64,000 bases of DNA, taken from positions 1,952,001 through 2,016,000 of the forward strand of contig OY759746.1 of assembly GCA_963662795.1 (NCBI GenBank). Direction: 5' to 3'. The notes beneath the pieces are model-generated. The model did not search any database and had not been told where the DNA came from. It saw only the letters and a program-made list of their open reading frames with translations. The translations under genes and the position numbers were made by a program. This document shows positions 1 to 64,000 of this stretch, piece after piece. Each line of letters starts with the position of its first letter. Within the stretch, counting starts at the first letter, position 1. This DNA comes from Spirochaetia bacterium. Lineage in GTDB: Bacteria; Spirochaetota; Spirochaetia; CADAEX01.

Positions 1-98
1 AAAGAAAACGAAAACGAAAACGCTATAAATGTATATAAAAATGTTTGATTTGAAATAGAAACAGAATAAAAATATTACAGAGAAAATATAAAAATGGT

Positions 99-245
99 TT
101 TTAACATTCAATTGCACCTGAAACCACCTTTTGTCACGGTTTTTGCTTTTTATTGGAGTATAGTAATAAGCGATGACGCAAAAACACATGCCAAATCCTG
201 TCGCTACGCTCTAGACCGCTGGTACAGGGAATTGATGTGTTAAAT
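99..245. repeat. Classical (Treponema-type) attC site, inner tier
   Basis: TTTTAAC...TTTTGTCACGGTTTTTGC...GCCAAATCC...GTTAAAT imperfect palindrome. Confidence 0.65.
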
Positions 246-273
246 GCACTGGAATATTTAGAAAAGAGGAAAA

Positions 274-516
274 GTCCGGCCTTGGCGGTGCCGTGCGGCC
301 TGGACAAGAAGGGGTCGTACTGCATATAACAGCGGGTAAAACACTGCGCTCGCCGTAGCTCGCTTGGGCTCCGCCAAACATCGCAGCTGAAAATAAAAGT
401 AAAAGAACAAAACAGTTTTTGCTGAAGTATTCAGAAATTGCGATGCTTCGTTTACCCGCGGGACGTTAGCAGCAATGCCCCCGCCAAGAAAGAGGTGCGT
501 GCCGTCCTGGCACGCA
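274..516. repeat. Junction R1 (upstream arm unique; core alpha'; downstream arm C)
   Basis: GTCCGGCC..GGAC hairpin, TAAC 327-330, GTT 465, variant 5' hairpin TGCGTGCCGTCCTGGCACGCA. Confidence 0.9.
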
Positions 517-627
517 AGGAAACAGTGAAGTGCTGGTTCATTTATGAAACTGTAGATGTGTAAAATTGGAATTGCTGAGAAAAGGTTTGCAAACAGTATT
601 TGAGAAACTTTAAACAATTAAATGTTC

Positions 628-660
628 TTGCTTATAGTATAAACATAGTATATACTATAA
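628..660 (+). promoter_or_regulatory. sigma70 promoter with palindromic operator for mazEF
   Basis: TTGCTT-N17-TATACT overlapped by TATAGTAT...ATACTATA. Confidence 0.65.
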
Positions 661-676
661 ATAGAGGTTAAGCTTT

Positions 677-913
677 ATGGAAACTGTAATTAAGAAATGG
701 GGAAACAGTCTGGGCGTAAGAATACCAGGTTTTATAGTAAAAGATTTATCCTTAAAAGACGGCTCATTTGTAGAAATTGAGAAAGAGGAAGATAAAATAG
801 TCATAAAACAAAAGAATAAAATTAATTTAAAGGAAATGCTCAAGAACATAGATATTAATAATCTTCATGGCGAAATAGAAACAGAAGGTCCAGAGGGAAA
901 AGAAATATGGTAA
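677..913 (+). CDS. mazE: AbrB/MazE antitoxin
   Basis: KWGNSLGVRIP motif; overlaps toxin. Confidence 0.92.
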   Translation: METVIKKWGNSLGVRIPGFIVKDLSLKDGSFVEIEKEEDKIVIKQKNKINLKEMLKNIDINNLHGEIETEGPEGKEIW

Positions 914-1248
914 AGAAAGACTATGTTCCGGAAAGAGGAGATATTATCTGGTTAGACTTTCCACCACAATCAGGGCCTGAACAGAGGGGGAAAAGACCAG
1001 CAATTGTAATATCACCTAAGGAATATAATGAAAAAGTAGGACTTGGAATATTCTGCCCTATAACCAGTAAAGAAAAGGGTTATCCATTTGAAGTGAAGAT
1101 AGAAAGCAGGAAAATAGACGGAGTAATACTATCGGATCAGCTTAAAAGTCTTGATTGGAAAAGCAGGAATGCTGAGTTTATAGTAAAAGCAAAAAAAGAA
1201 GAAATGAAAGAAGTGATAGATAAAATCAGTGTATTGATATTTGAATAA
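907..1248 (+). CDS. mazF: MazF/PemK mRNA interferase toxin
   Basis: RGDIIWLDF..GPEQRGKRPAIVIS..CPITS..DQLKSLDW. Confidence 0.93.
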   Translation: MVKKDYVPERGDIIWLDFPPQSGPEQRGKRPAIVISPKEYNEKVGLGIFCPITSKEKGYPFEVKIESRKIDGVILSDQLKSLDWKSRNAEFIVKAKKEEMKEVIDKISVLIFE

Positions 1249-1264
1249 AGATCCCGGAATAAGA

Positions 1265-1554
1265 AATCAATCTGCCGTCCATGGCAGCTTGATTAAGGCG
1301 GGGGTCACTGCTGCTAACAGAGGATAATTCGCTGCGCTCGGAGTACCTCGCTTGGCCTGCGGCATATTTTGCTATCATTAAAACAGTTCAAATTATGTTT
1401 TTACTATATTTAAATGTATTCCCTAAAAGTATTATGTTGAAAAAGGTTTTAGCAAAACATCGCTTATCCTCGAGACGTTATGCGAAAGGCTGGCCGAAGA
1501 GGAATAGGCTGGGGGCGGGGGAGGGGAAGACGCCGCCGCACATCGTGTGCGCCG
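1265..1554. repeat. Junction R2 (C; alpha; D)
   Basis: TAAC 1315, GTT 1477. Confidence 0.85.
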
Positions 1555-1960
1555 AAGAAAAATTAATAAACTGTGATTTTTATAATCTGTAAGAGTGTTT
1601 GTATAAATTGCCATTATAAAAGCAGAAAAAATGAAAATATAATTTTATTTTAGCAGTTCCTTTCGTTTCATTTGATTATGGATTGGTTAATAAACAAAAA
1701 AAAATAAATCGCATAAAATGTAATATATTCTTGTAAATGAAAATTATTTGGGATAAAGGTGAAAATAAAACTCTTAAGCTTGAAAGATGTATTTCTTTCA
1801 AGATATTTGCGGATTTGATTCTGGGGCTAGTTATAAAGTTAATTTGCAAAATATTAACCTTGGAATATAGCTGATTATGATAATTTTCACCGTCTCACAC
1901 TTCCATGTGTTCGACGAAAACCGCCCCAGCCAAGAAGAGCCGGCCAGCCCATCGCATAAC
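1477..1960. other. ORF-less outer unit (arm D), copy 1
   Basis: Near-identical to 15590-16072; no conserved ORF. Confidence 0.8.
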
Positions 1961-2155
1961 AGCGAATGGCCGGTTCCTGCTGTTTCTAAGGAAACAGCCT
2001 CCACCCAAATTGCCGAAATAATTCATGTTAAGAATAATGGAATAGAGTATAAACTTTTGGAGTAAAAAACACCATCGGCAACTTCGGTCATTCGCGAGAC
2101 GTTATCCACAATATCATCGCAAGAGGCATCGCCCGGACCTCCGGCCAACGGGCGA
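1891..2155. repeat. Junction R3 (D; gamma; B)
   Basis: TAAC 1957, GTT 2101. Confidence 0.88.
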
Positions 2156-2229
2156 AGAAAATAGAATTTGCTGTATAATATACTTTATACATAACATATA
2201 TAGTTTTCTATTTATTTAATATGTTAGAA
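2156..2229 (+). other. attI-like leader (inner-tier insertion site)
   Basis: ATATATAGTTTTCT..TTATTTAATAT|GTTAGAA; GTTAGAA complements R'' TTCTAAC at 3203. Confidence 0.65.
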
Positions 2230-2314
2230 AGACCCTGCGGGCGGCAGAGAATAAATATCCTTTATGTCTTATTAAAAAAAGTCGATTCTTTATGGATACA
2301 TTGAAGGAGTCCTT

Positions 2315-3193
2315 ATGAAAAAAGTATTTTTTTTTGGTGTACTTGCAGGTTGTGTTTTCTCTGCATTAATTTTCATAGGTTATTATGCGGTAACAAACCG
2401 TTCTTCAAAGAATAATATTGTTTCTCCTGAAGTTCAACACCAGGTTATACAAAATATTCAAGACATAAACAAAATTCTGGATTTTGCGGATGATAGTCTT
2501 GCAGAGTATACGGACAATCTTATGGAAGTACGCGAAATATTATTAAATGCAGATGCCAAGAAATACATAAATAAGGAAGAAAAACAGAAGATTACCGGTT
2601 TATGTGAAAAAGGTCTTCAGATAATTGAAACAGCAAAGTTTAATACTCTTCCAGTATTTCATAATAATTGTGATGGAGAATACAACAGGGTTATTCCGGT
2701 AACGCTTGATGCTGCAAAACCAACATACAAACTTACCATATCGTGTATGAATTTTAATAGGAATGTAGTTAATGTATTTATTAATAGTTTAGCATCTGAA
2801 ACAGGATTAGAAAATAATATTGCTGAACTTGATAAAATAGTATCTGCCGTTACATTAGAACGCGCACAACTGGGTGCTTATAAAAACAGGCTTACACATT
2901 CTCTTGAAACAGCAGAGGTTTTATCAAAAAAAAATGCGAACGAGAGACAGACTGAAATAAACAGAATCATTCAAAAAATAAAAACTGAACAACTGGTTCT
3001 GAGCGTTCAAAGCGCTAATGGAATATATTGTTTTGAAGACAGACAACAAATTCAAGTAAACTTTGATGAACTGAATAATGAATTAAACAGAATTAATGCA
3101 TTCTCACAAAAAACAATTGCAAAGAATAACAATATTTCCTTACTCTCTCAGTCAGATGCTGAAAACGCAATGCTGTATCTTGTAAAAAAATAG
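2315..3193 (+). CDS. Membrane-anchored flagellin-domain protein
   Basis: N-terminal TM; RAQLGAYKNRL and SVQSANGIY..EDRQQIQV flagellin motifs. Confidence 0.7.
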   Translation: MKKVFFFGVLAGCVFSALIFIGYYAVTNRSSKNNIVSPEVQHQVIQNIQDINKILDFADDSLAEYTDNLMEVREILLNADAKKYINKEEKQKITGLCEKGLQIIETAKFNTLPVFHNNCDGEYNRVIPVTLDAAKPTYKLTISCMNFNRNVVNVFINSLASETGLENNIAELDKIVSAVTLERAQLGAYKNRLTHSLETAEVLSKKNANERQTEINRIIQKIKTEQLVLSVQSANGIYCFEDRQQIQVNFDELNNELNRINAFSQKTIAKNNNISLLSQSDAENAMLYLVKK

Positions 3194-3202
3194 CAATAAG
3201 AT

Positions 3203-3330
3203 TTCTAACAACTGCTTCAGCCTGATATTTTCTTTGTCACGATTTGTGCTAACTCGCTGCACTCGTCTTACGCACAAATCGCGCCAATCCGCTACGCGGC
3301 GCGAAAATACAGGTTAAGCAAATGTTAGAC
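3203..3330. repeat. Classical attC (inner)
   Basis: TTCTAAC-AACTG-CTTCAGCC...GGTTAAG-CAAAT-GTTAGAC. Confidence 0.85.
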
Positions 3331-3449
3331 AGACCCTTCGGGCAGATAAGAAAAAAACGCATTTCCGAAAGGAACCAAAAGGTGTTATACTTTGAGTGTG
3401 TTTGAATAAGCTTGAATACAGCCTTACAAAGACTAATTGGAGGTAAAGC

Positions 3450-3821
3450 ATGAATTTAGGAGCCTTTTCGGTTAGCTTAGCCGTAAAAAACATTGTTTCA
3501 TCAAAAGAATTTTATACAAAACTTGGATTTACTGAATTCGGGGGAGATATTAGTCAAAACTGGTTGATATTGAAAAATGGCGATTGTATTATTGGATTAT
3601 TCCAAGGTATGTTTGATGGTAATATATTAACATTCAATCCAGGATGGGATCAAAATTCAAATATTATTAACAACTACACAGATATAAGACTTATACAAGA
3701 AAAAGTGATTCAAAATGGAATAACACCTACTTCATTAGTAGAACAGGATAGTAAAGGACCTGCAAGCTTTACCTTAATAGATCCGGACGGTAATACAATT
3801 CTAGTCGATCAACACATTTAG
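3450..3821 (+). CDS. VOC/glyoxalase family protein
   Basis: SLAVKNI..SKEFYTKLGF; GPASFTLIDPDGN. Confidence 0.85.
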   Translation: MNLGAFSVSLAVKNIVSSKEFYTKLGFTEFGGDISQNWLILKNGDCIIGLFQGMFDGNILTFNPGWDQNSNIINNYTDIRLIQEKVIQNGITPTSLVEQDSKGPASFTLIDPDGNTILVDQHI

Positions 3822-3830
3822 AAACGAAAT

Positions 3831-3943
3831 GTCTAACAACGAGTTCGAGCGCGACAACCCTATGTCACGATTCTTGCTTTTCCGGCATTCGCCGGGCAAG
3901 AATCGTGACATTGAACGCGTTGCGGCTCAATTCAATGTTAAAA
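3831..3943. repeat. Classical attC (inner)
   Basis: GTCTAAC-AACGA-GTTCGAGC...GCTCAAT-TCAAT-GTTAAAA; long internal stem. Confidence 0.85.
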
Positions 3944-3961
3944 AAAATAGAAACGGGGGAA

Positions 3962-4253
3962 GTCCGGCCTTGGCGTTGCCGTGCGGCCCTGGACAAGAAG
4001 CGATGATACTGGTGGATAACAGCGATTATTTCGCTGCGCTCCCTTTGGTCGCTTGGGCTCCTGCCAGTTGAGCTGGCAGATCGCCATATTTTGTTTTCAT
4101 AAAACCAGAACGACATGTGTTTTATGCTTTTTATGTTTGAAAAATCAAATAAATGTATTTTAGAGTTTAGCAACAAAACATCGAATAATCGCGGGACGTT
4201 ATCCACAATGCCCCCACAAGATGCGATCGCCCGGACCTCCGGCCGACGGGCGA
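3962..4253. repeat. Junction R4 (B; beta; A)
   Basis: TAAC 4017, GTT 4198. Confidence 0.9.
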
Positions 4254-4288
4254 GGATATGCAGTATAATATTAGCTAAAGGAATATTG

Positions 4289-5191
4289 ATGACTATTCGA
4301 ATATTATATTTTTCAGGAACTGGTTGTACTAGATATGTTGCAAAAGTCTTTGAACAAGAAATATCCTCTAGAGGACATATTGTACAGGTACAAGAAATAC
4401 GAAATGGTATAATTTATAATACAGATCCTTGTGATTTATTAATTATCTGCTTTGTTGTGCATGCCGCTAATCCACCTCATGTGGTAATAGATTGGATTTC
4501 CAAGCATAAAAAAGTTCAAAATATACCTGCTGTTGTAATATCAGTTTCAGGTGGAGGAGAGGTAACTCCAAATTTGGCTTGTCGTGTTTCATTGAAGAAA
4601 AAGCTTGAAAAAAAACAATTTAAGGTTATATATGAAAAGATGTTAATCATGCCATCAAACTGGATTGTTTCAACAAAACCAATACTGATAAATATGTTAT
4701 TAAAAGTATTACCAAATAAAATAGCATTTATAGTTGAAGAAATTCTAACTGGAAAAACAAATAAAACGGTACCGAAAATAGGTAATAGAATATTATCATT
4801 TTTGGGTAAACTTGAAAATATAGGTGCAAAACAATTTGGAAAAAAAATAATTATAAATAAAAGTTGTAAAGGATGTTCTTTGTGTTCAAAAAAATGTCCG
4901 ATGGGAAATATAGAAATAATAAACAATAAACCAGAATTTAATAATAAATGCATTATGTGTTTGAATTGTTTATATATATGTCCTGAGAAAGCACTTGTTC
5001 CAGGAATTGCTAAATTTGTTCTCATTAAAGAAGGATTTAGCTTTGATGAGATACTTAAAAATCAAAAAGACCCAGGTAAGTTTGATATTAAAGCAGAAAC
5101 AAGGGGTTTCCTATGGGTAGGATTAAGAAGATATTTGCTGAATACAAAGGATATGTTGAATACTTCATATAATGTAAATCCAAACATCTGA
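4289..5191 (+). CDS. EFR1-family flavodoxin/4Fe-4S ferredoxin protein
   Basis: YFSGTG flavodoxin loop; two CxxCxxCxxxCP; start moved to ATG 4289 after AAGGA RBS. Confidence 0.85.
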   Translation: MTIRILYFSGTGCTRYVAKVFEQEISSRGHIVQVQEIRNGIIYNTDPCDLLIICFVVHAANPPHVVIDWISKHKKVQNIPAVVISVSGGGEVTPNLACRVSLKKKLEKKQFKVIYEKMLIMPSNWIVSTKPILINMLLKVLPNKIAFIVEEILTGKTNKTVPKIGNRILSFLGKLENIGAKQFGKKIIINKSCKGCSLCSKKCPMGNIEIINNKPEFNNKCIMCLNCLYICPEKALVPGIAKFVLIKEGFSFDEILKNQKDPGKFDIKAETRGFLWVGLRRYLLNTKDMLNTSYNVNPNI

Positions 5192-5253
5192 AAATTGTTT
5201 CTTCGTAAATTACCCTACAACATGAAACTGAAAAACGTTGACTAGAATATATG

Positions 5254-5280
5254 TACAGGTAGAGTAATTACCTGACAGTA
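5254..5280. repeat. Trailer hairpin CAGGTAGAGTAATTACCTG (first of 7 copies)
   Basis: Related copies at 22774, 33855, 40992, 43539, 55038, 62071, each just before a junction. Confidence 0.7.
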
Positions 5281-5286
5281 GAAGAA

Positions 5287-5562
5287 GTCCGGCCTTGGCT
5301 TCCAGCCGTGCGGCCTGGACAAGAAGTGGGGACACTGGTGGATAACAGAGGATAATGCGCTTCGCTCGGAGTCCCTCGCTTGGCCTGCGGCACATTTTAC
5401 TTTTTTTAAATTATGACAATTTTTGTTATATAGTTTTCAATTTTATCACTACGGATAAAAAATGTTTTTAGAGTTTGTGACGTAAAACGTCGCTTATCCT
5501 CAGGACGTTATCCACAATGCCCCCACAATAGAAAATCGCCCGGACCTCCGGCCGACGGGCGA
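5287..5562. repeat. Junction R5 (A; alpha; A)
   Basis: TAAC 5343, GTT 5507. Confidence 0.9.
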
Positions 5563-5587
5563 GAAAAAAACTTAAGGATTAGTAAAA

Positions 5588-6583
5588 ATGAATACAATAA
5601 TACTTCCAAATGTATTAGATGATGATGGAGCAATAAGTTTTGTAAATGACTTAAATAGTAGTCTTGAATATCCTGAAGTTCAAATATGTTTTAAGAATTT
5701 ATCATTTGTAAGACCTTTTGGTGTTTTAGTTTCAGCGGAAGCTTTTAAAGATTTTGTAAACAAACGTTCTATAAATGGTTTAAAAACATATTATATGGAT
5801 TCAGAATGGTTAAAAAGTAAAAATAGTGGAGCCATAAGTTATTTAAAATATTTTGGATTTTTTAAATATTGTGGAATACCTGTAGGTGAGGAGCCAAATA
5901 AAATATTTCATACCAGTACTTATTTCCCAATTCAAACAATTGAAAAAAATGATTTGGAACAAAAATCTTTAATTGGTAACTGGAGAAATGTAATAGAAAA
6001 AAAATGTTCTGAATTATCGAAATTAATTACTAAAGATGAAATTGCATATACATATTTAGATTATGCATTAAGAGAAATAATCAGGAATGTTTTTGAGCAT
6101 TCTAATGTTAATCAATGCAGTTTAATGGCTCAATGTTATGCTAATGATGAAATCGAAATAGCTGTTGCAGATAGAGGTATAGGTATACATAACACTTTAA
6201 AAGATAAATATAACGTAGATAATCCAATTGAATCTTTACTATTATCAATGGAACCTGGTGTTTCTCGTGTAAATGTTGAAGAAAGTAAGGGGGAATGGGG
6301 AAATAGTGGTTTTGGTCTATATATTCTCTCTGGTGTTGGAAAAGAATACGGTACATTTTCATTATTATCAAGTTGTGCATATGTCAGTTTATATAAAGAA
6401 GATCAAAAAATACTTGTTGATAGAAATTATTTTAATGGTACAGCAATAAAAGTAAGAGTTAAAAAAAGCTATTTAGAGTATTTTCCCAATTTGCGTAAAA
6501 AATTGATTGATGAAGGAGAAGAAAAGTATCTTGAAAGGTATGGAAAAAAGATTAGAGCTTCAGGTAAATCAAAAAAATCCTAA
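5588..6583 (+). CDS. STAS-like + GHKL/HATPase domain protein
   Basis: EIIRNVFEHS, DRGIGI, NSGFGL, GT boxes. Confidence 0.75.
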   Translation: MNTIILPNVLDDDGAISFVNDLNSSLEYPEVQICFKNLSFVRPFGVLVSAEAFKDFVNKRSINGLKTYYMDSEWLKSKNSGAISYLKYFGFFKYCGIPVGEEPNKIFHTSTYFPIQTIEKNDLEQKSLIGNWRNVIEKKCSELSKLITKDEIAYTYLDYALREIIRNVFEHSNVNQCSLMAQCYANDEIEIAVADRGIGIHNTLKDKYNVDNPIESLLLSMEPGVSRVNVEESKGEWGNSGFGLYILSGVGKEYGTFSLLSSCAYVSLYKEDQKILVDRNYFNGTAIKVRVKKSYLEYFPNLRKKLIDEGEEKYLERYGKKIRASGKSKKS

Positions 6584-6601
6584 TTAAAAAAGAGTTTTAT
6601 A

Positions 6602-6895
6602 GTCCAGCCTTGGCTCCGCCGTGCGGCTTGGACAAGAAGTGGGGGCACTGGTGGATAACAGCGGTTAAAGCGCTTCGCTCGGAGTACCTCGCTTGGGCTC
6701 CTGGCTGTTGAGCAGCCAGTTCGCCAAACAGCGTAGGATTTTGAACTGTAACTTTATAAAACAACAAGTTTTAAACGACAATAAATAAAAGCTTTGAGTT
6801 TTCTATTCTTCGCCTACGATGCTTCGCTTAACCGCGGGACGTTATCCACAATGCCCCCACAAGAGAAATCGCCCGGACCTCCGGCCGACGGGCGA
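6602..6895. repeat. Junction R6 (A; alpha'; A)
   Basis: TAAC 6656, GTT 6841. Confidence 0.9.
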
Positions 6896-6976
6896 GGATA
6901 CATAAATAAAAGTAAAAAATATTTCTATTGCTCACAAAACACGAAATATAAATAAAATCATCGAAGGAAAAGTAAT

Positions 6977-7459
6977 ATGGAAATAAATATTGAGACTTTT
7001 TTAGGACTTTCTAGTTTGTCGTGGTCAGCAGTTAGCTCAATGGCGACTGTCCTAGCAGTAATTATAGCATTATTTCTCCCTTTTTATGTGGATAAAAAAA
7101 AGAAAACTAATTTAATTAAGCTAATTGAAGAAGAGATTAATGCCAATGCAAAATTATTAAAAGATGCAGATATAATGAAAGACGGTAATTTTGATGGTAC
7201 ATCAATCAATAGATTGACCCTAATGTGTGCTCTATTAATTCATATTGATTATAGTGTGTGGAGTAATAATAATCAAACAATTGCCGAGATTTCAGCGAAG
7301 ACATTTTTGAAATATTCAGACATTATGAAAATGCTTGGCGTTATAAAGAAATATGCAATAGATTATCAAAAAACAAAAGGTATGGTACCAACATCTGTAT
7401 TTATTGATGTAACAGTTAAAAAATGTATTAAAGCAATTGCTGATAGGAAAATAACATAA
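6977..7459 (+). CDS. Hypothetical protein with N-terminal TM helix
   Basis: 160-aa ORF with RBS filling a unit. Confidence 0.7.
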   Translation: MEINIETFLGLSSLSWSAVSSMATVLAVIIALFLPFYVDKKKKTNLIKLIEEEINANAKLLKDADIMKDGNFDGTSINRLTLMCALLIHIDYSVWSNNNQTIAEISAKTFLKYSDIMKMLGVIKKYAIDYQKTKGMVPTSVFIDVTVKKCIKAIADRKIT

Positions 7460-7602
7460 AAATGAATGGTGATTATTTAGAAATAAATATTATTATAAGT
7501 TTTGCAGATAATCAATATCAGCTATAAAAAAATAATTTAATTACTATTAATAATTTTCTAAAATGTCAATTAAAAAATATTAGAAATATCTATACATAAT
7601 TC

Positions 7603-7875
7603 GTCCGGCCTTGGCTTCCAGCCGTACGGCCTGGACAAGAAGTGGGGGCACTGGTGGATAACAGAGGATAAAGCGCTTCGCTCGGAGTACCTCGCTTGGG
7701 CTTCGCCACACATCGTAGAGAGTGAACAACACCAACTATATACAACCAGTTTTAAAAGAAAAATAAAACAGCTTTGAATATCAATGCTTATCTTACGATG
7801 CGTCGCTTATCCTCAGGACGTTAGCAGCAATACGTCCCCAAGAGAACGCCGCCCGGACCTCCGGCCGACGGGCGA
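7603..7875. repeat. Junction R7 (A; alpha; E)
   Basis: TAAC 7659, GTT 7820. Confidence 0.9.
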
Positions 7876-7931
7876 AGAGGTAATGACAAGAATACGATAA
7901 AAATATATAAATATGTAATTGGGAGTCAACA

Positions 7932-9215
7932 ATGGCATGGTTTTATGAGCACAAAGAAATTATAACTCCAAATGAAATTAAACAGCTTATAAAAGAGAGT
8001 ATAAAAGAAGCGCAAAGTAGAATATCTGGTAATCCCAAAAAGGTATTATTATTACCGCCAGATATTACAAGGGCACATAGTGGTGCAGGGTGGATAACGG
8101 AAGAATTATTTTATCAATTATCTGAAAAATCAAATGTTTGGATTATGCCCACTTTAGGGCAGCATTCAGCACACACAGATGAGCAGAATAAATGGATGTT
8201 TGGAAGCATTCCAAAAAATAGAATATTAAAACATAACTGGAGAACTGATTGTATCAAGCTTGGAACAATACAAGCAGATTACGTTAGGCAAGTAACAGGG
8301 GATAGAGCTGATTGGGATATCCCTGTAACGGTAAATAAAATACTTTTTGAAGAAAAATGGGATATTATTATAAACATTGGGCATGTTGTGCCGCATGAAG
8401 TCTTAGGCTATGCTAATCATAATAAAAATTACTTTATAGGCCTAGGCGGAAAAGAAATTATTTGCGCTTCTCATATGGCCGCAGCCTGCTATGGTATTGA
8501 GAATAATTTAGGAAGGCTTGTTACACCGCTTCGTCATTGTTTTAACAAAGCAGAAAGTGAATATCTTAGTGAGCTACCAGACTTTTACATACAACTGGTA
8601 ATGGGATATAATAATCAGAGTAAACTAGTACACAAGGGATTCTATTGCGGGGATGATCTTGATACATATCTACTTGCTGCTGAACACTCAAAGAAAGAAA
8701 ACATTGCAATAGTTGAACCACTTAAAAAAGTAATCGCAGTAATGCAAGGTGATGAATTTTACAGTACATGGGTTGCTAATAAAGCAATTTATAGAACAAG
8801 AAAAGCAATGGCCGATGATGGTGAATTGATTATAATAGCTCCGGGATTAAAAAGATTCGGGGAACAGGAAGCGGTTGATAGAATAATCAGAAAATATGGC
8901 TATACTGGAACAGAAAATATTATGAAGCTCTGGAGAAAAGAACCAGAATTACAAGATCTTTCTCATGCCACAGCACACTTAATACATGGTTCTACGGAAG
9001 GAAGATTTAAAGTTACGTATGCACCTGGGTATTTGCAGAAAGAAGATATAGAGAATGTAAATTATAGATATTTAAAATATGAAGAAGCGGTAAAAGAATA
9101 TTGTCCTGAAAAATTATCAAATGGGTATAATACTCTTCCAAGTGGTGAAAAAGTATATTTTATTGAAACACCGTCAGCCGGTCTTTGGAGCACAAAAGAA
9201 AAAATGAATTATTAA
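7932..9215 (+). CDS. LarA-like (lactate racemase domain, DUF2088) protein
   Basis: PPDITR, LGQH, VVPHEVLG motifs. Confidence 0.75.
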   Translation: MAWFYEHKEIITPNEIKQLIKESIKEAQSRISGNPKKVLLLPPDITRAHSGAGWITEELFYQLSEKSNVWIMPTLGQHSAHTDEQNKWMFGSIPKNRILKHNWRTDCIKLGTIQADYVRQVTGDRADWDIPVTVNKILFEEKWDIIINIGHVVPHEVLGYANHNKNYFIGLGGKEIICASHMAAACYGIENNLGRLVTPLRHCFNKAESEYLSELPDFYIQLVMGYNNQSKLVHKGFYCGDDLDTYLLAAEHSKKENIAIVEPLKKVIAVMQGDEFYSTWVANKAIYRTRKAMADDGELIIIAPGLKRFGEQEAVDRIIRKYGYTGTENIMKLWRKEPELQDLSHATAHLIHGSTEGRFKVTYAPGYLQKEDIENVNYRYLKYEEAVKEYCPEKLSNGYNTLPSGEKVYFIETPSAGLWSTKEKMNY

Positions 9216-9273
9216 AATCGTGAATATGAATATCTTAATTAATTACATAATTTATTAAAAACAAAAGGATTGT

Positions 9274-10491
9274 ATGACAGCACAAGGTTTTATTGAATTG
9301 GAAGAAAAATACGGAGCACATAATTATCATCCGTTACCAGTAGTATTGAAAAAAGGTAAAGGTGTTTTTGTATGGGATGTTGAAGGTAAAAAATATTTTG
9401 ATTTTTTGTCAGCTTATTCAGCAATAAATCAGGGACATTGTCATCCTAAAATAATAAATGCGATGATAAGGCAAGCAATGACTTTAACTCTTACGTCACG
9501 GGCGTTTTATAATAATAAGCTTGGACTTTATGAAAAGTATGTTACTGAATATTTTGGATACGATAAAATACTTCCAATGAATACAGGAGCAGAAGCTTGT
9601 GAAACAGCATTAAAACTATGCCGTAAGTGGGCATACGTAAAAAAAGGTATTAAAGAAAATCAGGCAAAAATTATAGTATGCGAAAACAATTTTCATGGAC
9701 GTACTGTTACTGTAATTTCCATGTCAAATGACCCAGACTCTTATAATGGATTTGGGCCGTTTACCCCTGGATTTATAAAAATACCTTATAATGATTTAAA
9801 AGCTCTTGGAAAGGTACTTGAAGACCCTAATGTGGCTGGATTTCTTGTCGAACCGATACAGGGAGAGGCTGGGGTTTTTGCACCAGCTGACGGTTATTTA
9901 AGAAAAGCATATGAAATGTGCAAAGAAAAAAATGTATTATTTATTGCAGATGAAGTGCAAACAGGTATTGCCAGAACCGGAAAGCTACTTGCCTGTGATT
10001 ATGAAAATGTGCATCCTGATATTTTGATTCTTGGCAAAGCTCTTTCAGGAGGCGTCTTCCCGATATCTGCTGTGCTTTCAGATAATGAAATAATGCTGTG
10101 TATCAAACCTGGAGAGCATGGCTCCACATACGGAGGCAATCCTATTTCTGCTGAAATAGCCATTGCAGCTCTTAAAATTGTAAAAGAAGAACAGCTCGCA
10201 GAAAAAGCAGCAAAACTTGGTGAAATATTCAGGAAGGAATTAAGTGAAATAAATTCACCAATAATTGAGGAAATAAGAGGTAAGGGATTACTTAATGCAA
10301 TAGTTATAAAACCTTTAAAAGAAAAAAATGCTTGGGATGTTTGTTTAAAAATGGCAGAAAACGGATTATTGGCGAAACCAACTCATAAGAGAATAATCCG
10401 ATTAGCTCCTCCTTTGGTAATTACTGAAAGCCAAATACATGAAGCCATAAAAATAATAAAAAAATCGATATTGTTTTTTGATATTCAATAA
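9274..10491 (+). CDS. rocD: Ornithine--oxo-acid aminotransferase
   Basis: [55 protein letters not shown]. Confidence 0.93.
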
Positions 10492-10554
10492 AAGATATTT
10501 ATCAAATACGAGAGTAAAGTATCAACTTTCTATTTAAATGTTACTTTTAAAGAA

Positions 10555-10802
10555 GTCCAGCCTTGGCTCCGCCGTGCGGCTTGGACAAGAAGGGGACGTA
10601 CTGCTGCTAACAGCGAATGACCGGTTCCGGCTGTTTCTAAGGAAACAGCCTCCACTCAAATTGCCGAAATAATACATGTTAAGAATAATGGAATAGAGTA
10701 TAAACTTTTGGAGTGAAAAACACCATCGGCAACTTCGGTCATTCGCTGTTAGCAGCAGTACGTCCCCAAGAGAAAACGCCCGGACCTCCGGCCGACGGGC
10801 GA
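10555..10802. repeat. Junction R8 (E; gamma; E), perfected palindrome
   Basis: 10592-10623 is the exact reverse complement of 10736-10767. Confidence 0.9.
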
Positions 10803-10847
10803 GGAATATTTGAAGTATAATAATATTTTAAAAAGGAGATTATTTAT

Positions 10848-12530
10848 ATGGAAAGATTTCAGAATTTAATTAGAGAGGAAGTTTCAAGAGATTATTCCCA
10901 AGGGAGAAATGAAAGTGCTTCTTTTTTAATGTGGTTTTTAGAAAAAATATTTGGGCTTGATAAAATTGAAGCAATTGATTGTGTTTGTGATAATTATAAT
11001 GATAAAGGAATTGATGGCATATATCTTGATGAGCAAGAAGAAGAAATACATATATTCCAATCTAAATATAAAATGACAAATAACACTATTTTTGGTGATA
11101 CTGTTTTAAGAGACTTTGGAGGTGTTAGAGTTTGGTTTAACAATAGTGAATCAATTGAAAATTTATTAAATGCCAATATTAATGATGAATTGAGAAATCT
11201 AATAAATCGAAATAAACTTTTAGAATACATTGAAACATATGAAACTCATTATCATTTCGTATGTAATGCAAATAAAGATAGAAATGCAATTGAATATGAA
11301 GATAACTCTGAAAATCTAATTGTTTGGGATCTTGAAGTGATGTTTAAGTATTACCAATATATAAGTGATGAACCTCTTGTTCAAGACATTATTATGTTTA
11401 ATAATATCGACAATTCTGAAGTTATTGAAATTGAAAATATATCAAATACTGCAGGTATGCTTATTTTCCCTTTAAATGCTAATGAATTATTGAGATTAAA
11501 AGGAATAAATGATTATTCGTTATTTAATAAAAACGTTCGTTATGGTTTAGGAAATACTCGTGTAAACAAATCAATTCGTGATACTTTGAAAAATAATCAA
11601 GAAAAAGATAAGTTTATACTGTTTCATAATGGGATATCTTTAGTGTGTGAAAATTATATACATGATAAGGAAAATGAATGTATTAAGCTTATTAATTATT
11701 CTGTTGTTAATGGTGCACAATCCACACTAGCTTTTTATAAAAATTCTAGATTTATTGATCAAAATACAAATATTCTTCTTAAAGTTATGAATATTGGTGG
11801 AAATCCACAACTGATGAATAAAATTACATATTATAACAATAATCAGAATTCAATAAATATGAGAGATTTACGATCAAATGACAATGTACAAAAGAGAATA
11901 GAACGAGAATTTAAAGATTTGCGTAATTTATACGATCTTAAATATGATTATGTCCCTAAAAAAGGTAAAATAGTAGCTACTGATCATATAGCAATTGAGA
12001 GTGATTATGCAGCACAATTAATAACAGCTTGCTATTTAAAGAATCCTCAAAATACTCATTTGAAAATCGCAATGTTTACTAGTTCTTATAGTGATATCTT
12101 TAATAGAAATATTAATGCCAAAAAAATATTACTTTATTTTCTATCTCATGAAGTTTTAAAAAGCAATCTAGAACAATTTGCTGATGAAATGATATCAAGT
12201 TATGGATTATTCCAATATTTTGTTTTATCAATAGTATTTGAAATAATAGAAGATCATGAAGCTTCAAAAAGAATTATAGATAACTTGGATCATTATATAA
12301 GATCACCAGAAACAATAAAAAAATTCTTTAATGATATATATGATGTATTATACGGGATAATTGATCATCATATTTCAGAAAAAAAAGTATCAGCAACGTT
12401 TGACTATAAAAACTTTTTTAAATCTAAAACAGAAGTCACGGAAATGAGCAGGAGTATAAAAACAATGTTTAATACATCATTGAAAATAAATCGTAAACCT
12501 TTCGAAACATTGTGTACAAGTCTAGATTAA
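10848..12530 (+). CDS. AIPR family protein
   Basis: DKGIDG, NVRYGLG, FHNGI, VVNGAQS, NNQNSI..DLRSND. Confidence 0.85.
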   Translation: MERFQNLIREEVSRDYSQGRNESASFLMWFLEKIFGLDKIEAIDCVCDNYNDKGIDGIYLDEQEEEIHIFQSKYKMTNNTIFGDTVLRDFGGVRVWFNNSESIENLLNANINDELRNLINRNKLLEYIETYETHYHFVCNANKDRNAIEYEDNSENLIVWDLEVMFKYYQYISDEPLVQDIIMFNNIDNSEVIEIENISNTAGMLIFPLNANELLRLKGINDYSLFNKNVRYGLGNTRVNKSIRDTLKNNQEKDKFILFHNGISLVCENYIHDKENECIKLINYSVVNGAQSTLAFYKNSRFIDQNTNILLKVMNIGGNPQLMNKITYYNNNQNSINMRDLRSNDNVQKRIEREFKDLRNLYDLKYDYVPKKGKIVATDHIAIESDYAAQLITACYLKNPQNTHLKIAMFTSSYSDIFNRNINAKKILLYFLSHEVLKSNLEQFADEMISSYGLFQYFVLSIVFEIIEDHEASKRIIDNLDHYIRSPETIKKFFNDIYDVLYGIIDHHISEKKVSATFDYKNFFKSKTEVTEMSRSIKTMFNTSLKINRKPFETLCTSLD

Positions 12531-12576
12531 TTGGTAGAAATATAAAGTTGATATTTTTATTAAGATGAGATAAGAA

Positions 12577-12845
12577 GTCCGGCCTTGGCTCCGCCGTGCG
12601 GCCTGGACAAGAAGGGGACGTACTGCTACTAACAGAGGATAATTCGCTGCGCTCGGAGTACCTCGCTTGGCCTTCGGCATATTTTACTTTCACTTAATCC
12701 AGACAATTTGTGTTTTATCCTTTTTAATGGAAAAAAACAGGAAACGGTTTATAAAGTTTGAGCCGTAAAACATCGCTTATCCTCGGGACGTTATCCACAA
12801 TATCATCGCAAGAGAACACCGCCCGGACCTCCGGCCAACGGGCGA
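12577..12845. repeat. Junction R9 (E; alpha; B)
   Basis: TAAC 12630, GTT 12790. Confidence 0.9.
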
Positions 12846-12913
12846 AGAAAATAGAATCTACTGTTTAAAATACTTTGAACATAATAAAATGTATAGTTAT
12901 TTAATATTTTATC
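12846..12913 (+). other. attI-like leader, degenerate
   Basis: Aligns with 2156 leader; GTT replaced by TTT. Confidence 0.5.
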
Positions 12914-13234
12914 TTAATCGCTGTTGCGGTAGAAAAAATTATCTGGATAATTAAACAAATACACGAAATAATTTCGGAAATATTTAGCTTAAAGAGTTAT
13001 ACGATTATAACGCAAGGTATTAATTGTATTGAAACAAAAGATATAGAAGAAATTACAGCTAATAATTACTTATCATTCCCTAGTATATCAGCTCCCTTTA
13101 CAGAATTATTTGATATAGAGGAAGCAGTAAAGAAAAACATCAAAAATCATATACATAAACCATGTGATTTATACATTTCCGAATCAGTTTTACTTACATT
13201 AAAATACATTAATTTAAAAAAGAGATTCCTTTGA
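12905..13234 (+). pseudogene. Start-less open frame, possible gene remnant
   Basis: ~109 sense codons without ATG/GTG/TTG in very AT-rich DNA. Confidence 0.35.
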
Positions 13235-13364
13235 AAATATTTATTATCAACCTAAAAGTTTTGTTCAGTCATGGAATAAATATTCACCAGTAATTATTGA
13301 AACAATTATTAATAAAATGTATCTACAGTAAGGATTTTTATCTAAATAAAAGAGAATATAAATT

Positions 13365-15227
13365 TTGAAAAATATGGATCTTCTTCAGACGAATATAACA
13401 AATGATTTATCTCGGTTAAAAAAAATAATTGATAAATATTCAACATATTCAATTGTTGGATGGTGTTTTTCCTATAATCTTTTTATAGGAAAAACAGATC
13501 GAGAAGAAGTATTACATTCTCCTGCAAAACAATTATCTTTTCTTATTGGAGTTATGCTTTCAATAAAAGAGCCTGATGATCCAAAAGAACTTGATAATAG
13601 TAAATGGGAAGAAATATTAGCGATACTTAACAAATTATTCAACCATTACTGGCTTTTATATATGCCTGAGAAAGAGAATAGTATTAATGCAGAAAAACCA
13701 ACAGAAGAATGGTTTCAAACAAGAGAAATATCATTGCAGGCATTTTTTAATTATTTTGATTCTGGATTATTAGCTTCTATTGAACAAGTTAAAGACAGAA
13801 TTATGAGATACTTACTCCCATTTGATGAAATTATAGAGCAGAAAATTGGTATTTCTTTAACTAAATCTCTAGAAATATGTGATCATATTGTAAAAAAAAT
13901 GCAAAATGTTTTAGATGAGATTTCTGTTCTTAAAATCGAAGAACAAAAAATACGTGAAGAACTTATACGAAAGCATATAGGGAAAGAATGGGCGATTGAA
14001 GAAATGAGGCGAGAGTCTTTTTCTGGGCCATATATAAGTATTGCAAGTAAACTATTTGAAAACTTAAACAAAATGGGTAGTGTTGATGCTGAAGATATTA
14101 AAAAGAAATATGGTGATTTAGGTAAAAAATACTGTGAACTGTTTATCATAGAAAGAGGACAAGGTCCAGAAATAAGATACCCAACTGATAGAAGTATTTT
14201 TGAAATTAAACCAATAATCAGTGATAAAAAAGGAAAACTATTATGCCCTGCTTCAAATTCATTGTATCTTGCATTAAACACATTAGGTGAAAAGATTATA
14301 TTAGAAAGTGAAGAAAAATCTAAATATTTACAATTGAGAGATAAATCCCTTGAAAATGAAGCACTATCAATTTTACAGGAATTAGTTAATAAAAAAGCAA
14401 CAATTCTAACATCTGTTTATGAAACACCAGATAGCCATTTTGAACATGATATTATTATTGATGATGAATTATTGACATTAATTATTGAAGCAAAAGCATC
14501 CCCTCCAATAGAACCATTTCGAGATCCTGATAAAGCTTTTATTAGAATTCGTGATGCTTTTAAATCTGATACAGGTATTCAAAAAGCTTTCGATCAAACC
14601 AAAACAATATTAAAAAAATTAGAAAAAGAAGGACAAATCAATTTATATAATAAAAAAGGAGATAAAATATACACATTAGATTATGATTCAAAAAAGTTGC
14701 AAATTGGAATATGTGTTACAAGAGATAATTTTGGGTCTTTAGCAACAGATTTATCATTATTATTAGAAAAGGAAAAAGATGATAAATATCCATGGGCTTT
14801 GAATATACTTGATTTAAAAAACTTCAAAGATGCTTGGTTATATTTAAAAAAAGGAGAAAGAGAGTTTTGTCAATTTCTAACAGAAAGAATAAAACTTCAT
14901 GGTAAAGTTTACTCTGCCGATGAACTTGAATATGCAGGTTATTTTTTTCTGCATGGTGACTTTTCATCTTTTAATACATCTGAATTTGATCGAATTCAAT
15001 TAGATCCACATTATTCTGATATCTTTAATGATATTTATTATGCACAATATCATGGTGGTCCGGCTGCTAATATTAAAGTCAAAAAGACACCAGTTTTAAC
15101 AGATTTAAGAAAATCAATAATTGAAGGAAAGCCTGTTTTTATAGATGCTAAAAAGATAAAAGTAGGAAGAAATGATAAGTGTCCTTGTGGATCGGGGAAA
15201 AAGTATAAGTTTTGTTGCGGGAGATAG
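13365..15227 (+). CDS. SEC-C motif protein with probable PD-(D/E)XK/NERD-like domain
   Basis: EHDIII..IIEAKA; C-terminal GRNDKCPCGSGKKYKFCC. Confidence 0.75.
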   Translation: MKNMDLLQTNITNDLSRLKKIIDKYSTYSIVGWCFSYNLFIGKTDREEVLHSPAKQLSFLIGVMLSIKEPDDPKELDNSKWEEILAILNKLFNHYWLLYMPEKENSINAEKPTEEWFQTREISLQAFFNYFDSGLLASIEQVKDRIMRYLLPFDEIIEQKIGISLTKSLEICDHIVKKMQNVLDEISVLKIEEQKIREELIRKHIGKEWAIEEMRRESFSGPYISIASKLFENLNKMGSVDAEDIKKKYGDLGKKYCELFIIERGQGPEIRYPTDRSIFEIKPIISDKKGKLLCPASNSLYLALNTLGEKIILESEEKSKYLQLRDKSLENEALSILQELVNKKATILTSVYETPDSHFEHDIIIDDELLTLIIEAKASPPIEPFRDPDKAFIRIRDAFKSDTGIQKAFDQTKTILKKLEKEGQINLYNKKGDKIYTLDYDSKKLQIGICVTRDNFGSLATDLSLLLEKEKDDKYPWALNILDLKNFKDAWLYLKKGEREFCQFLTERIKLHGKVYSADELEYAGYFFLHGDFSSFNTSEFDRIQLDPHYSDIFNDIYYAQYHGGPAANIKVKKTPVLTDLRKSIIEGKPVFIDAKKIKVGRNDKCPCGSGKKYKFCCGR

Positions 15228-15240
15228 AACAATAAAAACC

Positions 15241-15348
15241 ATCTAACAATCAGTTGGAGAAGATTTGACTTTTATCACGGTTCTTGCTGATGCAAGAACA
15301 CGCGCCAACTCTATCGGGGTAGTCAAGCAGCTCAACTGAACGTTATAA
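15241..15348. repeat. Classical attC (inner)
   Basis: ATCTAAC-AATCA-GTTGGAG...CTCAAC-TGAAC-GTTATAA. Confidence 0.8.
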
Positions 15349-15371
15349 AAATAAAAATGGAAAAGGGGAAA

Positions 15372-15667
15372 GTCCGGCCTTGGCGTTGCCGTGCGGCCCT
15401 GGACAAGAAGCGATGATACTGGTGGATAACAGCGGTTCAAGCGCTTCGCTCGGAGCACCTCGCTTGGCCTTCGGCAAACATCGTAGGATTTTATCTACAT
15501 AATTATAGCGTAACAAGTTTTAACAGGCGATAAATAAAAACTTTGTGTTTTTCATTCTTGGTCTACGATGCTTCGCTTAACCGCGGGGCGTTATGCGAAA
15601 GGCTGGCCGAAGAGGAATAGGCTGGGGGCGGGGGAGAGGAAGACGCCGCCGCACATCGTGTGCGCCG
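15372..15667. repeat. Junction R10 (B; alpha'; D)
   Basis: TAAC 15427, GTT 15590. Confidence 0.88.
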
Positions 15668-16072
15668 AAGAAAAATTAATAAACTGAGAGTTTTATAATC
15701 TGTAAGAGTGTTTGTATAAATTACCATTATAAAAGCAGAAAAAATGAAAATATAATATTATTTTAGTAGTTCCTTTCGTGTGATTTGATTATGGATTGGG
15801 TAAAAAACAAAAAAAATAAATCGCATAAAATGTAATATTTTCTTGTAAATGAAAATTATTTGGGATAAAGGTGAAAATAAAACTCTTAAGCTTGAAAGAT
15901 ATATTTCTTTCAAGATATTTGCGGATTTGATTCTGGGGCTAGTTATAAAGTTAATTTGCAAAATATTAACCTTGGAATATAGCTGATTATGATAATTTTC
16001 ATCGTCTCACACATCCATGTGTTCGACGAAGACCGCCCCAGCCAAGAAGAGCCGGCCAGCCCATCGCATAAC
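15590..16072. other. ORF-less outer unit (arm D), copy 2
   Basis: Near-identical to 1477-1960. Confidence 0.8.
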
Positions 16073-16306
16073 AGCGATTATTTCGCTGCGCTCCCTGTGG
16101 TCGCTTGGGCTCCTGCCAGTTGAGCTGGCAGATCGCCATATTTTGTTTTCATAAAACCGGAACAACATGTGTTTTATGCTCTTCAAGTTTGTAAAAACCA
16201 AATAAAAGTATTTTAGAGTTTAGTCACAAAACATCGAATAATCGCGAGACGTTATGCACAATATCATCGCAAGAAGAAATCGCCCGGACCTCCGGCCGAC
16301 GGGCGA
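16003..16306. repeat. Junction R11 (D; beta; K)
   Basis: TAAC 16069, GTT 16251. Confidence 0.88.
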
Positions 16307-16425
16307 AAAAATAAAAACAATAAATAAGATAATCGTTAACATAAAAAATAATCTTCAAGGATAAATATTTATATGCGTAATTCAAAATGCAGGTTATACT
16401 TATTTATTCAAAAAAAGGAGTAATT

Positions 16426-16980
16426 ATGAAAAGATTTATCTCATTTATATTTGTTTTTATCCTACTGTCTTCATGTGCAGTATTACCTGTTAAAGATGAT
16501 AAAAAGTTATTGGTTATTGGTAAATTTGAACTTAAATTCCCTGATGGATATTATAATATAAAAAGACCAAAAACTATTAAATCCGGAATTATTTTGAAAG
16601 TTAAAAATATCAATACAGGAGAAGAATTTAGTATTGTCTCAGATAAGGAAGGGTATTATAAAATATTGGCTAATGCTGGGGAAGAATATCTTTTTATTAA
16701 ATATGTACATGAGAATAGGATAAATAGAACTATTTATCATAGTGGGCAACTACTAAATGTTAGATTTAAAGTTATTGATGGAAAAATAAATTATTTAGGT
16801 GACGTAAGTATAATTTATTCAAAAGGAAGTTTAGCAGAAGATTTTGATGAAAGAAAATCATATCAATATAAATTAGATTTCCTGCTTAATGACGAAACTC
16901 AAAAATTGGTAGAATACTTAAAAGATAAAAAAAATGGAAAGATATGGCTACAAGATGGAATTGTAACGTTAGTAAAATGA
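16426..16980 (+). CDS. Putative lipoprotein
   Basis: AGGAG RBS, MKRF..LLSSC lipobox. Confidence 0.7.
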   Translation: MKRFISFIFVFILLSSCAVLPVKDDKKLLVIGKFELKFPDGYYNIKRPKTIKSGIILKVKNINTGEEFSIVSDKEGYYKILANAGEEYLFIKYVHENRINRTIYHSGQLLNVRFKVIDGKINYLGDVSIIYSKGSLAEDFDERKSYQYKLDFLLNDETQKLVEYLKDKKNGKIWLQDGIVTLVK

Positions 16981-17027
16981 ATATTAAAAATATAAACCTT
17001 ATCCTTAAATATATGGAGAAATAATTA

Positions 17028-17714
17028 GTGAAAAAAAGTATTTTAATTATATTTCTGTTATTTTTTACAGTTAACAGTTATTCTATTGATTTTACACTTG
17101 GGGCATTAGGTGGCGCTAATATAGGCTGGTTTTCTGGTGATGACTGGGATGATTATGTTAACTATTTGGGTGCTGATAATAGTACAAAAATTGGATTTGA
17201 TATCGGACTTTTTTTTGAAGCTAAGGTGAATAATAATTTTTCAATACAGCCTGAAATTCTTTATACAGTGATTGGAGGGGGACTTGCTTCAGAAGATCAA
17301 TATATAGTTGATTATGATATTTTTATTGATGAAGAATTGATTTATAAAGTGAAAATAATTACTCTTCCCTTATTTTTAAAGTATAGAATAGAAGCCGGCG
17401 ATTATTTCGAAGCTGGTTCTGGACATATAACATTCTTAGGAGGTCCAGTATACTTTATACTAACAGATGACATAAATGTAAAATATAAACTTACCTCCTC
17501 AGGTTATTATCCTGCAATAGCTAAAACCGATATAGAAGCAGATAATAAAAGTATTTTCGGTATGGCATTTGGAGTAGGATATGATATCCCGCTAAAGAAT
17601 GGAAAAATCTTTATTGATCTTCGATATTATCGCTTTATAACAGGCTTATTTGATGATGAAGATTTAAGAAGTAACTTTATTGGTATTAATCTTGGCTATG
17701 GAATCAATCTTTGA
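17028..17714 (+). CDS. Outer-membrane beta-barrel (porin family) protein
   Basis: Signal peptide, FSIQPEILY, C-terminal INLGYGINL. Confidence 0.75.
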   Translation: MKKSILIIFLLFFTVNSYSIDFTLGALGGANIGWFSGDDWDDYVNYLGADNSTKIGFDIGLFFEAKVNNNFSIQPEILYTVIGGGLASEDQYIVDYDIFIDEELIYKVKIITLPLFLKYRIEAGDYFEAGSGHITFLGGPVYFILTDDINVKYKLTSSGYYPAIAKTDIEADNKSIFGMAFGVGYDIPLKNGKIFIDLRYYRFITGLFDDEDLRSNFIGINLGYGINL

Positions 17715-17748
17715 TATAACAAATTATTGATTAGTGTGTTGGTAAGAA

Positions 17749-18022
17749 GTCCAGCCTTGGCTTCCAGCCGTGCGGCTTGGACAAGAAGCGATGATACTGG
17801 TGCATAACAGAGGATAAAGCGCTTCGCTCGGAGTACCTCGCTTGGGCTTCGCCACACATCGTAGGTTTTAACTACTCCGATAAGAAGTAGCAAGTTTTTA
17901 AAATAAATAAATTACAACATTGTGTTGTCTATTCGTGGACTACGATGCGTCGCTTATCCTCAGGACGTTATACGTAATGGCCAGGCAAGAGAAAATCGCC
18001 CGGACCTCCGGCCGACGGGCGA
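17749..18022. repeat. Junction R12 (K; alpha; F)
   Basis: TAAC 17805, GTT 17967. Confidence 0.9.
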
Positions 18023-18068
18023 GGATAAGTTGTATAAAAGCTTAAAAAAAGTATAAGATATTATTAAA

Positions 18069-19067
18069 ATGAAAAAAATATATTTAGATGAAAAATATAT
18101 AAGATTTAATCAAAAACGTTCAAAAAAAGCAATTAAGGAAAGACAAAATAGAAAATATAGTCATGGGCGTTTTAGTAATAAAATAAAAATTAGTGATAAA
18201 CGAATATTCAATGGATTATATTTAAACGCACCAGAAATATTTAGTTTATTAAATAATTTTAATGAAACAATGGATTTCTTGAAAAAATTAGATGACAATT
18301 CATGGCATGGGAGATCAATAAAAATAGATTTAAAAAGTGTAAAATATTTAACTCCTGATACAATTTTGTGTATAATAGCATTCTTGTATAATTCAGAGAC
18401 TCATAATAAAAATGTAAATATTAAAGGTAATGCGCCTCTGGATCCTTATTGCAGACAAGTATTTTTAGACTCTGGATTTTATAAATATGTAAACAGCAGT
18501 TATAATCATAACGATAGTGAAGAAATATTATCAATACGTTCAGATGAACTTGTTGACCCTGAAGAAGCAGGGTCTGTTGTAAAATTTGTGAGAGATAAAT
18601 TAAATATTAAGAGAAATCAAATGACAAAAGCTGTATATACTACAATTATGGAAGCTATGAATAATGTTCGTGAACATGCATATACCGGAAGAAAAAATAA
18701 AAGATGGTGGTTAATGGCTTTACCAGAAAAGAGTTGTGATATAATACATTTTGCATTATTAGATAATGGGCGAGGGATTCCTACTACAATTAAGAAAAAA
18801 ATTCCTGAATATTTTTTTTCAAGTGATTCGGAATTAATACGATCAACAGTTTTAGAAAAAAATAGGAGTGAAACTAGATTGATATATCGAGGACTTGGAT
18901 TGCCGAGTATGAAAAGTTTAGTTGATAAAAAAATGATAAAAAATCTTAATATTATATCAAAAAATGGCTTGTATTGTGTTGATTCTGATAATGCGGTAAA
19001 TTTAAATTACGATTTTAATGGTACATTAATATGTTGGGATTTTGTAAAGGAGGAAATTAATGGCTAA
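18069..19067 (+). CDS. STAS-like + GHKL/HATPase domain protein
   Basis: EAMNNVREHA, DNGRGIP, RGLGL, FNGT. Confidence 0.75.
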   Translation: MKKIYLDEKYIRFNQKRSKKAIKERQNRKYSHGRFSNKIKISDKRIFNGLYLNAPEIFSLLNNFNETMDFLKKLDDNSWHGRSIKIDLKSVKYLTPDTILCIIAFLYNSETHNKNVNIKGNAPLDPYCRQVFLDSGFYKYVNSSYNHNDSEEILSIRSDELVDPEEAGSVVKFVRDKLNIKRNQMTKAVYTTIMEAMNNVREHAYTGRKNKRWWLMALPEKSCDIIHFALLDNGRGIPTTIKKKIPEYFFSSDSELIRSTVLEKNRSETRLIYRGLGLPSMKSLVDKKMIKNLNIISKNGLYCVDSDNAVNLNYDFNGTLICWDFVKEEING

Positions 19068-19377
19068 GGATATAAGCATTTCTAGAGATTATACAACCAC
19101 ACCTGGAGCACGTTATCGAAAAGATGGTAAATATTCGGGAGAAGATTTTAGAGAGGAATATCTCGAACCACTTTTTAATGAAGAATCAGATGAAGAAATT
19201 ATAATAAATTTAGATGGCGTTGAAGGGTATTCAACAGCATTTCTTGAAGAGGTATTTGGAGGGTTGGTAAGATTATTTGGAAAAAAAGTAGTACTTAAAA
19301 GAATAAAAATTATTTCTTATGAAGAACCATTATTGATTAAAGAAATTGAAAATTATATAGATAAGGCAATTAAATGA
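19060..19377 (+). CDS. STAS-like (DUF4325) protein
   Basis: PGARYRKDG.YSGEDFRE; INLDG..YSTAFLEEVFGGL. Confidence 0.75.
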   Translation: MAKDISISRDYTTTPGARYRKDGKYSGEDFREEYLEPLFNEESDEEIIINLDGVEGYSTAFLEEVFGGLVRLFGKKVVLKRIKIISYEEPLLIKEIENYIDKAIK

Positions 19378-19961
19378 AAAATAAAACTCGTGGATTTATA
19401 ATAATTGTAGGTATTATTCTAAGTGTAATGATTTTCTTTGCTTGCATCACAATTAATTATTGGAATATCGTAAAAAACAGTTTTTTTTCATATACGTTAA
19501 GCGATTTATTTGAATTAATTGTTACAATGGTTATTGGCCTTGTTGTAGCTGTATATTTCACTGTCGCAATGAATAGTTCGAGCAAAAGATTGGAAATAAT
19601 AATAGAAAATATTGGTATGCTTCAAGAATATTATAAAAATATTATAACAAATTATACAAAAAATTGTAATAAAAAATTAGACAAATGTAGTAAGGATTAT
19701 ATTATAAGAGTATTTCGAATGGCATCAAACGAATATGTTAATATTAAAGAATATTTAGAATATGAAAAAATATTCACTAAAGATATAAATGACATATATT
19801 TAATAATACAGAGTAATCATTTCGTTTTTAAAGAGCGAATAACAGATGAACCATTTTCTGATGACTTTATAATTAAAGAAAAAGAAATTAACTTAGCTTC
19901 AGAAAGTTATTATATAATAAAACAAAATATTCAAAAATTAAAAATGTGTCTTTATAAATAA
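19374..19961 (+). CDS. Hypothetical 2-TM protein
   Basis: Coupled ORF, two hydrophobic helices. Confidence 0.7.
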   Translation: MKNKTRGFIIIVGIILSVMIFFACITINYWNIVKNSFFSYTLSDLFELIVTMVIGLVVAVYFTVAMNSSSKRLEIIIENIGMLQEYYKNIITNYTKNCNKKLDKCSKDYIIRVFRMASNEYVNIKEYLEYEKIFTKDINDIYLIIQSNHFVFKERITDEPFSDDFIIKEKEINLASESYYIIKQNIQKLKMCLYK

Positions 19962-20012
19962 TATTTACAAAAATAATAAAAAAATATATATAACAATAGT
20001 CATTTAAAAATA

Positions 20013-20304
20013 GTCCGGCCTTGGCTTCCAGCCGTACGGCTCGGGCAAGAAGCCTGGCCACTCCGTATAACAGCGATTATTTCGCTGCGCTCCCTTTGGT
20101 CGCTTGGGCTCCTGCCAGTTGAGCTGGCAGATCGCCATATTTTGTTTTCATAAAACCAGAACGACATGTATTCTATGCTTTTTATGTTTGAAAAATCAAA
20201 TAAATGTATTTTAGAGTTTAGCCACAAAACATCGAATAATCGCGAGACGTTATCCACAATGCCCCCACAAGAGAAAATCGCCCGGACCTCCGGCCGACGG
20301 GCGA
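20013..20304. repeat. Junction R13 (F; beta; A)
   Basis: TAAC 20068, GTT 20249. Confidence 0.9.
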
Positions 20305-20361
20305 GGGAAAAGGTGTAAAAAAATTATTTTATAATTATTATTAATTAAAGGAGCAAATAAA

Positions 20362-20577
20362 ATGTTTCTTATAATTGATATATTAATTGGAATATATTTT
20401 CCTAAAATAGCAATTGCATTAGGATTGTTTGGAATAATTTCAACTATTCCTGTTGCACTTATTAATGCAGCAAAGAATAAGATGGATCCCACTGTTTCAA
20501 TGTGGGTTTCAAAAACTTTTTGGTGGTCATTACCTCTACTTATCACTGGTATTATTAAGCTATCTTTCTATGGCTAA
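20362..20577 (+). CDS. Small membrane protein
   Basis: AGGAG RBS, hydrophobic 71 aa. Confidence 0.55.
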   Translation: MFLIIDILIGIYFPKIAIALGLFGIISTIPVALINAAKNKMDPTVSMWVSKTFWWSLPLLITGIIKLSFYG

Positions 20578-20633
20578 TAATAAATAATTTTAAGAAATTT
20601 TGAACAAATAACATAAAGCTGTATAATTTAAAT

Positions 20634-21515
20634 ATGAATAAAAAAATATTAATAATTTTATTATTAATGTGTTCCTCTAATTTGTATTGCCAAAACTATA
20701 AAACTATTACAATTCCTGAAATCGAAATACCTGAGATATATTTACCTGCTATTTATGTACCTGCTAGAATAATTCCAGGATTTGTAACTAAAAATGGTAT
20801 TGTTATTGATGAAATATATATACCTGAAATAAATATACCAGCAGTATTAATTCCAAAAGCTTCGACTAAAGCAAGAACAATTGTAATTCCTGATTATTCA
20901 TTAATAACTCGAGAACAAGTTGAAAAATATTTAAGATTATTTGACAAGAATGCTCAGCGGTTAAAACCATTATCATATCAGTATATGTCAGCTCAGGAGC
21001 GTAATGAAGCTTTCCGAGTTGTTTCACCTTATGTAAATATTTATATTCTAAAAATGTTTTCCTCTGCTGATATTGATAATTCAGGGACATTATCATTAAA
21101 TGAGCTTATATATTTTCAAAATCAATTATCAAAGAACTATACTTATCAGAATAATAATACAGCTTTAAGGCCTGATGCTTTTATAAAAAATGGTGGAGGG
21201 GATTGTGAAGACTGGGCATTATTAACAGCTGCTTTTTGTTTATATTGGGGATGGGATGCATATATTGGTTGTTTTTATGGTGATTCAAACATTGGCCATG
21301 CTCTTTGTCTTGTAAAATACCCATTTAATGTTCCGAAGGACTTTATTTCATGGAAAATTGATAAATCAGAAACAGCTGAAGGAGATATCATACAAAATGG
21401 GAATTATATTCCAGTTGATTATAATTACGTAGGCTCGTTTTCAAATGCAATACAAGCAGGAATGAAATTGAAATATGTATGTACACCAGAAAAAATGTAT
21501 AATCTGCCATTTTAA
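20634..21515 (+). CDS. Secreted transglutaminase-like cysteine protein with EF-hand and PxI repeats
   Basis: GDCEDWA, GHA, DIDNSGTLSLNE; IPEIxIP repeats. Confidence 0.7.
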   Translation: MNKKILIILLLMCSSNLYCQNYKTITIPEIEIPEIYLPAIYVPARIIPGFVTKNGIVIDEIYIPEINIPAVLIPKASTKARTIVIPDYSLITREQVEKYLRLFDKNAQRLKPLSYQYMSAQERNEAFRVVSPYVNIYILKMFSSADIDNSGTLSLNELIYFQNQLSKNYTYQNNNTALRPDAFIKNGGGDCEDWALLTAAFCLYWGWDAYIGCFYGDSNIGHALCLVKYPFNVPKDFISWKIDKSETAEGDIIQNGNYIPVDYNYVGSFSNAIQAGMKLKYVCTPEKMYNLPF

Positions 21516-21534
21516 TACTAAAGGAAGTGGATTC

Positions 21535-21948
21535 ATGAGAAAAATATTTTTTATATTCATATTCTTAAATATTACAAACTTTCTGATAGCCCAAACTAAT
21601 ACTGAAAATAAACAGAATCAAGCAATAGCCGATGCACTTCGTAGAATAGCAGAAACCAATAACAAAATTGAAAACATTATTTATGATGGGATGACATATC
21701 TTGATGTCATACTAATATTAAATCAGAAATTTGATATTAATCATGATACAAATTGGTTAATTCAATTTGGTCTTCAATACCAATATACTAGCTATCATAG
21801 TAATTATGTGATTTTTTGGACTGATTCTGCAAGATGGGAAAATGCTGAATACGAAATAAAATTGAAAAAAACTATTTCGCATAATCCAGTTGTTATTGGT
21901 TATGCTAATATAAACGATAAAAAATTAAAACATAATGTCTTAAGATAA
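21535..21948 (+). CDS. Secreted hypothetical protein
   Basis: Signal peptide MRKIFFIF..IAQ after AAGGAAG. Confidence 0.6.
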   Translation: MRKIFFIFIFLNITNFLIAQTNTENKQNQAIADALRRIAETNNKIENIIYDGMTYLDVILILNQKFDINHDTNWLIQFGLQYQYTSYHSNYVIFWTDSARWENAEYEIKLKKTISHNPVVIGYANINDKKLKHNVLR

Positions 21949-21986
21949 AAGTGTTGTTTGCATAATGTATAGCATTATGTTTGTAG

Positions 21987-22769
21987 GTGTATAATATGGA
22001 AATATTTTATATAGTTATAATCATTATTGTTATTGTAATAATTCCGATGTCATTAATTTTAAGTCCTTTTGCCGTATACTCTAGGGCTGTTTTAAAAAAC
22101 TATAAGATGCAATTTGGAACAGAATTATCAAATGTTGATAAAGAAAAAATATATATAATTAAGAAAATGAAAGAAGATGGATTAACTCCTATGGATGCTA
22201 GTTGTTTATTGGCTACTTATTATAATTACGGACCAAATGAATTCTCAATTCATTATAATGCAATAAAAGACGGGAGGAAATACGATCAACCATGTAAAGG
22301 TTATAATGATACGAATAGTATTATTTATCAACAATTACCGTGTCTATTAAAAGATGCATACGAAAAAATGTTGCATGAGGCAATATCTTCATTTATGCAA
22401 TTTTGTTTAGATAACAATATAAAACATTGTAAAAATGTTGAAATCGAGATGAAGTATTTGTTTTATTTTATTTTTGATATATCAATTGCCTCAATACTTG
22501 AAAAAGAAAAAAGTAATTATGTCAGAGATAAATTTATTGATTCTTTAAAAATACCTGTAGAAAAAAGAGAAGAAATGGCTAACAGAACAATTGAATATTT
22601 TGAAGAAATTAAAAACAATAAAGATATTGAAATAAGAAATGCAGCTATTGGAAATGTTTTTGCAAAACATATTGGATTAATGTTTGATTTATTAGTCATT
22701 ACTTGGGCTTTTAATATTTTTAATAACTGCACAAGTGCAATAGAAAAAACATTACAAAAAAATATATAA
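21987..22769 (+). CDS. Hypothetical protein with N-terminal TM
   Basis: 260-aa ORF. Confidence 0.65.
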   Translation: MYNMEIFYIVIIIIVIVIIPMSLILSPFAVYSRAVLKNYKMQFGTELSNVDKEKIYIIKKMKEDGLTPMDASCLLATYYNYGPNEFSIHYNAIKDGRKYDQPCKGYNDTNSIIYQQLPCLLKDAYEKMLHEAISSFMQFCLDNNIKHCKNVEIEMKYLFYFIFDISIASILEKEKSNYVRDKFIDSLKIPVEKREEMANRTIEYFEEIKNNKDIEIRNAAIGNVFAKHIGLMFDLLVITWAFNIFNNCTSAIEKTLQKNI

Positions 22770-22807
22770 ACTATACAAGTAGAGTAATTATCTGACACTT
22801 TAAAGAA

Positions 22808-23083
22808 GTCCGGCCTTGGCTTCCAGCCGTGCGGCCTGGACAAGAAGTGGGGGCACTAGTGGATAACAGCGGTTCAAGCGCTGCGCTCGGTTTACCTCGC
22901 TTGGGCTTCGCCAAACATCGTAAGCTTGAAACTACGACTTTGAGAAACAACAAGTTTTTTGAAGAAAGAAATTACATCATAATATTAAATATTCTTGGTC
23001 TACGATGCTTCGCTTAACCGCGGGACGTTATGCTCAATACCAGCCGCAAGAGGAAATCGCCCGGACCTCCGGCCAACGGGCGA
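22808..23083. repeat. Junction R14 (A; alpha'; G)
   Basis: TAAC 22864, GTT 23027. Confidence 0.9.
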
Positions 23084-23206
23084 GGAGTTGCGGTAAATTA
23101 TTATAACTTATGTAAAGTAGCTGGCTATAAAATCTGATAAATGATCTTTAAATAATTCATTTAAAAATTGAAAAAATATAGTGCAAACTAATATTATAAA
23201 ATTGAT

Positions 23207-23235
23207 TTGACAATGTACCATAAAAGTGGTACATT
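23207..23235 (+). promoter_or_regulatory. sigma70 promoter + operator for RelE/HTH TA pair
   Basis: TTGACA-N17-TACATT; IR AATGTACCA-N6-TGGTACATT. Confidence 0.75.
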
Positions 23236-23240
23236 AAAGC

Positions 23241-23606
23241 GTGAATAAACAAGATTGTACTGTTTATATCGGACAATGTTTTACTATTGAATGGTATTAT
23301 GATTCAACAGGTTATAGCCAAGCTTTTGAGTATTTTAAATCGACAAGTCAAGCCCAAAAGCGAAAATTCTTTGTTCTGGTAAAGCGAATAGCTGAATTTG
23401 GGAAGATAATGGATATAACCAAATTCAGAAATGAGGGAAATGAAATATATGCATTCAAACCACAACCAGATCGATATTTATGCTTTTTCATGAAGGGGAA
23501 AAAGATAATAATAACAAATGGTTTCAGTAAACGAACTGATAAGCTACCAAAGAAGGAAAAAGAAAAAAGTATAAAAGCAATGGAAGATTACAAACAAGGA
23601 AGGTAG
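23241..23606 (+). CDS. RelE/ParE (Gp49/HigB-like) toxin
   Basis: IYAFKPQPDRYLCFF..IIITNGFSKRT.KLP. Confidence 0.8.
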   Translation: MNKQDCTVYIGQCFTIEWYYDSTGYSQAFEYFKSTSQAQKRKFFVLVKRIAEFGKIMDITKFRNEGNEIYAFKPQPDRYLCFFMKGKKIIITNGFSKRTDKLPKKEKEKSIKAMEDYKQGR

Positions 23607-23610
23607 AAAA

Positions 23611-23880
23611 ATGGAAACAACTTTTGATAAATATATAAATAATGATCCCAAAGAACGTGAAAAATTTGATAGAGAATATGCGGATTTTCTTCTTTCTGAA
23701 TTTGTTCTCGAAAAAATGGATCAAGAGAATCTTACTGTCAGAGGATTAGCAAAAAAAGCTGGTGTATCTCCAACAATAATTCAGAAAATCAGAAGCAAAA
23801 ATGCAGAAAAAATTAATTATAGAACTTTTTCAAGTGTACTCAATTCACTTGGTTATAAAATAAATATTGAAAAAATCTGA
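23611..23880 (+). CDS. XRE-family HTH antitoxin
   Basis: LTVRGLAKKAGVSPTIIQKI; downstream of toxin. Confidence 0.8.
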   Translation: METTFDKYINNDPKEREKFDREYADFLLSEFVLEKMDQENLTVRGLAKKAGVSPTIIQKIRSKNAEKINYRTFSSVLNSLGYKINIEKI

Positions 23881-23986
23881 TTATATTTTATTCCAACAAT
23901 AGATTTATCCGAAAGGCAATGAAAAGCATTTTTTCATTTATATGAATATCATTATGAAATAAGTAACACACAAAAAAAGAAAAGAA

Positions 23987-24259
23987 GTCCAGCCTTGGCG
24001 TTGCCGTGCGGCTTGGACAAGAAGCGGCTGGTACTGGAGCATAACAGAGGATAATTCGCTGCGCTCGGAGTACCTCGCTTGGCCTGCGGCACACATCGCA
24101 GGTTTTAAACTATAACTTCAATAAATAACCAGTTCTGGTTGAAAAATAGTTCAGCTATTAGATAATAATGCTATATCTACGATGCGTCGCTTATCCTCAG
24201 GACGTTATCCACAATATCATCGCAAGATGAGATCGCCCGGACCTCCGGCCCACGGGCGA
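23987..24259. repeat. Junction R15 (G; alpha; B)
   Basis: TAAC 24042, GTT 24204. Confidence 0.9.
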
Positions 24260-24320
24260 AGAGATTATTATTGCAAACAAAACAATTATACTTTTATAAT
24301 AAAGAATAAAGGAAATAGAA

Positions 24321-25394
24321 ATGAATTACAGTCCAAAGATTAAACTGATTTCAGATAAGAATGATTTAAATATAGTATCATTTATTGTTCTCATCCTTTC
24401 AGATATTTTTATAAGCATTATTTTATTTTATGGATTAAGCCAGCAAATTGAGCAGTTTACTGATGAATACAAGTATTTCCCGTATGAATACAGAAACATA
24501 TTGATTGATAAAAACTGGGTAGAAAACAATATAATTGAAAAGACAGCAGAGCATATACTATCAAGAAAAAGAGCTACCTATGAAAAAATAAATATTGAAT
24601 ATAAATTACATCCAAAATGTCAGGAAATTGAAGATGTATTTAAAGAAATTGAAAATGACAATAATTTAGTACTTTCTCTAGAAGAATATGAAAGGCTGTC
24701 AAATAACTATTATACACTTAATAAAGCAGAAAAAGAATCTGAAGCAGGAGAAAGACTACAGGAGGAAATAGTTACTGCTGAGAAGCGGTTAAAAGAAGAA
24801 CAAAAAATTAATAATCTTATTGAAACAGTTTTTAGGCTTCAGAAGTATGACTTTACGAAAGATATAATCAGATTCAGAAAAGTATTTGCTTTAAAAAGAA
24901 CAATATTTGATTTTATTTTTCTCTTACCTGTATTGGTTGGTTTTATATATTGGAACAGAAGAGCATTTAAAGCAGAATCATATATACAGGTAATTGTCAG
25001 CTCGCATTATATAATAGTTGCATTCTTACCAATATTTTTTGAAATAATCCGCCTTGTAATTGAGGTTATTCCAAAAATATTATTGAAAACAATTTACGAT
25101 TTTCTGCTAAAACTAAATTTAATAACATTATGGTATTATGTAGTGCTCTTGCTCTCAGTATTTTTCATTATTTTTATTATATGGTTTTTACAGACAAAGA
25201 TATTTACAAAAGAGAAATATAGTATAAAACAATATGAAAAGAGTAAATGCATTATTTGCAATACTCGAGTTGATTACTCAAATAATAATTGTCCGGCATG
25301 TGGAGCATTATTAAAAGTTAAATGCAAAAATTGTGGAAAGGAAACTATAAATAATCTTCCATACTGTATTAATTGCGGTAGTAAAAATATTTGA
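24321..25394 (+). CDS. Membrane protein with C-terminal double zinc ribbon
   Basis: Several TMs; four CxxC pairs. Confidence 0.75.
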   Translation: MNYSPKIKLISDKNDLNIVSFIVLILSDIFISIILFYGLSQQIEQFTDEYKYFPYEYRNILIDKNWVENNIIEKTAEHILSRKRATYEKINIEYKLHPKCQEIEDVFKEIENDNNLVLSLEEYERLSNNYYTLNKAEKESEAGERLQEEIVTAEKRLKEEQKINNLIETVFRLQKYDFTKDIIRFRKVFALKRTIFDFIFLLPVLVGFIYWNRRAFKAESYIQVIVSSHYIIVAFLPIFFEIIRLVIEVIPKILLKTIYDFLLKLNLITLWYYVVLLLSVFFIIFIIWFLQTKIFTKEKYSIKQYEKSKCIICNTRVDYSNNNCPACGALLKVKCKNCGKETINNLPYCINCGSKNI

Positions 25395-25420
25395 GAGAAA
25401 CTGGGTGCCTTGAAAAAGAA

Positions 25421-25691
25421 GTCCGGCCTTGGCGGTGCCGTGCGGCCTGGACAAGAAGCGATGATACTGGTGGATAACAGAGGATAATGCGCTTCGCTCC
25501 CTTTGGTCGCTTGGGCTTCGCCACACATCGTAGGTTTTGAACTACATTGTTTAGAAACAACAGGCTTTAAAAGAGACAAATTACAACTTTGGAATATTCA
25601 TTCTTGGGCTACGATGCGTCGCTTATCCTCGGGACGTTATACGAAAAATCCCAGCAAGAGAACATCGCCCGGACCTCCGGCCAACGGGCGA
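25421..25691. repeat. Junction R16 (B; alpha; I)
   Basis: TAAC 25475, GTT 25636. Confidence 0.9.
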
Positions 25692-25740
25692 ATATAGCAA
25701 AATATTTATATTTTAACGAATAGAAATAACTTGAAAATGA

Positions 25741-26106
25741 TTATAGCAATTCTTCAAGAATATTTTTTTTTACAATTTCAATATTATTATTAATTTCACA
25801 TTCCCATAATATTAAAACTTTCCATCCCATACCTTTAAGAGTTTCATAATTTCTTAAATCACGTTTCATATTATTATCTAGTTTTTTATTCCAAAAAGTT
25901 ATATTTGTTTTTGGTCTTAATGACTTTGGGCAATTCTTATGTTGATGCCAAAAACACCCATTAATAAAAATTGCTATCTTTTTACTTGGAAAGACAATAT
26001 CAGGTTTACCTGGAAGTTTTGAATAATGAATATAATATCTAAATTTATTATTAAAAAGCCACTTCCGAATTATTAATTCAGGTGTTGTGCTTTTATCTTT
26101 ATAGAT
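25741..26106 (-). CDS. vsr: Very short patch repair endonuclease (no canonical start; ATC start or truncated)
   Basis: Manual translation: STTPELIIRKWL..LPGKPDIVF..FINGCFWHQH..FWNKKL..GWKVLILWECE; absent from ORF track. Confidence 0.85.
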   Translation of the reverse strand: MYKDKSTTPELIIRKWLFNNKFRYYIHYSKLPGKPDIVFPSKKIAIFINGCFWHQHKNCPKSLRPKTNITFWNKKLDNNMKRDLRNYETLKGMGWKVLILWECEINNNIEIVKKNILEELL

Positions 26107-26218
26107 GTTTTTCTCCTTGAAAATTCTTGAAAAAAAGCATTTAAAGCTTTACAATTGTATAGTATAATATTTTAATAAATATTGTTATAAATAACAAGTC
26201 CTATATAAGGGGATTGAT

Positions 26219-27382
26219 ATGGAAGCTAATTTTCCCGGGTTGGGGCTAATAAGTAGAGGTTACTACTATCCTTGGCAAGAAGAAGTAAAGAAAATTGCTA
26301 ATAATAATAAAAAAACATTAATTGAGACTTTTTCTGGTCCTGGTGGCATGAGTTTAGGTTTGGAGTGGGCTGGTTTTGATTTAAAATTAGCTTTTGATTA
26401 TGATAAAATGTCTGTTGAAACTCATAATAAAAATCTTGGCAATAAATGTTTACAGCTTGATGCACGCGATGTTTCTGGTAATTTTATATTAAATAAAACA
26501 AAGCTGAAAGGAGGAGATATTGATCTTGTTTCAGGCGGCCCCCCCTGTCAAGGATTTTCTAAACAAAAACGAGGAGCACATTTAGGTGATTCTCGTAATG
26601 AATTAGTTGATGAATATATTAGAATTATTCGAGAATTAAACCCTAGGTTTTTTTTATTTGAAAATGTTGCTATTTTTGGACAAAAAAGAGGAAAAAAGCA
26701 TATTGAAAATATGCTTTCATATTTTAATGATTATGATCTTAATCCGGCATTTTATAATGCAGCAAATTATGGACTACCACAAACTAGGCAAAGGTATATT
26801 ATTGTTGGAAAGAGAAAAGATATAAAAACTGCATATGAAATTCCATTACCGACTGTTGACAAATGGTTAACTATTGCTGATGTTTTTAAAGATTTACCAG
26901 AACCACCAGAGGATTATACTGAACATTCTAAATACCCAAATCATCAGAGAGCAAAAGTGACTGGTTTAAACATACATAGATTTCGCTTTGTCCCACAGGG
27001 GGGTGGTTGGCAGGATATTCCAATTGAATTACGTTTAAAATGTCATCGAGTTGCTGATACTAAATCAGGGGGTTGGCCTGATGTCTATGGAAGATTAGAA
27101 TGGAATGGACAATGTCCAACTATTACTGGGGGATTTGATAGTTTTACCCGTGGTCGTTATGGACATCCTTTTCATGATAGACCGATTACTCCAAGAGAAG
27201 CAGCAAGAATTCAAGGTTTTCCTGACTCATTTATTTTTCTAGGAACAAGAGGTGATATACGTTCACAAATTGGGAATGTAGTACCACCTCCTCTTGCTGA
27301 AGCTATTGGGTTGTCTATACTTAGAACATTATTTATAGAAGATGGATTAATTAATAAAGCTACTGAACGACTTGTTGTTTAA
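26219..27382 (+). CDS. DNA cytosine-5 methyltransferase
   Basis: FSGPGG, GGPPCQGFS, ENV, QTRQR, REAARIQGFP, IGNVVPP. Confidence 0.93.
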   Translation: MEANFPGLGLISRGYYYPWQEEVKKIANNNKKTLIETFSGPGGMSLGLEWAGFDLKLAFDYDKMSVETHNKNLGNKCLQLDARDVSGNFILNKTKLKGGDIDLVSGGPPCQGFSKQKRGAHLGDSRNELVDEYIRIIRELNPRFFLFENVAIFGQKRGKKHIENMLSYFNDYDLNPAFYNAANYGLPQTRQRYIIVGKRKDIKTAYEIPLPTVDKWLTIADVFKDLPEPPEDYTEHSKYPNHQRAKVTGLNIHRFRFVPQGGGWQDIPIELRLKCHRVADTKSGGWPDVYGRLEWNGQCPTITGGFDSFTRGRYGHPFHDRPITPREAARIQGFPDSFIFLGTRGDIRSQIGNVVPPPLAEAIGLSILRTLFIEDGLINKATERLVV

Positions 27383-28269
27383 CTCATTAATTGTTCACGT
27401 TCTTTAAAAAACATACCAAGTGGATGAACATGAATAGGAGGATACCACTTGTTCATTTCTTTGTATTTTTCTGGAAGATCTAAATAATATACTCTTTTCA
27501 TTTGAGCTATGAACAATTGATAAATTCGCCATTGATCTGGAAGACATATTTCAGTAACTTCAAGTTTTCTTTGATCAACTTTTGTCTCACTTAAACATGT
27601 CAATAATCCTAAGAACCGACCATTTCCATATATCCCGTCCAGTACACGTTGATGAGCCCAAACTTGAATTACTCTTTCACGAGTTGAAGTTTTTACTGGT
27701 ACATGATATTTAGGCTTATTATAACCAAGGTCAAATATAAAATCTGTTGGAAGTTTTGAATTTAAATTATCAATATTTAATACTTCCACCTGTTTCCTTG
27801 GAGTAATACCTAAATTTGTAGAAAAAAGTTGACCCATAAAGTATTCAAAAAAGGTACCAGGTGTTTTCTGATCATTTGATTTAATCAGATCTATTGCACT
27901 GCAAAAGGAGATTGCAATTTTATAACAAATATTAGTAATTTCATCAGCAGTATAAGCTTCTATGTCATTTGTTTTTATTTTATCAATAAATATTCTTATA
28001 CTATTATCATCAACATTTATTAAGTTTTTATTTATTGCCCTAGTTCGATGATTATTGTTTTCATAGCATATATATTCTTTATTTGGAATTAAAGATTTTA
28101 AATTGATTAATTTTGATTTTGATAATAGTAATCTACTTTCATGATAAATATCAAAAATAATATCATATATATGACTTTGTCCTTCATTGCCATGAAATGA
28201 TTTTTTTAATTTATTATAATTTACTATTAGCTTTTTTTCCATAATTATAATATCGGTTGTTAATTTCAA
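27379..28269 (-). CDS. Type II restriction endonuclease, probably CCGG-core family
   Basis: PTDFIFD..VKTSTRER motif; convergent with MTase. Confidence 0.75.
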   Translation of the reverse strand: MKLTTDIIIMEKKLIVNYNKLKKSFHGNEGQSHIYDIIFDIYHESRLLLSKSKLINLKSLIPNKEYICYENNNHRTRAINKNLINVDDNSIRIFIDKIKTNDIEAYTADEITNICYKIAISFCSAIDLIKSNDQKTPGTFFEYFMGQLFSTNLGITPRKQVEVLNIDNLNSKLPTDFIFDLGYNKPKYHVPVKTSTRERVIQVWAHQRVLDGIYGNGRFLGLLTCLSETKVDQRKLEVTEICLPDQWRIYQLFIAQMKRVYYLDLPEKYKEMNKWYPPIHVHPLGMFFKEREQLMS

Positions 28270-28312
28270 ATTGCTTAGAGCTATAAATGAATTGAAAAAT
28301 GCGAATTATATA

Positions 28313-28582
28313 GTCCAGCCCTTGGCGTTGCCGTGCGGTCTGGACAAGAAGCTGGGATTCTTCGTATAACAGAGGATACTGCGCTTCGCTCGGAGAACCT
28401 CGCTTGGCCTTCGGCATATTTTGCATTTTTATAATCAACACAATTAATAAAATAATGTTTTCAATATTGATAAAACAAAATATTGAAGCTTTTAGTATTT
28501 TGCAAAACATCGCGTATCCTCGGGACGTTATACGTAATGGCCAGGCAAGAGAAAATCGCCCGGACCTCCGGCCGACGGGCGA
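28313..28582. repeat. Junction R17 (I; alpha; F)
   Basis: TAAC 28367, GTT 28527. Confidence 0.9.
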
Positions 28583-28643
28583 GGATATTTTAAAAAACAA
28601 TATTCCGGAGTATCATAAATAGTAATAAAGTAAGAGGTGTTTT

Positions 28644-29534
28644 ATGCCATTACCATTTGAAATAAGAAATCAAATAATACAATGCTTTGGAACATGTTTT
28701 CATTACAAAGATGTAATGGAAGCTTTTTTAATTTCTTCTGATGTTCCAAGAAAATTAGCTTCAAAATATAAAGATCAATATAAATTTGTATGGATAAAAA
28801 ATATATTAAATGAACTTGATCAAATGGATGACGGTATTGATATAGAAAGAAGGATACTCACAGCACTGTGTAAATTAAGAAAACTACCGGATAATAATGT
28901 TCCTAATCCTGATACAGGTCTTTATAATTTAAGAATAATTAAGCAATTAGCAGTAGAAAATGATTTATATGTAGAAGAACTAAAAATAAAAGAAAATCAA
29001 AAAAAAAGAATGGCCGAAGAACGAGCAAAAATAATACAAGAAAGAACAAATCTTTTAAAAACATTACATCAAGATTTTATGGATTCATTAACAAATCCTA
29101 ACAGACAAGCAGCTGGTTACACTTTAGAAGATATACTTGAGAAACTATATCCATTGTTTTCGTTGGAATATCGCAAATCATATAGAACTACTACTCAACA
29201 AATTGATGGACATTTTAAATATGAATCTTTTGATTATTTAGTAGAAGCAAAATGGCGGTCAGATCAACCAAATGAGCAAGAAATTGGTGGTTTTAAGAGA
29301 AAAGTCGATACAAAGCTTGAATCTACTCGTGGTTTCTTTTTTTCAATAAACGGATTTCGGGATGAGGTAATAAAAGAATTTGAAGGACAAGGGTGCAATA
29401 TAATATTTTTTACTGGGGAAGACTTAATACATATTTTAGAAGGGCGTATAGCTTTAGATGAAGCTATTAGAATTAAAGTTGATAAGGCAGCACAAGAAGG
29501 TATTGTTTACTATCCGATTAGCCGGATGCTATAA
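28644..29534 (+). CDS. Mrr-like restriction endonuclease domain protein
   Basis: QIDGHF..YLVEAKW..GFFFSINGF. Confidence 0.75.
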   Translation: MPLPFEIRNQIIQCFGTCFHYKDVMEAFLISSDVPRKLASKYKDQYKFVWIKNILNELDQMDDGIDIERRILTALCKLRKLPDNNVPNPDTGLYNLRIIKQLAVENDLYVEELKIKENQKKRMAEERAKIIQERTNLLKTLHQDFMDSLTNPNRQAAGYTLEDILEKLYPLFSLEYRKSYRTTTQQIDGHFKYESFDYLVEAKWRSDQPNEQEIGGFKRKVDTKLESTRGFFFSINGFRDEVIKEFEGQGCNIIFFTGEDLIHILEGRIALDEAIRIKVDKAAQEGIVYYPISRML

Positions 29535-29554
29535 ATATTATTAAAGGAAGTAAT

Positions 29555-30199
29555 TTGATGAAAAAAATATCGATCGAGTATTGTTCTCTTTTTTATTTAA
29601 ATCAATGGATTTTATATGATGAAAAGTACAATTTTGCATTAAATAATCCTAAAATAAAAGAATACGAAAAAATCAAAATATTAAAAGAAGCAAGTATTTA
29701 TTATAGAATTGCGAGGAATTTTCCTACTAAATATGATGAAAAAAAAGGATTACAAAGACTAGAACCAGTGTATGAAATAATTAAAATGGTAAAATCCAAA
29801 GAATTTAGTGATAATCCTGTAGAAAAAATACTTAGAGTAAAAGAAAAAATATCAAATAAATATGGCGGTATAAAATTACTTTCAGCTACTACAAAAATAT
29901 TATGGATAAAAATCAAGCATCCAATAATTATTTATGATTCACAGGCTGTAAATGCTCTTGGCAGTAAACCTGGAGATTTAAATGAATATTATCATAAATG
30001 GAAAGATGAATATAATATTGTAAAAAAAGAAATAAAAAATGCTTGTCTGGATTTAGAAAAAATAAATAAATATGTTGTAAATCAAAAAATAGCTACTAAA
30101 GAATATATAAGAAATATCAGTCAAAATGAATGGTTCCACGAAAGAGTTTTTGATGCTTATCTTTGGCACATTGGCGATAACTCTTCATCAGAAGTGTAA
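29555..30199 (+). CDS. Hypothetical protein (possible HhH glycosylase-like fold)
   Basis: SATTKILW..PIIIYDS..FDAYLW. Confidence 0.55.
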   Translation: MMKKISIEYCSLFYLNQWILYDEKYNFALNNPKIKEYEKIKILKEASIYYRIARNFPTKYDEKKGLQRLEPVYEIIKMVKSKEFSDNPVEKILRVKEKISNKYGGIKLLSATTKILWIKIKHPIIIYDSQAVNALGSKPGDLNEYYHKWKDEYNIVKKEIKNACLDLEKINKYVVNQKIATKEYIRNISQNEWFHERVFDAYLWHIGDNSSSEV

Positions 30200-30219
30200 A
30201 ACTTGAAATTGTAATTTTA

Positions 30220-30402
30220 GTCCAGCCTTGGCTCCGCCGTGCGGCTTGGACAAGAAGCCTGGCCACTACGTATAACACAGCATAACCGGTTCCGGCCATT
30301 CGGCCTTCACCAAAATTGCTTCGCAACTTCGGTTATGCTGGGAACGTTATGCTCAATACCAGCCGCAAGAAGAAATCGCCCGGACCTCCGGCCGACGGGC
30401 GA
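30220..30402. repeat. Junction R18 (F; minimal delta core; G)
   Basis: TAAC 30273, GTT 30346. Confidence 0.88.
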
Positions 30403-30476
30403 AGAAAAGATGTTGTGCTGTTTGATATACTTTAAACATAAAATATATAGTTTTCTAATTATTTAATATGTTATAT
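30403..30476 (+). other. attI-like leader
   Basis: ..TAATAT|GTTATATTG complements CAATATAAC at 32036. Confidence 0.65.
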
Positions 30477-30529
30477 TGAAAATAATACTTTAGCAAAGCA
30501 CATCAGAAAAATATATAATAGGACTTTGT

Positions 30530-31159
30530 ATGTATAATATTACTTTTATAAGCACAATTCATATGGAAATTGGAAAATGTAATGCAGATGAATTATGTAA
30601 TATTTTAAATGAAATTCAACCAGAAGTTATTTTTTTAGAAGCACTTGATAATACTTATTCAAAATATGATGAGCTTTTGTTTTCATCATTTTATCAATTT
30701 CATGAAAAATTAGAGATAAAAGCAATTCAGAAATACTGTATAAATAATTCTTGTAAATATGTTCCAGTACTTAATAATAGTTTATCAGTAGCCTTTGACA
30801 AAAAAAGCAAAATAATTTGTGAAAATAATAAAATACAAACATTGATGGATAAATATAATTCATTGGCTTCTAAACATGGTTTTAAATTTCTTAATAGCGA
30901 TGAATGTATTGATTTGGAAGAAGAGATGCGTCTTTTAGGAAATAAAATATTAAATGATATAGAAATGGAACAAGCCGTTAATTTAGATATTAACCTATAT
31001 GAAGACTCAATGTTAAGTAATATATATTCATATTGCAAGAATAATAGTTTCAATACTGCAATCTTTATGTGTGGTGTGGCACATAGAAAATCTATCATTG
31101 AAAAAATAAAAAAATATAATATTCAGGAAAAAATAGATCTCAAATGGATAGTTTATTGA
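30530..31159 (+). CDS. Hypothetical protein (TraB/GumN-like motifs)
   Basis: STIH, PEVIFLE, CGVAHR. Confidence 0.6.
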   Translation: MYNITFISTIHMEIGKCNADELCNILNEIQPEVIFLEALDNTYSKYDELLFSSFYQFHEKLEIKAIQKYCINNSCKYVPVLNNSLSVAFDKKSKIICENNKIQTLMDKYNSLASKHGFKFLNSDECIDLEEEMRLLGNKILNDIEMEQAVNLDINLYEDSMLSNIYSYCKNNSFNTAIFMCGVAHRKSIIEKIKKYNIQEKIDLKWIVY

Positions 31160-31236
31160 AAATTGAATCATTCATTATATATTTCACACATTAATAATTA
31201 TTTGTAGTGTCGTGAAATATTATTAAAGGTAAAAAA

Positions 31237-32028
31237 ATGGATACTATAGATAATTTAATTATTTATTTAAATAAATGGTTAAAACAATTTGAAAAAGATG
31301 AAAAAATTGCTTTAAAAATGATTGAATTACAAAAGCAATTAGAATGGGAAAAAGATGCTATTAGTAAATTACCTAAAAGTTTACTGGATAATAATAATAT
31401 TCAAATAAATAATGATTTTTATAAAGTATTATTAGATCAGTTTCAAGAAAAATATCCGATTACTGAAGAAAAAGATGAAGGATATATAGCTGGAAATATA
31501 GAAATAGTCGCTAGTTCAAGTTCAACAATTTTCAAAATAGTAAAATTATCAGAATTAAAAAATCAAAAGTATTTAAATGAATTATTAATATCAAAAGAAG
31601 AGATTGATAATATAAAACGTAAAATAGAGAAAATTGCTGAATGGTTTAATACGGTAAATGTGCAATTAAAAAATGAATTTGATGAAAGTATAGATAAATA
31701 CTATTTAAAGAATGAAAATCAAAATGAAAATTATATAATTGGAATATCCATGAGAAATTTAATAGAGCATCTAAAAGGATTTTTATGGACTAAAGTAAAA
31801 AATAGAAAAAGTCAGAAATGTTCAATGAAAATAATACTGAATGATTTAAAAGATCAAAAAATAAAATTAGATATGAATCAAATTGAAAAAATTAATAACG
31901 ATTTTAAAGATTTGCATAAAAATCTTACACAAATAGCAAAAAATCAAGATAATTTATTGAATATAAAAATTGTATTCAATGAATACATAAATATCATATA
32001 TACAATAAAATATTTTTTAGATTTATAA
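31237..32028 (+). CDS. Hypothetical protein
   Basis: 263-aa ORF with RBS. Confidence 0.65.
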   Translation: MDTIDNLIIYLNKWLKQFEKDEKIALKMIELQKQLEWEKDAISKLPKSLLDNNNIQINNDFYKVLLDQFQEKYPITEEKDEGYIAGNIEIVASSSSTIFKIVKLSELKNQKYLNELLISKEEIDNIKRKIEKIAEWFNTVNVQLKNEFDESIDKYYLKNENQNENYIIGISMRNLIEHLKGFLWTKVKNRKSQKCSMKIILNDLKDQKIKLDMNQIEKINNDFKDLHKNLTQIAKNQDNLLNIKIVFNEYINIIYTIKYFLDL

Positions 32029-32037
32029 AAAATCACA

Positions 32038-32143
32038 ATATAACAATCAGTTGGAGCAGATTTGACTTTTATCACAGTTCTTGTAGAGTAAGAACACTCG
32101 CCAACCTTTCAAGGTAAATAAACTGCTCAGCTGGGCGTTAAAA
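32038..32143. repeat. Classical attC (inner)
   Basis: ATATAAC-AATCA-GTTGGAGC...GCTCAGC-TGGGC-GTTAAAA; same family as 15241. Confidence 0.8.
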
Positions 32144-32167
32144 AGACAAATTAAAAATGGGAACGAA

Positions 32168-32439
32168 GTCCAGCCTTGGCTCCGCCGTGCGGCTTGGACA
32201 AGAAGCGGCTGGTACTGGAGCATAACAGCGGTTAAAGCGCTGCGCTCGGATTACCTCGCTTGGCCTGCGGCAAACATCGTAGAGTTCAAAATACAACTGT
32301 ATGTAACACCAGTTTTGAAAACAATAAATAAAAACTTTCTGTTATCTATTCTTAATCTACAATGCTTCGCTTAACCGCGGGACGTTATCCACAATGCCCC
32401 CACAAGAGAAAATCGCCCGGACCTCCGGCCGACGGGCGA
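32168..32439. repeat. Junction R19 (G; alpha'; A)
   Basis: TAAC 32223, GTT 32384. Confidence 0.9.
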
Positions 32440-32479
32440 GGATAGTAAAAGTAGAATATTTTACAATAAAAGAGGTTTA

Positions 32480-33820
32480 TTGATGAAAATATCTGAGGTT
32501 CTCAGTGAAACCAAATACATTATGTATTTTTTTGAATGCATTAAACTGACATATAAACCAAAAAAATTAATATCTTTTGCGGAAAAACAATCTACATCAA
32601 ATATATTAAAAAATTCAATATTATTATTATTTATAGTTTCAGCATATTATTCATTAATTTTTATTATTTTTAATAATGATTATTCATTTGAGAAACAAAT
32701 TAGGTTATCATTTAATTCATTGTTTTTATCATTAATATTTTTACCAAGTGTAATAGCTTCAATTTCGTTTAGAAAAAAAACTTTAAGATCAAGAGTAAAA
32801 ACTGCATTTTATATATCAATAAATTTTATTGTCTTTTATTTATCAATACCCATTACTTTATATATAATATTTATTAAAACCGAAAAATATTTTTATTATT
32901 ATTCATTTTGGATTGGATATTTTATAATTTGGATTTTTTGTATTGTAATTTTTCCAATACTAATAAATACCAGTTACAATAGAATATTTAGTACGTTACT
33001 TTCTATATTTCTTATAGTGATAATGAATATTACGATAAACCTGATTATTAGTAATGGTGATAATAATATTTTAGAAGAATTTGATCCGATAATTTATGAA
33101 AATAATAGTAAAAGAGTAATGGAAAATGCTCATATTGATTTTTTATCTGAAAATGGACAAATTATAGTGAGTAGTTTTAATAATTATCTTGATACTATGA
33201 AATATTATTATCTTGAAAATATAATGATAGAAGAAAAAACAATGGATTTGATAATTAGTAATTTACAAGATATAGAAAGTAAAATAACGTTTAAAACAAA
33301 TCAAGAAATAATAAAAACAAGTAAAGAAAAAGCCTTATTGCTAAAAAAAATTATTGTGCAAACAACTCGAATAAAAAAAATATCTGATGAATTACCTGAA
33401 GGATTAAAAAGAAGTATAGCTTTTAATGAAGAAGCAAATACGATACTTGTAAAAAATAAAGAACTTATTAAAGAAGAATTAAGAAAAATACAAGATATAG
33501 AAAATAGGATAAAAAATAATTCGAATGAAATAACAAATAAAGAAGCAATTAAAATAAAAGAAGAAATCAAACGAATGAGTATAAAATCAAAAGAATTAGA
33601 TGAAGAAATAGAAAAAATTACTGAACTACTAGAAAAATCACAGACTGAAATGGAAAACACAAAAGCCTATATTGATTATCTTCAAAAGGTTAATAGTGTT
33701 GGAAAAGAAGTAAATATAATAATAAATGATTATAATATTGTTACTCAGAATAGTATTAAAGCAGTTGAAAGAATAAATGCAATATATAAGATGAAAATAT
33801 TTTTTTGGATGTTTCCATAA
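32480..33820 (+). CDS. Multi-TM protein with C-terminal coiled coil
   Basis: ~5 TM helices then heptad-rich region. Confidence 0.7.
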   Translation: MMKISEVLSETKYIMYFFECIKLTYKPKKLISFAEKQSTSNILKNSILLLFIVSAYYSLIFIIFNNDYSFEKQIRLSFNSLFLSLIFLPSVIASISFRKKTLRSRVKTAFYISINFIVFYLSIPITLYIIFIKTEKYFYYYSFWIGYFIIWIFCIVIFPILINTSYNRIFSTLLSIFLIVIMNITINLIISNGDNNILEEFDPIIYENNSKRVMENAHIDFLSENGQIIVSSFNNYLDTMKYYYLENIMIEEKTMDLIISNLQDIESKITFKTNQEIIKTSKEKALLLKKIIVQTTRIKKISDELPEGLKRSIAFNEEANTILVKNKELIKEELRKIQDIENRIKNNSNEITNKEAIKIKEEIKRMSIKSKELDEEIEKITELLEKSQTEMENTKAYIDYLQKVNSVGKEVNIIINDYNIVTQNSIKAVERINAIYKMKIFFWMFP

Positions 33821-33888
33821 TACTTACTATGAAATATTGTATAAATAGGGCATGTAAAGGTAGAGTTATTGCTTGACATTTGAAAGAA

Positions 33889-34157
33889 GTCCGGCCTTGG
33901 CTCCGCCGTACGGCCTGGACAAGAAGTGGGGGCACTGGTGGATAACAGCGGTTAAAGCGCTGCGCTCGCAAGCTCGCTTGGGCTCCTGCCAGTTGTGCTG
34001 GCAGTTCGCCAAACATCGCAGCTTGAAATAAAAGTAAAAGAACTAAACAGCTTGTGGAATAATGTAATCATAAATTGCGATGCTTCGCTTAACCGCGGGA
34101 CGTTATCCACAATGCCCCCACAAGAGGAAATCGCCCGGACCTCCGGCCGACGGGCGA
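33889..34157. repeat. Junction R20 (A; alpha'; A)
   Basis: TAAC 33943, GTT 34102. Confidence 0.9.
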
Positions 34158-34233
34158 GGATGTAGTGCAATATGAAAAATGTACAGTATAATAATATATG
34201 TTAGGCGCAAATCATGTATCATGGAATACAATT

Positions 34234-35553
34234 TTAATGAAAAACAATACCATCTTTTTCTGACAGTTTGAGGAGAATCACAGTGATGATTAGCCCAATG
34301 ACTTCTGCAATTCCTACAGTAAACCAAATAATTGAATCTCCAAATAATACTGGTAATAGAGTGATTGAAATAGGGGTTAGAACTAGAGATCTAATACAAA
34401 CTGATATAACAGCATATTTTGTTCGTTTTGTGGAATAGAGATAAGTTGAAATCATCAAATTTAATGAAAGAACAATATAAGCCCAGCTAAATTTGGGTAG
34501 TGCTTCAATTGTAATTTGAAGAAGGAAGTTGTCAGAATTAAAAAGTGGGATAATTTTGCTTTTAAAAGTTACCAACAATAGAAAAACTATTGCTGCACTT
34601 AGAAAGTTGATCAACATACCAGAATGGAAATAAAATTTGAGATCTTTTTCATTTTTACGACCATAGCTTTGTCCGATTAATGGCTGCAACCCTTCAGATA
34701 TTCCAAAGAAGATACCTATTGAAAATGATGTCAAAAAGGAAATAATTGAAAAAGCTGAAACAGCATTATCACTAAGCGTTTTTATCAATATGTAATTCAT
34801 ACACAAAATTAACACTGGCATTCCAAATTGTGAGATCATTTCTGGCAACCCACGCATTAATACTTTTTTAAAGAGTAAAATTGATACAGAGAATCTTTTG
34901 ATTCTCAAATTTCCCCGATTTAGGGCAAAATGGCTTAACAGAATTACAAGAGTACCAATTTGTCCCACCCCTGATGCAATAGCCGCTCCTTTGACTCCCA
35001 TTTGCAAAGGAAATATGAATAGCCAATCTAGGGCAATATTCATTATGGTACCAATAATGACAGCAATGCTGACTAGTATCGGGGCGCCGTCATTCCGCAC
35101 GAATCCTTGAAGGATTATAGAAATAATTGCTGGAAGGAAGAAAGAGCTGACAAAGAAAATGTATTCGGATGTCATATCATGGAAAGTTTCGTTAGCGGCA
35201 CTTAACGTTGCGATTTGATTGGAAAAGACCATACCCAGAATCATGATGATAACTGATATCATAAATGATGCTGAAGTAGCGTGCATGAAAGCACTATTTG
35301 CCCCTTCAACATCGTTACGCCCAAGTCGTATTGCTGTAATGGTGATGCCGCCGATAGTCAACAGTATAGCAATGGCATTTGCCATAAGAGTGTACGGTAG
35401 TGCTAGGTTGACTGCACCTAAAGCAACGGCTCCAACACCGCGTCCAACAAAGATGCCGTCAACAATGATATAAAGGAAAACAGAGCATGAACCAGCGACT
35501 GTAGGGATAATGTAACGGAACATGTTTCGAGTTCTAACGTTAATTTTCTTCAT
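34234..35553 (-). CDS. MATE family efflux transporter
   Basis: IVDGIFVG, NIALDWLFIF..MGVKGAAIA, QPLIGQSYG. Confidence 0.9.
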   Translation of the reverse strand: MKKINVRTRNMFRYIIPTVAGSCSVFLYIIVDGIFVGRGVGAVALGAVNLALPYTLMANAIAILLTIGGITITAIRLGRNDVEGANSAFMHATSASFMISVIIMILGMVFSNQIATLSAANETFHDMTSEYIFFVSSFFLPAIISIILQGFVRNDGAPILVSIAVIIGTIMNIALDWLFIFPLQMGVKGAAIASGVGQIGTLVILLSHFALNRGNLRIKRFSVSILLFKKVLMRGLPEMISQFGMPVLILCMNYILIKTLSDNAVSAFSIISFLTSFSIGIFFGISEGLQPLIGQSYGRKNEKDLKFYFHSGMLINFLSAAIVFLLLVTFKSKIIPLFNSDNFLLQITIEALPKFSWAYIVLSLNLMISTYLYSTKRTKYAVISVCIRSLVLTPISITLLPVLFGDSIIWFTVGIAEVIGLIITVILLKLSEKDGIVFH

Positions 35554-35555
35554 TT

Positions 35556-36011
35556 TTATTCTGCCTTACAAAGGATGGTTCTTGATTTTTCACGAAATAT
35601 TTTCAAAAAATTCCGAAGAGATTGCAGCATTGCAATTCGATCTGCATCGCTCATTTCCATTAAAGTAGATTCTTCCAGTTGAAATATGATATCAAATATT
35701 TTACTGGCAAAGATGCGACCGGATTCGGTCAATACGATTCTTTTACTCCGGTGGTCGCTTGTAGATATCTCCAAAAAAATAAGTCTTTTCTTTATGAGTT
35801 CTTGCAGTGCGCTATTTACAGTTTGCTTGCTCATGGACCATTGGTCACATATATTTTTCTGACTGCAATAATCATCAGATTCATAGAGTGCATATAACAC
35901 CCAATAACTACTGTCCGAGAGATTGCTTTGGCTTGCTAACTTTCTGTATATTGCGTCAGTCTCTTTCCAGAGAGAATTAAATTCATAAAGCTGGTCATGT
36001 AGTGTAGCCAT
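35556..36011 (-). CDS. MarR family regulator
   Basis: SKQTVNSAL..DHRSKRIVLTESG. Confidence 0.88.
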   Translation of the reverse strand: MATLHDQLYEFNSLWKETDAIYRKLASQSNLSDSSYWVLYALYESDDYCSQKNICDQWSMSKQTVNSALQELIKKRLIFLEISTSDHRSKRIVLTESGRIFASKIFDIIFQLEESTLMEMSDADRIAMLQSLRNFLKIFREKSRTILCKAE

Positions 36012-36106
36012 ATATCCTCTTTTCCAATAATAGTCCGAAATAAGACCAATATAAAGACTTTTATTTAACTAGTCAATAGGCAAATAAAAGAGAATAAAGA
36101 AAGTAA

Positions 36107-36379
36107 GTCCGGCCTTGGCTTCCCGCCGTGCGGCCTGGACAAGAAGTGGGGCACTGGTGGATAACAGAGGATAAGGCGCTTCGCTCGGAATACCTCGCTT
36201 GGCCTGCGGCAAACATCGTAGATTTTGAACTACAATTGCTATAATTAACAATTTTTTGAAGAAAAATATTGCAACTTTGGAATATTCATTCTTGGGCTAC
36301 GATGCGTCGCTTATCCTCGGGACGTTATCCACAATGCCCCCACAAGAGAAAATCGCCCGGACCTCCGGCCGACGGGCGA
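36107..36379. repeat. Junction R21 (A; alpha; A)
   Basis: TAAC 36162, GTT 36324. Confidence 0.9.
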
Positions 36380-36454
36380 GAGAAAAAAATATAAGCTATT
36401 ATGTTAACTAATATATATTTATATAGTATAATAGTTTCTGAAGTAGTAAAGTGA

Positions 36455-36946
36455 GTGGGAATTATGATAAGAGAAGCTGAATTAAAAGATGTAAATGCAA
36501 TAGCACAGATAATAGTCACATCTTGGAAAACTGCTTATTCAGGAATAATTAATCCTGAATATTTGAATAGCCTTAAGCAAGATAAATATATAAAAATATT
36601 TACTGATAATATTTTAAATAAAAAAGAAAAAATACTTGTTAATGATGACAATGGAGTAAATGGATTTGTATCAGGAATAATACATGAAAATAGTAAATAT
36701 GACTGTGAGATAATAGGATTGTATATTAATCCAGAATATCAGAGAAAAGGTATAGGAAAAAAACTTGTTGAGGAAATTATAAAATATTTTAAGAGTAAAA
36801 ATAAAAAGAATTTAATAATTTGGACATTAAACAATGCTAAGAATAATGGTTTTTATGAAAGGATAGGATGTAGTAAAAAAGAATATAAGAATATGGAGAT
36901 TGGAGAAAAAGAATATAAAGGAGTTGGATTCAATATCCTTTTATGA
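36455..36946 (+). CDS. GNAT N-acetyltransferase
   Basis: LYINPEYQRKGIGKKL; FYERIG. Confidence 0.88.
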   Translation: MGIMIREAELKDVNAIAQIIVTSWKTAYSGIINPEYLNSLKQDKYIKIFTDNILNKKEKILVNDDNGVNGFVSGIIHENSKYDCEIIGLYINPEYQRKGIGKKLVEEIIKYFKSKNKKNLIIWTLNNAKNNGFYERIGCSKKEYKNMEIGEKEYKGVGFNILL

Positions 36947-36982
36947 ATAATAAAAGATCTTGTTAAATTGGTGAAAAAGAAA

Positions 36983-37256
36983 GTCCGGCCTTGGCTTCCA
37001 GCCGTGCGGCCTGGACAAGAAGTGGGGGCACTGGTGGATAACAGAGGATAAAGCGCTTCGCTCGGAGTACCTCGCTTGGCCTACGGCACACATCGCAGGT
37101 TTTGAAGTATAACTTCTATAAACAACTAGTTTTAAAAAATAAATACTGCAATTTTAAAAATATTATACATTGACTACGATGCGTCGCTTATCCTCAGGAC
37201 GTTATAAGCAATGTTCCCGCAAGAGAAAATCGCCCGGACCTCCGGCCGACGGGCGA
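36983..37256. repeat. Junction R22 (A; alpha; H)
   Basis: TAAC 37039, GTT 37201. Confidence 0.9.
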
Positions 37257-37336
37257 AGAAAACATGATCCACAATATAATTATAATATTCGCTATAGATA
37301 AAATATATAGTTTTCTTGTTGTTTAATATGTTATCT
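37257..37336 (+). other. attI-like leader
   Basis: ATATATAGTTTTCTTGTTGTTTAATAT|GTTATCT. Confidence 0.6.
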
Positions 37337-37414
37337 TCCCTTCGAGGAAAATCCAAAATTACTATATAGAGAGTAAAAAAAATTAAAAACAAAATAAATA
37401 AAGGATTTAAAGTT

Positions 37415-38233
37415 ATGAATAGTATTATTCCATCTGATAATTCATTAAAAGGATATATTTCAAATATATTTGATAAAAAAGCAAATAACTATTCAGAAAA
37501 TATTACCTTAAGAGCTCTGGTTCAGCTTATACCAAATATTGGTGGAGCTTTAGATACTATTTTATATGAAAAAGGATCCAAATGGAGACAAGAGAGAATT
37601 GAATATTTTATAAAATATTTTGAAGAAAAAATAAATGAATTGATAAAAGAAAATAATTTATTAAGTGAAAAAATAAATAAAGTAATTAATAGTGAAGATT
37701 TTTATGATTTATTTTTAAAAGCTTTAAAAGATTCAACATCAACTAAATATAAAGAAAAAATTAATTATTATGCTAATATATTAATAAATTATGTAAATAA
37801 AATACAAACACCAGAAGATTCTGAAATTATGATTGAAATACTATCTCAACAATTAAACTCAGAAATATATATTTTAACAAAGATATATTCCAATAATTCT
37901 AAAATTACTTTGTATAATTATAATAATGCATTTATTTTTTGGAATGAATTAAAACAATATTTGGAGAAAAATATTATTAAACTAAAATCTAATGACGATA
38001 TTCCCAAAGAATATATTTTTAATGATAATAATCTGTATTTGTTAAATAAATTAGAATCAAATTTTCTTTTAACCCGACAAGAATATGTAAATGGAGAATT
38101 ATTATCTTATACTCATAAAAAAACAAGTCAAACAACTACTTATCAAGTTAATATGACCAAAAAAGAATATAAATTAACTGATTTTGGAAAAAAGTATTTA
38201 GAATGGATACTAATCAATCAGAAAAGAGAATAA
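37415..38233 (+). CDS. Hypothetical protein (Abi-alpha/DUF4393-like)
   Basis: IPNIGGAL..EKINYYANIL..LTDFGKKYL. Confidence 0.55.
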   Translation: MNSIIPSDNSLKGYISNIFDKKANNYSENITLRALVQLIPNIGGALDTILYEKGSKWRQERIEYFIKYFEEKINELIKENNLLSEKINKVINSEDFYDLFLKALKDSTSTKYKEKINYYANILINYVNKIQTPEDSEIMIEILSQQLNSEIYILTKIYSNNSKITLYNYNNAFIFWNELKQYLEKNIIKLKSNDDIPKEYIFNDNNLYLLNKLESNFLLTRQEYVNGELLSYTHKKTSQTTTYQVNMTKKEYKLTDFGKKYLEWILINQKRE

Positions 38234-38244
38234 AAAAATTTAAA

Positions 38245-38351
38245 ACATAATAAAAAGATGGAGCAGATTTGACTTTTGGCACGTGTTCTTGCATAGCAAG
38301 AACACGTGCCAATCCTTCAGAACAGTCAAACAGCTTAACTTGGCGCTATGT
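38245..38351. repeat. Degenerate classical attC (inner)
   Basis: Homologous to 15241/32038 (GGAGCAGATTTGACTTT..GTTCTTGC..GCAAGAAC); core sites mutated. Confidence 0.7.
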
Positions 38352-38411
38352 CGACGACTTTAGCGCGGTAAATATATGTTATAATTGCATTACAAACTGA
38401 GGAGGAGTAAT

Positions 38412-39248
38412 ATGAATAAATTCTGGTTTTTTTCTTATTTTGTTATCATTTTTTCTTTGTCATCCTGTGGAGTTCCGAAGGTTGATTATAACAAGCTTCA
38501 ACATGAGAATGAAGAATTGAAATTAGAAATAGAGACTTTACGAAATGATCTGGATGAGTATATTAACGGAGCTGAACGTACTTTTATTTTAATCAAAAAG
38601 GCATTTGGAGAAAGTAATTTTGCAGAGGCAAAAGAAAAACTCTCTCTACTTGAGAAATATCATCCCGAAGAAATGGAGGGAATAGAAATAAAAAAAATAA
38701 TTCGTCAAATTGAAACAAAAGAGAAGGAAGAAAGACTCCGCAAGGAGGAAGAAGAAAAGGAAAGAATTCGTTTAGAAAATTTAAAAAACACAGGCATTTG
38801 GAAGGTTACTTATTATGTTGATAACTTTGGAGAACCTACGAAAGATGGATATATTCGAAACACAAATTTAATTAATGGTACATTTAGCAATACGGCGACA
38901 CAGAATTCGCCACTCAATGTTCAATTCTTAATTAACAACAGTTCTAATATAGACATTATGCTGTTTGAATATGCAGGAAATAATCCAGTAAAAGCATATT
39001 CTAAAGAAACATATACAGTACAAGTTCAGGATAAAGATGGTAATCGCAATTCTTTATCTGCAACAAATTATTCTGATAGATTATCTTTTGGTGAGAGTGC
39101 ATCACGAATTATCCATAAGGCATTAATGAAGGGTGGATCACTTAAATTTAGAATAGTTGAAGATGAAACGACAACGACACAATATCAATTTGATATTATC
39201 AATGCAGATTGGTACGAAAATGCCTATAGGCTACTGACAGGTCAATGA
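38412..39248 (+). CDS. Putative lipoprotein
   Basis: GGAGGAG RBS, LSSC lipobox, coiled coil. Confidence 0.75.
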   Translation: MNKFWFFSYFVIIFSLSSCGVPKVDYNKLQHENEELKLEIETLRNDLDEYINGAERTFILIKKAFGESNFAEAKEKLSLLEKYHPEEMEGIEIKKIIRQIETKEKEERLRKEEEEKERIRLENLKNTGIWKVTYYVDNFGEPTKDGYIRNTNLINGTFSNTATQNSPLNVQFLINNSSNIDIMLFEYAGNNPVKAYSKETYTVQVQDKDGNRNSLSATNYSDRLSFGESASRIIHKALMKGGSLKFRIVEDETTTTQYQFDIINADWYENAYRLLTGQ

Positions 39249-39277
39249 AACGGAATATTTTGGTATTGAAGAAGGAG

Positions 39278-39403
39278 ATATAACAAAGAATTCAATCTGA
39301 CATTTCCTTTGTCACGGTTTGTGCGACTAGCATCGCTCATTTTCATGCACAAACCGTGACAAGTCCTCCGGACGCGGAAACGTAGGTTAACTCAATGTTA
39401 AAA
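39278..39403. repeat. Classical attC (inner)
   Basis: ATATAAC..TTCAATCTGAC..TTGTCACGGTTTGTGC..GCACAAACCGTGACAA..GGTTAAC-TCAAT-GTTAAAA. Confidence 0.82.
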
Positions 39404-39445
39404 TTATAAGTTATAAAAATCAAAAATAATTTTAAATAAAATGAA

Positions 39446-39737
39446 GTCCGGCCTTGGCTCCGCCGTACGGCCTGGACAAGAAGCGGGAACACTGCTTATA
39501 ACAGCGATTATTTCGCTGCGCTCCCTGTGGTCGCTTGGGCTCCTGCCAGTTGAACTGGCAGATCGCCATATTTTGTTTTCTTAAAACCGGAACAACTTAT
39601 GTTTTTTGCTTTTTAAAGTTTGAAAAATACAAATAAAAGTATTTTAGAGTTTAGTCACAAAACATCGAATAATCGCGGGACGTTATAAGCAATGTTCCCG
39701 CAAGAGAGAATCGCCCGGACCTCCGGCCAACGGGCGA
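39446..39737. repeat. Junction R23 (H; beta; H)
   Basis: TAAC 39499, GTT 39682. Confidence 0.9.
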
Positions 39738-39803
39738 GGATATACAGCAAACTAAAACTTACTAAAAACAAATATAAAAGCAAAAAAGTATTATAGGTAA
39801 AAA

Positions 39804-40223
39804 ATGAAAAAAGAAAATATATCAAGCATGATAGAAAAGCTACCATTTTATCTTAAGGAACGTATTGACGGTTATGTTAAGTCTGTTGACATCGTTTTAA
39901 TTGATATATTTAAATCGGCTGGTGTAAAATACAGTGATGAAATTGCCCAAGATGTGATTTTTATAGCTTTTCTTAAAAAATTCTATGCAATAGTAAACTC
40001 TGCATATTGGACTTTAGATAATACTGGAGAAATATTAGAGAACAATGGGATAAGTAGTGTATGGATAGGTTCAACAAATTATTCAAGATATAGTGAATAT
40101 TATGGCAATCTTTTTAGAATGCAGGATAAATTTAAGACAATACTCGAGGATGGTAATGTATTCGAAATGGTATTTAATATGAATTATAAAGAAATAATAA
40201 AGCATCTTTCCAATGAATATTGA
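39804..40223 (+). CDS. Hypothetical protein
   Basis: ORF coupled to next gene. Confidence 0.65.
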   Translation: MKKENISSMIEKLPFYLKERIDGYVKSVDIVLIDIFKSAGVKYSDEIAQDVIFIAFLKKFYAIVNSAYWTLDNTGEILENNGISSVWIGSTNYSRYSEYYGNLFRMQDKFKTILEDGNVFEMVFNMNYKEIIKHLSNEY

Positions 40224-40917
40224 AGAAATAAGTTTACATATCTCTAATTTTATAGATGAATTCAAACAAGAACTATACATGCTTGCACAGAATGAATCAA
40301 AAGCATTAGAACTTGCTGGAACTATTGCTGTTGGAGAGCATTATAAATCGTTAGGATATACATTAGAAATTAAGAACCCCGAAAAAAGAAAGAATGCATT
40401 CGTCGTTAAAACATCGACTAGGGGGTATCCTTGGAATTTTTCTAAGATTTGCATTTCAAAAAATAGTAATTCATATGAAATACATACTAATTTATCGGTA
40501 AAAAGTTTTCATGATGTTGGAATATACTGTGTTGATATTGGTATTATTTGCGCTGATTCAATAATTAAGGATGAAAGCAAATGGAAATGTGTCGATAATG
40601 AAAAGCTTATTTCATTTGGGGAAGTGAAGAAGTTAGTTGTCTATCCAATGCTACTTGCTCAATTTATCGGTATTGTTCATGAGATTAAACCGTATTTTTT
40701 GATAGATGAAAGAATTCAAGATGACATATTGCCCCCAACCTTGATTAGTCTTGGTAATTTTAGCGGTAATTCACAATCAATTGTTGATAATTATAAGAAA
40801 AGAAATATAAATGTATATATAGCGCATAACTTTGATGTAAGGCTAGCTAATTACCGAGCAAGACGAATAACTACACCTTTTTATTCAATAGATCTTGAAT
40901 CGAGCATAGAATTTTAA
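40213..40917 (+). CDS. Hypothetical protein, possible PD-(D/E)XK nuclease
   Basis: VDIGII..FGEVKK. Confidence 0.55.
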   Translation: MNIEEISLHISNFIDEFKQELYMLAQNESKALELAGTIAVGEHYKSLGYTLEIKNPEKRKNAFVVKTSTRGYPWNFSKICISKNSNSYEIHTNLSVKSFHDVGIYCVDIGIICADSIIKDESKWKCVDNEKLISFGEVKKLVVYPMLLAQFIGIVHEIKPYFLIDERIQDDILPPTLISLGNFSGNSQSIVDNYKKRNINVYIAHNFDVRLANYRARRITTPFYSIDLESSIEF

Positions 40918-41023
40918 GAAATTGAAGATTGATGCGAATCTAAGAAGTATAATCTGTTTTTAAAAAAATAGAAGTTTTTATTGATATTGTATACTGGTGG
41001 TTTATTACCTGTCAGTTCAGGAA

Positions 41024-41276
41024 GTCCAGCCTTGGCTCCGCCGTGCGGCTTGGACAAGAAGCGGGAACACTGCTTATAACAGCGAATGACCGGTTTCGGC
41101 TGTTTCTAAGGAAGCAGCCTCCACCCAAATTGCCAAAATAATGCATGTTAAGAATAATGGAATAGAGTATAAACTTTCAGAGTGAAAAACACTATTGGCA
41201 ACTTCGGTCATTCGCGGGATGTTATAAGCAATGTTCCCGCAAGAGAAAATCGCCCGGACCTCCGGCCGACGGGCGA
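41024..41276. repeat. Junction R24 (H; gamma; H)
   Basis: TAAC 41077, GTT 41221. Confidence 0.9.
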
Positions 41277-41386
41277 GAAATATGATTAGTAAAAATAAAC
41301 CTAATACCGAAATATGTTATATTCAATATTAGTAAAAAAGAATAATAATTATGTAATTAAATAAAAAATAAAGGTACACATTATAA

Positions 41387-42877
41387 ATGTTTACTATTGG
41401 TAAGGTAATATCAGTATCGGAGCTCGATAATAATAAATTTATTATTAAAAAAATAATCGAGGGAGGTATGGGTAAGGTCCTTTTATGTAAATCATTGAAT
41501 CCAATTATGCCAGATCTTGCTATCAAGTTAATAAAATCTGACATTAATCAAGAAACGATTATTCGTGAAAGTAAAATATGGACTAGTCTAGGAGTTCACC
41601 CTTATATTGCTGAAATAATATCAACAGGAAATTATGAAGGAAAATTCTTTCTAGCTACAATTGAATATCAGGGAACTCTAGATACTCTCATTGAGAAAAA
41701 ATATGATGACAAAGAATTATTTAATATCTTAATCAATATCTGTAATGCTTTAAAATATGCAAATGAAAAAATTGGACTATTACATCGAGACATTAAACCA
41801 TCTAATATATATTTAGATAAAGATAAGAATCCTAAAATAGCAGATTTTGGTTTATCTCAATATATTGAAGACAAAATTGAAATTGAAAATAAGAATAAAA
41901 TAAAACTATTAAAGAAATTAGATGAAACTTCAGTTGGTTGTACTTTACCATTTACTGCCCCAGAAGTTCTATTTCAGGGGAAATACTCAATGCAGTCTGA
42001 TATTTTTTCATTGGGAATAACTTTTTTTTACATTATTACTAATAGACAATTTCCATATATAAATGGAATAAATATTGATTTTCAATATACTGCTTCAATA
42101 CAGATTTTCATTAAAACATTTGCAAAAAAATATCCTTTGGTCGTTGGTTTTGTATTAAAAAGTATAAAAATGGATACTCAAGATAGATGGAAATCATATG
42201 ATGAGATATTTGATTATTATGGAATTAAAAAAAATAAGAATTATAAATATAATATTGAAGAGTATATTGTTAAAATACAATTACAAAGAAAACTCAAAAA
42301 ATATGATTTAGCAAGATATTATATTGAAGAAGGAATATCTATTTTTGGTAATCACCCATTACTTGTTAATCAATTAGGAATCAGTTATCTTTCGATTAAC
42401 AAAATGAAAAAAGCTATAGAAGTTTTTAGTGAATATCTGAAAAACAAAAATACATATCAAATCGCAGATATTGAAATACTATTTAATTTATTTAATATTT
42501 ACTTAAGAGATAGAAATCCGTTAATTTTTGAACTTTTTCAGATAATAGAAAAACTATTATTAAATTATAGTGAAATATTATTTACTTATTATGAAACAGG
42601 AATATATTATTTATTAAAGGGGAATGATTGCATATCCAAATCAATATTAGAATATTATAACAGTAATAAAAATCCAAATGAATATTCCTTATATGCACAT
42701 ATTTATGTATTGATAAAGAATGGTATAAAACGAGAAGAATTAGAAGAAATAAGACGATTTTCAACTAATCACGAAGTAACAAAAGTAATAGATATGTTAA
42801 TAAATAAACAAAATATACAACAAATATATTTTGAATTACAGCAGATGTTTGATTTTGGAGGTAAAAATGCTTTTTAA
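41387..42877 (+). CDS. Hanks-type Ser/Thr protein kinase with TPR-like C-terminus
   Basis: GGMGKV, AIK, HRDIKPSN, DFG, APE, DIFSLG. Confidence 0.9.
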   Translation: MFTIGKVISVSELDNNKFIIKKIIEGGMGKVLLCKSLNPIMPDLAIKLIKSDINQETIIRESKIWTSLGVHPYIAEIISTGNYEGKFFLATIEYQGTLDTLIEKKYDDKELFNILINICNALKYANEKIGLLHRDIKPSNIYLDKDKNPKIADFGLSQYIEDKIEIENKNKIKLLKKLDETSVGCTLPFTAPEVLFQGKYSMQSDIFSLGITFFYIITNRQFPYINGINIDFQYTASIQIFIKTFAKKYPLVVGFVLKSIKMDTQDRWKSYDEIFDYYGIKKNKNYKYNIEEYIVKIQLQRKLKKYDLARYYIEEGISIFGNHPLLVNQLGISYLSINKMKKAIEVFSEYLKNKNTYQIADIEILFNLFNIYLRDRNPLIFELFQIIEKLLLNYSEILFTYYETGIYYLLKGNDCISKSILEYYNSNKNPNEYSLYAHIYVLIKNGIKREELEEIRRFSTNHEVTKVIDMLINKQNIQQIYFELQQMFDFGGKNAF

Positions 42878-43502
42878 AAAAAGTGAAATTAGAAAAGAAT
42901 TTGATATGTTAAAACCAGAATTACAATTAAAATTTGCTGCAAAAATGGTATTTTCTGATTATCTGAAAGATGTTATTGAAAAGAAATTATTAGTCAAATA
43001 TAATTCATTGTTAAAAGAAAAAGAAGTTTGTGTTGATGAAGATTTTAAGGATACTGTCTATAAATATGTTTTGTGTTCATTAAAAAATCCATCTGGTGAA
43101 AGTATTAAAATACTTGGGTCTAGTGATATGCCCCTTGATGTGATCACTATATTTTCTTTATATAAGAACAATAAGCCCGGTCTTTCTAAAATGGATCAAA
43201 ATATTGTTATTGGACATGATGAAGTAGATGGAAATCTTAATACTGCCTTTATGCAACTTCATTATATTTTTTGTGATAAATATAATTTTGAAAATACAAA
43301 TAGTTTTAATGAAATAAAAAATGAGTTTACTAATATCTGCTTGCACTTATTAGGTGGTTTTATTATAGGGTTAAATCGACAAGGACCAGATTCTATTCTG
43401 AAGAATGTTTATAGAATCCTTGATAAATGTTCTCCAGCATATTCACAAACATTAAAAATATCATTTATGTTACATTCAATGATGAAATTAATTATATTAT
43501 AA
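42867..43502 (+). CDS. Hypothetical protein coupled to kinase
   Basis: GGAGG RBS, overlap with kinase stop. Confidence 0.65.
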   Translation: MLFKKSEIRKEFDMLKPELQLKFAAKMVFSDYLKDVIEKKLLVKYNSLLKEKEVCVDEDFKDTVYKYVLCSLKNPSGESIKILGSSDMPLDVITIFSLYKNNKPGLSKMDQNIVIGHDEVDGNLNTAFMQLHYIFCDKYNFENTNSFNEIKNEFTNICLHLLGGFIIGLNRQGPDSILKNVYRILDKCSPAYSQTLKISFMLHSMMKLIIL

Positions 43503-43571
43503 AAAGATTAAAAGTAGAAAATCTATTATTATTTTATGTACAGGTAGGGTAATTACCTGACAGTAAATGGA

Positions 43572-43827
43572 GTCCGGCCTTGGCTTCCAGCCGTGCGGCC
43601 TGGACAAGAAGCGGGAACACTGCTTATAACAGCGAATGGCCGGTTCCGGCTGTTTCTAAGGAAACAGCCTCCACCCAAATTGCCGAAGTAATACATGTTA
43701 AGAATAATGGAATAGAGTATAAACTTTTGGAGTAAAAAACACCATCGGCAACTTCGGTCATTCGCGAGACGTTATGCTCAATACCAGCCGCAAGAGGCAA
43801 TCGCCCGGACCTCCGGCCAACGGGCGA
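43572..43827. repeat. Junction R25 (H; gamma; G)
   Basis: TAAC 43627, GTT 43771. Confidence 0.9.
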
Positions 43828-43889
43828 GGATTTGCAAATTATTTGAATATTTACTACAGTGTTGCTTCAAAAAACAACTAGGAGAATAA

Positions 43890-44711
43890 ATGGAAAAATT
43901 ATTACTTTTTATTCCTCAGTGGCAAGATTCTGGATTAACCAGTGAGCTTTATCATGGTTCGTATGCTCTTAAAAATTATTCTGAAAAATATGGAAGATGT
44001 AAATTTAATGCAATAGAAGTTGATAGTAAAAAAGAACTTATCAAAGAAAATAATATAATAGGATATTCAATAATATTAGATCAACTAGAAAGAGTAAGAG
44101 AAACAATTAATGATAATAAACCTTTAAAAATATTTTCATTAGGTGGAGGTTGTGGAATTGAAGTTCCAATCGTTTCATATTTATATTCATTATATCCTGA
44201 TTTAACTCTATTCTGGTTTGATGCTCATGGAGATTTAAATACACCTGAAAGTTCTCCAAGTAAATATTTCCATGGAATGCCGTTGAGGTTTCTTATAGAA
44301 AAAATAAAGAATAAAATTAGTGAAAATGTAAATATAATACCCCCCGGACAAGTGCATTTGATAGGAACTAGAGATTTAGATGAGCCAGAGAAAATATTTA
44401 TCGAATCAGAGAATATAGATGTTATTGTGGTAGAAGAAGATTTTATTAGTAAGTTCATGAATTTGATAAGAAAGAATAGAAATAAAAAGGCTTATATTCA
44501 TATAGATTTAGATGTCATAGATCCAAAATATTATAAAAATGTGAAATGTCCTACAAAAAATGGTTTAAAAATATCAGAATTGATAGAAGCAATTAAATTG
44601 GCCTATAATGATATGAAAATAATAGGGTTTAGTATTGTAGAAAATACAGAAACTGATAAAGCAGAAATCAGGAAATTGGGAAAAATAATTAGACTTGGAT
44701 TAAATATTTAA
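43890..44711 (+). CDS. Arginase family protein
   Basis: WFDAHGDLNTP..FHGMP; HIDLDVIDP. Confidence 0.88.
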   Translation: MEKLLLFIPQWQDSGLTSELYHGSYALKNYSEKYGRCKFNAIEVDSKKELIKENNIIGYSIILDQLERVRETINDNKPLKIFSLGGGCGIEVPIVSYLYSLYPDLTLFWFDAHGDLNTPESSPSKYFHGMPLRFLIEKIKNKISENVNIIPPGQVHLIGTRDLDEPEKIFIESENIDVIVVEEDFISKFMNLIRKNRNKKAYIHIDLDVIDPKYYKNVKCPTKNGLKISELIEAIKLAYNDMKIIGFSIVENTETDKAEIRKLGKIIRLGLNI

Positions 44712-44755
44712 TAGCTTTATTCAAATAGAAAATTAATTTTCTAAGAAAAAAGAGA

Positions 44756-45047
44756 GTCCGGCCTTGGCGTTGCCGTGCGGCCTGGACAAGAAGCGGCTGG
44801 TACTGGAGCATAACAGCGATTATTTCGCTGCGCTCCTTGTGGTCGCTTGGGCTCCTGCCAGTTGAACTGGCAGATCGCCATATTTTGTTTTAATAAAACC
44901 AGAATGACATGTGTTTTATGTTTTTTAAGTTTGAAAAAACAAATAAATGTATTTTAGAGTTTAGCCACAAAACATCGCATAATCGCGGGACGTTATCCAC
45001 AATATCATCGCAAGAGAAAATCGCCCGGACCTCCGGCCAACGGGCGA
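44756..45047. repeat. Junction R26 (G; beta; B)
   Basis: TAAC 44811, GTT 44992. Confidence 0.9.
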
Positions 45048-45124
45048 AGAAAATAGAATCTGCTGAATAATATACGTTATACATAAGATATATAGTTTTC
45101 TTGTTATATAATATGTTCTACAGA
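45048..45124 (+). other. attI-like leader
   Basis: ..TAATAT|GTTCTACAGA is the exact complement of TCTGTAGAAC at 46519. Confidence 0.7.
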
Positions 45125-45138
45125 ATAAAGGGGATAAA

Positions 45139-46518
45139 ATGAGTTGTTATCACTGGGGCTTATCCCCAGAAAGCGATTGTAGGAAACTCACAAATGAGCT
45201 TGTTTACCGTGATAAAAATGGGCATCAGTACTGTTTAGTACATGCACCTAAATATTATGTTCAACCAAAAGGTTTCTTTTTAGGTTATATTGAAGAACAT
45301 AATGCCAATTCAATTCAATTCAAAAAAGACGATTTTGACAAACTACTAGATAAAACGATCTCAATTCAAAAAGAGCACTCTATGATTCGTTTTGATAAAG
45401 TGTATTTTCCCGATAATTTTCACTATACACTTCCTTTAGACTTAGCAAAAGGAAAGGACATCTGGTTAATAGAGTGTAGTTTTAATCTTACGATATGTAA
45501 TTCCCAAGTAAAAAGAATATCAATAACAAGATGTAAAATCGATGGTCTTACAATGCATAATCTGGAAATTGATGAGACTTTAATCCATTTCTCAAAAATT
45601 AGCAAATATTTAACTTTCAGAAATAATTCATACAATACATTTTCAATACAAGATTGTGAAGTAAATTGCAGGGTTGACTTTCGAGATAATAGTGTAAAAG
45701 ATAATTCACAGTTTAAGTGCTCAGTATACTTCAATCAATCAATATTTAATCGAACTGTTAAAATTGAGAATCTGCATTACGATAATGATTTATCAGAAGT
45801 CCGAATTTTAGATAACGAATTTAATAATAATTTATATTATCTTAATAATAAAATAGGAGACGAAATAAATTTTATTGATAATAAGTTCAATAATAGTTTT
45901 GCATATCTAGAAAATATCGACTTATCAAAGACAAAATTTGACTTACGAAATCTCGAATATTTAAGATTCAATAATTGCCGATTCCCCAAAAAATTAAAAT
46001 CAATTGAAGATGAATCTTTACAAAATGCTTACGAGATATACCAAGCACTAAAAAGAAACTCATTTGAACAAAATGATAATCAAGCTGCTTCGAAATGGCA
46101 TTATTTAGAAAAACATACCCTAAAAAAGATATATAGTAAGTCAAAGAAAATATTTAATCTAATAATTTTAACCATATATAATTTGCTTAGTGGTTATGGA
46201 GAAAAACCAGGTAAAGCTCTATTTGTTTTAGTGGTAGAAATTATTATGATTTTAGCTATTTACATTTATATAGGAAATAGAATTAGCGAAAATCTTAACT
46301 CGGATATAATTATTAGATGTATTTTTAGTCTCTCTGATGGTATTCCATTTATTAATTTTCCTATCGAATATACGCTTAAGCAACTTCTTGTGCGAAATAC
46401 AGATCTAATAGAAATCTCACATGTATATAATGTTGTAGCTGGAATAGGGAAAATATTGATTTCATTACAATTAGCGTTATTTTCTTTTGCGATAAGAAAT
46501 AAAATGAAGAGAAATTAA
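45139..46518 (+). CDS. Beta-solenoid (pentapeptide-like) protein with C-terminal TM region
   Basis: Repeating xFxN units; SGYGEKP..TM..AIRNKMKR. Confidence 0.65.
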   Translation: MSCYHWGLSPESDCRKLTNELVYRDKNGHQYCLVHAPKYYVQPKGFFLGYIEEHNANSIQFKKDDFDKLLDKTISIQKEHSMIRFDKVYFPDNFHYTLPLDLAKGKDIWLIECSFNLTICNSQVKRISITRCKIDGLTMHNLEIDETLIHFSKISKYLTFRNNSYNTFSIQDCEVNCRVDFRDNSVKDNSQFKCSVYFNQSIFNRTVKIENLHYDNDLSEVRILDNEFNNNLYYLNNKIGDEINFIDNKFNNSFAYLENIDLSKTKFDLRNLEYLRFNNCRFPKKLKSIEDESLQNAYEIYQALKRNSFEQNDNQAASKWHYLEKHTLKKIYSKSKKIFNLIILTIYNLLSGYGEKPGKALFVLVVEIIMILAIYIYIGNRISENLNSDIIIRCIFSLSDGIPFINFPIEYTLKQLLVRNTDLIEISHVYNVVAGIGKILISLQLALFSFAIRNKMKRN

Positions 46519-46521
46519 TCT

Positions 46522-46628
46522 GTAGAACGAGCAAATGTAGCAGTAAACTTTTTTGGCACACAAATATGCAGTCGCAAATTGTCCGCCAACTCTTCGGGAC
46601 AAAGTTCCAGCTGATTTGGACGTTATAA
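46522..46628. repeat. Classical attC (inner, diverged)
   Basis: GTAGAAC..CAAATGTAGC..GCTGATTTG..GTTATAA. Confidence 0.7.
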
Positions 46629-46653
46629 AAAACAAAAAATAGAAACGGGGGAA

Positions 46654-46926
46654 GTCCGGCCTTGGCGTTGCCGTGCGGCCTTGGACAAGAAGCGATGATA
46701 CTGGTGGATAACAGAGGATAATTCGCTGCGCTCGGAGTACCTCGCTTGGCCTACGGCATATTTTGCTATCATCAAACTTGAACAATAAAAGTTAAACCCT
46801 TTTTAAATTTAATAAAGTAGACATAAATGTTTTAAAGTTTGAACCGCAAAACATCGCTTATCCTCGGGACGTTATAAGCAATGTTCCCGCAAGAGAAAAT
46901 CGCCCGGACCTCCGGCCGACGGGCGA
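46654..46926. repeat. Junction R27 (B; alpha; H)
   Basis: TAAC 46709, GTT 46871. Confidence 0.9.
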
Positions 46927-47042
46927 GGATATAGAACTCAAAATATGTCTTTGAGAAAGATTTTAAAGTTAAAGCATTAGCATAAGTGAGAATAAAATTA
47001 TTTATATAAACATAAAGTTTTTAAATAATAATTCAAAAAAGC

Positions 47043-47071
47043 TTGTAAAATACGATATATAATCGTATACT
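47043..47071 (+). promoter_or_regulatory. sigma70 promoter + operator for vapBC
   Basis: TTGTAA-N17-TATACT; IR ATACGAT-N5-ATCGTAT. Confidence 0.65.
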
Positions 47072-47078
47072 ATATCTT

Positions 47079-47288
47079 ATGAAAGTAACAGCAATAATCG
47101 CCGATGAACTAATTAATGAAGTTAAATACTATTCAAATAGTACCACAACAACAGAGGCTATAACTATAGCCTTGAGAGATTGGCTTGATATTCATCATAT
47201 CAAAGAATTAAATGCGCAAATATCAAAGACCCCAATAACTTTTAATTATTCTGCACAGAAGATGAGAGAAGTAAATAGAAAATCATGA
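47079..47288 (+). CDS. vapB: VapB-like (DUF2191) antitoxin
   Basis: MKVTAIIADELI RHH-like; overlaps PIN gene. Confidence 0.75.
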   Translation: MKVTAIIADELINEVKYYSNSTTTTEAITIALRDWLDIHHIKELNAQISKTPITFNYSAQKMREVNRKS

Positions 47289-47659
47289 TAATTCTTGACA
47301 CTTCTGTTTGGATAGAGTTTTTAAAAGCAAATTCAGAATATTACACTCAAATTGCACAATTATTAGAAAAAAAGGAAGTACTTGCGGTAGAATGTGTATT
47401 TGGAGAATTATTTCAAGGTATAAAGAGTGAAAGAGAAAAATCTTTAATATCAGAATACTGGAAATACCTTCCTAAAATAGATAGTTCAGGATTATTTATA
47501 GAGGCAGGAATATATTCGAATAAAAACAAATTATTGGATAAAGGTGTGGGTCTTATTGATTCATTAATTTTAGTACATGCCTTGAAACTACAAATATCAA
47601 TATGGACTCTCGATAAAAAATTATTAAAAATAATACCAAAAGAACTTACTTATCAATAA
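47285..47659 (+). CDS. vapC: PIN-domain VapC toxin
   Basis: LDTSVWI..GEL..IDSLI..WTLDK. Confidence 0.88.
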   Translation: MIILDTSVWIEFLKANSEYYTQIAQLLEKKEVLAVECVFGELFQGIKSEREKSLISEYWKYLPKIDSSGLFIEAGIYSNKNKLLDKGVGLIDSLILVHALKLQISIWTLDKKLLKIIPKELTYQ

Positions 47660-47704
47660 TTAATTTAAAACAAATATAGTTATAAATCCAAGAAAAGAAT
47701 ATTA

Positions 47705-47994
47705 GTCCAGCCTTGGCTCCGCCGTGCGGCTTGGACAAGAAGCGGGAACACAGCTTATAACAGCGATTATTTCGCTGCGCTCCCTATGGTCGCTTGGGCT
47801 CCTGCCAGTTGAGCTGGCAGATCGCCATATTTTGTTTTCTTAAAACCGGAACAACATGTGTTTTTACTTTTCAAGATTGATAAAACCAAATAAAAATATT
47901 TTAGAGTTTCGCCACAAAACATCGAATAATCGCGGGACGTTATAAGCAATGTTCCCGCAAGATGCAATCGCCCGGACCTCCGGCCGACGGGCGA
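47705..47994. repeat. Junction R28 (H; beta; H)
   Basis: TAAC 47758, GTT 47939. Confidence 0.9.
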
Positions 47995-48045
47995 GGATAG
48001 TTTAAAGTTTAAAAATATGTCGTATAAATTGTATATTATAGAAGG

Positions 48046-48837
48046 ATGCCCTTGATTGAGAAAAGAGATATGAAAGAAGTAGTAAAACAGGTAATATATA
48101 ATTGTGTTGAAAATGAGAATGCACTTTTTAGTGGTTATAATATTTGGAAAAAGCCGTTAATATGCTTCTTAAAGACAGACAATATAGAAATCGCACAACT
48201 AAAGATTATTGTATCAAAAGACCATCTTTTACCGCAAGATATACTTGTTGATGCGAAAAGCATAATTTCTTTTTTTTTAGGCTTTAATAGTGAAATTGTA
48301 AAAAGTAATATAGGTGGTAGATTAGCATCAAAAGAATGGGCTTTTACCTATTTAAGAACAAATAACTTAATAACAAAAATTAATAATAAAATTGCAGAAG
48401 TAATGAATAAATATGGTTATAAGGCTGGGAAGATACCTGCAACAAATAATTTTAATGAAAATACATTACTCAGCAATTGGTCACATAGACACATAGCATA
48501 TATTTCCGGACTAGGAACATTCGGAATAAATAATATGTTAATAACAGAAGAGGGTTGTTGTGGTAGATTGGGAAGTGTAGTAACAAACTTTCAATTTGAG
48601 ATTTCACCAAAACAAATTAATGAAAAATGTTTGTATAAAATAAATAAGAGTTGTGGTCTTTGTATAAGTAAATGTGTTAATGATGTATATAGTACTTCTG
48701 GATTTAATAGATTTAAGTGTTACCAAATGTGTCTGGAAAATGCAGCATATTATAAAAATATAGGTAATGCAGATGTATGTGGAAAATGTTTAGTTGGGCT
48801 TCCGTGTTCAAGTAGAGACCCATCAAGAAAAAAATAA
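48046..48837 (+). CDS. Epoxyqueuosine-reductase-like 4Fe-4S protein
   Basis: WSHRHIAY..GLGTFG..GRLGSV; CGLC, CGKC. Confidence 0.75.
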   Translation: MPLIEKRDMKEVVKQVIYNCVENENALFSGYNIWKKPLICFLKTDNIEIAQLKIIVSKDHLLPQDILVDAKSIISFFLGFNSEIVKSNIGGRLASKEWAFTYLRTNNLITKINNKIAEVMNKYGYKAGKIPATNNFNENTLLSNWSHRHIAYISGLGTFGINNMLITEEGCCGRLGSVVTNFQFEISPKQINEKCLYKINKSCGLCISKCVNDVYSTSGFNRFKCYQMCLENAAYYKNIGNADVCGKCLVGLPCSSRDPSRKK

Positions 48838-48954
48838 GCAAGGAAAATACACTTAGTAATTCGTTTTAGTGATAATTATTATGGCGAGATGCTTCTAGTC
48901 GGAAATGTAGTCCAAAAAAAGCTTAAACATATTATTAAATATTAAAAAGTAGAA

Positions 48955-49239
48955 GTCCAGCCTTGGCTCCGCCGTGCGGCCTGGACAAGAAGCGGGAACA
49001 CAGCTTATAACAGCGGATGACCGGTTTCGGCTGGTGGAGAGTAAAATATAAGGGAAAAACCAGCCTTCACCCAAATTGCCTATCTTGGAAACCTTTTTGA
49101 ATGTTATAAAATATTAGTGAAGAGTTTAATCAGCTGTTGTATAATCAATTGAATAATCCGGCAACTTCGGTCATCCGCGGGACGTTATAAGCAATGTTCC
49201 CGCAAGAGGAGATCGCCCGGACCTCCGGCCGACGGGCGA
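48955..49239. repeat. Junction R29 (H; long gamma variant; H)
   Basis: TAAC 49008, GTT 49184. Confidence 0.88.
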
Positions 49240-49275
49240 GGATAACAAAACAATAAAATGTGTTATATTTAAAAT

Positions 49276-50853
49276 ATGAAACATAAAAATAGATTTGAAG
49301 AATTATCAAAATATTTATTATTTCCTCCTGGAACAAATGAAAGAAAAATACAAGAAGATTTTTTGAAAAAAACACGAACACAAGCAATAACAAAAAAAAT
49401 AAAAGAAAATTACGAAATACTGCAGGCGATGTTTTATTCTCAATTGCTTAATGGATCAGAACATATAATGAGTAAAAATCTTCGCGAGTTTCTCAATGAA
49501 GTTAACGAAAGAAATATACATCATGGTATATGGTCTATGCCTTCTTCTTTTAATATTTATGAAGCTTTTGTAGAATACATTCCTTTGATATCATATTTTC
49601 ATTTAAAGCCTGAAAAAGAATATATTCTTAACTTTGAAGACTATTTTGATTTTCTAACTGCAAATGCTGATGCTGATATGGAGGCCGTATTGCAAGAATT
49701 TAAAGAAAATGAAATATTTAGTTTGGCCAATAATACAGATTTAATTGATTTAATATTTGAAGGTGATTCTTCATATAAATATTACATTGAAGGTATTTCA
49801 ATTATAAGATATAAAAATGAATTTAATTTTTTTGCTTCTTTAGGTATTAAAGATGAACAATATAAATATGATTCTACTGAAGTAGATGAAATATTTAGTA
49901 AAAAAGATATTAAACCAGCTGAATATTTAAAATCTGAGAAAGTTTTATTAAAAAATGATTATCAAAAATCATTAGTCTTTTTTAGAATAGATTTAGAAAA
50001 TAAAACACAAGATGCTAAATATCTGATGAGAGATGAAGGAAACAAATATACAATAATAACCGATGATATATCAACTTTTAGAGAATATAACGGGAAGATT
50101 TCAAAAAAAAATTATGATTATTATAGAGAAACGAGAAAAGAAATACAAAGATTTGAAGATATATTTCAAACAATTAGATCTTTTATTTATATAAATGAAT
50201 ATTTAAACAATTTTAATGAAGACATAAAAATCAAACGTGTTGAAACAGAATTACGTAAATATTTTAAAAAGCCAATGTTTCAAAAATTATTAAAAAAAGC
50301 ACAATCTAAAGATCTAATATTTTTTAGAGAATTGTCAGTGTTGAATAATACGTATAGAAAATCAAACTCCAAATTAACAATTATTAATCCATATTTTAGA
50401 TTAGAGAGAAAAGGATATTGGAAAAGATTAGAAGCTGATAAATATGGTTTAGATAAAGACGGAAAAAGTATACAAGGGAGAACATGGGTTACAAATATTG
50501 AAACATGGACTGAAGAAATATTTAATGAAGCTCCAAAAAAAGAAGATATGAATAATCGTAAAGGGTTTATATATGTAATGAGAAATGCATCGCATGAAAA
50601 AAATATATTTAAAGTTGGTATGACTAGTCGTAATCCTTCAGTACGTTCTTGTGAGCTTTATACTACAGGATCACCAGATCAATTTTTAATAGCTCATGAT
50701 TGGTCGGTGAAGGATAGGTTTGAAGCTGAAAAATCTATTCATGATTATTTATATGATTATAGATTAAACGATAAAAGAGAATTTTTTAAGATTGAATATA
50801 AAGAGTTATTAACTGTAATCGATGGAATTATAGATAAAATCAATAGAGAATAA
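49276..50853 (+). CDS. T5orf172/GIY-YIG domain protein
   Basis: GFIYVM..FKVGMT..R..AEKSIH..REFF. Confidence 0.8.
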   Translation: MKHKNRFEELSKYLLFPPGTNERKIQEDFLKKTRTQAITKKIKENYEILQAMFYSQLLNGSEHIMSKNLREFLNEVNERNIHHGIWSMPSSFNIYEAFVEYIPLISYFHLKPEKEYILNFEDYFDFLTANADADMEAVLQEFKENEIFSLANNTDLIDLIFEGDSSYKYYIEGISIIRYKNEFNFFASLGIKDEQYKYDSTEVDEIFSKKDIKPAEYLKSEKVLLKNDYQKSLVFFRIDLENKTQDAKYLMRDEGNKYTIITDDISTFREYNGKISKKNYDYYRETRKEIQRFEDIFQTIRSFIYINEYLNNFNEDIKIKRVETELRKYFKKPMFQKLLKKAQSKDLIFFRELSVLNNTYRKSNSKLTIINPYFRLERKGYWKRLEADKYGLDKDGKSIQGRTWVTNIETWTEEIFNEAPKKEDMNNRKGFIYVMRNASHEKNIFKVGMTSRNPSVRSCELYTTGSPDQFLIAHDWSVKDRFEAEKSIHDYLYDYRLNDKREFFKIEYKELLTVIDGIIDKINRE

Positions 50854-50889
50854 ACAATTTAGATAAAATATTCAACAGATACTTAAAAA

Positions 50890-51144
50890 GTCCAGCCTTG
50901 GCTTCCAGCCGTACGGCCTGGACAAGAAGCGGGAACACTGCTTATAACAGCGAATGGCCGGTTCCGGCTGTTTCTAAGGAAGCAGCCTCCACCCAAATTG
51001 CCGAAATAATAAATGTTAAGAATAATGGAATAGAGTATAAACTTTTAAAGTGAAAAACACCATCGGCAACTTCGGTCATTCGCGGGACGTTCTCCGAAAT
51101 ACCGCCCCAAGAGGAGACCGCCCGGACCTCCGGCCCACGGGCGA
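50890..51144. repeat. Junction R30 (H; gamma; J)
   Basis: TAAC 50945, GTTC 51089. Confidence 0.9.
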
Positions 51145-51362
51145 GGAAATATAGTCAAAGAAATAATATTTGAGATTTTCCCTATAACATATTCTGAGCA
51201 ACCAAAAGATTGTATGTCGAGAATAATTATTTAAATTTAAAAAAGTTAATAAAAAAAGATCGAATACTAAATATTCTAAGGTTTTTGTCGTGTGATATTA
51301 TTCCGAAAGGAATGTTTTATAAGTGTTTTTAAAATGTAATATTGCGTCTTATAAAAAATATC

Positions 51363-51405
51363 TTGCATATTACTTATTTAGAGTGTATACTGTGAAGTGT
51401 ATACT
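51363..51405 (+). promoter_or_regulatory. sigma70 promoter + tandem operator boxes for phd-vapC
   Basis: TTGCAT-N17-TATACT; AGTGTATACT x2. Confidence 0.65.
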
Positions 51406-51420
51406 AAAAGAGGTTGAATT

Positions 51421-51666
51421 ATGGAAATAAGTACAAAAGAACTCAGGATAAAGCCTGGTAGAATTATAGAAAAAGTCTCAAATGGACAGGAAGTTGTAGT
51501 AACATTCAGAGGAAAAGCATTAGCTAGAATAGTTCCTATGTCTATTCATAATAAAAGTATTAACGAGAAAGAAAATGAAGAGCTTTTTGGATTATGGAAA
51601 GACCATGAAGATATTGAAAATGTCGAAAACTATGTAAGAAAGATGAGAAAAGGAAGAGAGTTTTGA
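51421..51666 (+). CDS. Phd/YefM antitoxin
   Basis: ISTKELR..GQEVVVTFRGKALARIVP. Confidence 0.85.
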   Translation: MEISTKELRIKPGRIIEKVSNGQEVVVTFRGKALARIVPMSIHNKSINEKENEELFGLWKDHEDIENVENYVRKMRKGREF

Positions 51667-52040
51667 TAATCGATACAGATGTAATAATATGGTTTTTAAG
51701 AGGAAATGAAAAAGCCAAGGAAGTAGTATATAAAAATATCCCATTTAAAATATCAGTAATAACCTATATGGAAATTGTGCAGGGAATGAAAGATAAAAAA
51801 GAATTATTGGTTTTTCAGAAGCAGTTGAGAAAATGGGATGTGGAAATAATACAAATTGATACAGAAATATCGTCAAGGGCGATGTTTTTTGTAGAAGATT
51901 ATTTTTTAAGTCATTCAATGGAATTATCAGATGCATTAATTGCAGGGACAGGAATACAGACAAAAGATAAAGTATTAACAGCAAATGATAAGCATTATAA
52001 ATTTATTCCCAACATTCAGCTGGAAAAGTTTAAACCTTAG
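51663..52040 (+). CDS. vapC: PIN-domain VapC toxin
   Basis: IDTDVII..MEIVQG..DALIA..TANDKHY. Confidence 0.88.
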   Translation: MIIDTDVIIWFLRGNEKAKEVVYKNIPFKISVITYMEIVQGMKDKKELLVFQKQLRKWDVEIIQIDTEISSRAMFFVEDYFLSHSMELSDALIAGTGIQTKDKVLTANDKHYKFIPNIQLEKFKP

Positions 52041-52044
52041 AAAA

Positions 52045-52311
52045 GCCCAAGCCTTGGCGGTGCCGTGCGGCTTGGAAGAAGGGGCGGTACTTCCGAGAAC
52101 AGAGGATAATGCGCTGCGCTCGGAATACCTCGCTTGGGCTTCGCCACACATCGCAGGTTTCGAACTACAACTTCCATTAACAACCAGGTTTTTGAAGAGA
52201 AATACTACAGCTTTAAAATAATAATAATATTCCAACGATGCGTCGCTTATCCTCGGGACGTTAGCAGCAATGCCCCCGCCAGGAGAGAGCTGCGTGCCGT
52301 CCTGGCACGCA
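52045..52311. repeat. Junction R31 (J; alpha; C)
   Basis: GAAC 52097, GTT 52260. Confidence 0.88.
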
Positions 52312-52409
52312 AAGAAAAAGGTAAGTGTTTGATATTTCTTAAAAGTGTGAATATGTAAAAATCTTACTTTCTGAAAAAAGGTTTAAAATCAGTATTTCAT
52401 AAATCCAAA

Positions 52410-52802
52410 ACAATTGTAGAAATTGAGGAAGAATGGGATAAAATAGTTATAAAGCAAAAGAACAAGACTAATTTAAAAAAGTTGTTTAAGAACATAGATA
52501 TTAATAATCTTCATGGCGAAATAAAAATTGAAGCCCCAGAGGGAAAAGACCTAAATTAGCAATATCAACAGATGAATATAATGGAAAAGAGAGACTTGTG
52601 GTATTCTTTTCTATAAATCAGTAAAGAAAAATGGTATCCATTCGAAGTGAAGATAGAAAGCAGTAAAATAGATGAAGTAATATTATTAGAATAATTTTAA
52701 AGTCTTGACTGGAAAAGTAGGAATTCAGAGTTTATAGTAAAAGTAAGTAAAGAAGAAATAAAAGAAGTGATAGATAAAAGCAGTGTATTGCTATTTGAAT
52801 AA
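52410..52802 (+). pseudogene. mazEF: Decayed mazEF copy
   Basis: Aligns to 769-1248 with two internal deletions and stops. Confidence 0.85.
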
Positions 52803-52818
52803 AAATCCCGGAATAAGA

Positions 52819-53068
52819 AATCAATCTGCCGTCCATGGCAGATTGATTAAGGCGGGGGACACTGCAGCTAACAGCGAATGACCGGTTCCGGCTGTTTCTA
52901 AGGAAGCAGCCTCCACCCAAATTGCCGAAATAATACATGTTAAGAATAATGGAATAGAGTATAAACTTTTGGAGTGAAAAACATCATCGGCAACTTCGGT
53001 CATTCGCGGGACGTTATCCACAATGCCCCCACAAGAGAAAATCGCCCGGACCTCCGGCCGACGGGCGA
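52819..53068. repeat. Junction R32 (C; gamma; A)
   Basis: TAAC 52869, GTT 53013. Confidence 0.88.
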
Positions 53069-53142
53069 AGAAAATACAACATGCAGTATAATTTATTCAA
53101 TAACCCAAATAAATAGTTTTCAAGAATATTGATATGTTTTAC
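53069..53142 (+). other. attI-like leader (diverged)
   Basis: AAATAGTTTTC..TGATAT|GTTTTAC; no inner attC found downstream. Confidence 0.45.
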
Positions 53143-53204
53143 AGATAGTTGAAATGGATTATAATGTTGTTGACTAAAAAAAATATAAAAAATACAAATG
53201 AGAT

Positions 53205-55010
53205 ATGTCTATGGGTTTTTTTAAAAAAAATAAGGTAATTCAAATAAAAGATAATTCAGAAAATGAAAATCAAGATATTAAACTGATTGATAGGCCAAAA
53301 ATATGTTGTTTTGATATAGAAAGCAATGACTATATAATTCTTGAAAAGGAAGGGTTTAATCTCTATTCTGGTTCTCTAGGGAATAAAATTAAAGTTCCTA
53401 ATTCAAGGAGAAGTGATAATCATCAACTCTTACTTATAAATGATTTTCCAAGAAATATACATGAATATGATATTTTCATTCTTGATTTGGCTAATTTTAA
53501 AATTATGGATTATAATGTTGAAGAACATATTCGAAAGCATCATACAGGTAAATCAGCTTTATCATTATTAAGTAGTTATCCAGAAACTATTTTTGATCCC
53601 AGACCACTAAGCAGTCGAATATTAAGAGATGAATTAAAAAAAATTGGGGATCGAAAAAATATTATTATTGTTTTTGGATCTAGTTCTTATGAAATTGAAT
53701 ATGAGCCAATTAAAGTGACTGAAGGGTACATTGAAAAACAACCTATAGAAAAATACAATATATATTCATTTGTAGATTATGCTCCATTAAAAGAAGCTAA
53801 ATTTGGAAAAGAAATATCTGCTTGTGAAATAAGAAATGACTTTCGAAAATTGCTTGAAAATCATTGCAATCAAGCTGTTTATGAGCAAACATACTATCAT
53901 CCATCAAGATGGAAAGGTAATGAGCAAATTTGGGATAAAAATTATATACCTTTATTAAAGAATATGAGTGATGAAATTGTTTCGATTTCTGAGTTTAATA
54001 AGAATACATGGATATTATATCTACCGCAAATAGAAAAAAAAGGGGATTTTTTAAAATCATTTCTAATGGATATTGCTCCAAGTGTTTTTTCTGATATTTT
54101 CCCATTTGCAACAACTTTTTGTTGGAAAAATGAAGAAGAATATTATTTACCGAATCAAAAAAAGATTATTGAAGAAAAAGAATTGATTATTAAAGAATAT
54201 GAACAAAAGATATTGGAGAAAGATAAAGAAATTAAAGACAATGCTTTAAAATATTCCTTTCTGCATAAAATATTAACAGAGACAGGTGAAGAATTAGTAA
54301 ATGCATTAGTTATATATTTGAATTGGCTAGGTTTTGAAAAAATAAAAAAAATAGACGAAGAAAAAGATGACAATGATATTTTAGAAGAAGATATTCAAAT
54401 AGAATTTGATGAGGGATTATTAATAATCGAATGTAAAGGTATCGGCGGGACATCAACAGATTCAGATTGCAGTCAAATATCTAAAATAAAACATAGAAGG
54501 TGTAGAGAAAGGAATAAATTCGATGTTTATGCTTTATATATTGTGAATCATCAACGTTTTCAGCCTCCATCGAAAAGGAATAATCCTCCTTTTTCTAAAA
54601 ACCAAATAAGTGATTCGATAAATGATGAGAGAGGATTATTATCCACTTGGCAATTATTTACATTATATCAAGAAATTGAAAATGGGATTATTAATAAGGT
54701 TGATGCAAGGAAGGCATTACTTCAGTTCGGATTGATCAATTTTACTCCAGAGAATATTGTCTATATTGATGAACCAAAAGAAATATTTATGGATGGCTCT
54801 GTGTGTATTATTAATATTGAAGGAATAGAATTGAAAATTGGAGATGAAATAATAATTGAAAAAAATAAGTGTTATAAGAAAGCTATTATAATTGAATTGC
54901 AAGTTAATAATATTTCAGTTCAGAAGGTTAATGAAGGGGAAGTTGGTATTAAGCTAGATGTTGGAGTAAAGAAAAAATCAAAATTATGGAAAAAGCAGAG
55001 AAACAATTAA
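53205..55010 (+). CDS. Hypothetical protein with PD-(D/E)XK-like motif and C-terminal beta-barrel
   Basis: EDIQIE..IIECKG; GxLKIGD..EVGIK C-terminus. Confidence 0.6.
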   Translation: MSMGFFKKNKVIQIKDNSENENQDIKLIDRPKICCFDIESNDYIILEKEGFNLYSGSLGNKIKVPNSRRSDNHQLLLINDFPRNIHEYDIFILDLANFKIMDYNVEEHIRKHHTGKSALSLLSSYPETIFDPRPLSSRILRDELKKIGDRKNIIIVFGSSSYEIEYEPIKVTEGYIEKQPIEKYNIYSFVDYAPLKEAKFGKEISACEIRNDFRKLLENHCNQAVYEQTYYHPSRWKGNEQIWDKNYIPLLKNMSDEIVSISEFNKNTWILYLPQIEKKGDFLKSFLMDIAPSVFSDIFPFATTFCWKNEEEYYLPNQKKIIEEKELIIKEYEQKILEKDKEIKDNALKYSFLHKILTETGEELVNALVIYLNWLGFEKIKKIDEEKDDNDILEEDIQIEFDEGLLIIECKGIGGTSTDSDCSQISKIKHRRCRERNKFDVYALYIVNHQRFQPPSKRNNPPFSKNQISDSINDERGLLSTWQLFTLYQEIENGIINKVDARKALLQFGLINFTPENIVYIDEPKEIFMDGSVCIINIEGIELKIGDEIIIEKNKCYKKAIIIELQVNNISVQKVNEGEVGIKLDVGVKKKSKLWKKQRNN

Positions 55011-55070
55011 TACTTAGCTTTGATATAAAAATATATATGCAGTTAGAGTAATTACCTTGCAATATAATAA

Positions 55071-55343
55071 GTCCGGCCTTGGCTTCCAGCCGTACGGCCT
55101 GGACAAGAAGTGGGGGCACTGGTGGATAACAGCGGTTCAAGCGCTTCGCTCGGATTACCTCGCTTGGCCTTCGGCATATTTTGTTGTCATTAAACACTTC
55201 AGTAAATCTTCTATTCTTTATAAGTATGAGAATAAGAACAAAATTATTATAGAGTTTGAGCCACAAAACATCGCTTAACCGCGGGACGTTATCCACAATG
55301 CCCCCACAAGATGCGATCGCCCGGACCTCCGGCCGACGGGCGA
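55071..55343. repeat. Junction R33 (A; alpha'/alpha mosaic; A)
   Basis: TAAC 55127, GTT 55288. Confidence 0.9.
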
Positions 55344-55398
55344 GGATATACAGTATAAATAATATATGTTAGCTTGATGTTTCGTGCAGGAGAAAAAA

Positions 55399-55704
55399 AT
55401 GAAGAATCGAAAGATATTTATCAGTATGTTAATCAGCATTTTAATATGCACCTTATTAGTTTTAAAGTATCTAATTCAAGTAACTTTATTTCTTTTCCCT
55501 TTATGCTCAGCAGTATTTGGTATCGGACAGGAAGCATGTTCTGTTGGAATTATTGGTGGTGCAGATGGGCCGACAACAGTGTTTTTATCATCACCATATA
55601 GATATATATTTCTTATGCCAGCCCTTGAGTTTCTTGGAATAATTTTCATTTTGATTACATTATTACAATGTCATAGTAAATTTAAAAAAAATGTCCCTGA
55701 ATAG
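55399..55704 (+). CDS. Small membrane protein with OadB-like GIIGGADGPT motif
   Basis: SVGIIGGADGPTTVF between TMs. Confidence 0.7.
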   Translation: MKNRKIFISMLISILICTLLVLKYLIQVTLFLFPLCSAVFGIGQEACSVGIIGGADGPTTVFLSSPYRYIFLMPALEFLGIIFILITLLQCHSKFKKNVPE

Positions 55705-55800
55705 TTTTCAGTTCATCAGTAGAATATTGCTAGTATGGTATGAATAGAATATGGATAGCCATTGAAAGAAAGTCATTTTTATAAAAATGGGGATGATATA

Positions 55801-56211
55801 ATGAAAAAGGTATTATTTGCTATTGTATTTACTTTTTGTCTTTTTGCAGTGCATGGAGATAGTAAAATAATGGATATTGAGAATATTCCGATACAAGTTA
55901 ATGATATATTTTCAGGACAAGGATTTACATTGAAATTAGATAACAATAGATATTTCGTATTACGAGAATATTATGGTTCCGGAGTCGATGTTGCCTGTAG
56001 AATTTTGTACGATGTTAATCTTGTTTCAGATTATCAAATAGATTTTGATAAAATCAATCATATGTCAAGTAAGCAGAATGTTGAAGATGATAAATTTATT
56101 TTACGGATAGAAAATGATGAGGTGGAACTTTTCATTAATGGTTTACAGATTGAAATTGTAAATAAAATTGAATTAGTAAATACCCTAAAATGTATAAATA
56201 AATCTTACTAA
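55801..56211 (+). CDS. Secreted hypothetical protein
   Basis: MKKVLFAIV signal peptide. Confidence 0.6.
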   Translation: MKKVLFAIVFTFCLFAVHGDSKIMDIENIPIQVNDIFSGQGFTLKLDNNRYFVLREYYGSGVDVACRILYDVNLVSDYQIDFDKINHMSSKQNVEDDKFILRIENDEVELFINGLQIEIVNKIELVNTLKCINKSY

Positions 56212-56228
56212 TAAACACTGGTAAGGAA

Positions 56229-56498
56229 GTCCGGCCTTGGCTCCGCCGTACGGCTAGGACAAGAAGTGGGGACACTGGTGGATAACAGAGGATAATGCGC
56301 TTCGCTCCCTTTGGTCGCTTGGGCTTTGCCACACATCGTAGGTTTTAAACTATAACTTTTAGAAACAATAAATATTTGAAGAAATAAATTACAACTTTGA
56401 GCTTTTGTTTTTTATCTACGATGCGTCGCTTATCCTCGGGACGTTATCCACAATGCCCCCACAAGATGCAATCGCCCGGACCTCCGGCCGACGGGCGA
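56229..56498. repeat. Junction R34 (A; alpha; A)
   Basis: TAAC 56283, GTT 56443. Confidence 0.9.
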
Positions 56499-56572
56499 AG
56501 AAAATATAATTTACAATATAATATAAACTATACACAGAATATATGGATTTCTTGTTATTCAATATGGTATAT
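56499..56572 (+). other. attI-like leader (diverged)
   Basis: ATATATGGATTTCTTGTTATTCAATAT|GGTATAT. Confidence 0.55.
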
Positions 56573-56591
56573 TATTCTTTGGAGGTAATGT

Positions 56592-57446
56592 TTGAATATT
56601 CCTAATTCGCAAATTGAAAGTTGGCAAAATCAGGGAGCGCAAAGCGCATCAATCAATTCACATACTTCGATAAGAACCGCAATAGAAAATATTACTCAAG
56701 AATTTAATTTTGAAATATTCCTTCAAGGTTCTTATAAAAATCATACAAATATACGTGGTGACAGCGATGTAGATGTTGTAATCAATATAAAGGAAATGTT
56801 TTATCATAATTTAAATGAATATGAAGCAAAACAGGTCGGAATTATACCTGCGGCTTTTACTTGGCATGACTATGAAAAAAGAATTAAATATTGTCTAAAT
56901 GAGTACTATACACAAAAACCTATTCGTGTGGGAGCTAAATCAATCAAAATTGATTTTCAAAATTCGTCTTATGTTCCTGCTGATGTTGTAATTACCACAG
57001 ATTATCGATTCTATACTTCCTTAACTCATTATATAGAAGGTATTTGTCTGTTTAACCGAACAAACAACAATTTAATTGTAAACTATCCAAAACAACATTT
57101 TGATAATGGAAATTCTAAATCAACAAGAACAGATGGGAATTTTCGGAAGTATGTTCGCTTGATTAAAAATGCACGAAATTGGATTTTAGAAAATTATATT
57201 CCTCCTAGTTTTAATGCTCCCTCATATTTTATCGAATCTCTACTTTATAATTGTAATGACTTATTACTTAAACAAACTCCTGAAGAATTTCTAAGATATG
57301 CCATTAATATGTGGGAATACAACAATGAGACAGATCAAAAATGCCAAAATGAGATTTCCCCTCTCTATGGAATTGATGATACTTCTTGGAATCATCATAA
57401 TAAAGTTCAATTTGCTGCAGCCTTACGTAATCTATTTGGAGTTTAA
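56592..57446 (+). CDS. CBASS CD-NTase (CdnE-like)
   Basis: QGSYKNHTNIRGDSDVDV, NYPKQH, PSYFIESLLYN. Confidence 0.88.
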   Translation: MNIPNSQIESWQNQGAQSASINSHTSIRTAIENITQEFNFEIFLQGSYKNHTNIRGDSDVDVVINIKEMFYHNLNEYEAKQVGIIPAAFTWHDYEKRIKYCLNEYYTQKPIRVGAKSIKIDFQNSSYVPADVVITTDYRFYTSLTHYIEGICLFNRTNNNLIVNYPKQHFDNGNSKSTRTDGNFRKYVRLIKNARNWILENYIPPSFNAPSYFIESLLYNCNDLLLKQTPEEFLRYAINMWEYNNETDQKCQNEISPLYGIDDTSWNHHNKVQFAAALRNLFGV

Positions 57447-57449
57447 TTA

Positions 57450-58016
57450 ATGCATAAATATTACACCGACTCAACATCCGAACTATATGTCCAATTTTTC
57501 TTAGGAGCTATTTCATTACTATTTGGTTTCTTTATATCAATGTTACCTATTCATAATCCATTCTCTTGGGTTATTTCTGCTCCAAGTGCTTTATCGATAT
57601 TTAGCATCCTGAATTATTTGTTTTCAAAAATTGGTTGGAAAATGCTATCAAAAATGATATCGGCAATTCCAGATTTAAATGGAACATACTCAGCAAAAAT
57701 ATTTTCAGATTCAGAATCTGAAAAGTTTGATTCTGAAGTTACTTTAACTATTCGACAAACATGGAAGAAGATATCAATTATTCTTACAAGCAGATATTCT
57801 AGATCTGAAAGTATTTCTGCGGCTTTTTATTCAGGTGGTGAAAAGCTTATTTATAACTATAAAAATGAGCCTTTATATGATTCAGTTGATACAATGAATA
57901 TACACCGTGGTACTGCAGAATTCCTTATTGAAGATAAACAACTAAAGAGTGGAAATTATTATAATGATAGACATCGAAAGACATCAGGCGTCATAAGAGA
58001 AATAAAGAAAATATAA
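57450..58016 (+). CDS. CBASS Cap15-like 2TM beta-strand effector
   Basis: 2 TMs; PDLNGTY, IRQTW, YNYKNEP, HRGT, YYNDR. Confidence 0.82.
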   Translation: MHKYYTDSTSELYVQFFLGAISLLFGFFISMLPIHNPFSWVISAPSALSIFSILNYLFSKIGWKMLSKMISAIPDLNGTYSAKIFSDSESEKFDSEVTLTIRQTWKKISIILTSRYSRSESISAAFYSGGEKLIYNYKNEPLYDSVDTMNIHRGTAEFLIEDKQLKSGNYYNDRHRKTSGVIREIKKI

Positions 58017-58128
58017 CAATTGAATCGAGAACAATTTTACTTTATCATTGTTTTGCTTCTGTCTAAAAAATATGTGCCAAATGCTTGTTTTGTGCAAGTT
58101 TGAAAAATATCTCAACACATTGTAAATT
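58011..58128. repeat. Eroded classical attC (inner)
   Basis: ATATAAC..TTTATCA..TTTTGC..GTGCCAA remnants; R' lost. Confidence 0.45.
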
Positions 58129-58152
58129 ACTAAAATTACCAGCACAGAAAAA

Positions 58153-58428
58153 GTCCGGCCTTGGCTCCGCCGTACGGCCTGGACAAGAAGTGGGGGCACT
58201 GGTGGATAACAGAGGATAAAGCGCTTCGCACGGAGTACCTCGCTTGGCCTGACGGCATATTTTACTATCATATAAATCAAAATAATTGATAGTTATCCTT
58301 TTTATATTTTGTTAATAAAATAAAAGCAATTTCTATAGTTATAACCGTAAAACATCGCTTATCCTCGGGACGTTATGCTCAATACCAGCCGCAAGAGGAA
58401 ACCGCCCGGACCTCCGGCCCACGGGCGA
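58153..58428. repeat. Junction R35 (A; alpha; G)
   Basis: TAAC 58207, GTT 58372. Confidence 0.9.
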
Positions 58429-58509
58429 AGAGAATTACCAAACAGATAAACAATCATCACAGCGCTTTGCGCTGTTTATTTTTATTATTTAAAGGAATAC
58501 TGTTAAATC

Positions 58510-59391
58510 ATGAGAGAATTTAAATATTATAAGGTAGATGCTTTTACATCAGGTAAGTCTTTAGGAAATTCTGCCGCTTTTATTGATACAGGGAACATAG
58601 AATTAACCAGTGAAGAAATGTTGAAAATTGGAAAAGAACATAAGGGTTTTGTTTCAGAAATAGTATTTTGTAATAAATCATATAAAGCAGATGTTAAACT
58701 TATTTATTATTCTTCAGAATGTGAAGTTAGTTTTTGTGGTCATGGAACAATAGCAACTATGTATGAATTAATAATAAATAAAAACGAATTAATGGAAAAA
58801 GAGGAAATAATTATAGAAACTAATAAAAAAGGATTATTAAAAGTTTATAATAAAATGCCAAATGAAAACGCAGTATTTATAACTGCCCCAAAACCTGTCT
58901 GGAATAAAGTATCAGTTTCAATTAAAGATATTGCATTAGCTTTGAAAATAAAAGAAAAAGAAATATCTCTTGAATTACCTTTAGATTTTATTGATGCAGG
59001 TCTTAGAACATTAATAGTGCCAATTGAGAAATATGAAAAAGAAATATCAATTTATTCAGAGCAGGAAGAATTAAGACTATTTTGTATAAAAAATGAAATA
59101 GACATAATTCTCATATTTACAAAAGAAGCAAGTAAAAAAGAATATATAGCCCATACACGAGTTTTTGCCCCTAAGTTCGGCTATTTGGAAGATCCTGCAA
59201 CAGGCTCTGGAAATAGTGCCTTTGGTTATTATATGCTGAAAAACAAAATGTGGAATGGAGGAATGGTAAGTATAGAGCAGGGTGGAGAAAATATAGTTTT
59301 TAATGAAATTAAGTTGACGACTAATAATGGTGAAGTGCTATTTGGCGGGAAAGCAACAAAGAGAATAGAAGGAATGTATTTTTTAGAATAA
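58510..59391 (+). CDS. PhzF family isomerase
   Basis: VDAFT..GN, EVSFCGHGT, EDPATGS, EQG. Confidence 0.88.
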   Translation: MREFKYYKVDAFTSGKSLGNSAAFIDTGNIELTSEEMLKIGKEHKGFVSEIVFCNKSYKADVKLIYYSSECEVSFCGHGTIATMYELIINKNELMEKEEIIIETNKKGLLKVYNKMPNENAVFITAPKPVWNKVSVSIKDIALALKIKEKEISLELPLDFIDAGLRTLIVPIEKYEKEISIYSEQEELRLFCIKNEIDIILIFTKEASKKEYIAHTRVFAPKFGYLEDPATGSGNSAFGYYMLKNKMWNGGMVSIEQGGENIVFNEIKLTTNNGEVLFGGKATKRIEGMYFLE

Positions 59392-59443
59392 ATTATTTAA
59401 AACATAATAAACTGTAAATGCAGTCTTAATGAAAAAAAAAGAA

Positions 59444-59714
59444 GTCCGGCCTTGGCGGTGCCGTGCGGCCTGGACAAGAAGCGGCTGGTACTGGAGCATA
59501 ACAGAGGATAAAGCGCTACGCTCGGAGTACCTCGCTTGGGCTTCGCCACACATCGTAGGTTTTGAACTACAACTTCAATAATCAACAAGTTTTGAAGAAA
59601 AATATTGTAACTTTGAATTATTCATTCTTAGTTTACGATGCGTCGCTTATCCTCAGGACGTTATACGTAATGGCCAGGCAAGAGAAATCGCCCGGACCTC
59701 CGGCCGACGGGCGA
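59444..59714. repeat. Junction R36 (G; alpha; F)
   Basis: TAAC 59499, GTT 59660. Confidence 0.9.
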
Positions 59715-59756
59715 GGATATTAAATGTAGTACATTATAATAAATATTAGGTGAGGT

Positions 59757-62057
59757 ATGAAAATGGAAGATGTTGAAATAATTCGATTACTTGGAATGGA
59801 ACTTAAAAGAGATTTTATTAAAATTATCGGAAGCACAGAATATAATTATACTTATTCACAAAATGAAAAACAACAAGTATCAGCAATACACATAAATCAT
59901 TTTGGACTAAAAAAGATACCTGATTTAATATTTTCTTTAAAAAATTTAATTATATTAGATTTAAACTATAACTATCTTACAATGATACCAGAAAAAATAC
60001 TTGAACTTAATAAACTTGATGAATTATGGCTATGTAATAACGATATACAAGAAATACCTGAATTCGTATTAAAAAATAGTAAATTGAAAATATATGCCAG
60101 AGATAATCCTTTGATTAAACCCCCGCAGGTAATTGTTAATATTGGCATGATGGCAATTAAAAAATACTACAATGAATTAAAAATAAATCCAGAAATTAAA
60201 ATTATAAATGAGGCAAAATTAATAATTCTTGGAGAAGGTAGTGTTGGAAAGACATGTTTAAAAGATAGGCTTATTTATAATCGATTTAATGAACAAAATA
60301 GAACGCAAGGAATAAATATTGATTCATTAAAAATACGAAATCCACAAAATGATGATGATATTAAACTTAATTTATGGGATTTTGGAGGGCAAGAAATATA
60401 TCATTCAACACATCAATTTTTTTTAACAAAAAGATCAATGTATATTCTAGTTTGGAATGCTCGGAAATCTAAAGATTATGAACATATTTATAAATGGTTA
60501 AATATAATAGATGCATATTCCGAACAAAGCCCAATATTGATTGTAATGACAAAAAAAGATGAAATGGATGATGATTTAAATATGAATTATATAAAAAATA
60601 AATATCCACAAGTTAAAGAAATGTTAAAGGTCAACAATAAAACATGTGAAGGAATATCTGAATTAATTAAAGCACTTCAAGAGTATACGTGGGAAATACC
60701 AGTAATGCGCACTCCTTGGATTGAAAGTTGGTTTAGTGTTAGACGGGAAATAGAAAAAAAAATTGAAAACTGGATATTCTATGATGAGTTTAAGAAATTA
60801 TGTATTGCGAATGGAGTAATTGAAAATAACATTAGTTTAATAGACGAATATCTACATGATATTGGGGTTATTATACATTATAAAGATGATATTAATTTAA
60901 AAAGCATTGTAATTTTGAAACCACAATGGGCAACAAATGCAGTATATAAAATATTAGATTATAATCCTGTAAGAAATGCAAATGGAATATTAAAAGCCGA
61001 TTGGCTAACTGAAATATGGGATTCTGAATTATATCCATCAGCAACTCATAGTATTCTAATGAATATTATGAATAGATTTGAATTGTCTTATGAATTAAAA
61101 GGTAAAAATAGTTATTTAGTTGCTGAATTATTACCAAATAAGTATTTACAAATATTTTGGAATCCGGTTGAAGAAATTAAATTATCTTATAGATATGACT
61201 TTTTACCAACTGGAATATTGACTAGGTTTATAGTGTTAATTCACGATTATATAATAAAAGATAAAAATGATATGCCAATTTGTTCTCGAGAAGGTGTTTA
61301 TATTTCTTATAAAAAATCTAAAGCCTTGGTATTATTAAATATTGCTGATAAAAAAATTGATATTAGTGTAGATGGTGAAAATCAAAGAGATTTTTTAAGT
61401 ATTATTAGTTATCAATTTGATTTAATAAATTCAAAAATCAATTCTATAAGCTTTAAAAAAGAGGTTCCATGTTCTTGCTCCCAAGATTGCATCAAGAATT
61501 GGGATTATGAAAATTTATTAAAATTGGAAAGGAAAGGGATAAATGATATACGCTGTGATGAAAGTGGTCTAGTATTAAATATCAATAAGTTGCTTGATGG
61601 TTATGCGGCTTCTGAGAATAGACATGGATTAATTACAGACGGTGTAATTAAGAGTCGAGTACATTTAACAGTCCAGAATAATATATTTCAAAGTAATAAT
61701 CAAAATGTAAATTTGAATATCACTATAGATGTTTATACTGCTTTACCTCAATTACAAACCGAATTATATAGATTATCAGAATTGATTGCAAAAACCAAAC
61801 CTAATATTGATATTGAAAAAATGATTGAAATAATTGATAATTTAAGCCCGGGTATGAATGAAAATAAATTTATTTCTCCAATGAATAAACTACGAAGATT
61901 GTTAGATGATGCTTTTGATGAAACATCAAAAACTGGTAAGATTATAAAAAAATCGACAAAGATAATGAAAGTAGTACAGAATATTGCAAAATTGTATAAT
62001 CAATTTGCACAGTGGTTAATGTTACCACAAGTTCCTGTTGTTTTTTTAGGTAAGTAA
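59757..62057 (+). CDS. LRR-Roc-COR (Roco) GTPase
   Basis: LRRs; GEGSVGKT, T.GI, WDFGGQEIY..THQFF, TKKD; COR LHDIG..LKPQW. Confidence 0.9.
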   Translation: MKMEDVEIIRLLGMELKRDFIKIIGSTEYNYTYSQNEKQQVSAIHINHFGLKKIPDLIFSLKNLIILDLNYNYLTMIPEKILELNKLDELWLCNNDIQEIPEFVLKNSKLKIYARDNPLIKPPQVIVNIGMMAIKKYYNELKINPEIKIINEAKLIILGEGSVGKTCLKDRLIYNRFNEQNRTQGINIDSLKIRNPQNDDDIKLNLWDFGGQEIYHSTHQFFLTKRSMYILVWNARKSKDYEHIYKWLNIIDAYSEQSPILIVMTKKDEMDDDLNMNYIKNKYPQVKEMLKVNNKTCEGISELIKALQEYTWEIPVMRTPWIESWFSVRREIEKKIENWIFYDEFKKLCIANGVIENNISLIDEYLHDIGVIIHYKDDINLKSIVILKPQWATNAVYKILDYNPVRNANGILKADWLTEIWDSELYPSATHSILMNIMNRFELSYELKGKNSYLVAELLPNKYLQIFWNPVEEIKLSYRYDFLPTGILTRFIVLIHDYIIKDKNDMPICSREGVYISYKKSKALVLLNIADKKIDISVDGENQRDFLSIISYQFDLINSKINSISFKKEVPCSCSQDCIKNWDYENLLKLERKGINDIRCDESGLVLNINKLLDGYAASENRHGLITDGVIKSRVHLTVQNNIFQSNNQNVNLNITIDVYTALPQLQTELYRLSELIAKTKPNIDIEKMIEIIDNLSPGMNENKFISPMNKLRRLLDDAFDETSKTGKIIKKSTKIMKVVQNIAKLYNQFAQWLMLPQVPVVFLGK

Positions 62058-62103
62058 TATTGCATATTTTTACAGGCAGAGTAATTACTTGACACTATAA
62101 TAA

Positions 62104-62393
62104 GTCCAGCCTTGGCTCCGCCGTGCGGCTTGGACAAGAAGCCTGGCCACTACGTATAACAGCGATTATTTCGCTGCGCTCCCTATGGTCGCTTGGGCTC
62201 CTGCCAGTTGAGCTGGCAGATCGCCATATTTTGTTTTCATAAAACCGGAACGGCATGTATTCTATGCTTTTTAAGTTTGAAAAAATTAAATAAAAGTATT
62301 TTAGAGTTTAGCCACAAAACATCGAATAATCGCGAGACGTTAGCAGCAATACGTCCCCAAGAGAAATCGCCCGGACCTCCGGCCGACGGGCGA
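62104..62393. repeat. Junction R37 (F; beta; E)
   Basis: TAAC 62157, GTT 62339. Confidence 0.9.
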
Positions 62394-62443
62394 ATAGGTT
62401 TTTATCTGATTAGGAACGTTTTATAAACAAAATAGAGATAACA

Positions 62444-63181
62444 GTGAATAGTCTTAAAAAAGCCATTAAATTAGAAAAAAAAGGAAACTATAAAGCAGCT
62501 TTAGTTTCATATAAAAAGATTGAGACAGATGATTTATCTGAAAAAGAACATTTATATGTAAATAGATCGATCGCTGCCTGTTTATTCTATCTAAGAGAAT
62601 ATGATAAAGCAATTCAGGAATATGAAAAAATACTCAAAGAATTCTTTTTGGATACATTTTTAAAAAATCAAATAAAAGAGAATATGCAATTATGCTTTTT
62701 ATATGGTTCTTCAGCACAGAAAGCAATAGAGTATTTTAAAAATAGAATATTGAATGAAAAAAGCAATATAGAAAAGAAATGCTGGTGGTATTGGTATACA
62801 GGACAAGGATTTCAAAGATTAAAAGAATTTAAAGCAGCTGAAATAGCTTATAAACATGCATATCAAACATCAAAAGAATTAAACAGTCCAAAGGAAGATT
62901 TTTATCTTCTTTATATAGCAGTAATAAAAATATTTCAAAAACAATTACAAAATGCTGATGAAATATTAGTTTTATATAAAGAAATATATAATCAAAAAGA
63001 TATAACTGGGTTGTTTCAAATAATTACGGGTTTAGTTGCTATGCAAAAAGATTTTACTAAAGGACAGAAGCTTTATCATAATGGAATCAAAAAAGCCAAA
63101 AAAGGAAAGTGGATAGAAAACATTGAACTTGCCGAAGAGTTATTAAAAGTCTGTAAAGAAGAAAGCTATGTCAAAAGATGA
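62444..63181 (+). CDS. TPR protein
   Basis: GNYKAAL, EYDKAIQEYEK repeats. Confidence 0.7.
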   Translation: MNSLKKAIKLEKKGNYKAALVSYKKIETDDLSEKEHLYVNRSIAACLFYLREYDKAIQEYEKILKEFFLDTFLKNQIKENMQLCFLYGSSAQKAIEYFKNRILNEKSNIEKKCWWYWYTGQGFQRLKEFKAAEIAYKHAYQTSKELNSPKEDFYLLYIAVIKIFQKQLQNADEILVLYKEIYNQKDITGLFQIITGLVAMQKDFTKGQKLYHNGIKKAKKGKWIENIELAEELLKVCKEESYVKR

Positions 63182-63674
63182 TATAATTGTTAAAAAAATA
63201 TTTCCGCCGCTTGATGATTTATACATGCTTTTGAAAAAAATGCAAAAAGTATTGAATGTGGAAATCAATGAAGAAGATTTTGTTATAGGTAAAAAGCAAT
63301 TATTTTATATTTTTATGCATGAGACAATGCATGCCTTTATCTCTAAAAAAGCACATTGGATATATGATCTTGCTGAATATGAAACAGATTTTATTGATGA
63401 AGTAGTCGCAAGAATAATAATTGATGATTTGATAAAAGAATTAAATATCTACGAAAAGTTGGATTTATTTTATGAAAACCATATTAATCACAGAAAAGAT
63501 CTTCCAAAATATGGTTACAATTTAACCCCAGAACAGTATGACGGAATCGAAAGAGAATATTATAGAAATCATTCGAAAGAAAAAGATATTAATGGCTTCT
63601 GTCATTTTGTTCATGATGAGTATAAAAGACTTGGTATTAAACGGAGAGAAGATTTTTCATATAAACAGAATTAA
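63168..63674 (+). CDS. Hypothetical protein with HExxH motif
   Basis: MHETMHA..DEVVAR. Confidence 0.6.
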   Translation: MSKDDIIVKKIFPPLDDLYMLLKKMQKVLNVEINEEDFVIGKKQLFYIFMHETMHAFISKKAHWIYDLAEYETDFIDEVVARIIIDDLIKELNIYEKLDLFYENHINHRKDLPKYGYNLTPEQYDGIEREYYRNHSKEKDINGFCHFVHDEYKRLGIKRREDFSYKQN

Positions 63675-63704
63675 GAAAATATTTAATAGCTAATATATAA
63701 AGAA

Positions 63705-63960
63705 GTCCGGCCTTGGCTTCCAGCCGTACGGCCTGGACAAGAAGGGGACGTACAGCTGCTAACAGCGAATGACCGGTTCCGGCTGTTTCTAAGGAAGCAG
63801 CCTCCACCCAAATTGCCGAAATAATACATGTTAAAAATAATGGAATAGAGTATAAACTTTTGGAGTGAAAAACACCATCGGCAACTTCGGTCATTCGCGG
63901 GACGTTATGCTCAATACCAGCCGCAAGATGCGATCGCCCGGACCTCCGGCCAACGGGCGA
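63705..63960. repeat. Junction R38 (E; gamma; G)
   Basis: TAAC 63760, GTT 63904. Confidence 0.9.
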
Positions 63961-64000
63961 GGATCTAAATATAAATTAATGTAAAAATGGAGAGATTAAT

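Follow-up and report, generated by a model that had tools for sequence, protein, structure and literature searches.

A 330-kb integron-type cassette array with extended covarying arms, headed by a tyrosine recombinase without the IntI insertion

Organization of the Array

The window, by which we mean the whole 64,000-nt stretch of Spirochaetia DNA that was analysed (1..64000, + strand), is an internal part of a one-directional 330-kb cassette array. In the genome (G000) the array spans 1,847,951 to about 2,181,000, which is 8% of the chromosome, and contains at least 184 cassettes. The window itself holds 37 complete cassettes and two partial ones at its ends. Thirty-three of the complete units have a conserved 5' hairpin (H1) and four, starting at 465, 1477, 15590 and 52260, have variant hairpins. 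At up to 3 mismatches the H1 motif occurs in 34 copies in the window, all on the + strand (0 in 100 shuffles), and the conserved 3' hairpin (H2) was found in 31 copies with a strict pattern. Genome-wide there are 166 copies of H1, again all on the + strand, between 1,850,161 and 2,180,017. Of 240 candidates from a looser genome scan, 184 were matched cassettes; H1 was present in 160 of these and missing from 24. Units 17967 and 28527 were counted whole with their partner arms, and two false candidates inside them were discounted.

By the integron convention, the complete cassette at 5508..6841 (+) consists of TT-arm, H1, a cargo ORF (5588-6583), H2, arm', the inner attC and a final G. The initial annotation had proposed a standard structured chassis around the cargo, and this is supported. 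The class C arms-type cassette at 465..1318 (+), with variant hairpins, has a MazE/MazF toxin-antitoxin pair as cargo. The second class C cassette (52260..52873, +) is a decayed MazEF cassette copy in which AGGAG replaces AAGAG after the arm. A class D arms-type cassette, also with variant hairpins and without ORF, lies at 1477..1960 (+) and has a second copy at 15590-16072. Reading the sequence of arms-type unit 2101-4020 reveals a nested canonical short attC at 3202..3330 (+), with R'' TTTCTAAC and R' GTTAGAC, followed by a nested canonical cassette at 3331..3943 (+) with ORF 3450-3821 and its own attC (3831-3943). This cassette opens with TTAGAC, and the match to its own R'' (GTCTAA) is no longer than 7-8 nt.

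Many toxin-antitoxin pairs and defence-like genes were seen among the cargo of the array. Three public sequencing runs of one sample contain the stretch, three of another hold 8% of its words, and no RNA run is listed as containing it. The Logan contigs of those runs are broken at H1 and H2, and the joints, whose 20-34 nt sides lie inside repeats, are uninformative on circles.

Pairing and Strand Bias of the Arms

Every complete unit of the window (37/37) has its own complementary arm', as was first described in the form that the arm after junction n complements the arm before junction n+1. The 11 arm classes and their counts were also reproduced (A 10, H 6, B 4, G 4, E 3, F 3, C 2, D 2, and I, J and K 1 each). 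A class A arm' at 5326..5346 (+) comprises the R'' core ...TAAC with an outward extension and is preceded by the linker AAGAA. The arm of the next cassette, likewise of class A (5507..5526, +), comprises the R' core G|TTA with its extension, with the crossover located at G|TT or adjoining it. Inside the arms are the two conserved hairpins, exemplified by H1 at 5536..5562 (+), with a 7-bp stem and a 13-nt loop, and H2 at 5287..5320 (+), with a two-tier stem, a covarying pair and a bulged T.

Among 162 consecutive H1 units genome-wide, 157 have a cognate arm' within 3 edits and the other 5 are chimeric, with the arm' of another class. Units with mismatched arms that move normally were named at the outset as an observation that would speak against sealed ends; mismatched arms do exist, namely in these 5 of 162 units. 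When the window's first 20 kb were scanned without any motif, each strand gave 11 matches, compared to 0 for 20 kb of this genome outside the array. At 13 variable arm positions, each with 3-4 different Watson–Crick pair types, the cognate pairs are 98.7% Watson–Crick, compared to 48.0% for array neighbours of another class (n=109) and a mean of 52.6% (maximum 56.5%) in 500 partner shuffles. The pairing of unit ends that lie kilobases apart, as claimed initially, is selected pairing. The energy of the arm duplex is -21.0 kcal/mol for cognate and -6.7 kcal/mol for non-cognate classes.

Nearly all classes share a fixed central arm mispair, which reads A.C in the top strand and G.T in the bottom one. 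The bottom arm duplex is more stable than the top one in 149 of 157 units, by a small difference (-21.0 vs -20.4 kcal/mol). The same strand bias appears at pair 5 of H2 (15 A.C vs 3 G.T) and at the closing pair of H1 (C.A in 37 copies). The counts of G.T and A.C are non-independent events because many copies have a common ancestry.

Junctions as attC Sites

Between arm' and the following arm lies a segment of 140-180 nt with AAC/GTT cores, L boxes that covary and a single extrahelical base at L''. In the example junction this inner attC body (5347..5506, +) contains, between L'' with its one extra base and L', a hairpin region rich in GC and a stretch rich in AT; a 5-nt spacer (GGGAC/AGGAC) follows L' and immediately precedes GTT. 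Its assignment as attC is based on architecture, that is on 130 parsed junctions, the covariation of L'' and L' and a folded bottom strand with R stem, bulge and L stem. L'' and L' covary in at least 4 classes, with a mutual information of 2.07 vs 0.36 in shuffles (reached in 0/2000). The bottom strand of a natural junction with two arms of the same class folds into H1, a 21-bp stem, a 4-nt bulge, the L stem and H2 with -51 kcal/mol (z -4.3), and the top strand folds with -44.8 kcal/mol (z -3.0). The inner attC class has a weak tie to the preceding arm' (mutual information 0.71 vs 0.46 shuffled) and a bare one to the next arm (0.58 vs 0.48, reached in 64/2000 shuffles).

Duplicated cassettes define the boundaries of the mobile unit. 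Seven pairs are 91-100% identical internally, while their flanks are identical at 60-98/200 unless the next cassette is also common to both. In all seven pairs identity ends at ...GAC-G|TT on both sides, which is the boundary of an integron cassette; within the conserved GACGTT(A) the crossover is placed to this motif and not to an exact phosphodiester bond. We rejected the inner segment as a separate mobile module, since duplicated cassettes keep their own downstream inner segment and not the upstream one. A MITE or transposon reading was rejected as well, since the two arms at one junction belong to different classes.

The units are therefore integron-type cassettes, and the arm rule is that of classical integron cassettes with the pairing extended from 7 to about 20 bp. 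Each cassette carries both sides of its own site, the R' arm at the 5' end and the R'' arm' at the 3' end, and hence the arms on either side of a cassette match across consecutive junctions. The arm pairing makes sense only in the excised and rejoined form, most likely in single-stranded DNA. An undescribed recombination or cassette-assembly system had been suspected initially. The literature searched indeed contained nothing on the long covarying arms, the hairpins beside them or the type of recombinase, but the recombination logic is known: the segment between the arms is an attC with GTT/AAC as R'/R'' cores, so that the flanks do match a described family in the architecture of the junction. 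The accompanying statement that ordinary cassettes have only about 7 bp of R'/R'' complementarity and no conserved end sequence applies to the nested canonical cassettes and to an array in genome G052, which keep the short form, whereas arms-type units have 20-21 bp together with H1 and H2.

The Recombinase at the Head of the Array

A tyrosine recombinase, HUH or RT gene had been expected at the array ends, and the array is headed by a tyrosine recombinase that is not a canonical IntI, HUH or RT. The gene encodes 339 aa (genome positions 1,846,782-1,847,798, + strand), and the first cassette starts about 150 nt downstream in the same orientation. The integron integrase model TIGR02249, with a cut-off of 265 bits, matches the protein at 200 bits in two parts, between which model positions 173-229 are left out. 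In the region of the IntI-specific insertion, near patch III, it has 24 residues, compared to 66 in VchIntIA (2A3V). Its best fold match is 2A3V, followed by XerA, and the catalytic residues are invariant in the family alignment. In the recombinase tree the housekeeping Xer paralogues form a separate clade (100/99 support), and the head recombinases of the two main families do not form one resolved clade but a polytomy with IntI and clostridial relatives. It is only its position that points to the head recombinase as the enzyme acting on the array.

The N-terminal domain of the head recombinase has a putative likeness to HARP, a domain that recognises forks. The top Foldseek match of the domain model is the SMARCAL1 HARP domain 4O66 (probability 0.97, E 0.057, TM about 0.5). 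The cut-off of Pfam HARP (PF07443; 25 bits) is reached by 2 of 12 tested family members (25.3 and 26.7 bits); three more score 11.8-17.4, and the score of the head recombinase of the window genome is weak at 11.8 bits.

Recombinases and Arms in Other Genomes

Homologues of the head recombinase (38-80% identity) lie directly upstream of arms-type cassettes and are co-oriented with them in 9 of the 11 genomes for which at least 0.5 kb of downstream sequence was examined. These nine genomes (G000, G011, G083, G057, G128, G107, G167, G048 and G177) belong to three families. No array was found downstream of the homologue in G203 (4.3 kb examined) and G075 (0.56 kb examined). In a single comparison, between G083 and G057, the sequence after the recombinase gene is common up to ...TTCTGAGTT and continues with different first cassettes, which makes this stretch a candidate attI. 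Relatives of the head recombinase at about 42-48% identity number in the thousands, many of them in Clostridia; neighbouring arrays were checked for the spirochaete members and for 80 metagenome loci. Arms-like pairs occur at 4 of these 80 loci, most of which have less than 3 kb of flank, and the association is drawn here for spirochaetes only.

A true IntI scores over the cut-off in 49 of 151 genomes of the class. The only true intI of G000 is a pseudogene with a frameshift and an in-frame stop and lies 1.4 Mb from the array, and no true IntI was found in the 95% complete genome of the congener G014. Beside the true IntI of nine genomes (G128, G020, G052, G011, G012, G057, G107, G064 and G054) no arms were seen; the IntI-side array of G128, with 10 H1 cassettes, counts here as one in which no 20-nt partner was found, the R'' partners not having been located. 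In G083 two clear arms-type cassettes adjoin the true IntI, both of them copies from the other array of that genome. IntI may therefore handle arms-type cassettes.

Proposed Mechanism and Alternative Explanations

Our preferred reading, which is derived from sequence comparison and to which we assign a probability of about 0.58, is that this is a sedentary, integron-type array in which excised cassettes fold into long stems and the upstream recombinase, without the IntI insertion and with a HARP-like N-terminus, acts on them. Integration at G|TT splits the cassette's own site, so that the arm (R' side) goes to the 5' end and the arm' (R'' side) to the 3' end. Both arms are reunited only once the cassette is excised and circularised, and the bottom strand of this form is predicted to fold into a long stem. 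At the base of the folded site would be a fork with conserved linkers and two hairpins. It would be followed by 8-9 bp, a mispair of 1-2 nt that is fixed, another 9 bp in which the GTTA/TAAC core lies and, adjoining the crossover, a bulge of 4-5 nt; the L-box stem, in which one base is extrahelical, and then a long loop would complete the structure. The head recombinase may need the full duplex arm and the fork at a fixed distance, and we propose that this need is why the R box is about 20 bp and is kept complementary within each cassette. Where units contain nested canonical attC sites, these were probably substrates of canonical IntI at an earlier time. Several observations speak against the proposal. 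The inner attC keeps an extrahelical base, which is read by the IntI insertion that the head recombinase is without. To this are added the arms-type cassettes beside IntI in G083, the polytomy of the head recombinases, the two homologues without an array downstream, the low HARP score in the window genome, the small energy difference between the strands and the common ancestry behind the G.T and A.C counts.

Alternatively, the complementarity could arise passively and without selection when cassettes are formed or copied, for instance by templated inverted duplication. A few dominant arm classes, many same-class cassettes side by side and the persistence of five chimeric units in the array would fit this, but the multiple Watson–Crick pair types at 13 positions with 98.7% pairing, new compensated arm classes in other genera and metagenome loci, and the central mispair kept in nearly all classes make it highly improbable. 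Somewhat less remote, yet still improbable, is that the arms act in RNA. Each cassette would then give one transcript that begins in the AT-rich stretch of the attC before it and terminates within the cassette's own attC, with a 5'/3' panhandle that protects or regulates the mRNA and with H1 and H2 as RNA stabilisers. Arms, H1 and H2 are all on the sense strand and outside ORFs, and some inner-segment classes have promoter-like and hairpin-plus-T-run sequences, with one promoter-like match at 4137-4166. In addition, H1 also occurs in the arm-less G128 cassettes beside IntI and is therefore not tied to the arms. However, the fixed central mispair takes the form A.C in the sense strand and G.T in the bottom one, with the same bias in H1 and H2, and the arms begin exactly at the recombination core GTT/AAC. 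Promoters were found at chance level (121 vs 112 expected), as were terminators (4 vs 8.8 expected). Searches against Rfam gave no match at gathering scores for the whole window, nor any at E up to 1 for 5200-7900.

The explanation that competes most with our reading keeps the array as an ordinary integron under a canonical IntI that was recently lost here. Long arms would then be a lineage-specific elaboration of the R box that stabilises attC folds with long loops, and the head recombinase a conserved neighbour that serves some other purpose, for instance the resolution of dimers or the stability of the array. The full attC architecture of the inner segment with its extrahelical base, the IntI pseudogene, the frequency of true IntI in the class (49/151), the arms-type cassettes beside IntI in G083 and a passage of Cury et al. 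all count in its favour. Still, arms-type cassettes are concentrated under the other recombinase and absent beside IntI in the nine genomes examined, and the adjacency and co-orientation of gene and array are kept in three families at 38-46% protein identity. Moreover, G000 contains cassette copies 300 kb apart that differ at 1/1363 positions although its intI is dead, and no IntI was found in G014. We therefore consider this explanation unlikely.

Beyond the preferred reading, it is conceivable, though we hold it only tentatively, that the array represents a second gene-capture lineage parallel to classical integrons. An insertion-less recombinase with a HARP-like, fork-sensing domain would capture circular cassettes by reading a sealed 20-bp stem and a fork rather than extrahelical bases. 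Private covarying ends per cassette would ensure that only a correctly excised single cassette is a good substrate. As the same cassettes can also carry a canonical attC, we propose that two recombinases may share one cassette pool in two dialects. If so, the platform may be a one-way collector where IntI is lost, which could explain an array of 330 kb or 8% of a chromosome, and it would mean that the search tools in use today classify these platforms as remnants without an integrase.

Comparison With Known Systems

In integron biology the IntI-specific insertion is seen as the defining innovation, and insertion-less recombinases near attC sites are taken as bystanders. A conserved insertion-less recombinase that heads arrays of up to about 190 cassettes would provide a natural test case for how a Xer-like enzyme came to act on folded single strands. 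The cassette-specific 20-bp stems offer a structural code that can be read, in which pairing alone might tune the identity of a site, a prospect relevant to tools for structure-specific recombination. A uniform chassis around unrelated cargo bears on the unsolved origin of cassettes. Neither extended covarying attC arms nor H1/H2 hairpins nor tyrosine recombinases of HARP type are described in the full-text literature searched; relatives might be among the recombinases near attC without the IntI signature that Cury et al. (2016) list in their supplementary figures.

We read the array as a variant of the integron that departs from it in the covarying arms of about 20 bp, the flanking hairpins and an insertion-less head recombinase whose assignment is putative. 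It is similar to sedentary chromosomal integrons, such as the Vibrio super-integrons and the Treponema integrons, in its one-directional array of promoter-poor cassettes, in attC sites with AAC/GTT cores, L boxes and an extrahelical base, in the crossover at G|TT, in the distal part of the own R' at the 5' end of each cassette and in its toxin-antitoxin and defence-like cargo. In contrast to these, where the R box is 7 bp, R-box pairing extends here over about 20 bp with a fixed central mispair, both cassette ends contain conserved hairpins, the spacer is a one-sided 4-5 nt bulge and the adjacent recombinase is without the IntI insertion. A Treponema-like IntI array of the same class has perfect complementary runs of only 3-8 nt. 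An integron is by definition an intI with the IntI-specific domain adjoining an attC cluster (Cury et al., 2016). Under the definitions of IntegronFinder the array would be a CALIN of about 190 cassettes; a passage of PMC9024848 gives an average of about 6 attC sites for CALINs.

The best family score of the head recombinase, 214.5 bits, is to the XerA-like proteins of NF040815 ('site-specific tyrosine recombinase/integron integrase') and lies below the curated cut-off of 220. A Xer-type precedent for recombination of folded single strands is the integration of CTX phage ssDNA, in which XerCD acts on a folded strand whose stem, with central mispairs, imitates a duplex site; one strand is exchanged and replication resolves the junction. 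The array shares with this system a Xer-type recombinase without the IntI insertion and, as proposed here, a folded single-strand substrate with a central mispair. In the CTX system a single phage genome is integrated by the housekeeping XerC/D at the chromosomal dif site, whereas here a dedicated paralogue with an extra N-terminal domain heads a cassette array.

Matched Cassette Ends in the Window and the Genome

The H1 motif, a conserved hairpin inside the 5' cassette end, occurs 34 times in the window, on the + strand only (0 in 100 shuffles), and its counterpart inside the 3' end, H2, occurs 31 times by a strict pattern. The arm was taken as the 19-21 nt between GTT and the AAGA linker, and arm' as the stretch between AAGAA and AAC. 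In each of the 33 complete units with H1, arm and arm' are complementary, and four + strand units with variant hairpins, starting at window positions 465, 1477, 15590 and 52260, show the same arm/arm' pairing. The matching of each unit's ends and the 11 arm classes proposed in the initial annotation were therefore both recovered in 37/37 complete units. Two further candidates, at window 18118 and 28743, were false and cut real units whose true partners were identified.

The window, at positions 1,952,001-2,016,000 of a single 3.93-Mb contig, lies inside a far larger array, and 166 H1 copies, all on the + strand, span 1,850,161-2,180,017 of this contig. A cognate arm' (≤3 edits) was present in 157 of the 162 consecutive H1 units genome-wide. 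The other five are chimeras with an arm' of a different class. A looser genome-wide scan gave 240 candidates and, from these, 184 matched cassettes, of which 24 were without H1, with ~35 arm variants. Cassettes of the same arm class adjoin beyond expectation across the genome (mutual information 1.30 versus 0.88 shuffled; 0/2000 shuffles reach this), which is compatible with tandem duplication or class-biased insertion. The distal array end (genome 2,180,000-2,183,600) is disrupted: the last cassette has neither H2 nor arm', and an insertion sequence splits the arm of the next one and is followed by a second transposase. Far from the array, genome 450,500-451,800 holds a stray cassette 3' end (H2, class B arm' and inner attC, the segment that runs from arm' to the next arm) and a lone H2 beside a transposase gene, apparently a fragment carried there by an insertion sequence.

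The private ends of the cassettes are selected to pair. Over 13 variable positions, with three to four pair types per position, cognate arms are 98.7% Watson-Crick paired, compared with 48.0% for array neighbors of different classes (n=109) and a mean of 52.6% (maximum 56.5%) in 500 partner shuffles. Calculated from DNA parameters, the duplex energy is -21.0 kcal/mol for cognate arms and -6.7 for non-cognate classes. When GTT-led 20-mers with an inverted partner ≤6 kb away were sought without reference to any motif, the first 20 kb of the window gave 11 matches on each strand and 20 kb of DNA outside the array gave none, and a motif-based scan of two 60-kb control stretches gave no arms-type matches, i.e., no cassettes with ~20-nt paired ends.

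The Junction Is an attC Site

The array is of the integron type. The 140-180 nt from arm' to the next arm have integron attC anatomy and read, in order, ...TAAC, one base, the L'' box, a variable region, the L' box, a 5-nt spacer (GGGAC/AGGAC) and GTTA.... Covariation between L'' and L' is seen in four or more classes (mutual information 2.07 versus 0.36 shuffled; reached in 0/2000 shuffles), and L'' has one extra base. Seven pairs of duplicated cassettes, identical internally at 1241-2218 of 1363-2223 positions, mark the boundaries; in one pair the copies lie ~300 kb apart and differ at 1/1363 positions. The upstream flanks of the duplicates are unrelated and the downstream flanks diverge immediately after GTT. 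The mobile unit is therefore, in integron convention, TT-arm ... arm'-AAC-inner-G, with the crossover at or next to G|TT and the exact cut ambiguous within the conserved GACGTT(A).

The initial annotation noted that the arm after one junction complements the arm before the next. This follows because integration splits the cassette's own R box, the halves of which rejoin only in the excised circle. Classical integrons obey the same rule over 7 bp, whereas here it extends over ~20 bp. Short forms occur as well: window unit 2101-4020 contains a nested canonical cassette, with attC sites read from the sequence at 3202-3330 and 3831-3943, whose own R'' is matched over only 7-8 nt, and the window holds at least six canonical attC sites. 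In G052, a Treponema-like member of the class that has a true IntI (integron integrase with the IntI-specific insertion; 504 bits), the ends of cassettes are perfectly complementary over runs of 3-8 nt.

Recombinases of the Array and Their Relatives

The initial annotation pointed to the array ends as the place to find a tyrosine recombinase, and one of 339 aa is indeed encoded at the head, directly upstream of the array and in the same orientation, with the first cassette ~150 nt beyond. This head recombinase scores below the cutoff both on the XerA-like model NF040815 (214.5 versus 220) and on TIGR02249 (200 versus 265), the latter as a two-piece match that skips the IntI-specific region. 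At the IntI insertion it has 24 residues compared with 66 in VchIntIA. The closest folds to its predicted structure are VchIntIA and then XerA. The N-terminal ~60 residues form a beta-beta-alpha-beta-beta-alpha domain. The Pfam HARP cutoff is reached by 2 of 12 tested family members, and three more, including the head recombinase itself, are sub-threshold; Foldseek placed the SMARCAL1 HARP substrate-recognition domain first for the domain model (probability 0.97, but E 0.057). HARP domains recognize forked DNA. The top match of the genome to the integron-integrase model lies at 412 kb (412,100-413,500) and covers the full model including the IntI-specific part, but a frameshift and an in-frame stop interrupt this true intI, and no cassette array was seen beside it. 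A 294-aa tyrosine recombinase paralog (genome 2,050,779-2,051,573, minus strand) lies inside a class A cassette, opposite to the array. Short relatives adjoin H1 cassettes in G010 and G012 and group with IntI in the recombinase tree (85/91 support). The same tree sets housekeeping Xer apart (100/99 support) and has IntI, two head-recombinase clades and clostridial relatives in unresolved order.

Within the family, 5 of 20 genomes have H1, the window's own included; across the class, H1 was present in 14 of 401 sampled genomes, chiefly from two families. Head recombinase homologs (E ≤ 1e-55) were found in 37 of the 401. The type of recombinase that heads the array is a conserved feature: in 9 of the 11 genomes with enough downstream sequence, co-oriented arms-type cassettes lie ≤ ~1.2 kb downstream of the gene. 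Besides the window's own genome (G000) these are G011 (10 cassettes in 32 kb), G083 (11 in 20 kb, the first H1 110 nt past the recombinase gene), G057 (18-19 in 39 kb), G128, G107 and G167, and, with a different hairpin, G048 and G177; downstream of the homologs in G203 and G075 such cassettes were not found. Genomes with a head recombinase also added compensated arm classes new to the dataset. G083 and G057 have near-identical recombinases and common downstream sequence up to ...TTCTGAGTT, after which their first cassettes differ; this one comparison gives the pattern expected of insertion at an attI-like site.

True IntI genes lie at other loci in these genomes, and none was found in the congener G014 (95% complete). 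Beside true IntI, arms-type cassettes were not found in G128 (51 kb), G020 and G052, in both 20-kb flanks in G011, G012, G057, G064 and G054, or in the single full flank present in G107. The exception is G083, which has two clear arms-type cassettes next to IntI, both duplicates of members of the genome's other array. Ten cassettes on the IntI side of G128 have H1 yet a short canonical R', and the presence of H1 is thus not bound to that of the arms. Among named records, 39 H1 stretches were found, mostly in MAGs labeled Spirochaetia, and a few short contigs binned as Bacteroidales, Ignavibacteriales, Mycoplasmatota or Cohaesibacter. Several H1 copies per contig occur in such non-spirochaete records (L046, L048, L055, L056, L059, L078 and others). 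These may be mis-binned, repeat-rich array contigs or reflect transfer beyond spirochaetes.

Folded Site and Proposed Mechanism

At a natural junction with both arms of one class (window 5280-5570), the computed fold of the bottom strand (-51 kcal/mol, z -4.3) comprises H1 with a 7-bp stem and a 13-nt loop, a 21-bp stem formed by the arms, a bulge of 4 nt, the L stem and H2; the top strand reaches -44.8 kcal/mol (z -3.0). All classes have a mispair at the arm center (arm AAT versus arm' ACT, ACTG, ACA and similar), which reads A.C on the top strand and G.T on the bottom one. Of 157 units, 149 have the more stable arm duplex on the bottom strand, with a mean gain of only 0.6 kcal/mol. The hairpins share this bias: the H1 closing pair is C.A in 37 copies, and a covarying H2 pair is G-C in 71, A-T in 26, A.C in 15 and G.T in 3. 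All these counts include copies related by descent and serve as a lead rather than a test. They favor bottom-strand DNA over sense RNA, in agreement with the established recombination of the bottom strand in integrons (PMC2727003, PMC5027507).

We propose that, once a cassette is excised, the sealed stem of its bottom strand would be the substrate. A head recombinase without a module that reads extrahelical bases may require the R-side arm to be fully duplex, and its HARP-like domain could sense the fork, a constant two helical turns from the cut, with the conserved AAGA linkers on the flanks. Mixed-class junctions in the array pair only at GTTA/TAAC, and the enzyme is expected to act on them poorly. 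The platform may therefore take up cassettes more easily than it gives them up, which, speculatively, would fit a 330-kb array in a genome with a dead IntI.

Cassette Cargo

A Pfam scan matched 17 of 30 ORFs to a family, including MazE/MazF, a Gp49/HigB-like toxin, AIPR, a MATE transporter, a Ser/Thr kinase, a T5orf172 protein, an LRR-Roc-COR protein and a C5 DNA methylase beside a convergent ORF. Such cargo is usual in sedentary integrons. The C5 cytosine DNA methylase and its convergent 296-aa ORF, for which there was no Pfam match, occupy one cassette (window 25636-28526) and are possibly a restriction-modification pair. Both ORFs of the cassette at 34102-36323 (the MATE transporter and a 151-aa ORF) are antisense to the array, while nearly all other cargo is co-oriented with it. 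A 464-nt arms-type cassette without an ORF (window 1477-1960 and 15590-16072) has its own GC-rich hairpins and at least five copies across the array, and may encode a small RNA or promoter. The cargo at window 36356-37009 matches a contig from X4, a run of another sample and study, with 5 differences in 657 nt; of the 10-kb stretch that was searched, X4 holds just 8% of the words. Different hosts or samples thus seem to share the cassette.

Comparison With Known Integrons

Treponema integrons have attC sites of 63-132 bp and a co-oriented true intI, and extended arms are not mentioned in the accessible part of that description (Wu et al., 2013, PMC3607928); spirochaete attC models, as far as presented in the accessible part of Ghaly et al. 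(2021, PMC8352920), are likewise without such a feature. Searches of published full texts, supplements aside, gave no account of extended attC arms, flanking hairpins or a recombinase of this kind. The initial annotation considered this a candidate undescribed system: as far as these searches reach, this holds for the ~20-bp arms, but the junction is an attC site and the cassette boundaries are those of an integron. The system works like an integron, and departs from known ones in that the adjacent recombinase is not an IntI with the specific insertion and in that the R box is longer than the usual short form.

Follow-up and report, generated by a model that had tools for sequence, protein, structure and literature searches.

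The window, that is, the whole 64,000-nucleotide stretch of DNA that was analysed, lies within a very large cassette array, sedentary and of the integron type, carried by a Spirochaetia genome. The genome (G000) is a single 3.93-Mb contig, in which the array covers 332 kb, with 195 co-oriented attC sites and a GC content of 31.4%, versus 39.7% for the genome. In the window 38 repeats were found, in agreement with the numbering R1-R38 of the original prediction. The general features are as follows.

G000 1,848,872-2,180,708, + strand: whole array, all 195 cores on this strand
Window 328..63906, + strand: R1-R38 and their cassettes, sites 63-100 of the 195
Window 6602..6639, + strand: example of the common 3' hairpin LH (GTCCAGCC..GGCTTGGAC), followed by AAGAAG, directly 5' of R6 armL
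Window 6869..6895, + strand: example of the common 5' hairpin RH (TCGCCCGGACCTCCGGCCGACGGGCGA), directly 3' of R6 armR
Window 15245..15344, + strand: canonical-looking 100-nt attC of another type, inside a cassette, between a 620-aa ORF and LH

Cassettes are ordered TT, armR, 5' GC hairpin, cargo, 3' GC hairpin, armL, AAC, and then come the core and a G. The arms are 17–20 nt long, and the median length of the cargo unit, over the array, is 1311 nt. The LH-type motif precedes 143 of 194 attCs and RH follows 166 of 194; the exact 17-mer of RH is also present in related genomes. Many cargos are of the toxin-antitoxin or defence type (Pfam matches include MazEF, Phd/PIN, AIPR and C5 methylase). 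The attC embedded at 15245..15344 resembles those adjoining the true IntI of a relative, G005. The two arms of one cassette, armR(i) and armL(i+1), were complementary for 188 of 192 neighbours, and mismatched in the other four. Such pairing is a requirement of the canonical excised cassette circle, so that the arms are not an extra module; on this point the original prediction, as phrased, is not supported.

Both AAC and GTT were found in 192/195 sites (one reads ATT, two are truncated). Cores were 134–181 nt long, plus one 69-nt family. In 190 of 193 cores, L'' and L' matched with one mismatch at the most, which is the box layout of attC sites and indicates that cores move whole. The AG following AAC was invariant in 190/193 cores, so breakpoints at AA|C and at AACAG| are indistinguishable. 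One core (#172) was a clear L''/L' chimera and core #3 had a single L''/L' mismatch of the same kind; exchange within cores therefore does occur. Folding energies favoured the bottom over the top strand in 179 of 191 sites, bottom-strand hairpins reaching about −42 kcal/mol in circle context, and G.T wobbles in the arms fell on the bottom strand 117 times, versus 3 on the top strand. This bottom-strand preference argues against free use of the top strand. The extra base was on the armL side 191 times, versus 3 on the other side, and the R stem has a conserved C.A (top) / G.T (bottom) position, as well as a bulge 10–11 nt from the crossover.

Just upstream of the array, and in its orientation, is encoded a tyrosine recombinase of 339 aa. 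The first armR, whose pairing partner is armL of attC #1, begins some 160 nt beyond the stop codon of this gene (..TACTAGGA|GTTATACG..). The recombinase scored 200 bits against TIGR02249 (cut-off 265), in two stretches skipping model positions 173-229, aligned to VchIntIA (2a3v) only outside residues 173-238, and was without about 41 aa present in the true IntIs of the related genomes G011 and G057. Judged from these alignments, it lacks the IntI-specific insertion near patch III (I2 / intI_Cterm). Homologues lie upstream of arrays, in array orientation, in G011 and G057, and position and orientation of the I2-less gene are conserved, in several genera, at the heads of arrays whose cassettes number from tens to 195. 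A XerA/Xer recombinase of the dimer-resolution type was considered and rejected on scores below the family cut-offs: 214.5 bits for NF040815 (cut-off 220), 175 for XerC (335) and 173 for XerD (330). The score with the Pyrococcus XerA-like protein 4a8e was 131 bits. The true IntI gene of G000 is frameshifted, and relatives have intact true IntIs elsewhere in their genomes.

Two units, C and D, are present twice in the window; they and their attC sites are listed here. All are on the + strand.

328..467, + strand: attC R1, AAC, short alpha-type core of 134 nt, GTT
465..1318, + strand: unit C copy 1, MazE/MazF cassette (Pfam PF04014, PF02452) between R1 and R2, with arms (GTTAGCAGCAATGCCCCCGCC / GGCGGGGGTCACTGCTGCTAAC) and GC hairpins of its own
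1316..1479, + strand: attC R2, alpha core, 158 nt, 3' of C copy 1
1477..1960, + strand: unit D copy 1, ORF-less, unique arms (GTTATGCGAAAGGCTGGCCG / CGGCCAGCCCATCGCATAAC), between alpha R2 and gamma R3
1958..2103, + strand: attC R3, gamma core, 140 nt, 3' of D copy 1
15428..15592, + strand: attC R10, alpha' core, 159 nt, 5' of D copy 2
15590..16072, + strand: unit D copy 2, sharing about 96% identity with copy 1, between alpha' R10 and beta R11
16070..16253, + strand: attC R11, beta core, 178 nt, 3' of D copy 2
52098..52262, + strand: attC R31, alpha core, 159 nt, with GAAC instead of TAAC, 5' of C copy 2
52260..52872, + strand: unit C copy 2, with a degraded mazEF and the arm class of copy 1, between R31 and R32
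52870..53015, + strand: attC R32, gamma core, 140 nt, 3' of C copy 2

As the original prediction had it, both flanking cores of unit D differ between copies (alpha/gamma at 1477-1960, alpha'/beta at 15590-16072), and unit C, at 465-1318 and 52260-52872, also lies between differing cores. Neither unit carries the common GC hairpins noted above, each having hairpins of its own. The cores themselves were, as claimed, nearly identical while bordering many arm classes: gamma cores (R3, 8, 24, 25, 30, 32, 38) shared 91–99% identity and bordered four armL and six armR classes, and beta cores (R4, 11, 13, 23, 26, 28, 37) shared 90–98% identity and bordered five armL and four armR classes.

Over the whole array, 23 pairs of recent duplicates (cargo at least 98% identical) were collected. 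Twelve of them had retained the same downstream core and one the same upstream core, where two cores taken at random match in 7.2% of cases. In three pairs, cargos 100% identical over 1550, 708 and 615 nt had different core families, and the downstream core family differed within 7 of 16 cargo families. Even arm classes confined to a single cargo family had cores of different families, in junctions that recombination through flanks is unable to produce. The array copies of unit D had cores gamma, gamma, beta and gamma, and those of unit C alpha, gamma and gamma. Cassettes 171 and 183 had alpha' and gamma, and cassettes 33, 124 and 146 had alpha, beta and gamma. Of the armL classes with at least three members, 12/13 carried at least two core families, which implies at least 23–28 types of arm-core junction beyond one per class.

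The contingency test of cores against arms, which the original prediction had called for, revealed an association rather than independence from the upstream arm: mutual information between armL(i) and core(i) was 0.479, versus 0.231 after permutation (z 7.6, reached in 0/5000 permutations), and between core(i) and armR(i) 0.306 versus 0.235 (z 2.2, p 0.019). The 12 pairs that keep their downstream core fit a crossover in R' that carries the downstream attC along, a rule broken in the other 11 of 23 pairs. Retention of the downstream core together with the association of armL and core indicates that cargo mostly moves together with its downstream attC, and that replacement of the core is superimposed on this. 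Cores are often replaced, as predicted; the "independent assortment" that was proposed overstates it, since a link between cassette and downstream attC exists and is often broken.

Alignment of copies located the exchanges. In 10 of 10 inspected pairs, including those of units C and D, identity ran through both arms and collapsed after ..GAC|GTT upstream and at AAC-AG| downstream, so homology between copies does end near TAACAG as had been noticed. These breakpoints and the core swaps support an exchange on the AAC side alongside the canonical one on the GTT side. Orthologous or duplicated units in other genomes did not always keep their downstream core either, so that the refuting condition set by the original prediction was not borne out: three of six orthologous cargos of G002 and G011 had another core family, and in G057 a unit present in nine copies had one core in seven of them and other cores in two. 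In a Flavobacterium MAG, the cores of one duplicated cassette differed in L''/L'.

An assembly artefact, by mis-joins at repeats of about 280 nt, is hardly credible as the source of this pattern. The array is highly repetitive, and short-read contigs of the probable source runs end at every LH/RH hairpin. The genome is nevertheless a single contig, the pattern is repeated in the independent assemblies of G057, G002, G011 and the Flavobacterium MAG, and a mis-join, which needs identical sequence, cannot connect a unique arm to another core family within about 40 nt.

Homologous recombination or double-strand-break repair could reshuffle cargos and cores through the shared GC hairpins and arms (about 55–65 nt, identical within an arm class), with no event at AAC. 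Several observations go in its direction. Many swapped pairs belong to common arm classes (cassette pairs 43/169, in a class of 10 members, and 49/110 and 4/32, in one of 45), for which a deletion in the hairpin-plus-arm segment of about 65 nt gives an equal picture, and neighbouring cassettes share their arm class in 55/193 cases, versus 10% by chance. Moreover, armR of cassette c126 differs from that of its G011 orthologue, even though the flanks on either side align at 85.7%; together with the four mismatched cassettes, this reveals exchange inside conserved flanks. Such recombination is nevertheless unable to create a new junction between an armL class and a core family, and at least 23–28 types of them exist. 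It is also powerless on units D and C and on cassettes 171/183, whose arms were found in no other cargo family, which bears out the earlier argument against shared GC flanks. Finally, unequal exchange should leave multi-cassette duplications, and only one syntenic two-cassette duplication was found in the array, where single-cassette events dominate. This explanation is considered unlikely.

A second possibility is template switching independent of any recombinase, in which the polymerase stalls at the base of an attC hairpin, copies another hairpin, and returns at the other base, using the conserved TAACAG and GGGACGTTA as microhomology. The hairpins are indeed very stable, their conserved end bases offer 6–9 nt of microhomology, and the chimera #172 and the mismatch of core #3 fit exchange inside cores. 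Yet two precise switches would be needed per event, while 190/193 cores are intact and all ten inspected pairs break at the same two points. We know of no precedent for the ectopic replacement of a whole hairpin in this way, and consider it improbable.

The copies may, alternatively, never have shared a core, if cassettes formed repeatedly de novo by joining the same arm-bracketed cargo to any available core. The process of cassette creation is given as unknown in the relevant part of PMC4889954, and the second, canonical-type attC inside a cassette (15245-15344) shows recruitment of cargo along with foreign sites. Against this stand the 12/23 recent duplicates sharing their downstream core, which indicate that copies normally descend from a cargo-plus-core unit, and a search of the array for coreless arm-arm junctions (TAACGTTA), which gave 0 matches. 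We hold this explanation to be less probable still than the two preceding ones.

We lean towards site-specific exchange, in which the recombinase adjacent to the array would act also at the AAC (R'') end of the core. In the excised single-stranded circle, the arms would extend the R''/R' stem of its attC. The main movement proceeds by crossover at G|TT of R', the downstream core being carried along, and a second exchange, also site-specific but located at the R'' (AAC) end, would replace as one intact block the inner attC, meaning the core that AAC and GTT enclose. This second exchange may be assigned to the I2-less tyrosine recombinase at the array head, and the intact true IntIs of relatives, acting in trans, could be an alternative agent.

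In canonical integrons, extrahelical bases are read by the I2 insertion, which also imposes the bottom strand and prevents a second strand exchange; under the integron model, the attC goes with its upstream gene, and exchange takes place only on the bottom strand, at R'. In the experiments concerned, extrahelical bases, by interacting with I2, keep the L box from being attacked and the second exchange from taking place (Escudero et al. 2016, PMC4792948), and removal of extrahelical bases raises recombination of the top strand, which has its AAC in R'' (Nivina et al. 2016, PMC5027507). Two routes may accordingly be envisaged. In the first, attC x attC recombination would occur on the top strand, with cleavage of 5'-AAC-3' in R''. 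In the second, both strand exchanges would be completed between two folded hairpins, whose tips would thereby be swapped. Frequent top-strand reactions with attI should yield inversions, and the absence of any inverted core among the 195 of the array counts against them. A swapped core is predicted to match the upstream core of the donor, and a comparison of the two gave no clear signal, which also counts against this reading.

What the array offers is a natural case, on the scale of 195 cassettes, of frequent and precise replacement of the inner attC at cargo identities as high as 100%; such replacement of cores independent of genes is not foreseen by the textbook integron model. The type of attC is consequently an unsafe guide to the origin of a cassette. 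If the recombinase is responsible, the array would provide a natural test case for the role of the I2 domain and a tractable system for attC acquisition, and would explain attC clusters filed as lacking an integrase. A wider reading, rather doubtful at present, is that the I2-less array-head recombinases of Spirochaetia and Bacteroidota form an unrecognised integron class, in which folded attC hairpins are exchanged by two strands or by either strand, cores and arm-bracketed cargo being separately exchangeable. If so, any DNA gaining a complementary arm pair could receive a working attC, and cassette genesis would become open to direct experiment. That the array displays how gene and attC first become joined, as the original prediction suggested, is speculation.

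Among known systems, the array resembles the sedentary chromosomal integrons such as the Vibrio cholerae superintegron (VCR attC). Both are large and co-oriented, with promoterless cassettes and many toxin-antitoxin and defence-type cargos; both have sites of the type R''(AAC)-L''..L'-R'(GTT) in which the bottom-strand fold is favoured, a cassette 5' end complementary to its own R'', and a main crossover at G|TT. Unlike in superintegrons, the adjacent recombinase here is without the IntI insertion and points the same way as the array, the R stem is lengthened to 17–20 bp, GC hairpins bracket the cargo, and there are several coexisting core families, swapped with respect to the cassettes.

The Treponema chromosomal integrons with an "inverted integrase" differ in other respects. 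In T. denticola and T. vincentii, attC sites, where described in PMC3607928, have a length of 63–68 bp; cores here have 134–181 nt plus arms, with one 69-nt family, and a Treponema-type integron with short attC was rejected on that ground. The Treponema integrases were identified as IntI, whereas the recombinase here fails the IntI cut-off and is without the insertion. It shares its best family-level similarity (NF040815) and the absence of I2 with the Xer/XerA chromosome-dimer resolvases, but its gene heads a cassette array that has an attI-like junction, instead of lying at a dif site. A PF00589 recombinase beside an attC cluster, IntI being often elsewhere, recalls the CALINs and the tyrosine recombinases lacking intI_Cterm that are treated in part of Cury et al. 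(2016, PMC4889954); there, such recombinases are judged not to be IntI, and intermediate ones have fewer than three attC sites, whereas the I2-less gene here keeps its place at the head of arrays in several genera. Finally, the top-strand and L-box recombination of attC obtained in the laboratory (PMC5027507, PMC4792948) is a chemistry that would give precisely an exchange on the AAC side, the top strand having its 5'-AAC-3' in R'', and in principle it also allows a second exchange at the L box. In those assays, as far as the relevant sections go, such events are 1000 to 10000 times rarer than bottom-strand events with wild-type sites, or need mutated extrahelical bases, and the same sections describe for them no natural consequence in arrays.

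The 64-kb window has a GC content of 31% and carries 38 long repeats (R1–R38), in which the order is LH hairpin (GTCCGGCC..GGCCTGGAC), AAGAAG, a variable left arm of 17–20 nt (armL), (T)AAC, core, GTT(A), a variable right arm (armR), AAGAG and RH hairpin (TCGCCCGGACCTCCGGCCGACGGGCGA), LH and RH being the GC hairpins that bracket the cargo. Cores are 134–181 nt long, except for one family of 69 nt. Taken together, AAC, core and GTT constitute an ordinary attC: R'' (..AAC) and R' (GTT..) are present, L'' and L' pair with each other, and the loop is variable. Nearly all long ORFs of the window lie on the + strand, 5' of a repeat. The cassette cargos encode MazE/MazF, Phd/PIN, an AIPR protein, a Roc-COR GTPase and a C5 methylase, and are of the kind typical for chromosomal integrons. 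A role of LH and RH as intrinsic terminators was considered and dropped: a scan gave 7 terminator-like sites, versus 9.0 expected, none of them an LH or RH.

The genome (G000) is a single contig of 3.93 Mb, with 39.7% GC, of which the window covers positions 1,952,001–2,016,000. BLAST with the 38 window cores revealed 195 cores at 1,848,872–2,180,708, every one on the + strand, forming an array of about 332 kb with 31.4% GC, and only four cores elsewhere in the genome. Two of these four solo cores were read and neither was informative; one of them, at about 451.5 kb, is truncated close to R' and adjoins an apparent IS element.

Core families of the G000 array
alpha group, 101 cores
beta family, 46 cores of about 178 nt
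gamma family, 37 cores of about 140 nt
short alpha form, 7 cores
delta family, 2 cores

A repeat of about 1.28 kb, 99–100% identical and present in both orientations, lies within seven cassettes (34, 123, 134, 140, 161, 178 and 181, numbered along the array) and is probably an IS element. At the array end, around 2,180,730, the last right arm is cut by an IS-type transposase gene. A canonical-looking attC of 100 nt (TAACAATCAGTTGGAG..CAGCTCAACTGAACGTTAT) is found within a cassette at window positions 15245–15344, between a 620-aa ORF and LH. It belongs to the type that accompanies the true IntI in the related genome G005, a strict pattern for this type gives this one site only in G000, and it looks like a cassette of one integron type nested in another.

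Inspection of the arms revealed that armR of a repeat is complementary to armL of the following one in 188 of 192 neighbours. When arms were paired inside one repeat, 55 of 193 pairs attained an equal score, as did 10% of the remaining pairs. The mutual information between neighbouring armR and armL was 3.21, versus 0.77 in permutations, and compensatory changes are present, for example R11 GTTATGCAC with R12 GTGCATAAC. Therefore, the cassette reads TT-armR..cargo..armL-AAC-core-G, and the arms of an excised circle would extend the R stem. In DNA folds, stability was higher by about 10 kcal/mol for the circle form than for the array form, and the bottom strand of the attC was more stable than the top strand for 179 of 191 sites. 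The arm stem has a conserved asymmetry at 10–11 nt from the crossover, with an extra base on the armL side in 191 cases and on the opposite side in three, and at one position there, a C.A of the top strand corresponds to G.T on the bottom strand (117 versus 3). The unpaired feature of the arm stem is at about the same distance from the crossover as the bulged L'' base on the other side. This part of the arm classes of the original prediction follows normal integron logic, the R stem being unusually long.

It had also been proposed that cores assort independently of cargo, partly on the basis of two duplicated units, C (mazEF) and D (ORF-less). Both units were confirmed at the coordinates given and do have different cores on both sides, and the pattern is general across the whole array. 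Cargo interiors, with arms and hairpins removed, were compared by all-against-all BLAST; at 98% identity or more over nearly the full length, 16 cargo families were defined (36 cassettes, 23 pairs), and two cores were scored as the same at 0.9 identity or more. The downstream core was the same in 12 of the 23 pairs and the upstream core in one, the rate for random core pairs at this cutoff being 7.2%. Core family differed downstream in 7 of the 16 cargo families, and upstream in 10. Three pairs have fully identical cargos:

Duplicate cargos with different downstream cores
cassettes 43 and 169, cargo 100.0% identical over 1550 nt, gamma versus beta
cassettes 49 and 110, cargo 100.0% identical over 708 nt, beta versus alpha
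cassettes 171 and 183, cargo 100.0% identical over 615 nt, alpha' versus gamma

In all ten pairs inspected, identity spans both arms and drops off at ..GAC/GTT on one side and after AAC-AG on the other, the AG that follows AAC being invariant in 190 of 193 cores.

Independence was nevertheless overstated. In a contingency test, the arm of a cassette was clearly associated with its own downstream core (mutual information 0.479 versus 0.231, z 7.6), and the association of the core with the arm of the next cassette was weak (0.306 versus 0.235, z 2.2). Therefore, inheritance is mainly of cargo together with its downstream attC, and beside this canonical mode cores are frequently replaced in a second process.

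Related genomes lead to the same picture. The RH 17-mer was found in arrays of 6 of the 60 relatives searched, from three genera and two families, and arm classes, core families and some cargos of G000 recur in G002, of the same genus, and in G011, of a different one. Six orthologous cargos of G002 and G011 with an intact downstream attC were counted, as read from coordinates; three further matches were left out, including one with a truncated core and one in which no core was found. Core family differed from that of G000 for three of the six and was the same for the other three:

Core family of orthologous cargos in G002 or G011
unit like cassettes 14, 137 and 186, alpha type versus beta in all three G000 copies
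unit like cassettes 77 and 177, gamma versus alpha in G000
unit like cassette 131, alpha type versus gamma in G000
units like cassettes 42, 163 and 126, core family as in G000

Orthologues therefore do not always keep their core, and neither do duplicated units in two more genomes. In G057, from another family, a nine-copy unit has one core in seven copies and two other cores in the remaining two, and a four-copy unit keeps its core in 4/4 copies. In a Flavobacterium MAG, the two copies of a duplicated cassette are about 96% identical and their cores differ in L''/L'.

For window positions 1–20000, Logan contigs from two runs of the probable source (X3, X4) and two of a related organism (X6, X8) bridged none of the arm-core junctions; they end at every LH and RH hairpin, and neither support nor contradict the assembly. 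Of the words sampled from window positions 1–10000, about 31% are contained in a second organism, B, present in runs X6 and X8. It matches cassette interiors at 2197–3256 and 3298–3966 without differences, and 7850–10579 with 74 differences. Window cassettes are therefore common to different strains or species.

Crossing-over in the identical hairpin-plus-arm segments (55–65 nt) would re-pair cargos and cores inside one arm class. Such exchange seems to happen: cassettes 41, 126, 161 and 181, all located outside the window, are hybrids whose 5' and 3' arms do not pair, and cassette 126 differs from its G011 orthologue, in the arms, solely by the 17-nt right arm, while the flanks align end to end at 85.7% identity. 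It is not enough, however, to account for the observed combinations, since no new arm class–core family junction can arise from it. Among arm classes with at least three members, 12 of 13 carry two or more core families, which amounts to at least 23–28 junction types beyond one per class, and where a class is confined to one cargo family (D, C, 171/183, 33/124/146), two or three core families are associated with it. Moreover, cores remain whole, with L'' matching L' in 190 of 193 and one clear chimera only (core 172), and duplications of several cassettes at once, which unequal exchange would leave behind, are rare, with one found. In this single syntenic two-cassette duplicate, inspected for a sign of in-place replacement, the internal core is identical. 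Coreless arm-arm junctions (TAACGTTA) are absent from the array.

The first cassette is preceded, at a distance of about 160 nt, by the 3' end of a gene for a 339-aa tyrosine recombinase, which is encoded on the same strand. PF00589 and a SAM-like N domain were detected in the protein, which remains below the cut-off of two models: 214.5 versus 220 bits for XerA/"integron integrase", and 200 versus 265 bits for the integron integrase model, where the match falls into two stretches that skip model positions 173–229. Likewise, its alignment to VchIntIA (2a3v) skips residues 173–238 of the latter. Compared with the intact IntIs of G011 and G057, about 41 residues, including the ..RKYPNA..W.W..FP.. 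segment, are missing from the array-head recombinase and from its homologues in G011, G057 and a Flavobacterium. Its relatives in named records come from Spirochaetia MAGs (79% and 54% identity). In a small tree of recombinases lacking I2 (the IntI-specific insertion), IntIs and Xer-like proteins, the backbone was unresolved and long branches met.

In G011 and G057, the homologues stand at the array head in the same orientation. Of six further loci inspected in Spirochaetia and Bacteroidota, five have AAC..GTT repeat arrays downstream of the homologue. These five arrays (L019, L034, L035, L087 and L090) are co-oriented and follow an I2-less homologue, and the sixth locus, L023, has none. At L035, in a Flavobacterium, reading by eye showed arm complementarity, with the C.A at the same position, in three neighbour pairs. 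True IntIs are intact elsewhere in relatives (G005, G008, G011 and G057; 374–400 bits), with their own, different attC arrays. The only true-IntI-like gene of G000, at 412371–413302 of the contig and thus outside the window, is split by a frameshift (TIGR02249, 176 and 196 bits in two frames) and adjoins transposase-like ORFs.

According to PMC5027507, the top strand of an attC has 5'-AAC-3' in R'', wild-type top strands recombine 1000–10000 times less often than bottom strands, and loss of the extrahelical bases increases top-strand recombination. PMC4792948 describes how extrahelical bases, via the I2 domain, draw the tyrosine of the L-box subunit away, preventing a second strand exchange that integrases are otherwise able to perform. 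Since I2 and extrahelical bases restrict exchange in this way, an enzyme devoid of I2 could follow either of two routes. In route (a), two top strands would be recombined at R'', giving a circle of cargo plus upstream core with orientation kept. In route (b), both exchanges would be completed between two folded hairpins, so that the tips are swapped and the cargo stays in place. Both would leave breakpoints at G/TT and within AAC-AG, and they cannot be told apart by breakpoint because the invariant AG masks it. The strong bottom-strand fold bias, together with the absence of inverted cores (0/195), favours the tip swap of route (b). The last attC (core 195) is cut exactly at AA/C and fused to a truncated gene (..TTTAT/CAGAGG); this single case, for which there is no intact gene copy to compare, would fit AW/C cleavage on the top strand, as in route (a). 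A donor-locus test for top-strand excision, in which a swapped downstream core should equal the upstream core of the other copy, gave no usable signal, the only matches of at least 0.9 identity being those between beta cores, a family whose members are all alike. We consider it somewhat probable that the exchange at the AAC end is recombinase-mediated; from the breakpoints at both core ends, we infer that the array-head enzyme is the agent.

The openly searchable literature yielded no account of attC cores being replaced in nature, nor of I2-less integrases at the head of arrays, although such recombinases may be listed in Figures S1 and S5 of the PMC4889954 supplement. The G000 array is an integron-type system, which differs from known integrons by its integrase, by the long arms of its attCs and by the exchange of cores as modules.

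Follow-up and report, generated by a model that had tools for sequence, protein, structure and literature searches.

The prevailing view gives an integron a single docking site, attI, and a single promoter, so that in a large chromosomal array only the foremost cassettes are expressed and new ones come in at one place. The long arrays of sedentary chromosomal integrons, for example in Vibrio and Treponema, consist of cassettes on one strand, of which most have no known function; they use species-typical repeated sites and include toxin-antitoxin genes and insertion sequences (IS), and the array described here is like them in all these respects. It differs in that its outer sites are ~290 nt long including flanking hairpins and carry ~19-nt 'address' extensions, and in that its recombinase lacks the IntI insert. 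According to the accessible part of PMC12614218, attI is double-stranded and has two integrase boxes, L and R, which are inverted and separated by 4-5 bp. The same source, citing Loot et al. 2024, describes integration at attG sites, where, as here, a cassette joins at a GTT that is not part of the attI of its integron; in that account the attG sites are scattered and unrelated, whereas here one conserved 28-nt core is reused, repeated and portable. In Delta-attI-type gene cassettes, as presented in the accessible part of PMC12901181, an attI-derived sequence likewise stands inside an array and reportedly functions in recombination by IntI1; as far as that part describes them, the present locus differs in its non-homologous docking site, its own leader, its ORF-less carrier and its second kind of site as borders. 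ORF-less promoter-bearing cassettes (bioRxiv 10.1101/427781) likewise contain no ORF and may give downstream cassettes a promoter, but the accessible part of that preprint gives them a classical attC and no docking site, and the promoter of our leader is only putative. No description of a nested arrangement of the present kind was found in the literature searched, which covered few subscription journals.

We suggest that a subset of units in a long array of a Spirochaetia bacterium are portable, attI-like docking platforms inside a two-tier array, a reading that the sequence comparisons make likely. These units share a leader of ~70 nt ending in ...TTATTTAATAT|GTT. The leader resembles attI in that G|TT is the point at which cassettes with a folded attC are joined, a cassette's opening bases complement its own R'', conservation does not extend 3' of the crossover, the site is no hairpin, and a possible promoter lies just upstream. 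It differs from attI in lying away from an integrase gene, in being present in 31 copies and not once per integron, in being carried within a cassette of another array, and in having no homology to the attI of related integrons. The docking site would be placed on a mobile unit, 31 times in one array, and each time with different cargo.

The window, by which we mean the whole stretch of 64,000 nucleotides analysed (contig OY759746.1, 1,952,001-2,016,000; assembly GCA_963662795.1; genome of 3.93 Mb), sits in a 330-kb array of 167 same-strand units that have attC-like outer repeats of ~290 nt as borders and together make up 8% of the genome. The right hairpin of these repeats is found in 160 copies at two mismatches or fewer and in 167 at three or fewer, all on the + strand from 1,850,162 to 2,180,018, and the smallest spacing worked out from the hairpin positions is ~877 nt. 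Alignment of 34 copies showed how the outer site is laid out. Between a left and a right hairpin it has, in this order, an extended R'' box, the long stem L''/L' and an R' box extended by ~19 nt. In 12 sites folded together the consensus has 46 pairs, 12 of them with compensatory changes. The extended R' (~19 nt) of one site complements the extended R'' of the following site in 81% of cases (n = 126 pairs), as against 35% within a single site (n = 118) and 13% in random pairs. In the unit that begins at 2101 this comparison scores 15, the extended R'' at 4000-4020 being complementary to 2101-2120. The outer boundary sites are therefore chimeric at the crossover, as integron sites are, and so bound cassettes. 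The same next-site pairing is present in 21 of 28 leader units, and leader, inner cassettes and tail together therefore constitute one outer cassette. The features of the leader units in the window are collected in Table 1.

Table 1. Leader units and associated sites in the window (positions counted from its first nucleotide)
Feature	Position	Strand	Description
Weak inner attC	99..245	+	31-36 bits; leader at genome 1,950,760-1,950,832; type b tail follows
Outer cassette, 5' end	2101..2154	+	outer R' box GTTATCC 2101-2107 with extension, CAAGAG spacer, right hairpin 2130-2154
Leader	2155..2225	+	block 1 AAGAAAAT..CTGCTG-TATAAT-ATACTTTATACAT, possible -10 box
Leader block 2	within 2155..2225	+	core ATATATAGTTTTCT.TTTATTTAATAT ending G|TT 2223-2225, proposed crossover
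Inner cassette 1	2224..3324	+	ORF 2315-3193 (292 aa), weak flagellin-N-like match below cut-off; attC 3203-3330, R'' TTCTAAC, R' GTTAGAC; 91.4 bits; -33.1 kcal/mol, z -6.6
Inner cassette 2	3325..3937	+	ORF 3450-3821 (123 aa), no Pfam match; attC 3831-3943, 68.8 bits
Tail, type a (TTAAAAAAAATAGAAACGGGGGAA)	3938..3961	+	proposed right half of docking site, behind last inner attC
Outer cassette, 3' end	3962..4198	+	left hairpin 3962-3994, AAGAAG, extended R'' 4000-4020, L''/L' stem to G of GTT at 4198
Leader, eroded end (TTT for GTT)	12845..12910	+	unit 12820; attC 15241-15348, 103 bits; tail from 15342
Leader	30402..30472	+	inner cassette to attC 32038-32143, 104.3 bits; tail from 32137; GTTATAT/ATATAAC
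Leader	37256..37332	+	unit 37231; two inner attC, 38245-38351 (92.5 bits) and 39278-39403 (84.8 bits)
Leader	45047..45117	+	ORF 45139-46518; attC 46522-46628, 88.5 bits; tail from 46622; GTTCTAC/GTAGAAC
Leader, divergent	53068..53138	+	unit 53043; then 601-aa ORF; no inner attC, no tail; unit ends in hairpin motif usual in ordinary outer cassettes
Leader, eroded end (GGT)	56498..56568	+	possible eroded attC near 58011, found by neither model

The first-pass annotation of this DNA had placed seven copies of the leader in the window, with GTT at 2223, 30470, 37330, 45115 and 53136 and an eroded end at ~12908 and 56566, and each of them lies where it was said to be; the two eroded copies have TTT and GGT respectively. 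A profile built from these seven recovers 31 copies in the whole genome (E<1e-3), all on the + strand and all within the array, so that about one unit in five starts with a leader. In every copy the leader begins ~21 nt after the outer right hairpin, and conservation ends exactly at GTT. Folding of the leader is weak and inconsistent (z -0.02 to -2.1, compared with -3.3 to -6.6 for inner attC), and the leader is therefore not attC-like. In one of the copies an inverted repeat of 9 bp could be drawn, but the key C varies among copies and the folding is weak, and the idea of a small attC-like hairpin was set aside.

Behind the last inner attC stands a tail of ~25 nt. A shared tail had been noted at 3937, 15342, 32137 and 46622; it does occur at these four places, and over the whole genome there are at least three types. 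By eye, 25 of the 31 leader units have one of these tails behind an R' box of attC-like form. If leader and tail are taken together as one site, an R box, GTTATA(A/C), can be recognised, and no convincing L box 4-5 bp from it could be defined in the AT-rich leader sequence. Seven of the 31 units have no model-supported attC, and five of these (genome 2005043, 2008473, 2064727, 2103969 and 2159480) also have no tail by eye; the leader therefore serves also as the plain 5' region of an ordinary outer cassette. The unloaded leader of unit 53043 speaks against loading as a rule without exception.

Inner attC sites were scored with two covariance models, R1 and R2. Together the models place an inner attC in 24/31 leader units and in 4/136 others (Fisher p = 7e-19), and R1 alone in 22/31 and 4/136 (p = 1.4e-16). 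The genome-wide R1 scan, in which 150 of 451 candidates were scored, returned 27 matches, every one inside the array. Within the window there are eight model matches, all in leader units (in one of these the leader itself falls shortly before the first position of the window), and the earlier statement that complete leaderless units have no such sites holds there; genome-wide there are the four exceptions. Eight inner attC had been listed, at 3203, 3831, 15241, 32038, 38245, 39278, 46522 and 58011; the first seven are supported by model and by pairing (69-104 bits with R1), while the last is found by neither model, and what remains there by eye is an R'' box matching the bases after its leader. 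The inner sites are 100-150 nt long, and when aligned they have R''/R' and L''/L' pairing, with 13 of 21 predicted pairs showing compensatory changes. Three bottom strands were folded and gave -17.7 to -33.1 kcal/mol (z -3.3 to -6.6), and folds as good occurred in at most 1 of 200 shuffles; bulges are visible in the folded sites. The cargo is diverse: the 30 inner cassettes fall into 28 families, which implies many separate insertions at the one point. Ten cassette ORFs compared with Pfam gave weak matches or none.

At the junction between leader and cargo we compared the four variable bases after the leader GTT with the R'' of the first inner attC, and in 18 of 23 testable units the complement is exact; in 10,000 permutations the mean was 1.96 and the maximum 8, so that none reached 18. 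The remaining five junctions are imperfect. The complementarities first quoted from the window (GTTAGAA/TTCTAAC, GTTATATTG/CAATATAAC and GTTCTACAGA/TCTGTAGAAC) are correct; the first is that of inner cassette 1, whose start complements its own R'', and in cassette 2 the R'' GTCTAAC of attC 3831-3943 complements the preceding R' GTTAGAC. At unit 12820 there is no complementarity between the R'' at 15241 and what follows the eroded end of the leader, and in unit 37231 the first attC matches three of four variable bases and its boxes are mutated to AAT and GCT. The bases after the leader G|TT bear the footprint of a circular cassette inserted at that point, and the proposal of such a footprint made from the window alone is upheld by an excess of exact junctions far above permutation. 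Nesting is demonstrated by two independent footprints, the chimerism of the outer sites and the inner junction. The related proposal that the outer units are platforms holding one or two cassettes each gains support from the pairing of the outer sites and from the inner junctions, and the mobility then attributed to them is presumptive.

A search of 40 relatives with the leader pattern matched G005 and G008, two further matches with three mismatches being at chance level, and among 19 other genomes of the order again only G005 and G008 were found; scans with the exact pattern gave two genome records and three metagenome contigs. A look for empty or differently loaded versions in related genomes had been suggested earlier. 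Leader units with other cassettes are present in three relatives (G005, G008 and G011) and in three metagenome contigs (L047-L049), but no empty platform, with leader joined to tail, was found among the 31 units of the genome or the six elsewhere. The same junction footprint occurs in G008, G011 and L049, and examples from outside this genome are GTTCTAAAGA/TCTTTAGAAC and GTTATATGATC/GATCATATAAC.

A comparison of the empty site with the attI beside the host intI had also been proposed. We compared the leader with the attI of relatives and detected no homology: the leader has 8-12 identities in 30 positions with the attI of four relatives (null 8.8, sd 2.7), and an nhmmer search found no leader beside intI in G005, G008, G011 or G020. 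The leader is therefore not regarded as a copy of the clade's attI, and it is by its footprint that it is called attI-like; common to both is only ..(A)ATAT|GTTAT, with G011 and G020. This lack of homology favours a different explanation, namely that the leader is an AT-rich 5' region of outer cassettes that happens to be a good secondary, 'attG'-type integrase target, loaded copies of which have spread by duplication. Cassette integration at genomic attG sites has been reported (PMC12614218, citing Loot et al. 2024), and the five units of 31 without any trace of an inner cassette would also be expected. So would two of the four leaderless units with an inner-type attC, which are duplicates of each other and have a different short sequence followed by an equally exact junction, ..AGTATAT|GTTAGAAG / CTTCTAAC. 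Against it, the 28 cassette families enter at exactly one G|TT position, and the 28-nt core is conserved in 31 paralogues belonging to at least five outer-site types, and also across genera, with conservation halting at the crossover. Moreover, contig L047 has the leader core without block 1. We consider this explanation unlikely.

At the head of the array is a 339-aa Xer/IntI-like tyrosine recombinase without the IntI-specific insert. Against TIGR02249 it scores 200 bits, less than the cut-off of 265, and aligns in two stretches with model positions ~172-230 skipped; the model that it fits best is NF040815, of the XerA type (214.5 bits, short of the cut-off of 220), and homologous proteins carry the names 'site-specific tyrosine recombinase/integron integrase' or XerD. 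The outer array lacks, at its head, an IntI-family integrase with the specific additional domain, one mark of an integron, and has another, the chimeric attC-like cassette borders. A 294-aa paralogue lies within the array. The genome's own intI, 1.5 Mb off, is disrupted by a frameshift and a stop and is thus a pseudogene; no attC was found beside it, the leader copies lie 1.4-1.8 Mb from it, and no integrase gene adjoins any of them. The relatives G005, G008 and G011 have an intact IntI (384-400 bits, cut-off 265), which is adjoined by divergent arrays of the inner attC family (R1 up to 108 bits). G020 likewise has an attC array beside intI, and in the first three these arrays are separate from the outer arrays. 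The inner attC of the present genome are up to 94-96% identical to those in the intI-adjacent arrays, and are thus kin to sites beside a true IntI.

It could be argued that one enzyme, the Xer/IntI-like recombinase or its 294-aa paralogue, serves both tiers and that a true IntI is uninvolved, since the former is the only intact candidate near the array and intI is broken; ..ATAAC/GTTAT.. boxes are present in both site classes, and outer-type hairpins flank classical attC in genome G020 and contig L049. This does not agree well with the position of the inner attC family directly beside true IntI genes in three relatives, apart from the outer arrays. In addition, an intI gene is present in all four genomes that have the leader, intact in three and broken in one, whereas G002, from the same genus, possesses the Xer-like gene and outer hairpins and has neither a true intI nor the leader, a co-occurrence that rests on few and mutually related genomes. 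The inner boxes also appear more eroded here, with AAC and GTT both in register in 18/25 sites compared with 33/34 in relatives with an intact IntI, three of the seven sites counted as eroded being alignment offsets with AAC intact. That a single enzyme serves both tiers is, on this evidence, quite improbable. The last alternative, that there is no nesting but a single-tier array with two attC classes (arrays of mixed-length attC are known from PMC3607928, to judge by its accessible part) in which the leader is a shared 5' UTR, or else an assembly artefact, has next to no chance of being correct and is already contradicted, because a single-tier array predicts that the first inner R'' complements the outer R' box when its observed partner is the bases after the leader GTT, the extended R'' found behind the last of the inner attC corresponds over ~19 nt to the outer R' with which the unit starts, and the junctions are spanned by contigs from two samples and so are no assembly artefact. 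These contigs come from independent short-read runs, in which contigs are broken at repeats: one from run X1 covers 2197-3968 with no difference from the window, and those of runs X4 and X5, from another sample, cover 2197-3256 and 3298-3966 and are identical to it. The joints listed for the runs have short flanks and a gap of unknown sequence between their two sides, and so speak neither for excision nor against it.

In the two-tier reading that we favour, the first tier would comprise ~167 outer cassettes, each between attC-like sites of ~290 nt, in an array beginning at the Xer/IntI-like recombinase. In the second tier, 31 of these outer cassettes would be carriers, which minus their cargo would have no ORF, and a bare carrier would be made up of two outer-site halves, the ~70-nt leader (the TATAAT block and the 28-nt core to G|TT) and the ~25-nt tail. 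A true integron integrase would insert circular classical cassettes, with their attC folded single-stranded, at the G|TT of a double-stranded leader|tail site, which would be the same event as insertion at attI. Further cassettes may have entered at this point in turn or been added through attC x attC exchange, leading to one or two, and sometimes more, per carrier, and a loaded carrier could then be moved or copied as a single outer cassette. The acting enzyme, the double-stranded and dedicated nature of the site, the promoter and the mobility at the outer level are what we infer. Since the true intI is broken here, the inner tier is probably now frozen in this genome. It is tentatively proposed, in addition, that the whole constitutes a hierarchical system of two recombinases, in which the Xer-like enzyme shuffles outer cassettes, the classical integrase loads portable modules of promoter and docking site, which have multiplied to 31 copies and provide the 330-kb array with many separate expression slots, and the loaded mini-integrons move whole.

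The TATAAT block of the leader is possibly a promoter. TATAAT is present within 60 nt of the right hairpin in 21/31 leader units, 36/136 others and 8% of random windows, and a sigma-70 scan of the leader detected no full -35/-10 promoter, the match counts of the region being equal to those of shuffles. If the block is a promoter, a carrier would be an integron platform minus its integrase, that is, a promoter with a docking site, and many copies of it would supply numerous expressed slots where one promoter could not serve so long an array. If the site functions in the way its footprints indicate, it would show how a very large array could hold many expressed positions, how cassettes can persist after losing their own integrase platform, and how one site-specific recombination system can be stacked on another. 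Such a site would also offer, in the 28-nt core, a defined short non-canonical integrase target for studies of site recognition.

A group II intron had been considered behind the attC sites at genome 2,074,705 and 2,146,928. At gathering thresholds Rfam has no match in the window or at loci L020 and L024, and the intron is unsupported; the sequence common to the two places is the end of an IS, the transposase of which is presumably IS1182-like.

That classical attC cassettes sit nested inside larger outer cassettes is, in our judgement, very probably a real feature of this array. The seven leaders (conserved sequences of ~70 nt ending in G|TT), the tails and the complementarities reported by the first-pass annotation all lie where it had placed them, and a search with the profile of these seven leaders raises the number to 31 (E<1e-3); every copy is inside the array and begins ~21 nt after a right hairpin. 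Inner attC sites found by R1, a covariance model made from seven inner sites of the window, occur in 22 of the 31 leader units and in 4 of the 136 others (Fisher p = 1.4e-16); when R2, a model trained on 59 sites taken from this genome and from its relatives, is added, the counts are 24/31 and 4/136 (p = 7e-19). The junction was assessed in the 23 leader units that carry an attC and whose leader ends in GTT, one unit ending in TTT being excluded. In 18 of these 23, the four variable bases that follow the leader GTT are perfectly complementary to the R'' box of the first attC, a number reached in 0 of 10,000 permutations of the partners (mean 1.96, maximum 8). Within units the R' of one inner attC also matches the next R'' (for example GTTAGAC / GTCTAAC at 3324 and 3831), and the last attC is joined to the left hairpin by a short A-rich tail, of which at least three types occur. 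Of 28 leader units, 21 (75%) have an extended R'' behind the left hairpin that matches the extended R' at their own start, and the same end-to-end match is found in 83% of 98 other units. Leader side and tail side are thus the opposite ends of a single outer cassette, which the insertion of classical cassettes has split. Two classes of attC in an array of one tier, an alternative that was rejected, cannot produce both footprints.

Seven of the 31 leader units have no model-supported attC, and by eye two or three of these retain an attC 3' end and tail. No tail was seen by eye in leader units 2005043, 2008473, 2064727, 2103969 and 2159480 (named by genome position), of which 2005043, 2064727 and 2103969 close with a hairpin motif likewise found at the end of ordinary outer cassettes. 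The leader thus also acts as a plain 5' region. An inner-type attC is present in four units that have no leader: in two, which are duplicates, an exact junction is preceded by a different, shorter sequence; the third lacks a matching start, and the fourth is a weak hit. Imperfect junctions were found in 5 of the 23 units. Tail type b varies by 4 nt in length directly after the R' box (GTTATAC-TGG.. versus GTTAAAT-ATAC-TGG.. and GTTAGCT-ATAC-TGG..), a difference for which a simple G|TT crossover does not account.

Seven of the inner sites listed by the first-pass annotation align as attC, with R''/R' boxes and an L''/L' stem (21 pairs, 13 compensatory); the 'eroded' attC it had proposed at 58011 was found by neither R1 nor R2. 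On the whole genome R1 gives 27 sites, all on the + strand and all in the array (150 of 451 candidates scored), and on the array loci 30 distinct sites, the listing of 32 rows including one duplicate from overlapping loci and one reverse-strand echo; R2 adds four weak sites, every one in a leader unit. Among the 30 inner cassettes there are 28 families, which means that the junction was used independently many times. Inner cassettes frequently open, immediately behind the R' box, with a small GC-rich hairpin and then a GGAG-like ribosome-binding sequence (e.g. GACCCTGCGGGC, ACCCTTCGGG), and the first cassette of the classical integron of G005, a relative, starts in the same way. One IS (transposase ORFs of 211 and 293 aa) lies directly 3' of an inner attC R' box in two different leader units. 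The ORF of an eroded leader unit (window 56592-57446), possibly a defence-type gene, has weak nucleotidyltransferase and SMODS-like matches at 23 bits, SMODS being below cut-off.

The outer array is unusual in its own right. The source genome is one contig of 3.93 Mb, of which the window covers 1,952,001-2,016,000. GC content is ~30%, and the long repeat that fills the window has a consensus fold (12 copies) of 46 pairs, with compensatory changes in 12. A genome-wide search gave 160 right hairpins at up to 2 mismatches and 167 at up to 3, on the + strand only and all within 1,850,162-2,180,018, with none elsewhere in the genome. The array covers 330 kb or 8% of the genome (1,846,782-2,180,042; extracted loci L009-L026) and comprises ~167 cassettes. 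Its attC-like sites of ~290 nt have two invariant flanking hairpins, the right one 25 nt long and identical in other genera, and ~19-nt R-box extensions; these variable stretches beside both core boxes covary, in about eight types. At a complementarity score of at least 14, the extension after GTT at site i is complementary to that before AAC at site i+1 in 81% of 126 pairs, as against 35% within the own site (n=118) and 13% in random pairs. The outer repeats accordingly bound cassettes, in the chimeric pattern expected of former circles recombined at or near G|TT. A small conserved hairpin motif (..GTACAGGTAGAGTAATTACCTGACAG..) lies directly 5' of the left hairpin in several outer cassettes, among them three leader units without inner attC. 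Outer-type hairpins are not restricted to the giant sites, as a classical attC cassette of metagenome contig L049 lies between variants of the right and the left one, and classical cassettes of G020, a relative from another family, contain the exact right hairpin in their 5' region.

Features of the array and recombinase genes (L, extracted loci; window or genome positions as marked)
Feature	Description	Position
Outer repeat part 1	left hairpin (GTCCGGCCTTGGC..GCCGTGCGGCCTGGAC)	alignment of 34 window copies
Outer repeat part 2	AAGAAG	after left hairpin
Outer repeat part 3	variable ~20 nt, end ..ATAAC	
Outer repeat part 4	long stem round variable centre, e.g. AGAGGATAA.GCG ... CGCTTATCCTC	
Outer repeat part 5	GAC|GTTAT + variable ~15 nt	
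Outer repeat part 6	CAAGAG	
Outer repeat part 7	right hairpin, invariant (CGCCCGGACCTCCGGCCGACGGGCG)	
GTACAGGTAGAGTAATTACCTGACAG motif	hairpin	window 5246-5275, 22767-22800, 43531-43565, 55030-55065 and others
Outer-type hairpins	variant right + left, metagenome contig	L049:120-150, 2585-2625
Outer-type hairpin	exact right, G020	L044:1490-1520
Inner-cassette start	GC-rich hairpin	window 2226-2250, 3331-3350, 37333-37350; L062:~15937-15960
Tail type b	length variation	genome 2,028,877-2,038,700; 2,141,082-2,142,480; window 230-270
IS	after inner attC	L020:15206-18370 (genome ~2,074,706-2,077,870); genome ~2,146,929-2,149,618
Xer-like tyrosine recombinase	339 aa, ~2.4 kb upstream of first right hairpin	L009:1782-2801
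XerA-type tyrosine recombinase	294 aa, inside array, opposite strand	L005:1147-2031 (-) = genome ~2,050,713-2,051,597
True intI	broken	L002:1219-2435 = genome ~412,089-413,305

Judged on sequence, the leader would be an attI by footprint, not by homology. Aligned with copies from other genomes it consists of block 1 (AAGAAAAT..CTGCTG-TATAAT-ATACTTTATACAT) and block 2 (ATATATAGTTTTCTAGTTATTTAATAT|GTT), and its conservation ends exactly at GTT; leader units have at least five extended-R types, associated with tail types. The idea that the leader is a copy of the clade's attI was rejected: the last 30 nt in G|TT register give 8-12 identities with four attI regions (null 8.8, sd 2.7), only ..(A)ATAT|GTTAT being shared with two of the four, and nhmmer found no leader beside any intI. 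An L box at 4-5-bp spacing, described for attI sites in PMC12614218, was not definable in the leader. No attC-like fold was found in the leader (-3.5 to -7.3 kcal/mol, z -0.02 to -2.1, structures differing among copies), inner attC folding at z -3.3 to -6.6, which would make a double-stranded docking site the better guess. TATAAT occurs at most 60 nt from the right hairpin in 21/31 leader units, 36/136 other units and 8% of random windows; a simple sigma-70 scan gave no full promoter in the leader. The best mechanism, and a probable one, would be that a true integron integrase inserted classical cassettes at a portable docking site that is attI-like and linked to a promoter.

The best integron-integrase match of the genome, at 412 kb between IS genes, is a true intI with one frameshift and one in-frame stop relative to an intact relative, to which it is otherwise 54-80% identical, IntI-specific region included. 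Its flanking genes are presumably IS3- and IS30-like, and no attC was found beside it. The 339-aa recombinase, separated from the first right hairpin by two variant outer-type sites, scores 214.5 bits against the XerA-type model NF040815 (cut-off 220) and 200 bits against the integron-integrase model TIGR02249 (cut-off 265), the latter match being divided into two stretches between which the IntI-specific part is left out. Homologues of this recombinase occur widely, under the names XerD or 'tyrosine recombinase/integron integrase'. The 294-aa recombinase scores 217 bits against NF040815 (cut-off 220).

The relatives found by pattern are MAGs filed as 'Spirochaetia bacterium', and the outer right hairpin is present in 5 of 40 relatives (G002, G005, G008, G011, G020). 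Intact IntI (384-400 bits) is found in G005, G008 and G011 (another genus of the family), and directly beside it, in divergent orientation, lie arrays with attC sites of the family seen here (R1 up to 108 bits); G020 has a split intI, also with sites of this family, and G002, of the same genus as our genome, has outer hairpins and a Xer-like gene without a true intI. Inner attC of this genome reach 94% identity over 138 nt with sites of G008 and 96% over 68 nt with those of G020, and the coding parts of its inner cassettes do not match theirs. AAC and GTT are both in register in 18/25 inner sites here versus 33/34 in the relatives' arrays, which weakly suggests decay after integrase loss, three of the seven sites counted as eroded being alignment offsets with an intact AAC. 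Leader units occur in G005, G008 and three metagenome contigs, and in a shorter form in G011; a pattern search of the two other genomes of our genome's genus, G002 being one of them, gave no leader, and metagenome contig L047 has the 28-nt core without block 1. All these leader units from elsewhere are loaded with different cassettes, and none is empty. The bases after GTT match the R'' box or its remnant in all four checked: G005, G008 (GTTCTAAAGA / TCTTTAGAAC), G011 (GTTATATGATC / GATCATATAAC) and L049 (GTTAAAT / ATTTAAC).

Docking sites on cassettes, or nested arrays, were not reported in the literature searched. The nearest known items are the Delta-attI-type cassettes of mobile integrons (PMC12901181), attG sites (Loot et al. 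2024, as cited in PMC12614218), ORF-less promoter-bearing cassettes (10.1101/427781) and the chromosomal integrons of Treponema, with attC sites of 63-132 bp and, as that paper states, one attI per integron (PMC3607928).

The assembly of the leader platform at 2197-3968 is matched by independent short-read contigs. One short-read contig of 1,772 nt from run X1, possibly the sample of origin, covers 2197-3968 with zero differences, and contigs from runs X4 and X5 (another sample, another study) cover 2197-3256 and 3298-3966, again with zero differences. In X4 and X5 the platform (2197-3966) is identical to the window and a neighbouring outer cassette (7850-10579) differs at 74 positions with 9 gaps over 2.7 kb, so that divergence is uneven along the array.

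Follow-up and report, generated by a model that had tools for sequence, protein, structure and literature searches.

The sequence at positions 4017-4201 is most likely one of 194 cassette-end sites of a 333-kb integron-like array, in which a tyrosine recombinase gene and an attI-like half-site form a platform for cassettes that end in sites predicted to fold, the asymmetry of each fold probably being supplied by an internal loop. The array runs along one strand from C1:1847952 to C1:2180709 and makes up 8.5% of a 3.93-Mb single-contig genome. It includes the window, by which we mean the whole stretch of 64,000 nt analysed here (C1:1952001-2016000); positions without the C1 prefix are those of the window unless stated otherwise. 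At its far end (C1:2180709) the array is followed by a transposase-like ORF, identified by eye. At least three stray sites of the same kind lie elsewhere in the genome, one of them truncated and one mixing the stems of two families.

The GC content of the window is 25-37%, and the + strand carries nearly all the long ORFs. Searching 52 ORFs of the window against Pfam gave 39 families, comprising toxin-antitoxin parts (PemK, PIN, Gp49), defence-like and other domains (AIPR, Cap15, cytosine methylase, Roc-COR, kinase), GNATs, a MatE pump and several enzymes. Three public runs of one sample contain the stretch as contigs that break at the repeats; the joints listed in those runs are assembly paths through repeats and were rejected as evidence of recombination. 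A run of a second sample labelled as the same species contributed none of the stretch, which carries no weight as evidence. Small shares of the stretch are also present in two metagenomes.

The anatomy of the site at 4017-4201 can be read directly along the + strand. The left core TAAC (4017-4020) is followed by a single A (4021), the stem strand GCGATTAT (4022-4029), an interior, the complementary stem strand ATAATCGC (4185-4192; 8/8 positions paired), the five bases GGGAC (4193-4197) and the right core GTTA (4198-4201), where the crossover is placed. The A and the GGGAC are the two sides of a 1x5 loop between the core and the stem. Scored with R2, our covariance model of these sites, it gives 131.8 bits (E 2.5e-26).

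The site forms part of a ~300-nt composite repeat, copies of which lie between genes, also on the + strand. The first half of the repeat consists of a GC-rich hairpin, AAGAAG, a 20-nt left tag that ends in TAAC, the single A and the stem; the second half consists of the interior, the complementary stem, five purine-rich bases ending in AC, GTTA with a 20-nt right tag, AAGAG and a second hairpin. In most sites the interior is roughly 100-150 nt, and it falls into a few families. For 4017-4201, the left frame (3962-4020, +) was delimited by repeat families D7 and D12, by sequence and by the tag test described below. It holds the hairpin GTCCGGCC...GGCCCTGGAC (3962-3994), then AAGAAG, and the left tag CGATGATACTGGTGGATAAC (4001-4020). 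The next cassette starts with the right frame (4198-4252, +), which belongs to repeat family D4 (29 copies) and in which a spacer separates the right tag GTTATCCACAATGCCCCCAC (4198-4217) from the hairpin CGCCCGGACCTCCGGCCGACGGGCG (4228-4252). This 3' hairpin motif occurs 34 times in the window. Genome-wide, a looser form of it has 153 occurrences, none of them on the - strand, between contig positions 1850163 and 2180019. Mutual pairing of the two flanking hairpins to extend the stem was ruled out; folding gives separate local hairpins.

R2 was built from alignment A1, which contains 33 window sites and five related Spirochaetia MAG sites. At E <= 1.5e-5 the model matches 38 window sites, every one on the + strand; five of them were absent from the training set. 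One extra match (E 0.43) is at chance level. The sites lie at 327-468, 1315-1480, 1957-2104, 4017-4201, 5343-5510, 6656-6844, 7659-7823, 10608-10751, 12630-12793, 15427-15593, 16069-16254, 17805-17970, 20068-20252, 22864-23030, 24042-24207, 25475-25639, 28367-28530, 30273-30349 (a 77-nt mini site), 32223-32387, 33943-34105, 36162-36327, 37039-37204, 39499-39685, 41077-41224, 43627-43774, 44811-44995, 46709-46874, 47758-47942, 49008-49187, 50945-51092, 52097-52263, 52869-53016, 55127-55291, 56283-56446, 58207-58375, 59499-59663, 62157-62342 and 63760-63907. They are imperfect palindromes, mostly of 142-189 nt (full range 77-189 nt). We refer to them as outer sites, since a second type of site is nested within the cassettes that they bound.

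The original prediction had described a near-invariant 1x5 loop beside the AAC/GTT core. A single A follows AAC in all 38 sites and the 5-nt loop precedes GTT in 37; the one site without a loop is 10608-10751, where the A faces a T and the structure is fully paired. Every loop variant that had been listed is among those counted (GGGAC 22, GAGAC 6, AGGAC 6, and GGAAC, GGGGC and GGGAT once each), as is every listed stem pair, including GAGGATAC/GTATCCTC at 28367-28530. The 8-bp stem next to the loop is perfect in 31 of the 38 sites and paired at 7/8 positions in six. Where the prediction needs correction is the spacing. Its 5/5 for the inner sites stands, but its 4/8 for the outer sites had counted three stem pairs into the spacer, and the unpaired spacers are 1 and 5 nt.

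The same geometry extends over the array. A strict pattern scan (AAC, 1 nt, a perfect 7-bp stem, 5 nt, GTT) of C1:1846000-2185000 gave 173 sites, with A as the 1-nt side in 172. The 167 counts in the (2,6) register are the same sites read one base inward, and each remaining spacer combination occurs at most 15 times. R2 gave 199 matches over the tiled array, all on the + strand, which reduce to the 194 distinct sites when five tile-overlap duplicates are removed.

The predicted covariation of the stems is also found. In alignment A1 (38 rows), four of the seven stem pairs change on both sides (57 cells), a level reached by none of 500 shuffles. Registers slid along the alignment pair at most 46.2% of cells, and RNAalifold independently yields the same stem. 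In the named helices 98.1% of cells are paired, a figure that is somewhat flattering because the 33 window rows had been pre-picked by a perfect-stem filter; the model-defined census, in which 37/38 sites keep the geometry, is the fairer figure. The 1x5 geometry is real, with covarying stems. Motifs within the long interiors are conserved between genomes as well, and a pure spacer role does not account for this conservation.

Long GC-rich structures that stand in an AT-rich genome, have flanking hairpins and conserved motifs in their interiors and all lie on the sense strand of the genes might instead be structured RNAs, terminators or miniature transposable elements. We give this explanation hardly any credence. 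Rfam has no match anywhere in the window, and on nine related loci it matched only two Flavo-1 RNAs and one tRNA, none of them on the array repeats. In addition, the complementarity of the flanks spans each cassette and not each repeat. We scored a tag match where the right tag and the reverse complement of the left tag were within an edit distance of 3. Such a match between the right tag of a site and the left tag of its successor is present in 155 of 172 neighbouring pairs (31/33 in the window), compared with 45/173 for the two tags of a single site and 9.3% for random pairs. The neighbouring pairs that fail to match are mostly at gaps where the strict list omits a site found by R2. Of 124 sites with discordant tags of their own, 108 are concordant with the following site. 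At 4017-4201, for example, the left tag (4001-4020) has its partner in the right tag of the previous site and not in that of its own site, whilst the right tag (4198-4217) has its partner in the left tag of the next site, which ends at 5346.

Duplicated cassettes also end exactly at the cores. With a threshold of >=60% shared cargo 16-mers, 36 pairs of cassettes qualify, including copies in different contexts. In the sets 39/144, 113/130, 68/92 and 24/58/153, identity extends for at least 600 nt inward; it breaks off 3-26 nt outside at the left end and, at the right end, 4-12 nt past the G, which places the boundary within AC|GTTA. These comparisons indicate that the outer repeats are recombination sites with a crossover at the GTT core. 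An outer cassette would accordingly begin with the TT of one GTTA core, end with the G of the following one and carry its own site at the 3' end; with the crossover at G|TT, the bases after GTT are therefore part of the next cassette.

The head of the array has the layout of an integron platform. A half-site, TAGGA-GTTATACGAAAAACCGCGCC, lies ~150 nt past the stop codon of a recombinase gene and carries GTTA and a right tag, without a stem. This tag is complementary to the left tag of the first cassette, which encodes a vapBC-like pair. A terminator or a miniature transposable element accounts for none of the cross-cassette complementarity, the core-bounded duplicates or the recombinase head.

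The gene itself (C1:1846782-1847801, + strand, as the cassettes; 104 kb upstream of the window) encodes a tyrosine recombinase of 339 aa with Pfam domains PF00589 and PF13495. It scores 214.5 bits against NF040815 (cut-off 220) and 200.1 bits against the IntI model TIGR02249, below the cut-off of 265. The protein aligns with VchIntIA (PDB 2a3v) over residues 72-234 and 259-337, with 24 residues where the VchIntIA integrase has 66. Motif distances show the same difference. Between RxxE and HxLRH there are 85-87 residues in 23/23 array-type recombinases from four phyla, against 127 in the canonical IntI proteins that could be measured by regular expression (2/14). Between GKGxKDR and HxLRH there are 59-60 residues in the array-type proteins (10/24 rows, one a duplicate locus), against 100 in IntI (8/14). 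By these alignments, the head recombinase is a divergent relative of the integron integrases that lacks their insertion of ~41 residues.

A tree from a quick search, with an arbitrary root and unresolved deep forks, groups 13 canonical IntI proteins as one clade with 100% support, with the insertion-less proteins unresolved around it. A 99% branch parts IntI and the insertion-less proteins from two Xer-like proteins of this genome (L006 and L007); a third (L005) falls inside the IntI/insertion-less group on a long branch.

A genome search for two IntI-like genes did return two. The second, at C1:412089-413330 and ~1.4 Mb from the array, has the insertion region (175.8 + 195.7 bits against TIGR02249, in two frames), but it is broken by a frameshift and an in-frame TAG. 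It is the only insertion-bearing integrase gene in the genome, and the 339-aa recombinase is the only intact IntI-family gene found adjoining the array. The outer sites might then be long, odd attC sites of an ordinary integron that were moved by this now-broken canonical IntI, with the adjoining recombinase a bystander. The AAC...GTT imperfect palindromes, the G|TT crossover and the cassette logic are all integron-like, as this account would have it. We nevertheless regard it as highly improbable: the broken gene is remote from the array, the array begins ~150 nt beyond the insertion-less recombinase with a matching half-site, and geometry and recombinase recur together in at least 10 loci from two phyla.

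Proteins of two Spirochaetia MAGs are 79% and 54% identical to the recombinase, and many Bacteroidota proteins are 38-49% identical. The 54% relative heads a co-oriented array whose sites read AAC-A-stem...GGAAC-GTT, with tags that match across cassettes, an interior related to that seen here and no flanking hairpins. Four further Spirochaetota loci have either AAC-A...GGAAC-GTT or AAC-AAA...AAAAC-GTT. In Flavobacterium the sites read AAC-A-stem...(A/G)(A/G)AAC-GTT or a 1x4 variant, whilst those of Prolixibacteraceae have a larger asymmetric loop that ends in AC. The sites of both groups are about 125 nt, with the common form AAC-N-stem...NNNAC-GTT, and follow a ACTAGTTA half-site past the recombinase. 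The 1x5 loop is thus no absolute requirement of the family, because the window site at 10608-10751 has no loop and the Bacteroidota loops may be 1x4 or ~3x6.

The distribution of the enzymes also argues against a canonical IntI as the driver of the outer sites. A canonical IntI above the cut-off was found in 18 of 201 sampled Spirochaetota genomes. Relatives of the 339-aa recombinase at E <= 1e-40 were found in 57 genomes besides that of the window, a count that includes some Xer or IntI cross-matches, and the full-length relatives are mostly in genomes other than those with canonical IntI. As far as the accessible text reports, IntegronFinder surveys found almost no integrons in Bacteroidetes, and IntegronFinder 2.0 a single complete one in Bacteroidetes proper (PMC9024848), though the arrays described here are common in that phylum. 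This suggests that the standard attC model is blind to the outer class.

We also examined the canonical-looking sites nested within the outer cassettes. These inner sites were modelled (R1, from alignment A2) after fold-based screening. In a search of the whole genome that scored 150 of 840 first-look candidates, R1 finds 24 canonical-looking attC sites, all on the + strand and all inside the array. In these sites both spacers are 5 nt, the L box has a bulge of one base and the TGTCACG...centre is conserved. The eight in the window are at 99-245, 3203-3330, 3831-3943, 15241-15348, 32038-32143, 38245-38351, 39278-39403 and 46522-46628, the last being weak with a degenerate 5' half. The 5/5 spacers can be seen at 15244-15345, which reads TAAC-AATCA-GTTGGAG...CTCAAC-TGAAC-GTTA. 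Simple palindrome scans for canonical attC (AAC/GTT, 7-8-bp arms, 3-7-nt spacers) gave no enrichment over control regions; they missed the true inner sites because of the L-box bulge.

The outer cassette that is closed by our site (2104-4201) contains two inner cassettes in tandem. The first is closed by the inner site at 3203-3330 (+; TTCTAAC...GTTAGAC; R1 92.9 bits) and the second by that at 3831-3943 (+; GTCTAAC...GTTAAAA; R1 69.5 bits). The DNA fold of the latter gives -31.5 / -32.9 kcal/mol (z -5.65 / -5.90). The ends of the two cassettes match (GTTAGAAA/TTTCTAAC and GTTAGAC/GTCTAAC): the 5' boundary of the second, GTTAGAC, lies within the preceding inner site, where it is the R' that complements the R'' GTCTAAC of 3831-3943. 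The first inner cassette begins at a candidate attI-like dock, the leader ATATAGTTTTCTATTTATTTAATAT at 2198-2225 (+), in which the GTT at 2223-2225 is followed by cassette-specific sequence. An extended -10-like TGCTGTATAAT lies ~50 nt upstream of this dock, and the GTTAGAA at 2223 complements the R'' TTCTAAC of 3203-3330.

Such a promoter-plus-attI-like leader (...TGCTGTATAAT...ATATAGTTTTCTAGTTATTTAATAT-GTT) occurs in 26 copies, every one of them on the + strand within the array. Sequence to the left of the GTT is conserved among the copies and that to the right varies, as expected of attI. A genome search found no copy near the broken IntI gene or anywhere else outside the array. Upstream of 23 inner sites, within the outer cassette that contains each of them, we found an exact 7-mer complementary to the left core in 18 cases. 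In 11 of these 18 the 7-mer is 120-129 nt after the outer GTT, where the leader ends. Around inner cassettes the outer frames stay concordant: the outer tags agree in 15 of 20 intervals, and the remaining five contain outer sites missed by the strict list.

R1 and R2 show no reciprocal cross-match even at E <= 10. Because both models carry much genome-specific sequence, this separates two families of sites and not their geometry alone. The comparison supports the outer sites being a class distinct from the canonical-looking inner attC sites. The original prediction of a second class of site thus fared well, as did its suggestion of a divergent recombinase, given the array-head enzyme without the IntI-specific insertion and the same geometry beside insertion-less relatives in Spirochaetota and Bacteroidota.

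We propose, as a hypothesis, that the two tiers of sites would also be orthogonal; both carry TAAC/GTTA cores. The shared cores also fit another arrangement, in which the insertion-less recombinase acts on outer and inner sites alike. No other intact IntI-family gene adjoins the array, the inner elements are confined to the array within this genome (24/24 sites and 26/26 leaders), and the CTAGTTAT of the inner leader is similar to the half-site ACTAGTTA that follows the Bacteroidota recombinases. We consider one enzyme for both tiers unlikely all the same. Equal 5/5 spacers and a bulged L box are the geometry read by the IntI insertion, which the head enzyme does not have. The genome carries a broken insertion-bearing IntI, and therefore a second enzyme was once present. 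Furthermore, inner cassettes dock at their own leader and never at outer cores, with the 7-nt end complementarity noted above, and the outer frames stay concordant around them.

Set against a single enzyme, a two-system scheme could run as follows, and we put it forward tentatively, as a possibility a little short of an even chance. Two capture systems would be stacked in one array. The outer system would move cassettes, some of which are integrase-less integron platforms (a promoter, an attI-like dock and one or two canonical attC cassettes) once served by an insertion-bearing IntI. The 1x5 loop would then be both a code that separates the recombinases and a strand signal, across Spirochaetota, Bacteroidota and beyond. 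If this is true, the loop replaces extrahelical bases as the signal of strand choice for a whole integron-like family.

By analogy with integrons, the excised circular cassette, once single-stranded, would fold its ends and its site into one long hairpin. In order, this hairpin would comprise ~20 bp of tag pairing up to TAAC/GTTA, the 1x5 loop (A against RRRAC), the covarying stem of 8-11 bp and the interior. On the same analogy, the recombinase would bind two arms, that of TAAC/GTTA and that of the covarying stem. The loop may serve as the mark of asymmetry: it would kink the hairpin and distinguish the two strands and the two arms, fixing orientation. It would keep a 5-nt spacer (7 nt with the AC of the core) on the exchanged strand and cut the other side to 1 nt. 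For the bottom strand, the distance from core to stem would be AC + 5 nt, which corresponds to the 6-8-nt centre typical of tyrosine recombinase sites, and only 3 nt on the opposite side. In integrons the asymmetry comes from the extrahelical bases of the folded attC, which are read by the IntI-specific insertion.

As to the strand that would fold, fold energy and mismatch type give different indications, and the mismatch types do not agree among themselves. Energetically, folding favours the bottom strand in 142 of 171 unique sites; for 5310-5570, for instance, the values are -41.5 (bottom) and -35.4 (top) kcal/mol. Among isolated mismatches of the first helix, 16 are of the G.T type when read on the top strand and one when read on the bottom strand. 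A conserved C.A mismatch in the tag (13/14 rows) would be G.T on the bottom strand.

These observations bear on several questions. On the usual view, integron recombination depends on the IntI-specific insertion, which reads extrahelical bases of the folded attC; here a close IntI relative without the insertion stands at the head of an array. Sites with a 1x5 loop offer a natural comparison for the minimal needs of a tyrosine recombinase on folded single strands, and the nested canonical platforms, as cargo, a direct test case for the orthogonality of recombinases and sites. For rAID-1-type arrays, which are common in Bacteroidota, there is now a concrete site model and a crossover point.

How does the array compare with known systems? 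As in sedentary chromosomal integrons (e.g. the Vibrio superintegron), a recombinase and half-site head a series of co-oriented, mostly promoterless cassettes, which can number up to hundreds; an imperfect palindrome with AAC...GTT cores ends each cassette, with the crossover at G|TT. The homogeneity of sites within the array is also shared, as is a cargo of toxin-antitoxin, defence-like and small enzyme genes. To our knowledge, 194 sites give a cassette richness equal to that of the largest integrons. G|TT-bounded cassettes with complementary ends and a half-site adjoining the recombinase gene are thus integron features found here; the IntI insertion, a match to the IntI model and, for the outer sites, the attC spacer geometry are not. 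Unlike the integrase of chromosomal integrons, the recombinase is without the insertion, under the TIGR02249 cut-off and co-oriented with the cassettes. The sites differ in their length, mostly 142-189 nt, in the 1x5 loop that replaces roughly symmetric spacers, in the ~20-bp end pairing, in the conserved interior and in the extra hairpins on both flanks.

An attC site is defined by R and L boxes, roughly equal spacers of ~5 nt and an extrahelical L-box base. The 24 inner sites resemble this canonical form (R''/L''...L'/R', 5-nt spacers, a one-base L-box bulge and a variable centre), and the inner cassettes are canonical in that the 5' GTTNNNN complements the cassette's own R''. Unlike usual attC arrays, they come as one or two cassettes behind a repeated leader, inside the cassettes of another system, and are not free-standing. 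Sites of the Xer/dif type (e.g. pdif modules) have a double-strand core of ~28 bp with two arms, a 6-8 bp centre and no long hairpin; the outer sites, by contrast, are 77-189-nt imperfect palindromes with arms that covary to keep pairing.

At the protein level, the nearest description is that of an 'integron-like' subgroup of simple tyrosine recombinases in which, according to the accessible text, conservation of the insertion is incomplete (Smyshlyaev et al. 2021, PMC8138268). The insertion-less array recombinases likewise sit with the IntI clade in the quick tree. That text classifies proteins only and, in contrast to the present analysis, describes no arrays or sites for the insertion-less members.

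The rAID-1 arrays are also among the closest known systems. As the accessible text describes them (Ross et al. 2019, bioRxiv 10.1101/471110), they were defined in Bacteroidales, occur in 226 of 423 genomes and consist of a 5' XerD-family tyrosine recombinase and co-directional, low-GC downstream genes, up to 31 of them over somewhat more than 16 kb, the cargo being dominated by orphan immunity genes that counter contact-dependent toxins. Assignment required there a recombinase >=44% identical to B. fragilis BF9343_RS08045 and at least two co-directional downstream genes with GC <=41% and repetitive intergenic sequence. The sites are treated in that text only as sequence motifs; Fig. S4 of Ross et al. 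(motif logos) may show part of outer-type cores. In the text available of a 2025 preprint (PMC12247911), the mechanism of rAID-1 biogenesis is open, and hairpins and integrons both go unmentioned. In the main texts searched we found no published account of how such a site folds, of the 1x5 loop, of the crossover or of canonical platforms nested in cassettes.

Our array has the 5' tyrosine recombinase, the co-directional genes, the low GC and, with 194 repeats, the repetitive intergenic sequence of rAID-1, and in the Bacteroidota loci compared, recombinases 40-47% identical to ours head such arrays. As judged from these likenesses, the outer sites would belong to a separate integron-like system of the rAID-1 kind; to call them non-canonical attC sites, as was done originally, is too narrow a label. 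Unlike the rAID-1 arrays described, this one is in a spirochaete host, has a broader cargo and has its site fold and crossover mapped. It is distinguished by its size (194 sites, 333 kb), the mapped anatomy of the site and the presence of canonical integron platforms as cargo.

The interior of the outer sites, the 194 rAID-1-like recombination sites of the 333-kb array (C1:1847952-2180709, on the genome's single contig, C1), was kept between genomes whose array recombinases are only 54% identical. This was seen in an alignment of 33 outer sites from the window with five from a related Spirochaetia metagenome-assembled genome (L010:5739-10081), and such conservation would not be expected of mere spacer. 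In one conserved interior, CGCTC-GG/CC...CC/GG-TCGCTTGG, GG and CC appear to have been swapped within a small inner hairpin.

The GC-rich frame hairpins that flank the outer sites are replaced in some cassettes. At window 52282-52310 and 52820-52850, and again at C1:1847990-1848030 and 1848790-1848830, cassettes lacking the standard pair carry different hairpins in the same two positions; the stems are unrelated and a GTCC loop is common to them, so the frame hairpins covary. They may represent a protein-binding or RNA feature of the cassette ends. A 481-nt cassette present in three copies in the array (window 15593-16069, C1:1891172-1891653 and C1:2144386-2144867) has its own end-hairpin pair and no convincing ORF; this may be a non-coding cassette.

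Some outer sites are atypical. The site at window 10608-10751 has no 5-nt loop; its halves, own tags included, are reverse complements of each other almost throughout, without the usual C.A mismatch. One arm seems to be a copy of its partner. Beyond the array, at least three outer-type sites stand as strays, at C1:451567-451733 (+), C1:2344556-2344721 (-) and C1:2489623-2489787 (-). One of these is truncated in the loop; another joins a GCGGTT-family left stem to a GAGGATA-family right stem and is thus a chimeric, non-pairing site.

At C1:412089-413330 lies an IntI-like gene that has the insertion region; a frameshift and a TAG codon in frame disrupt it. IS-type transposase ORFs lie immediately 5' of this gene, and its neighbourhood holds neither an inner-type site nor a leader. 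The array itself contains two more genes for tyrosine recombinases, or parts of such genes, on its opposite strand (C1:1881758-1882309 and C1:2050779-2051573, both (-)); the product of the latter groups loosely, on a long branch, with IntI and array-type proteins.

Among the relatives, two Flavobacterium loci carry a Flavo-1 RNA (RF01705) ~3 kb 5' of the array recombinase (L067:2968-3049 and L078:2831-2965). In metagenomes (contigs only, at low depth), landfill and groundwater contigs contain attC sites of the inner type whose arms are those of window 3225-3310 but whose centres differ, and one groundwater run yielded fragments nearly identical to parts of the cassette genes in window 7959-10105.

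The leader of the inner tier occurs 26 times, each time inside an outer cassette: at window 2130-2225 and in 25 other copies in C1:1878345-2170064. It comprises ~75 conserved nt, with an extended -10-like element, TGCTGTATAAT, and an attI-like end in which TTATTTAATAT is followed by GTT. This GTT is the exact docking point of canonical attC cassettes. Leader plus docked attC cassettes are in effect integron platforms that lack an integrase and travel as cargo of outer cassettes.
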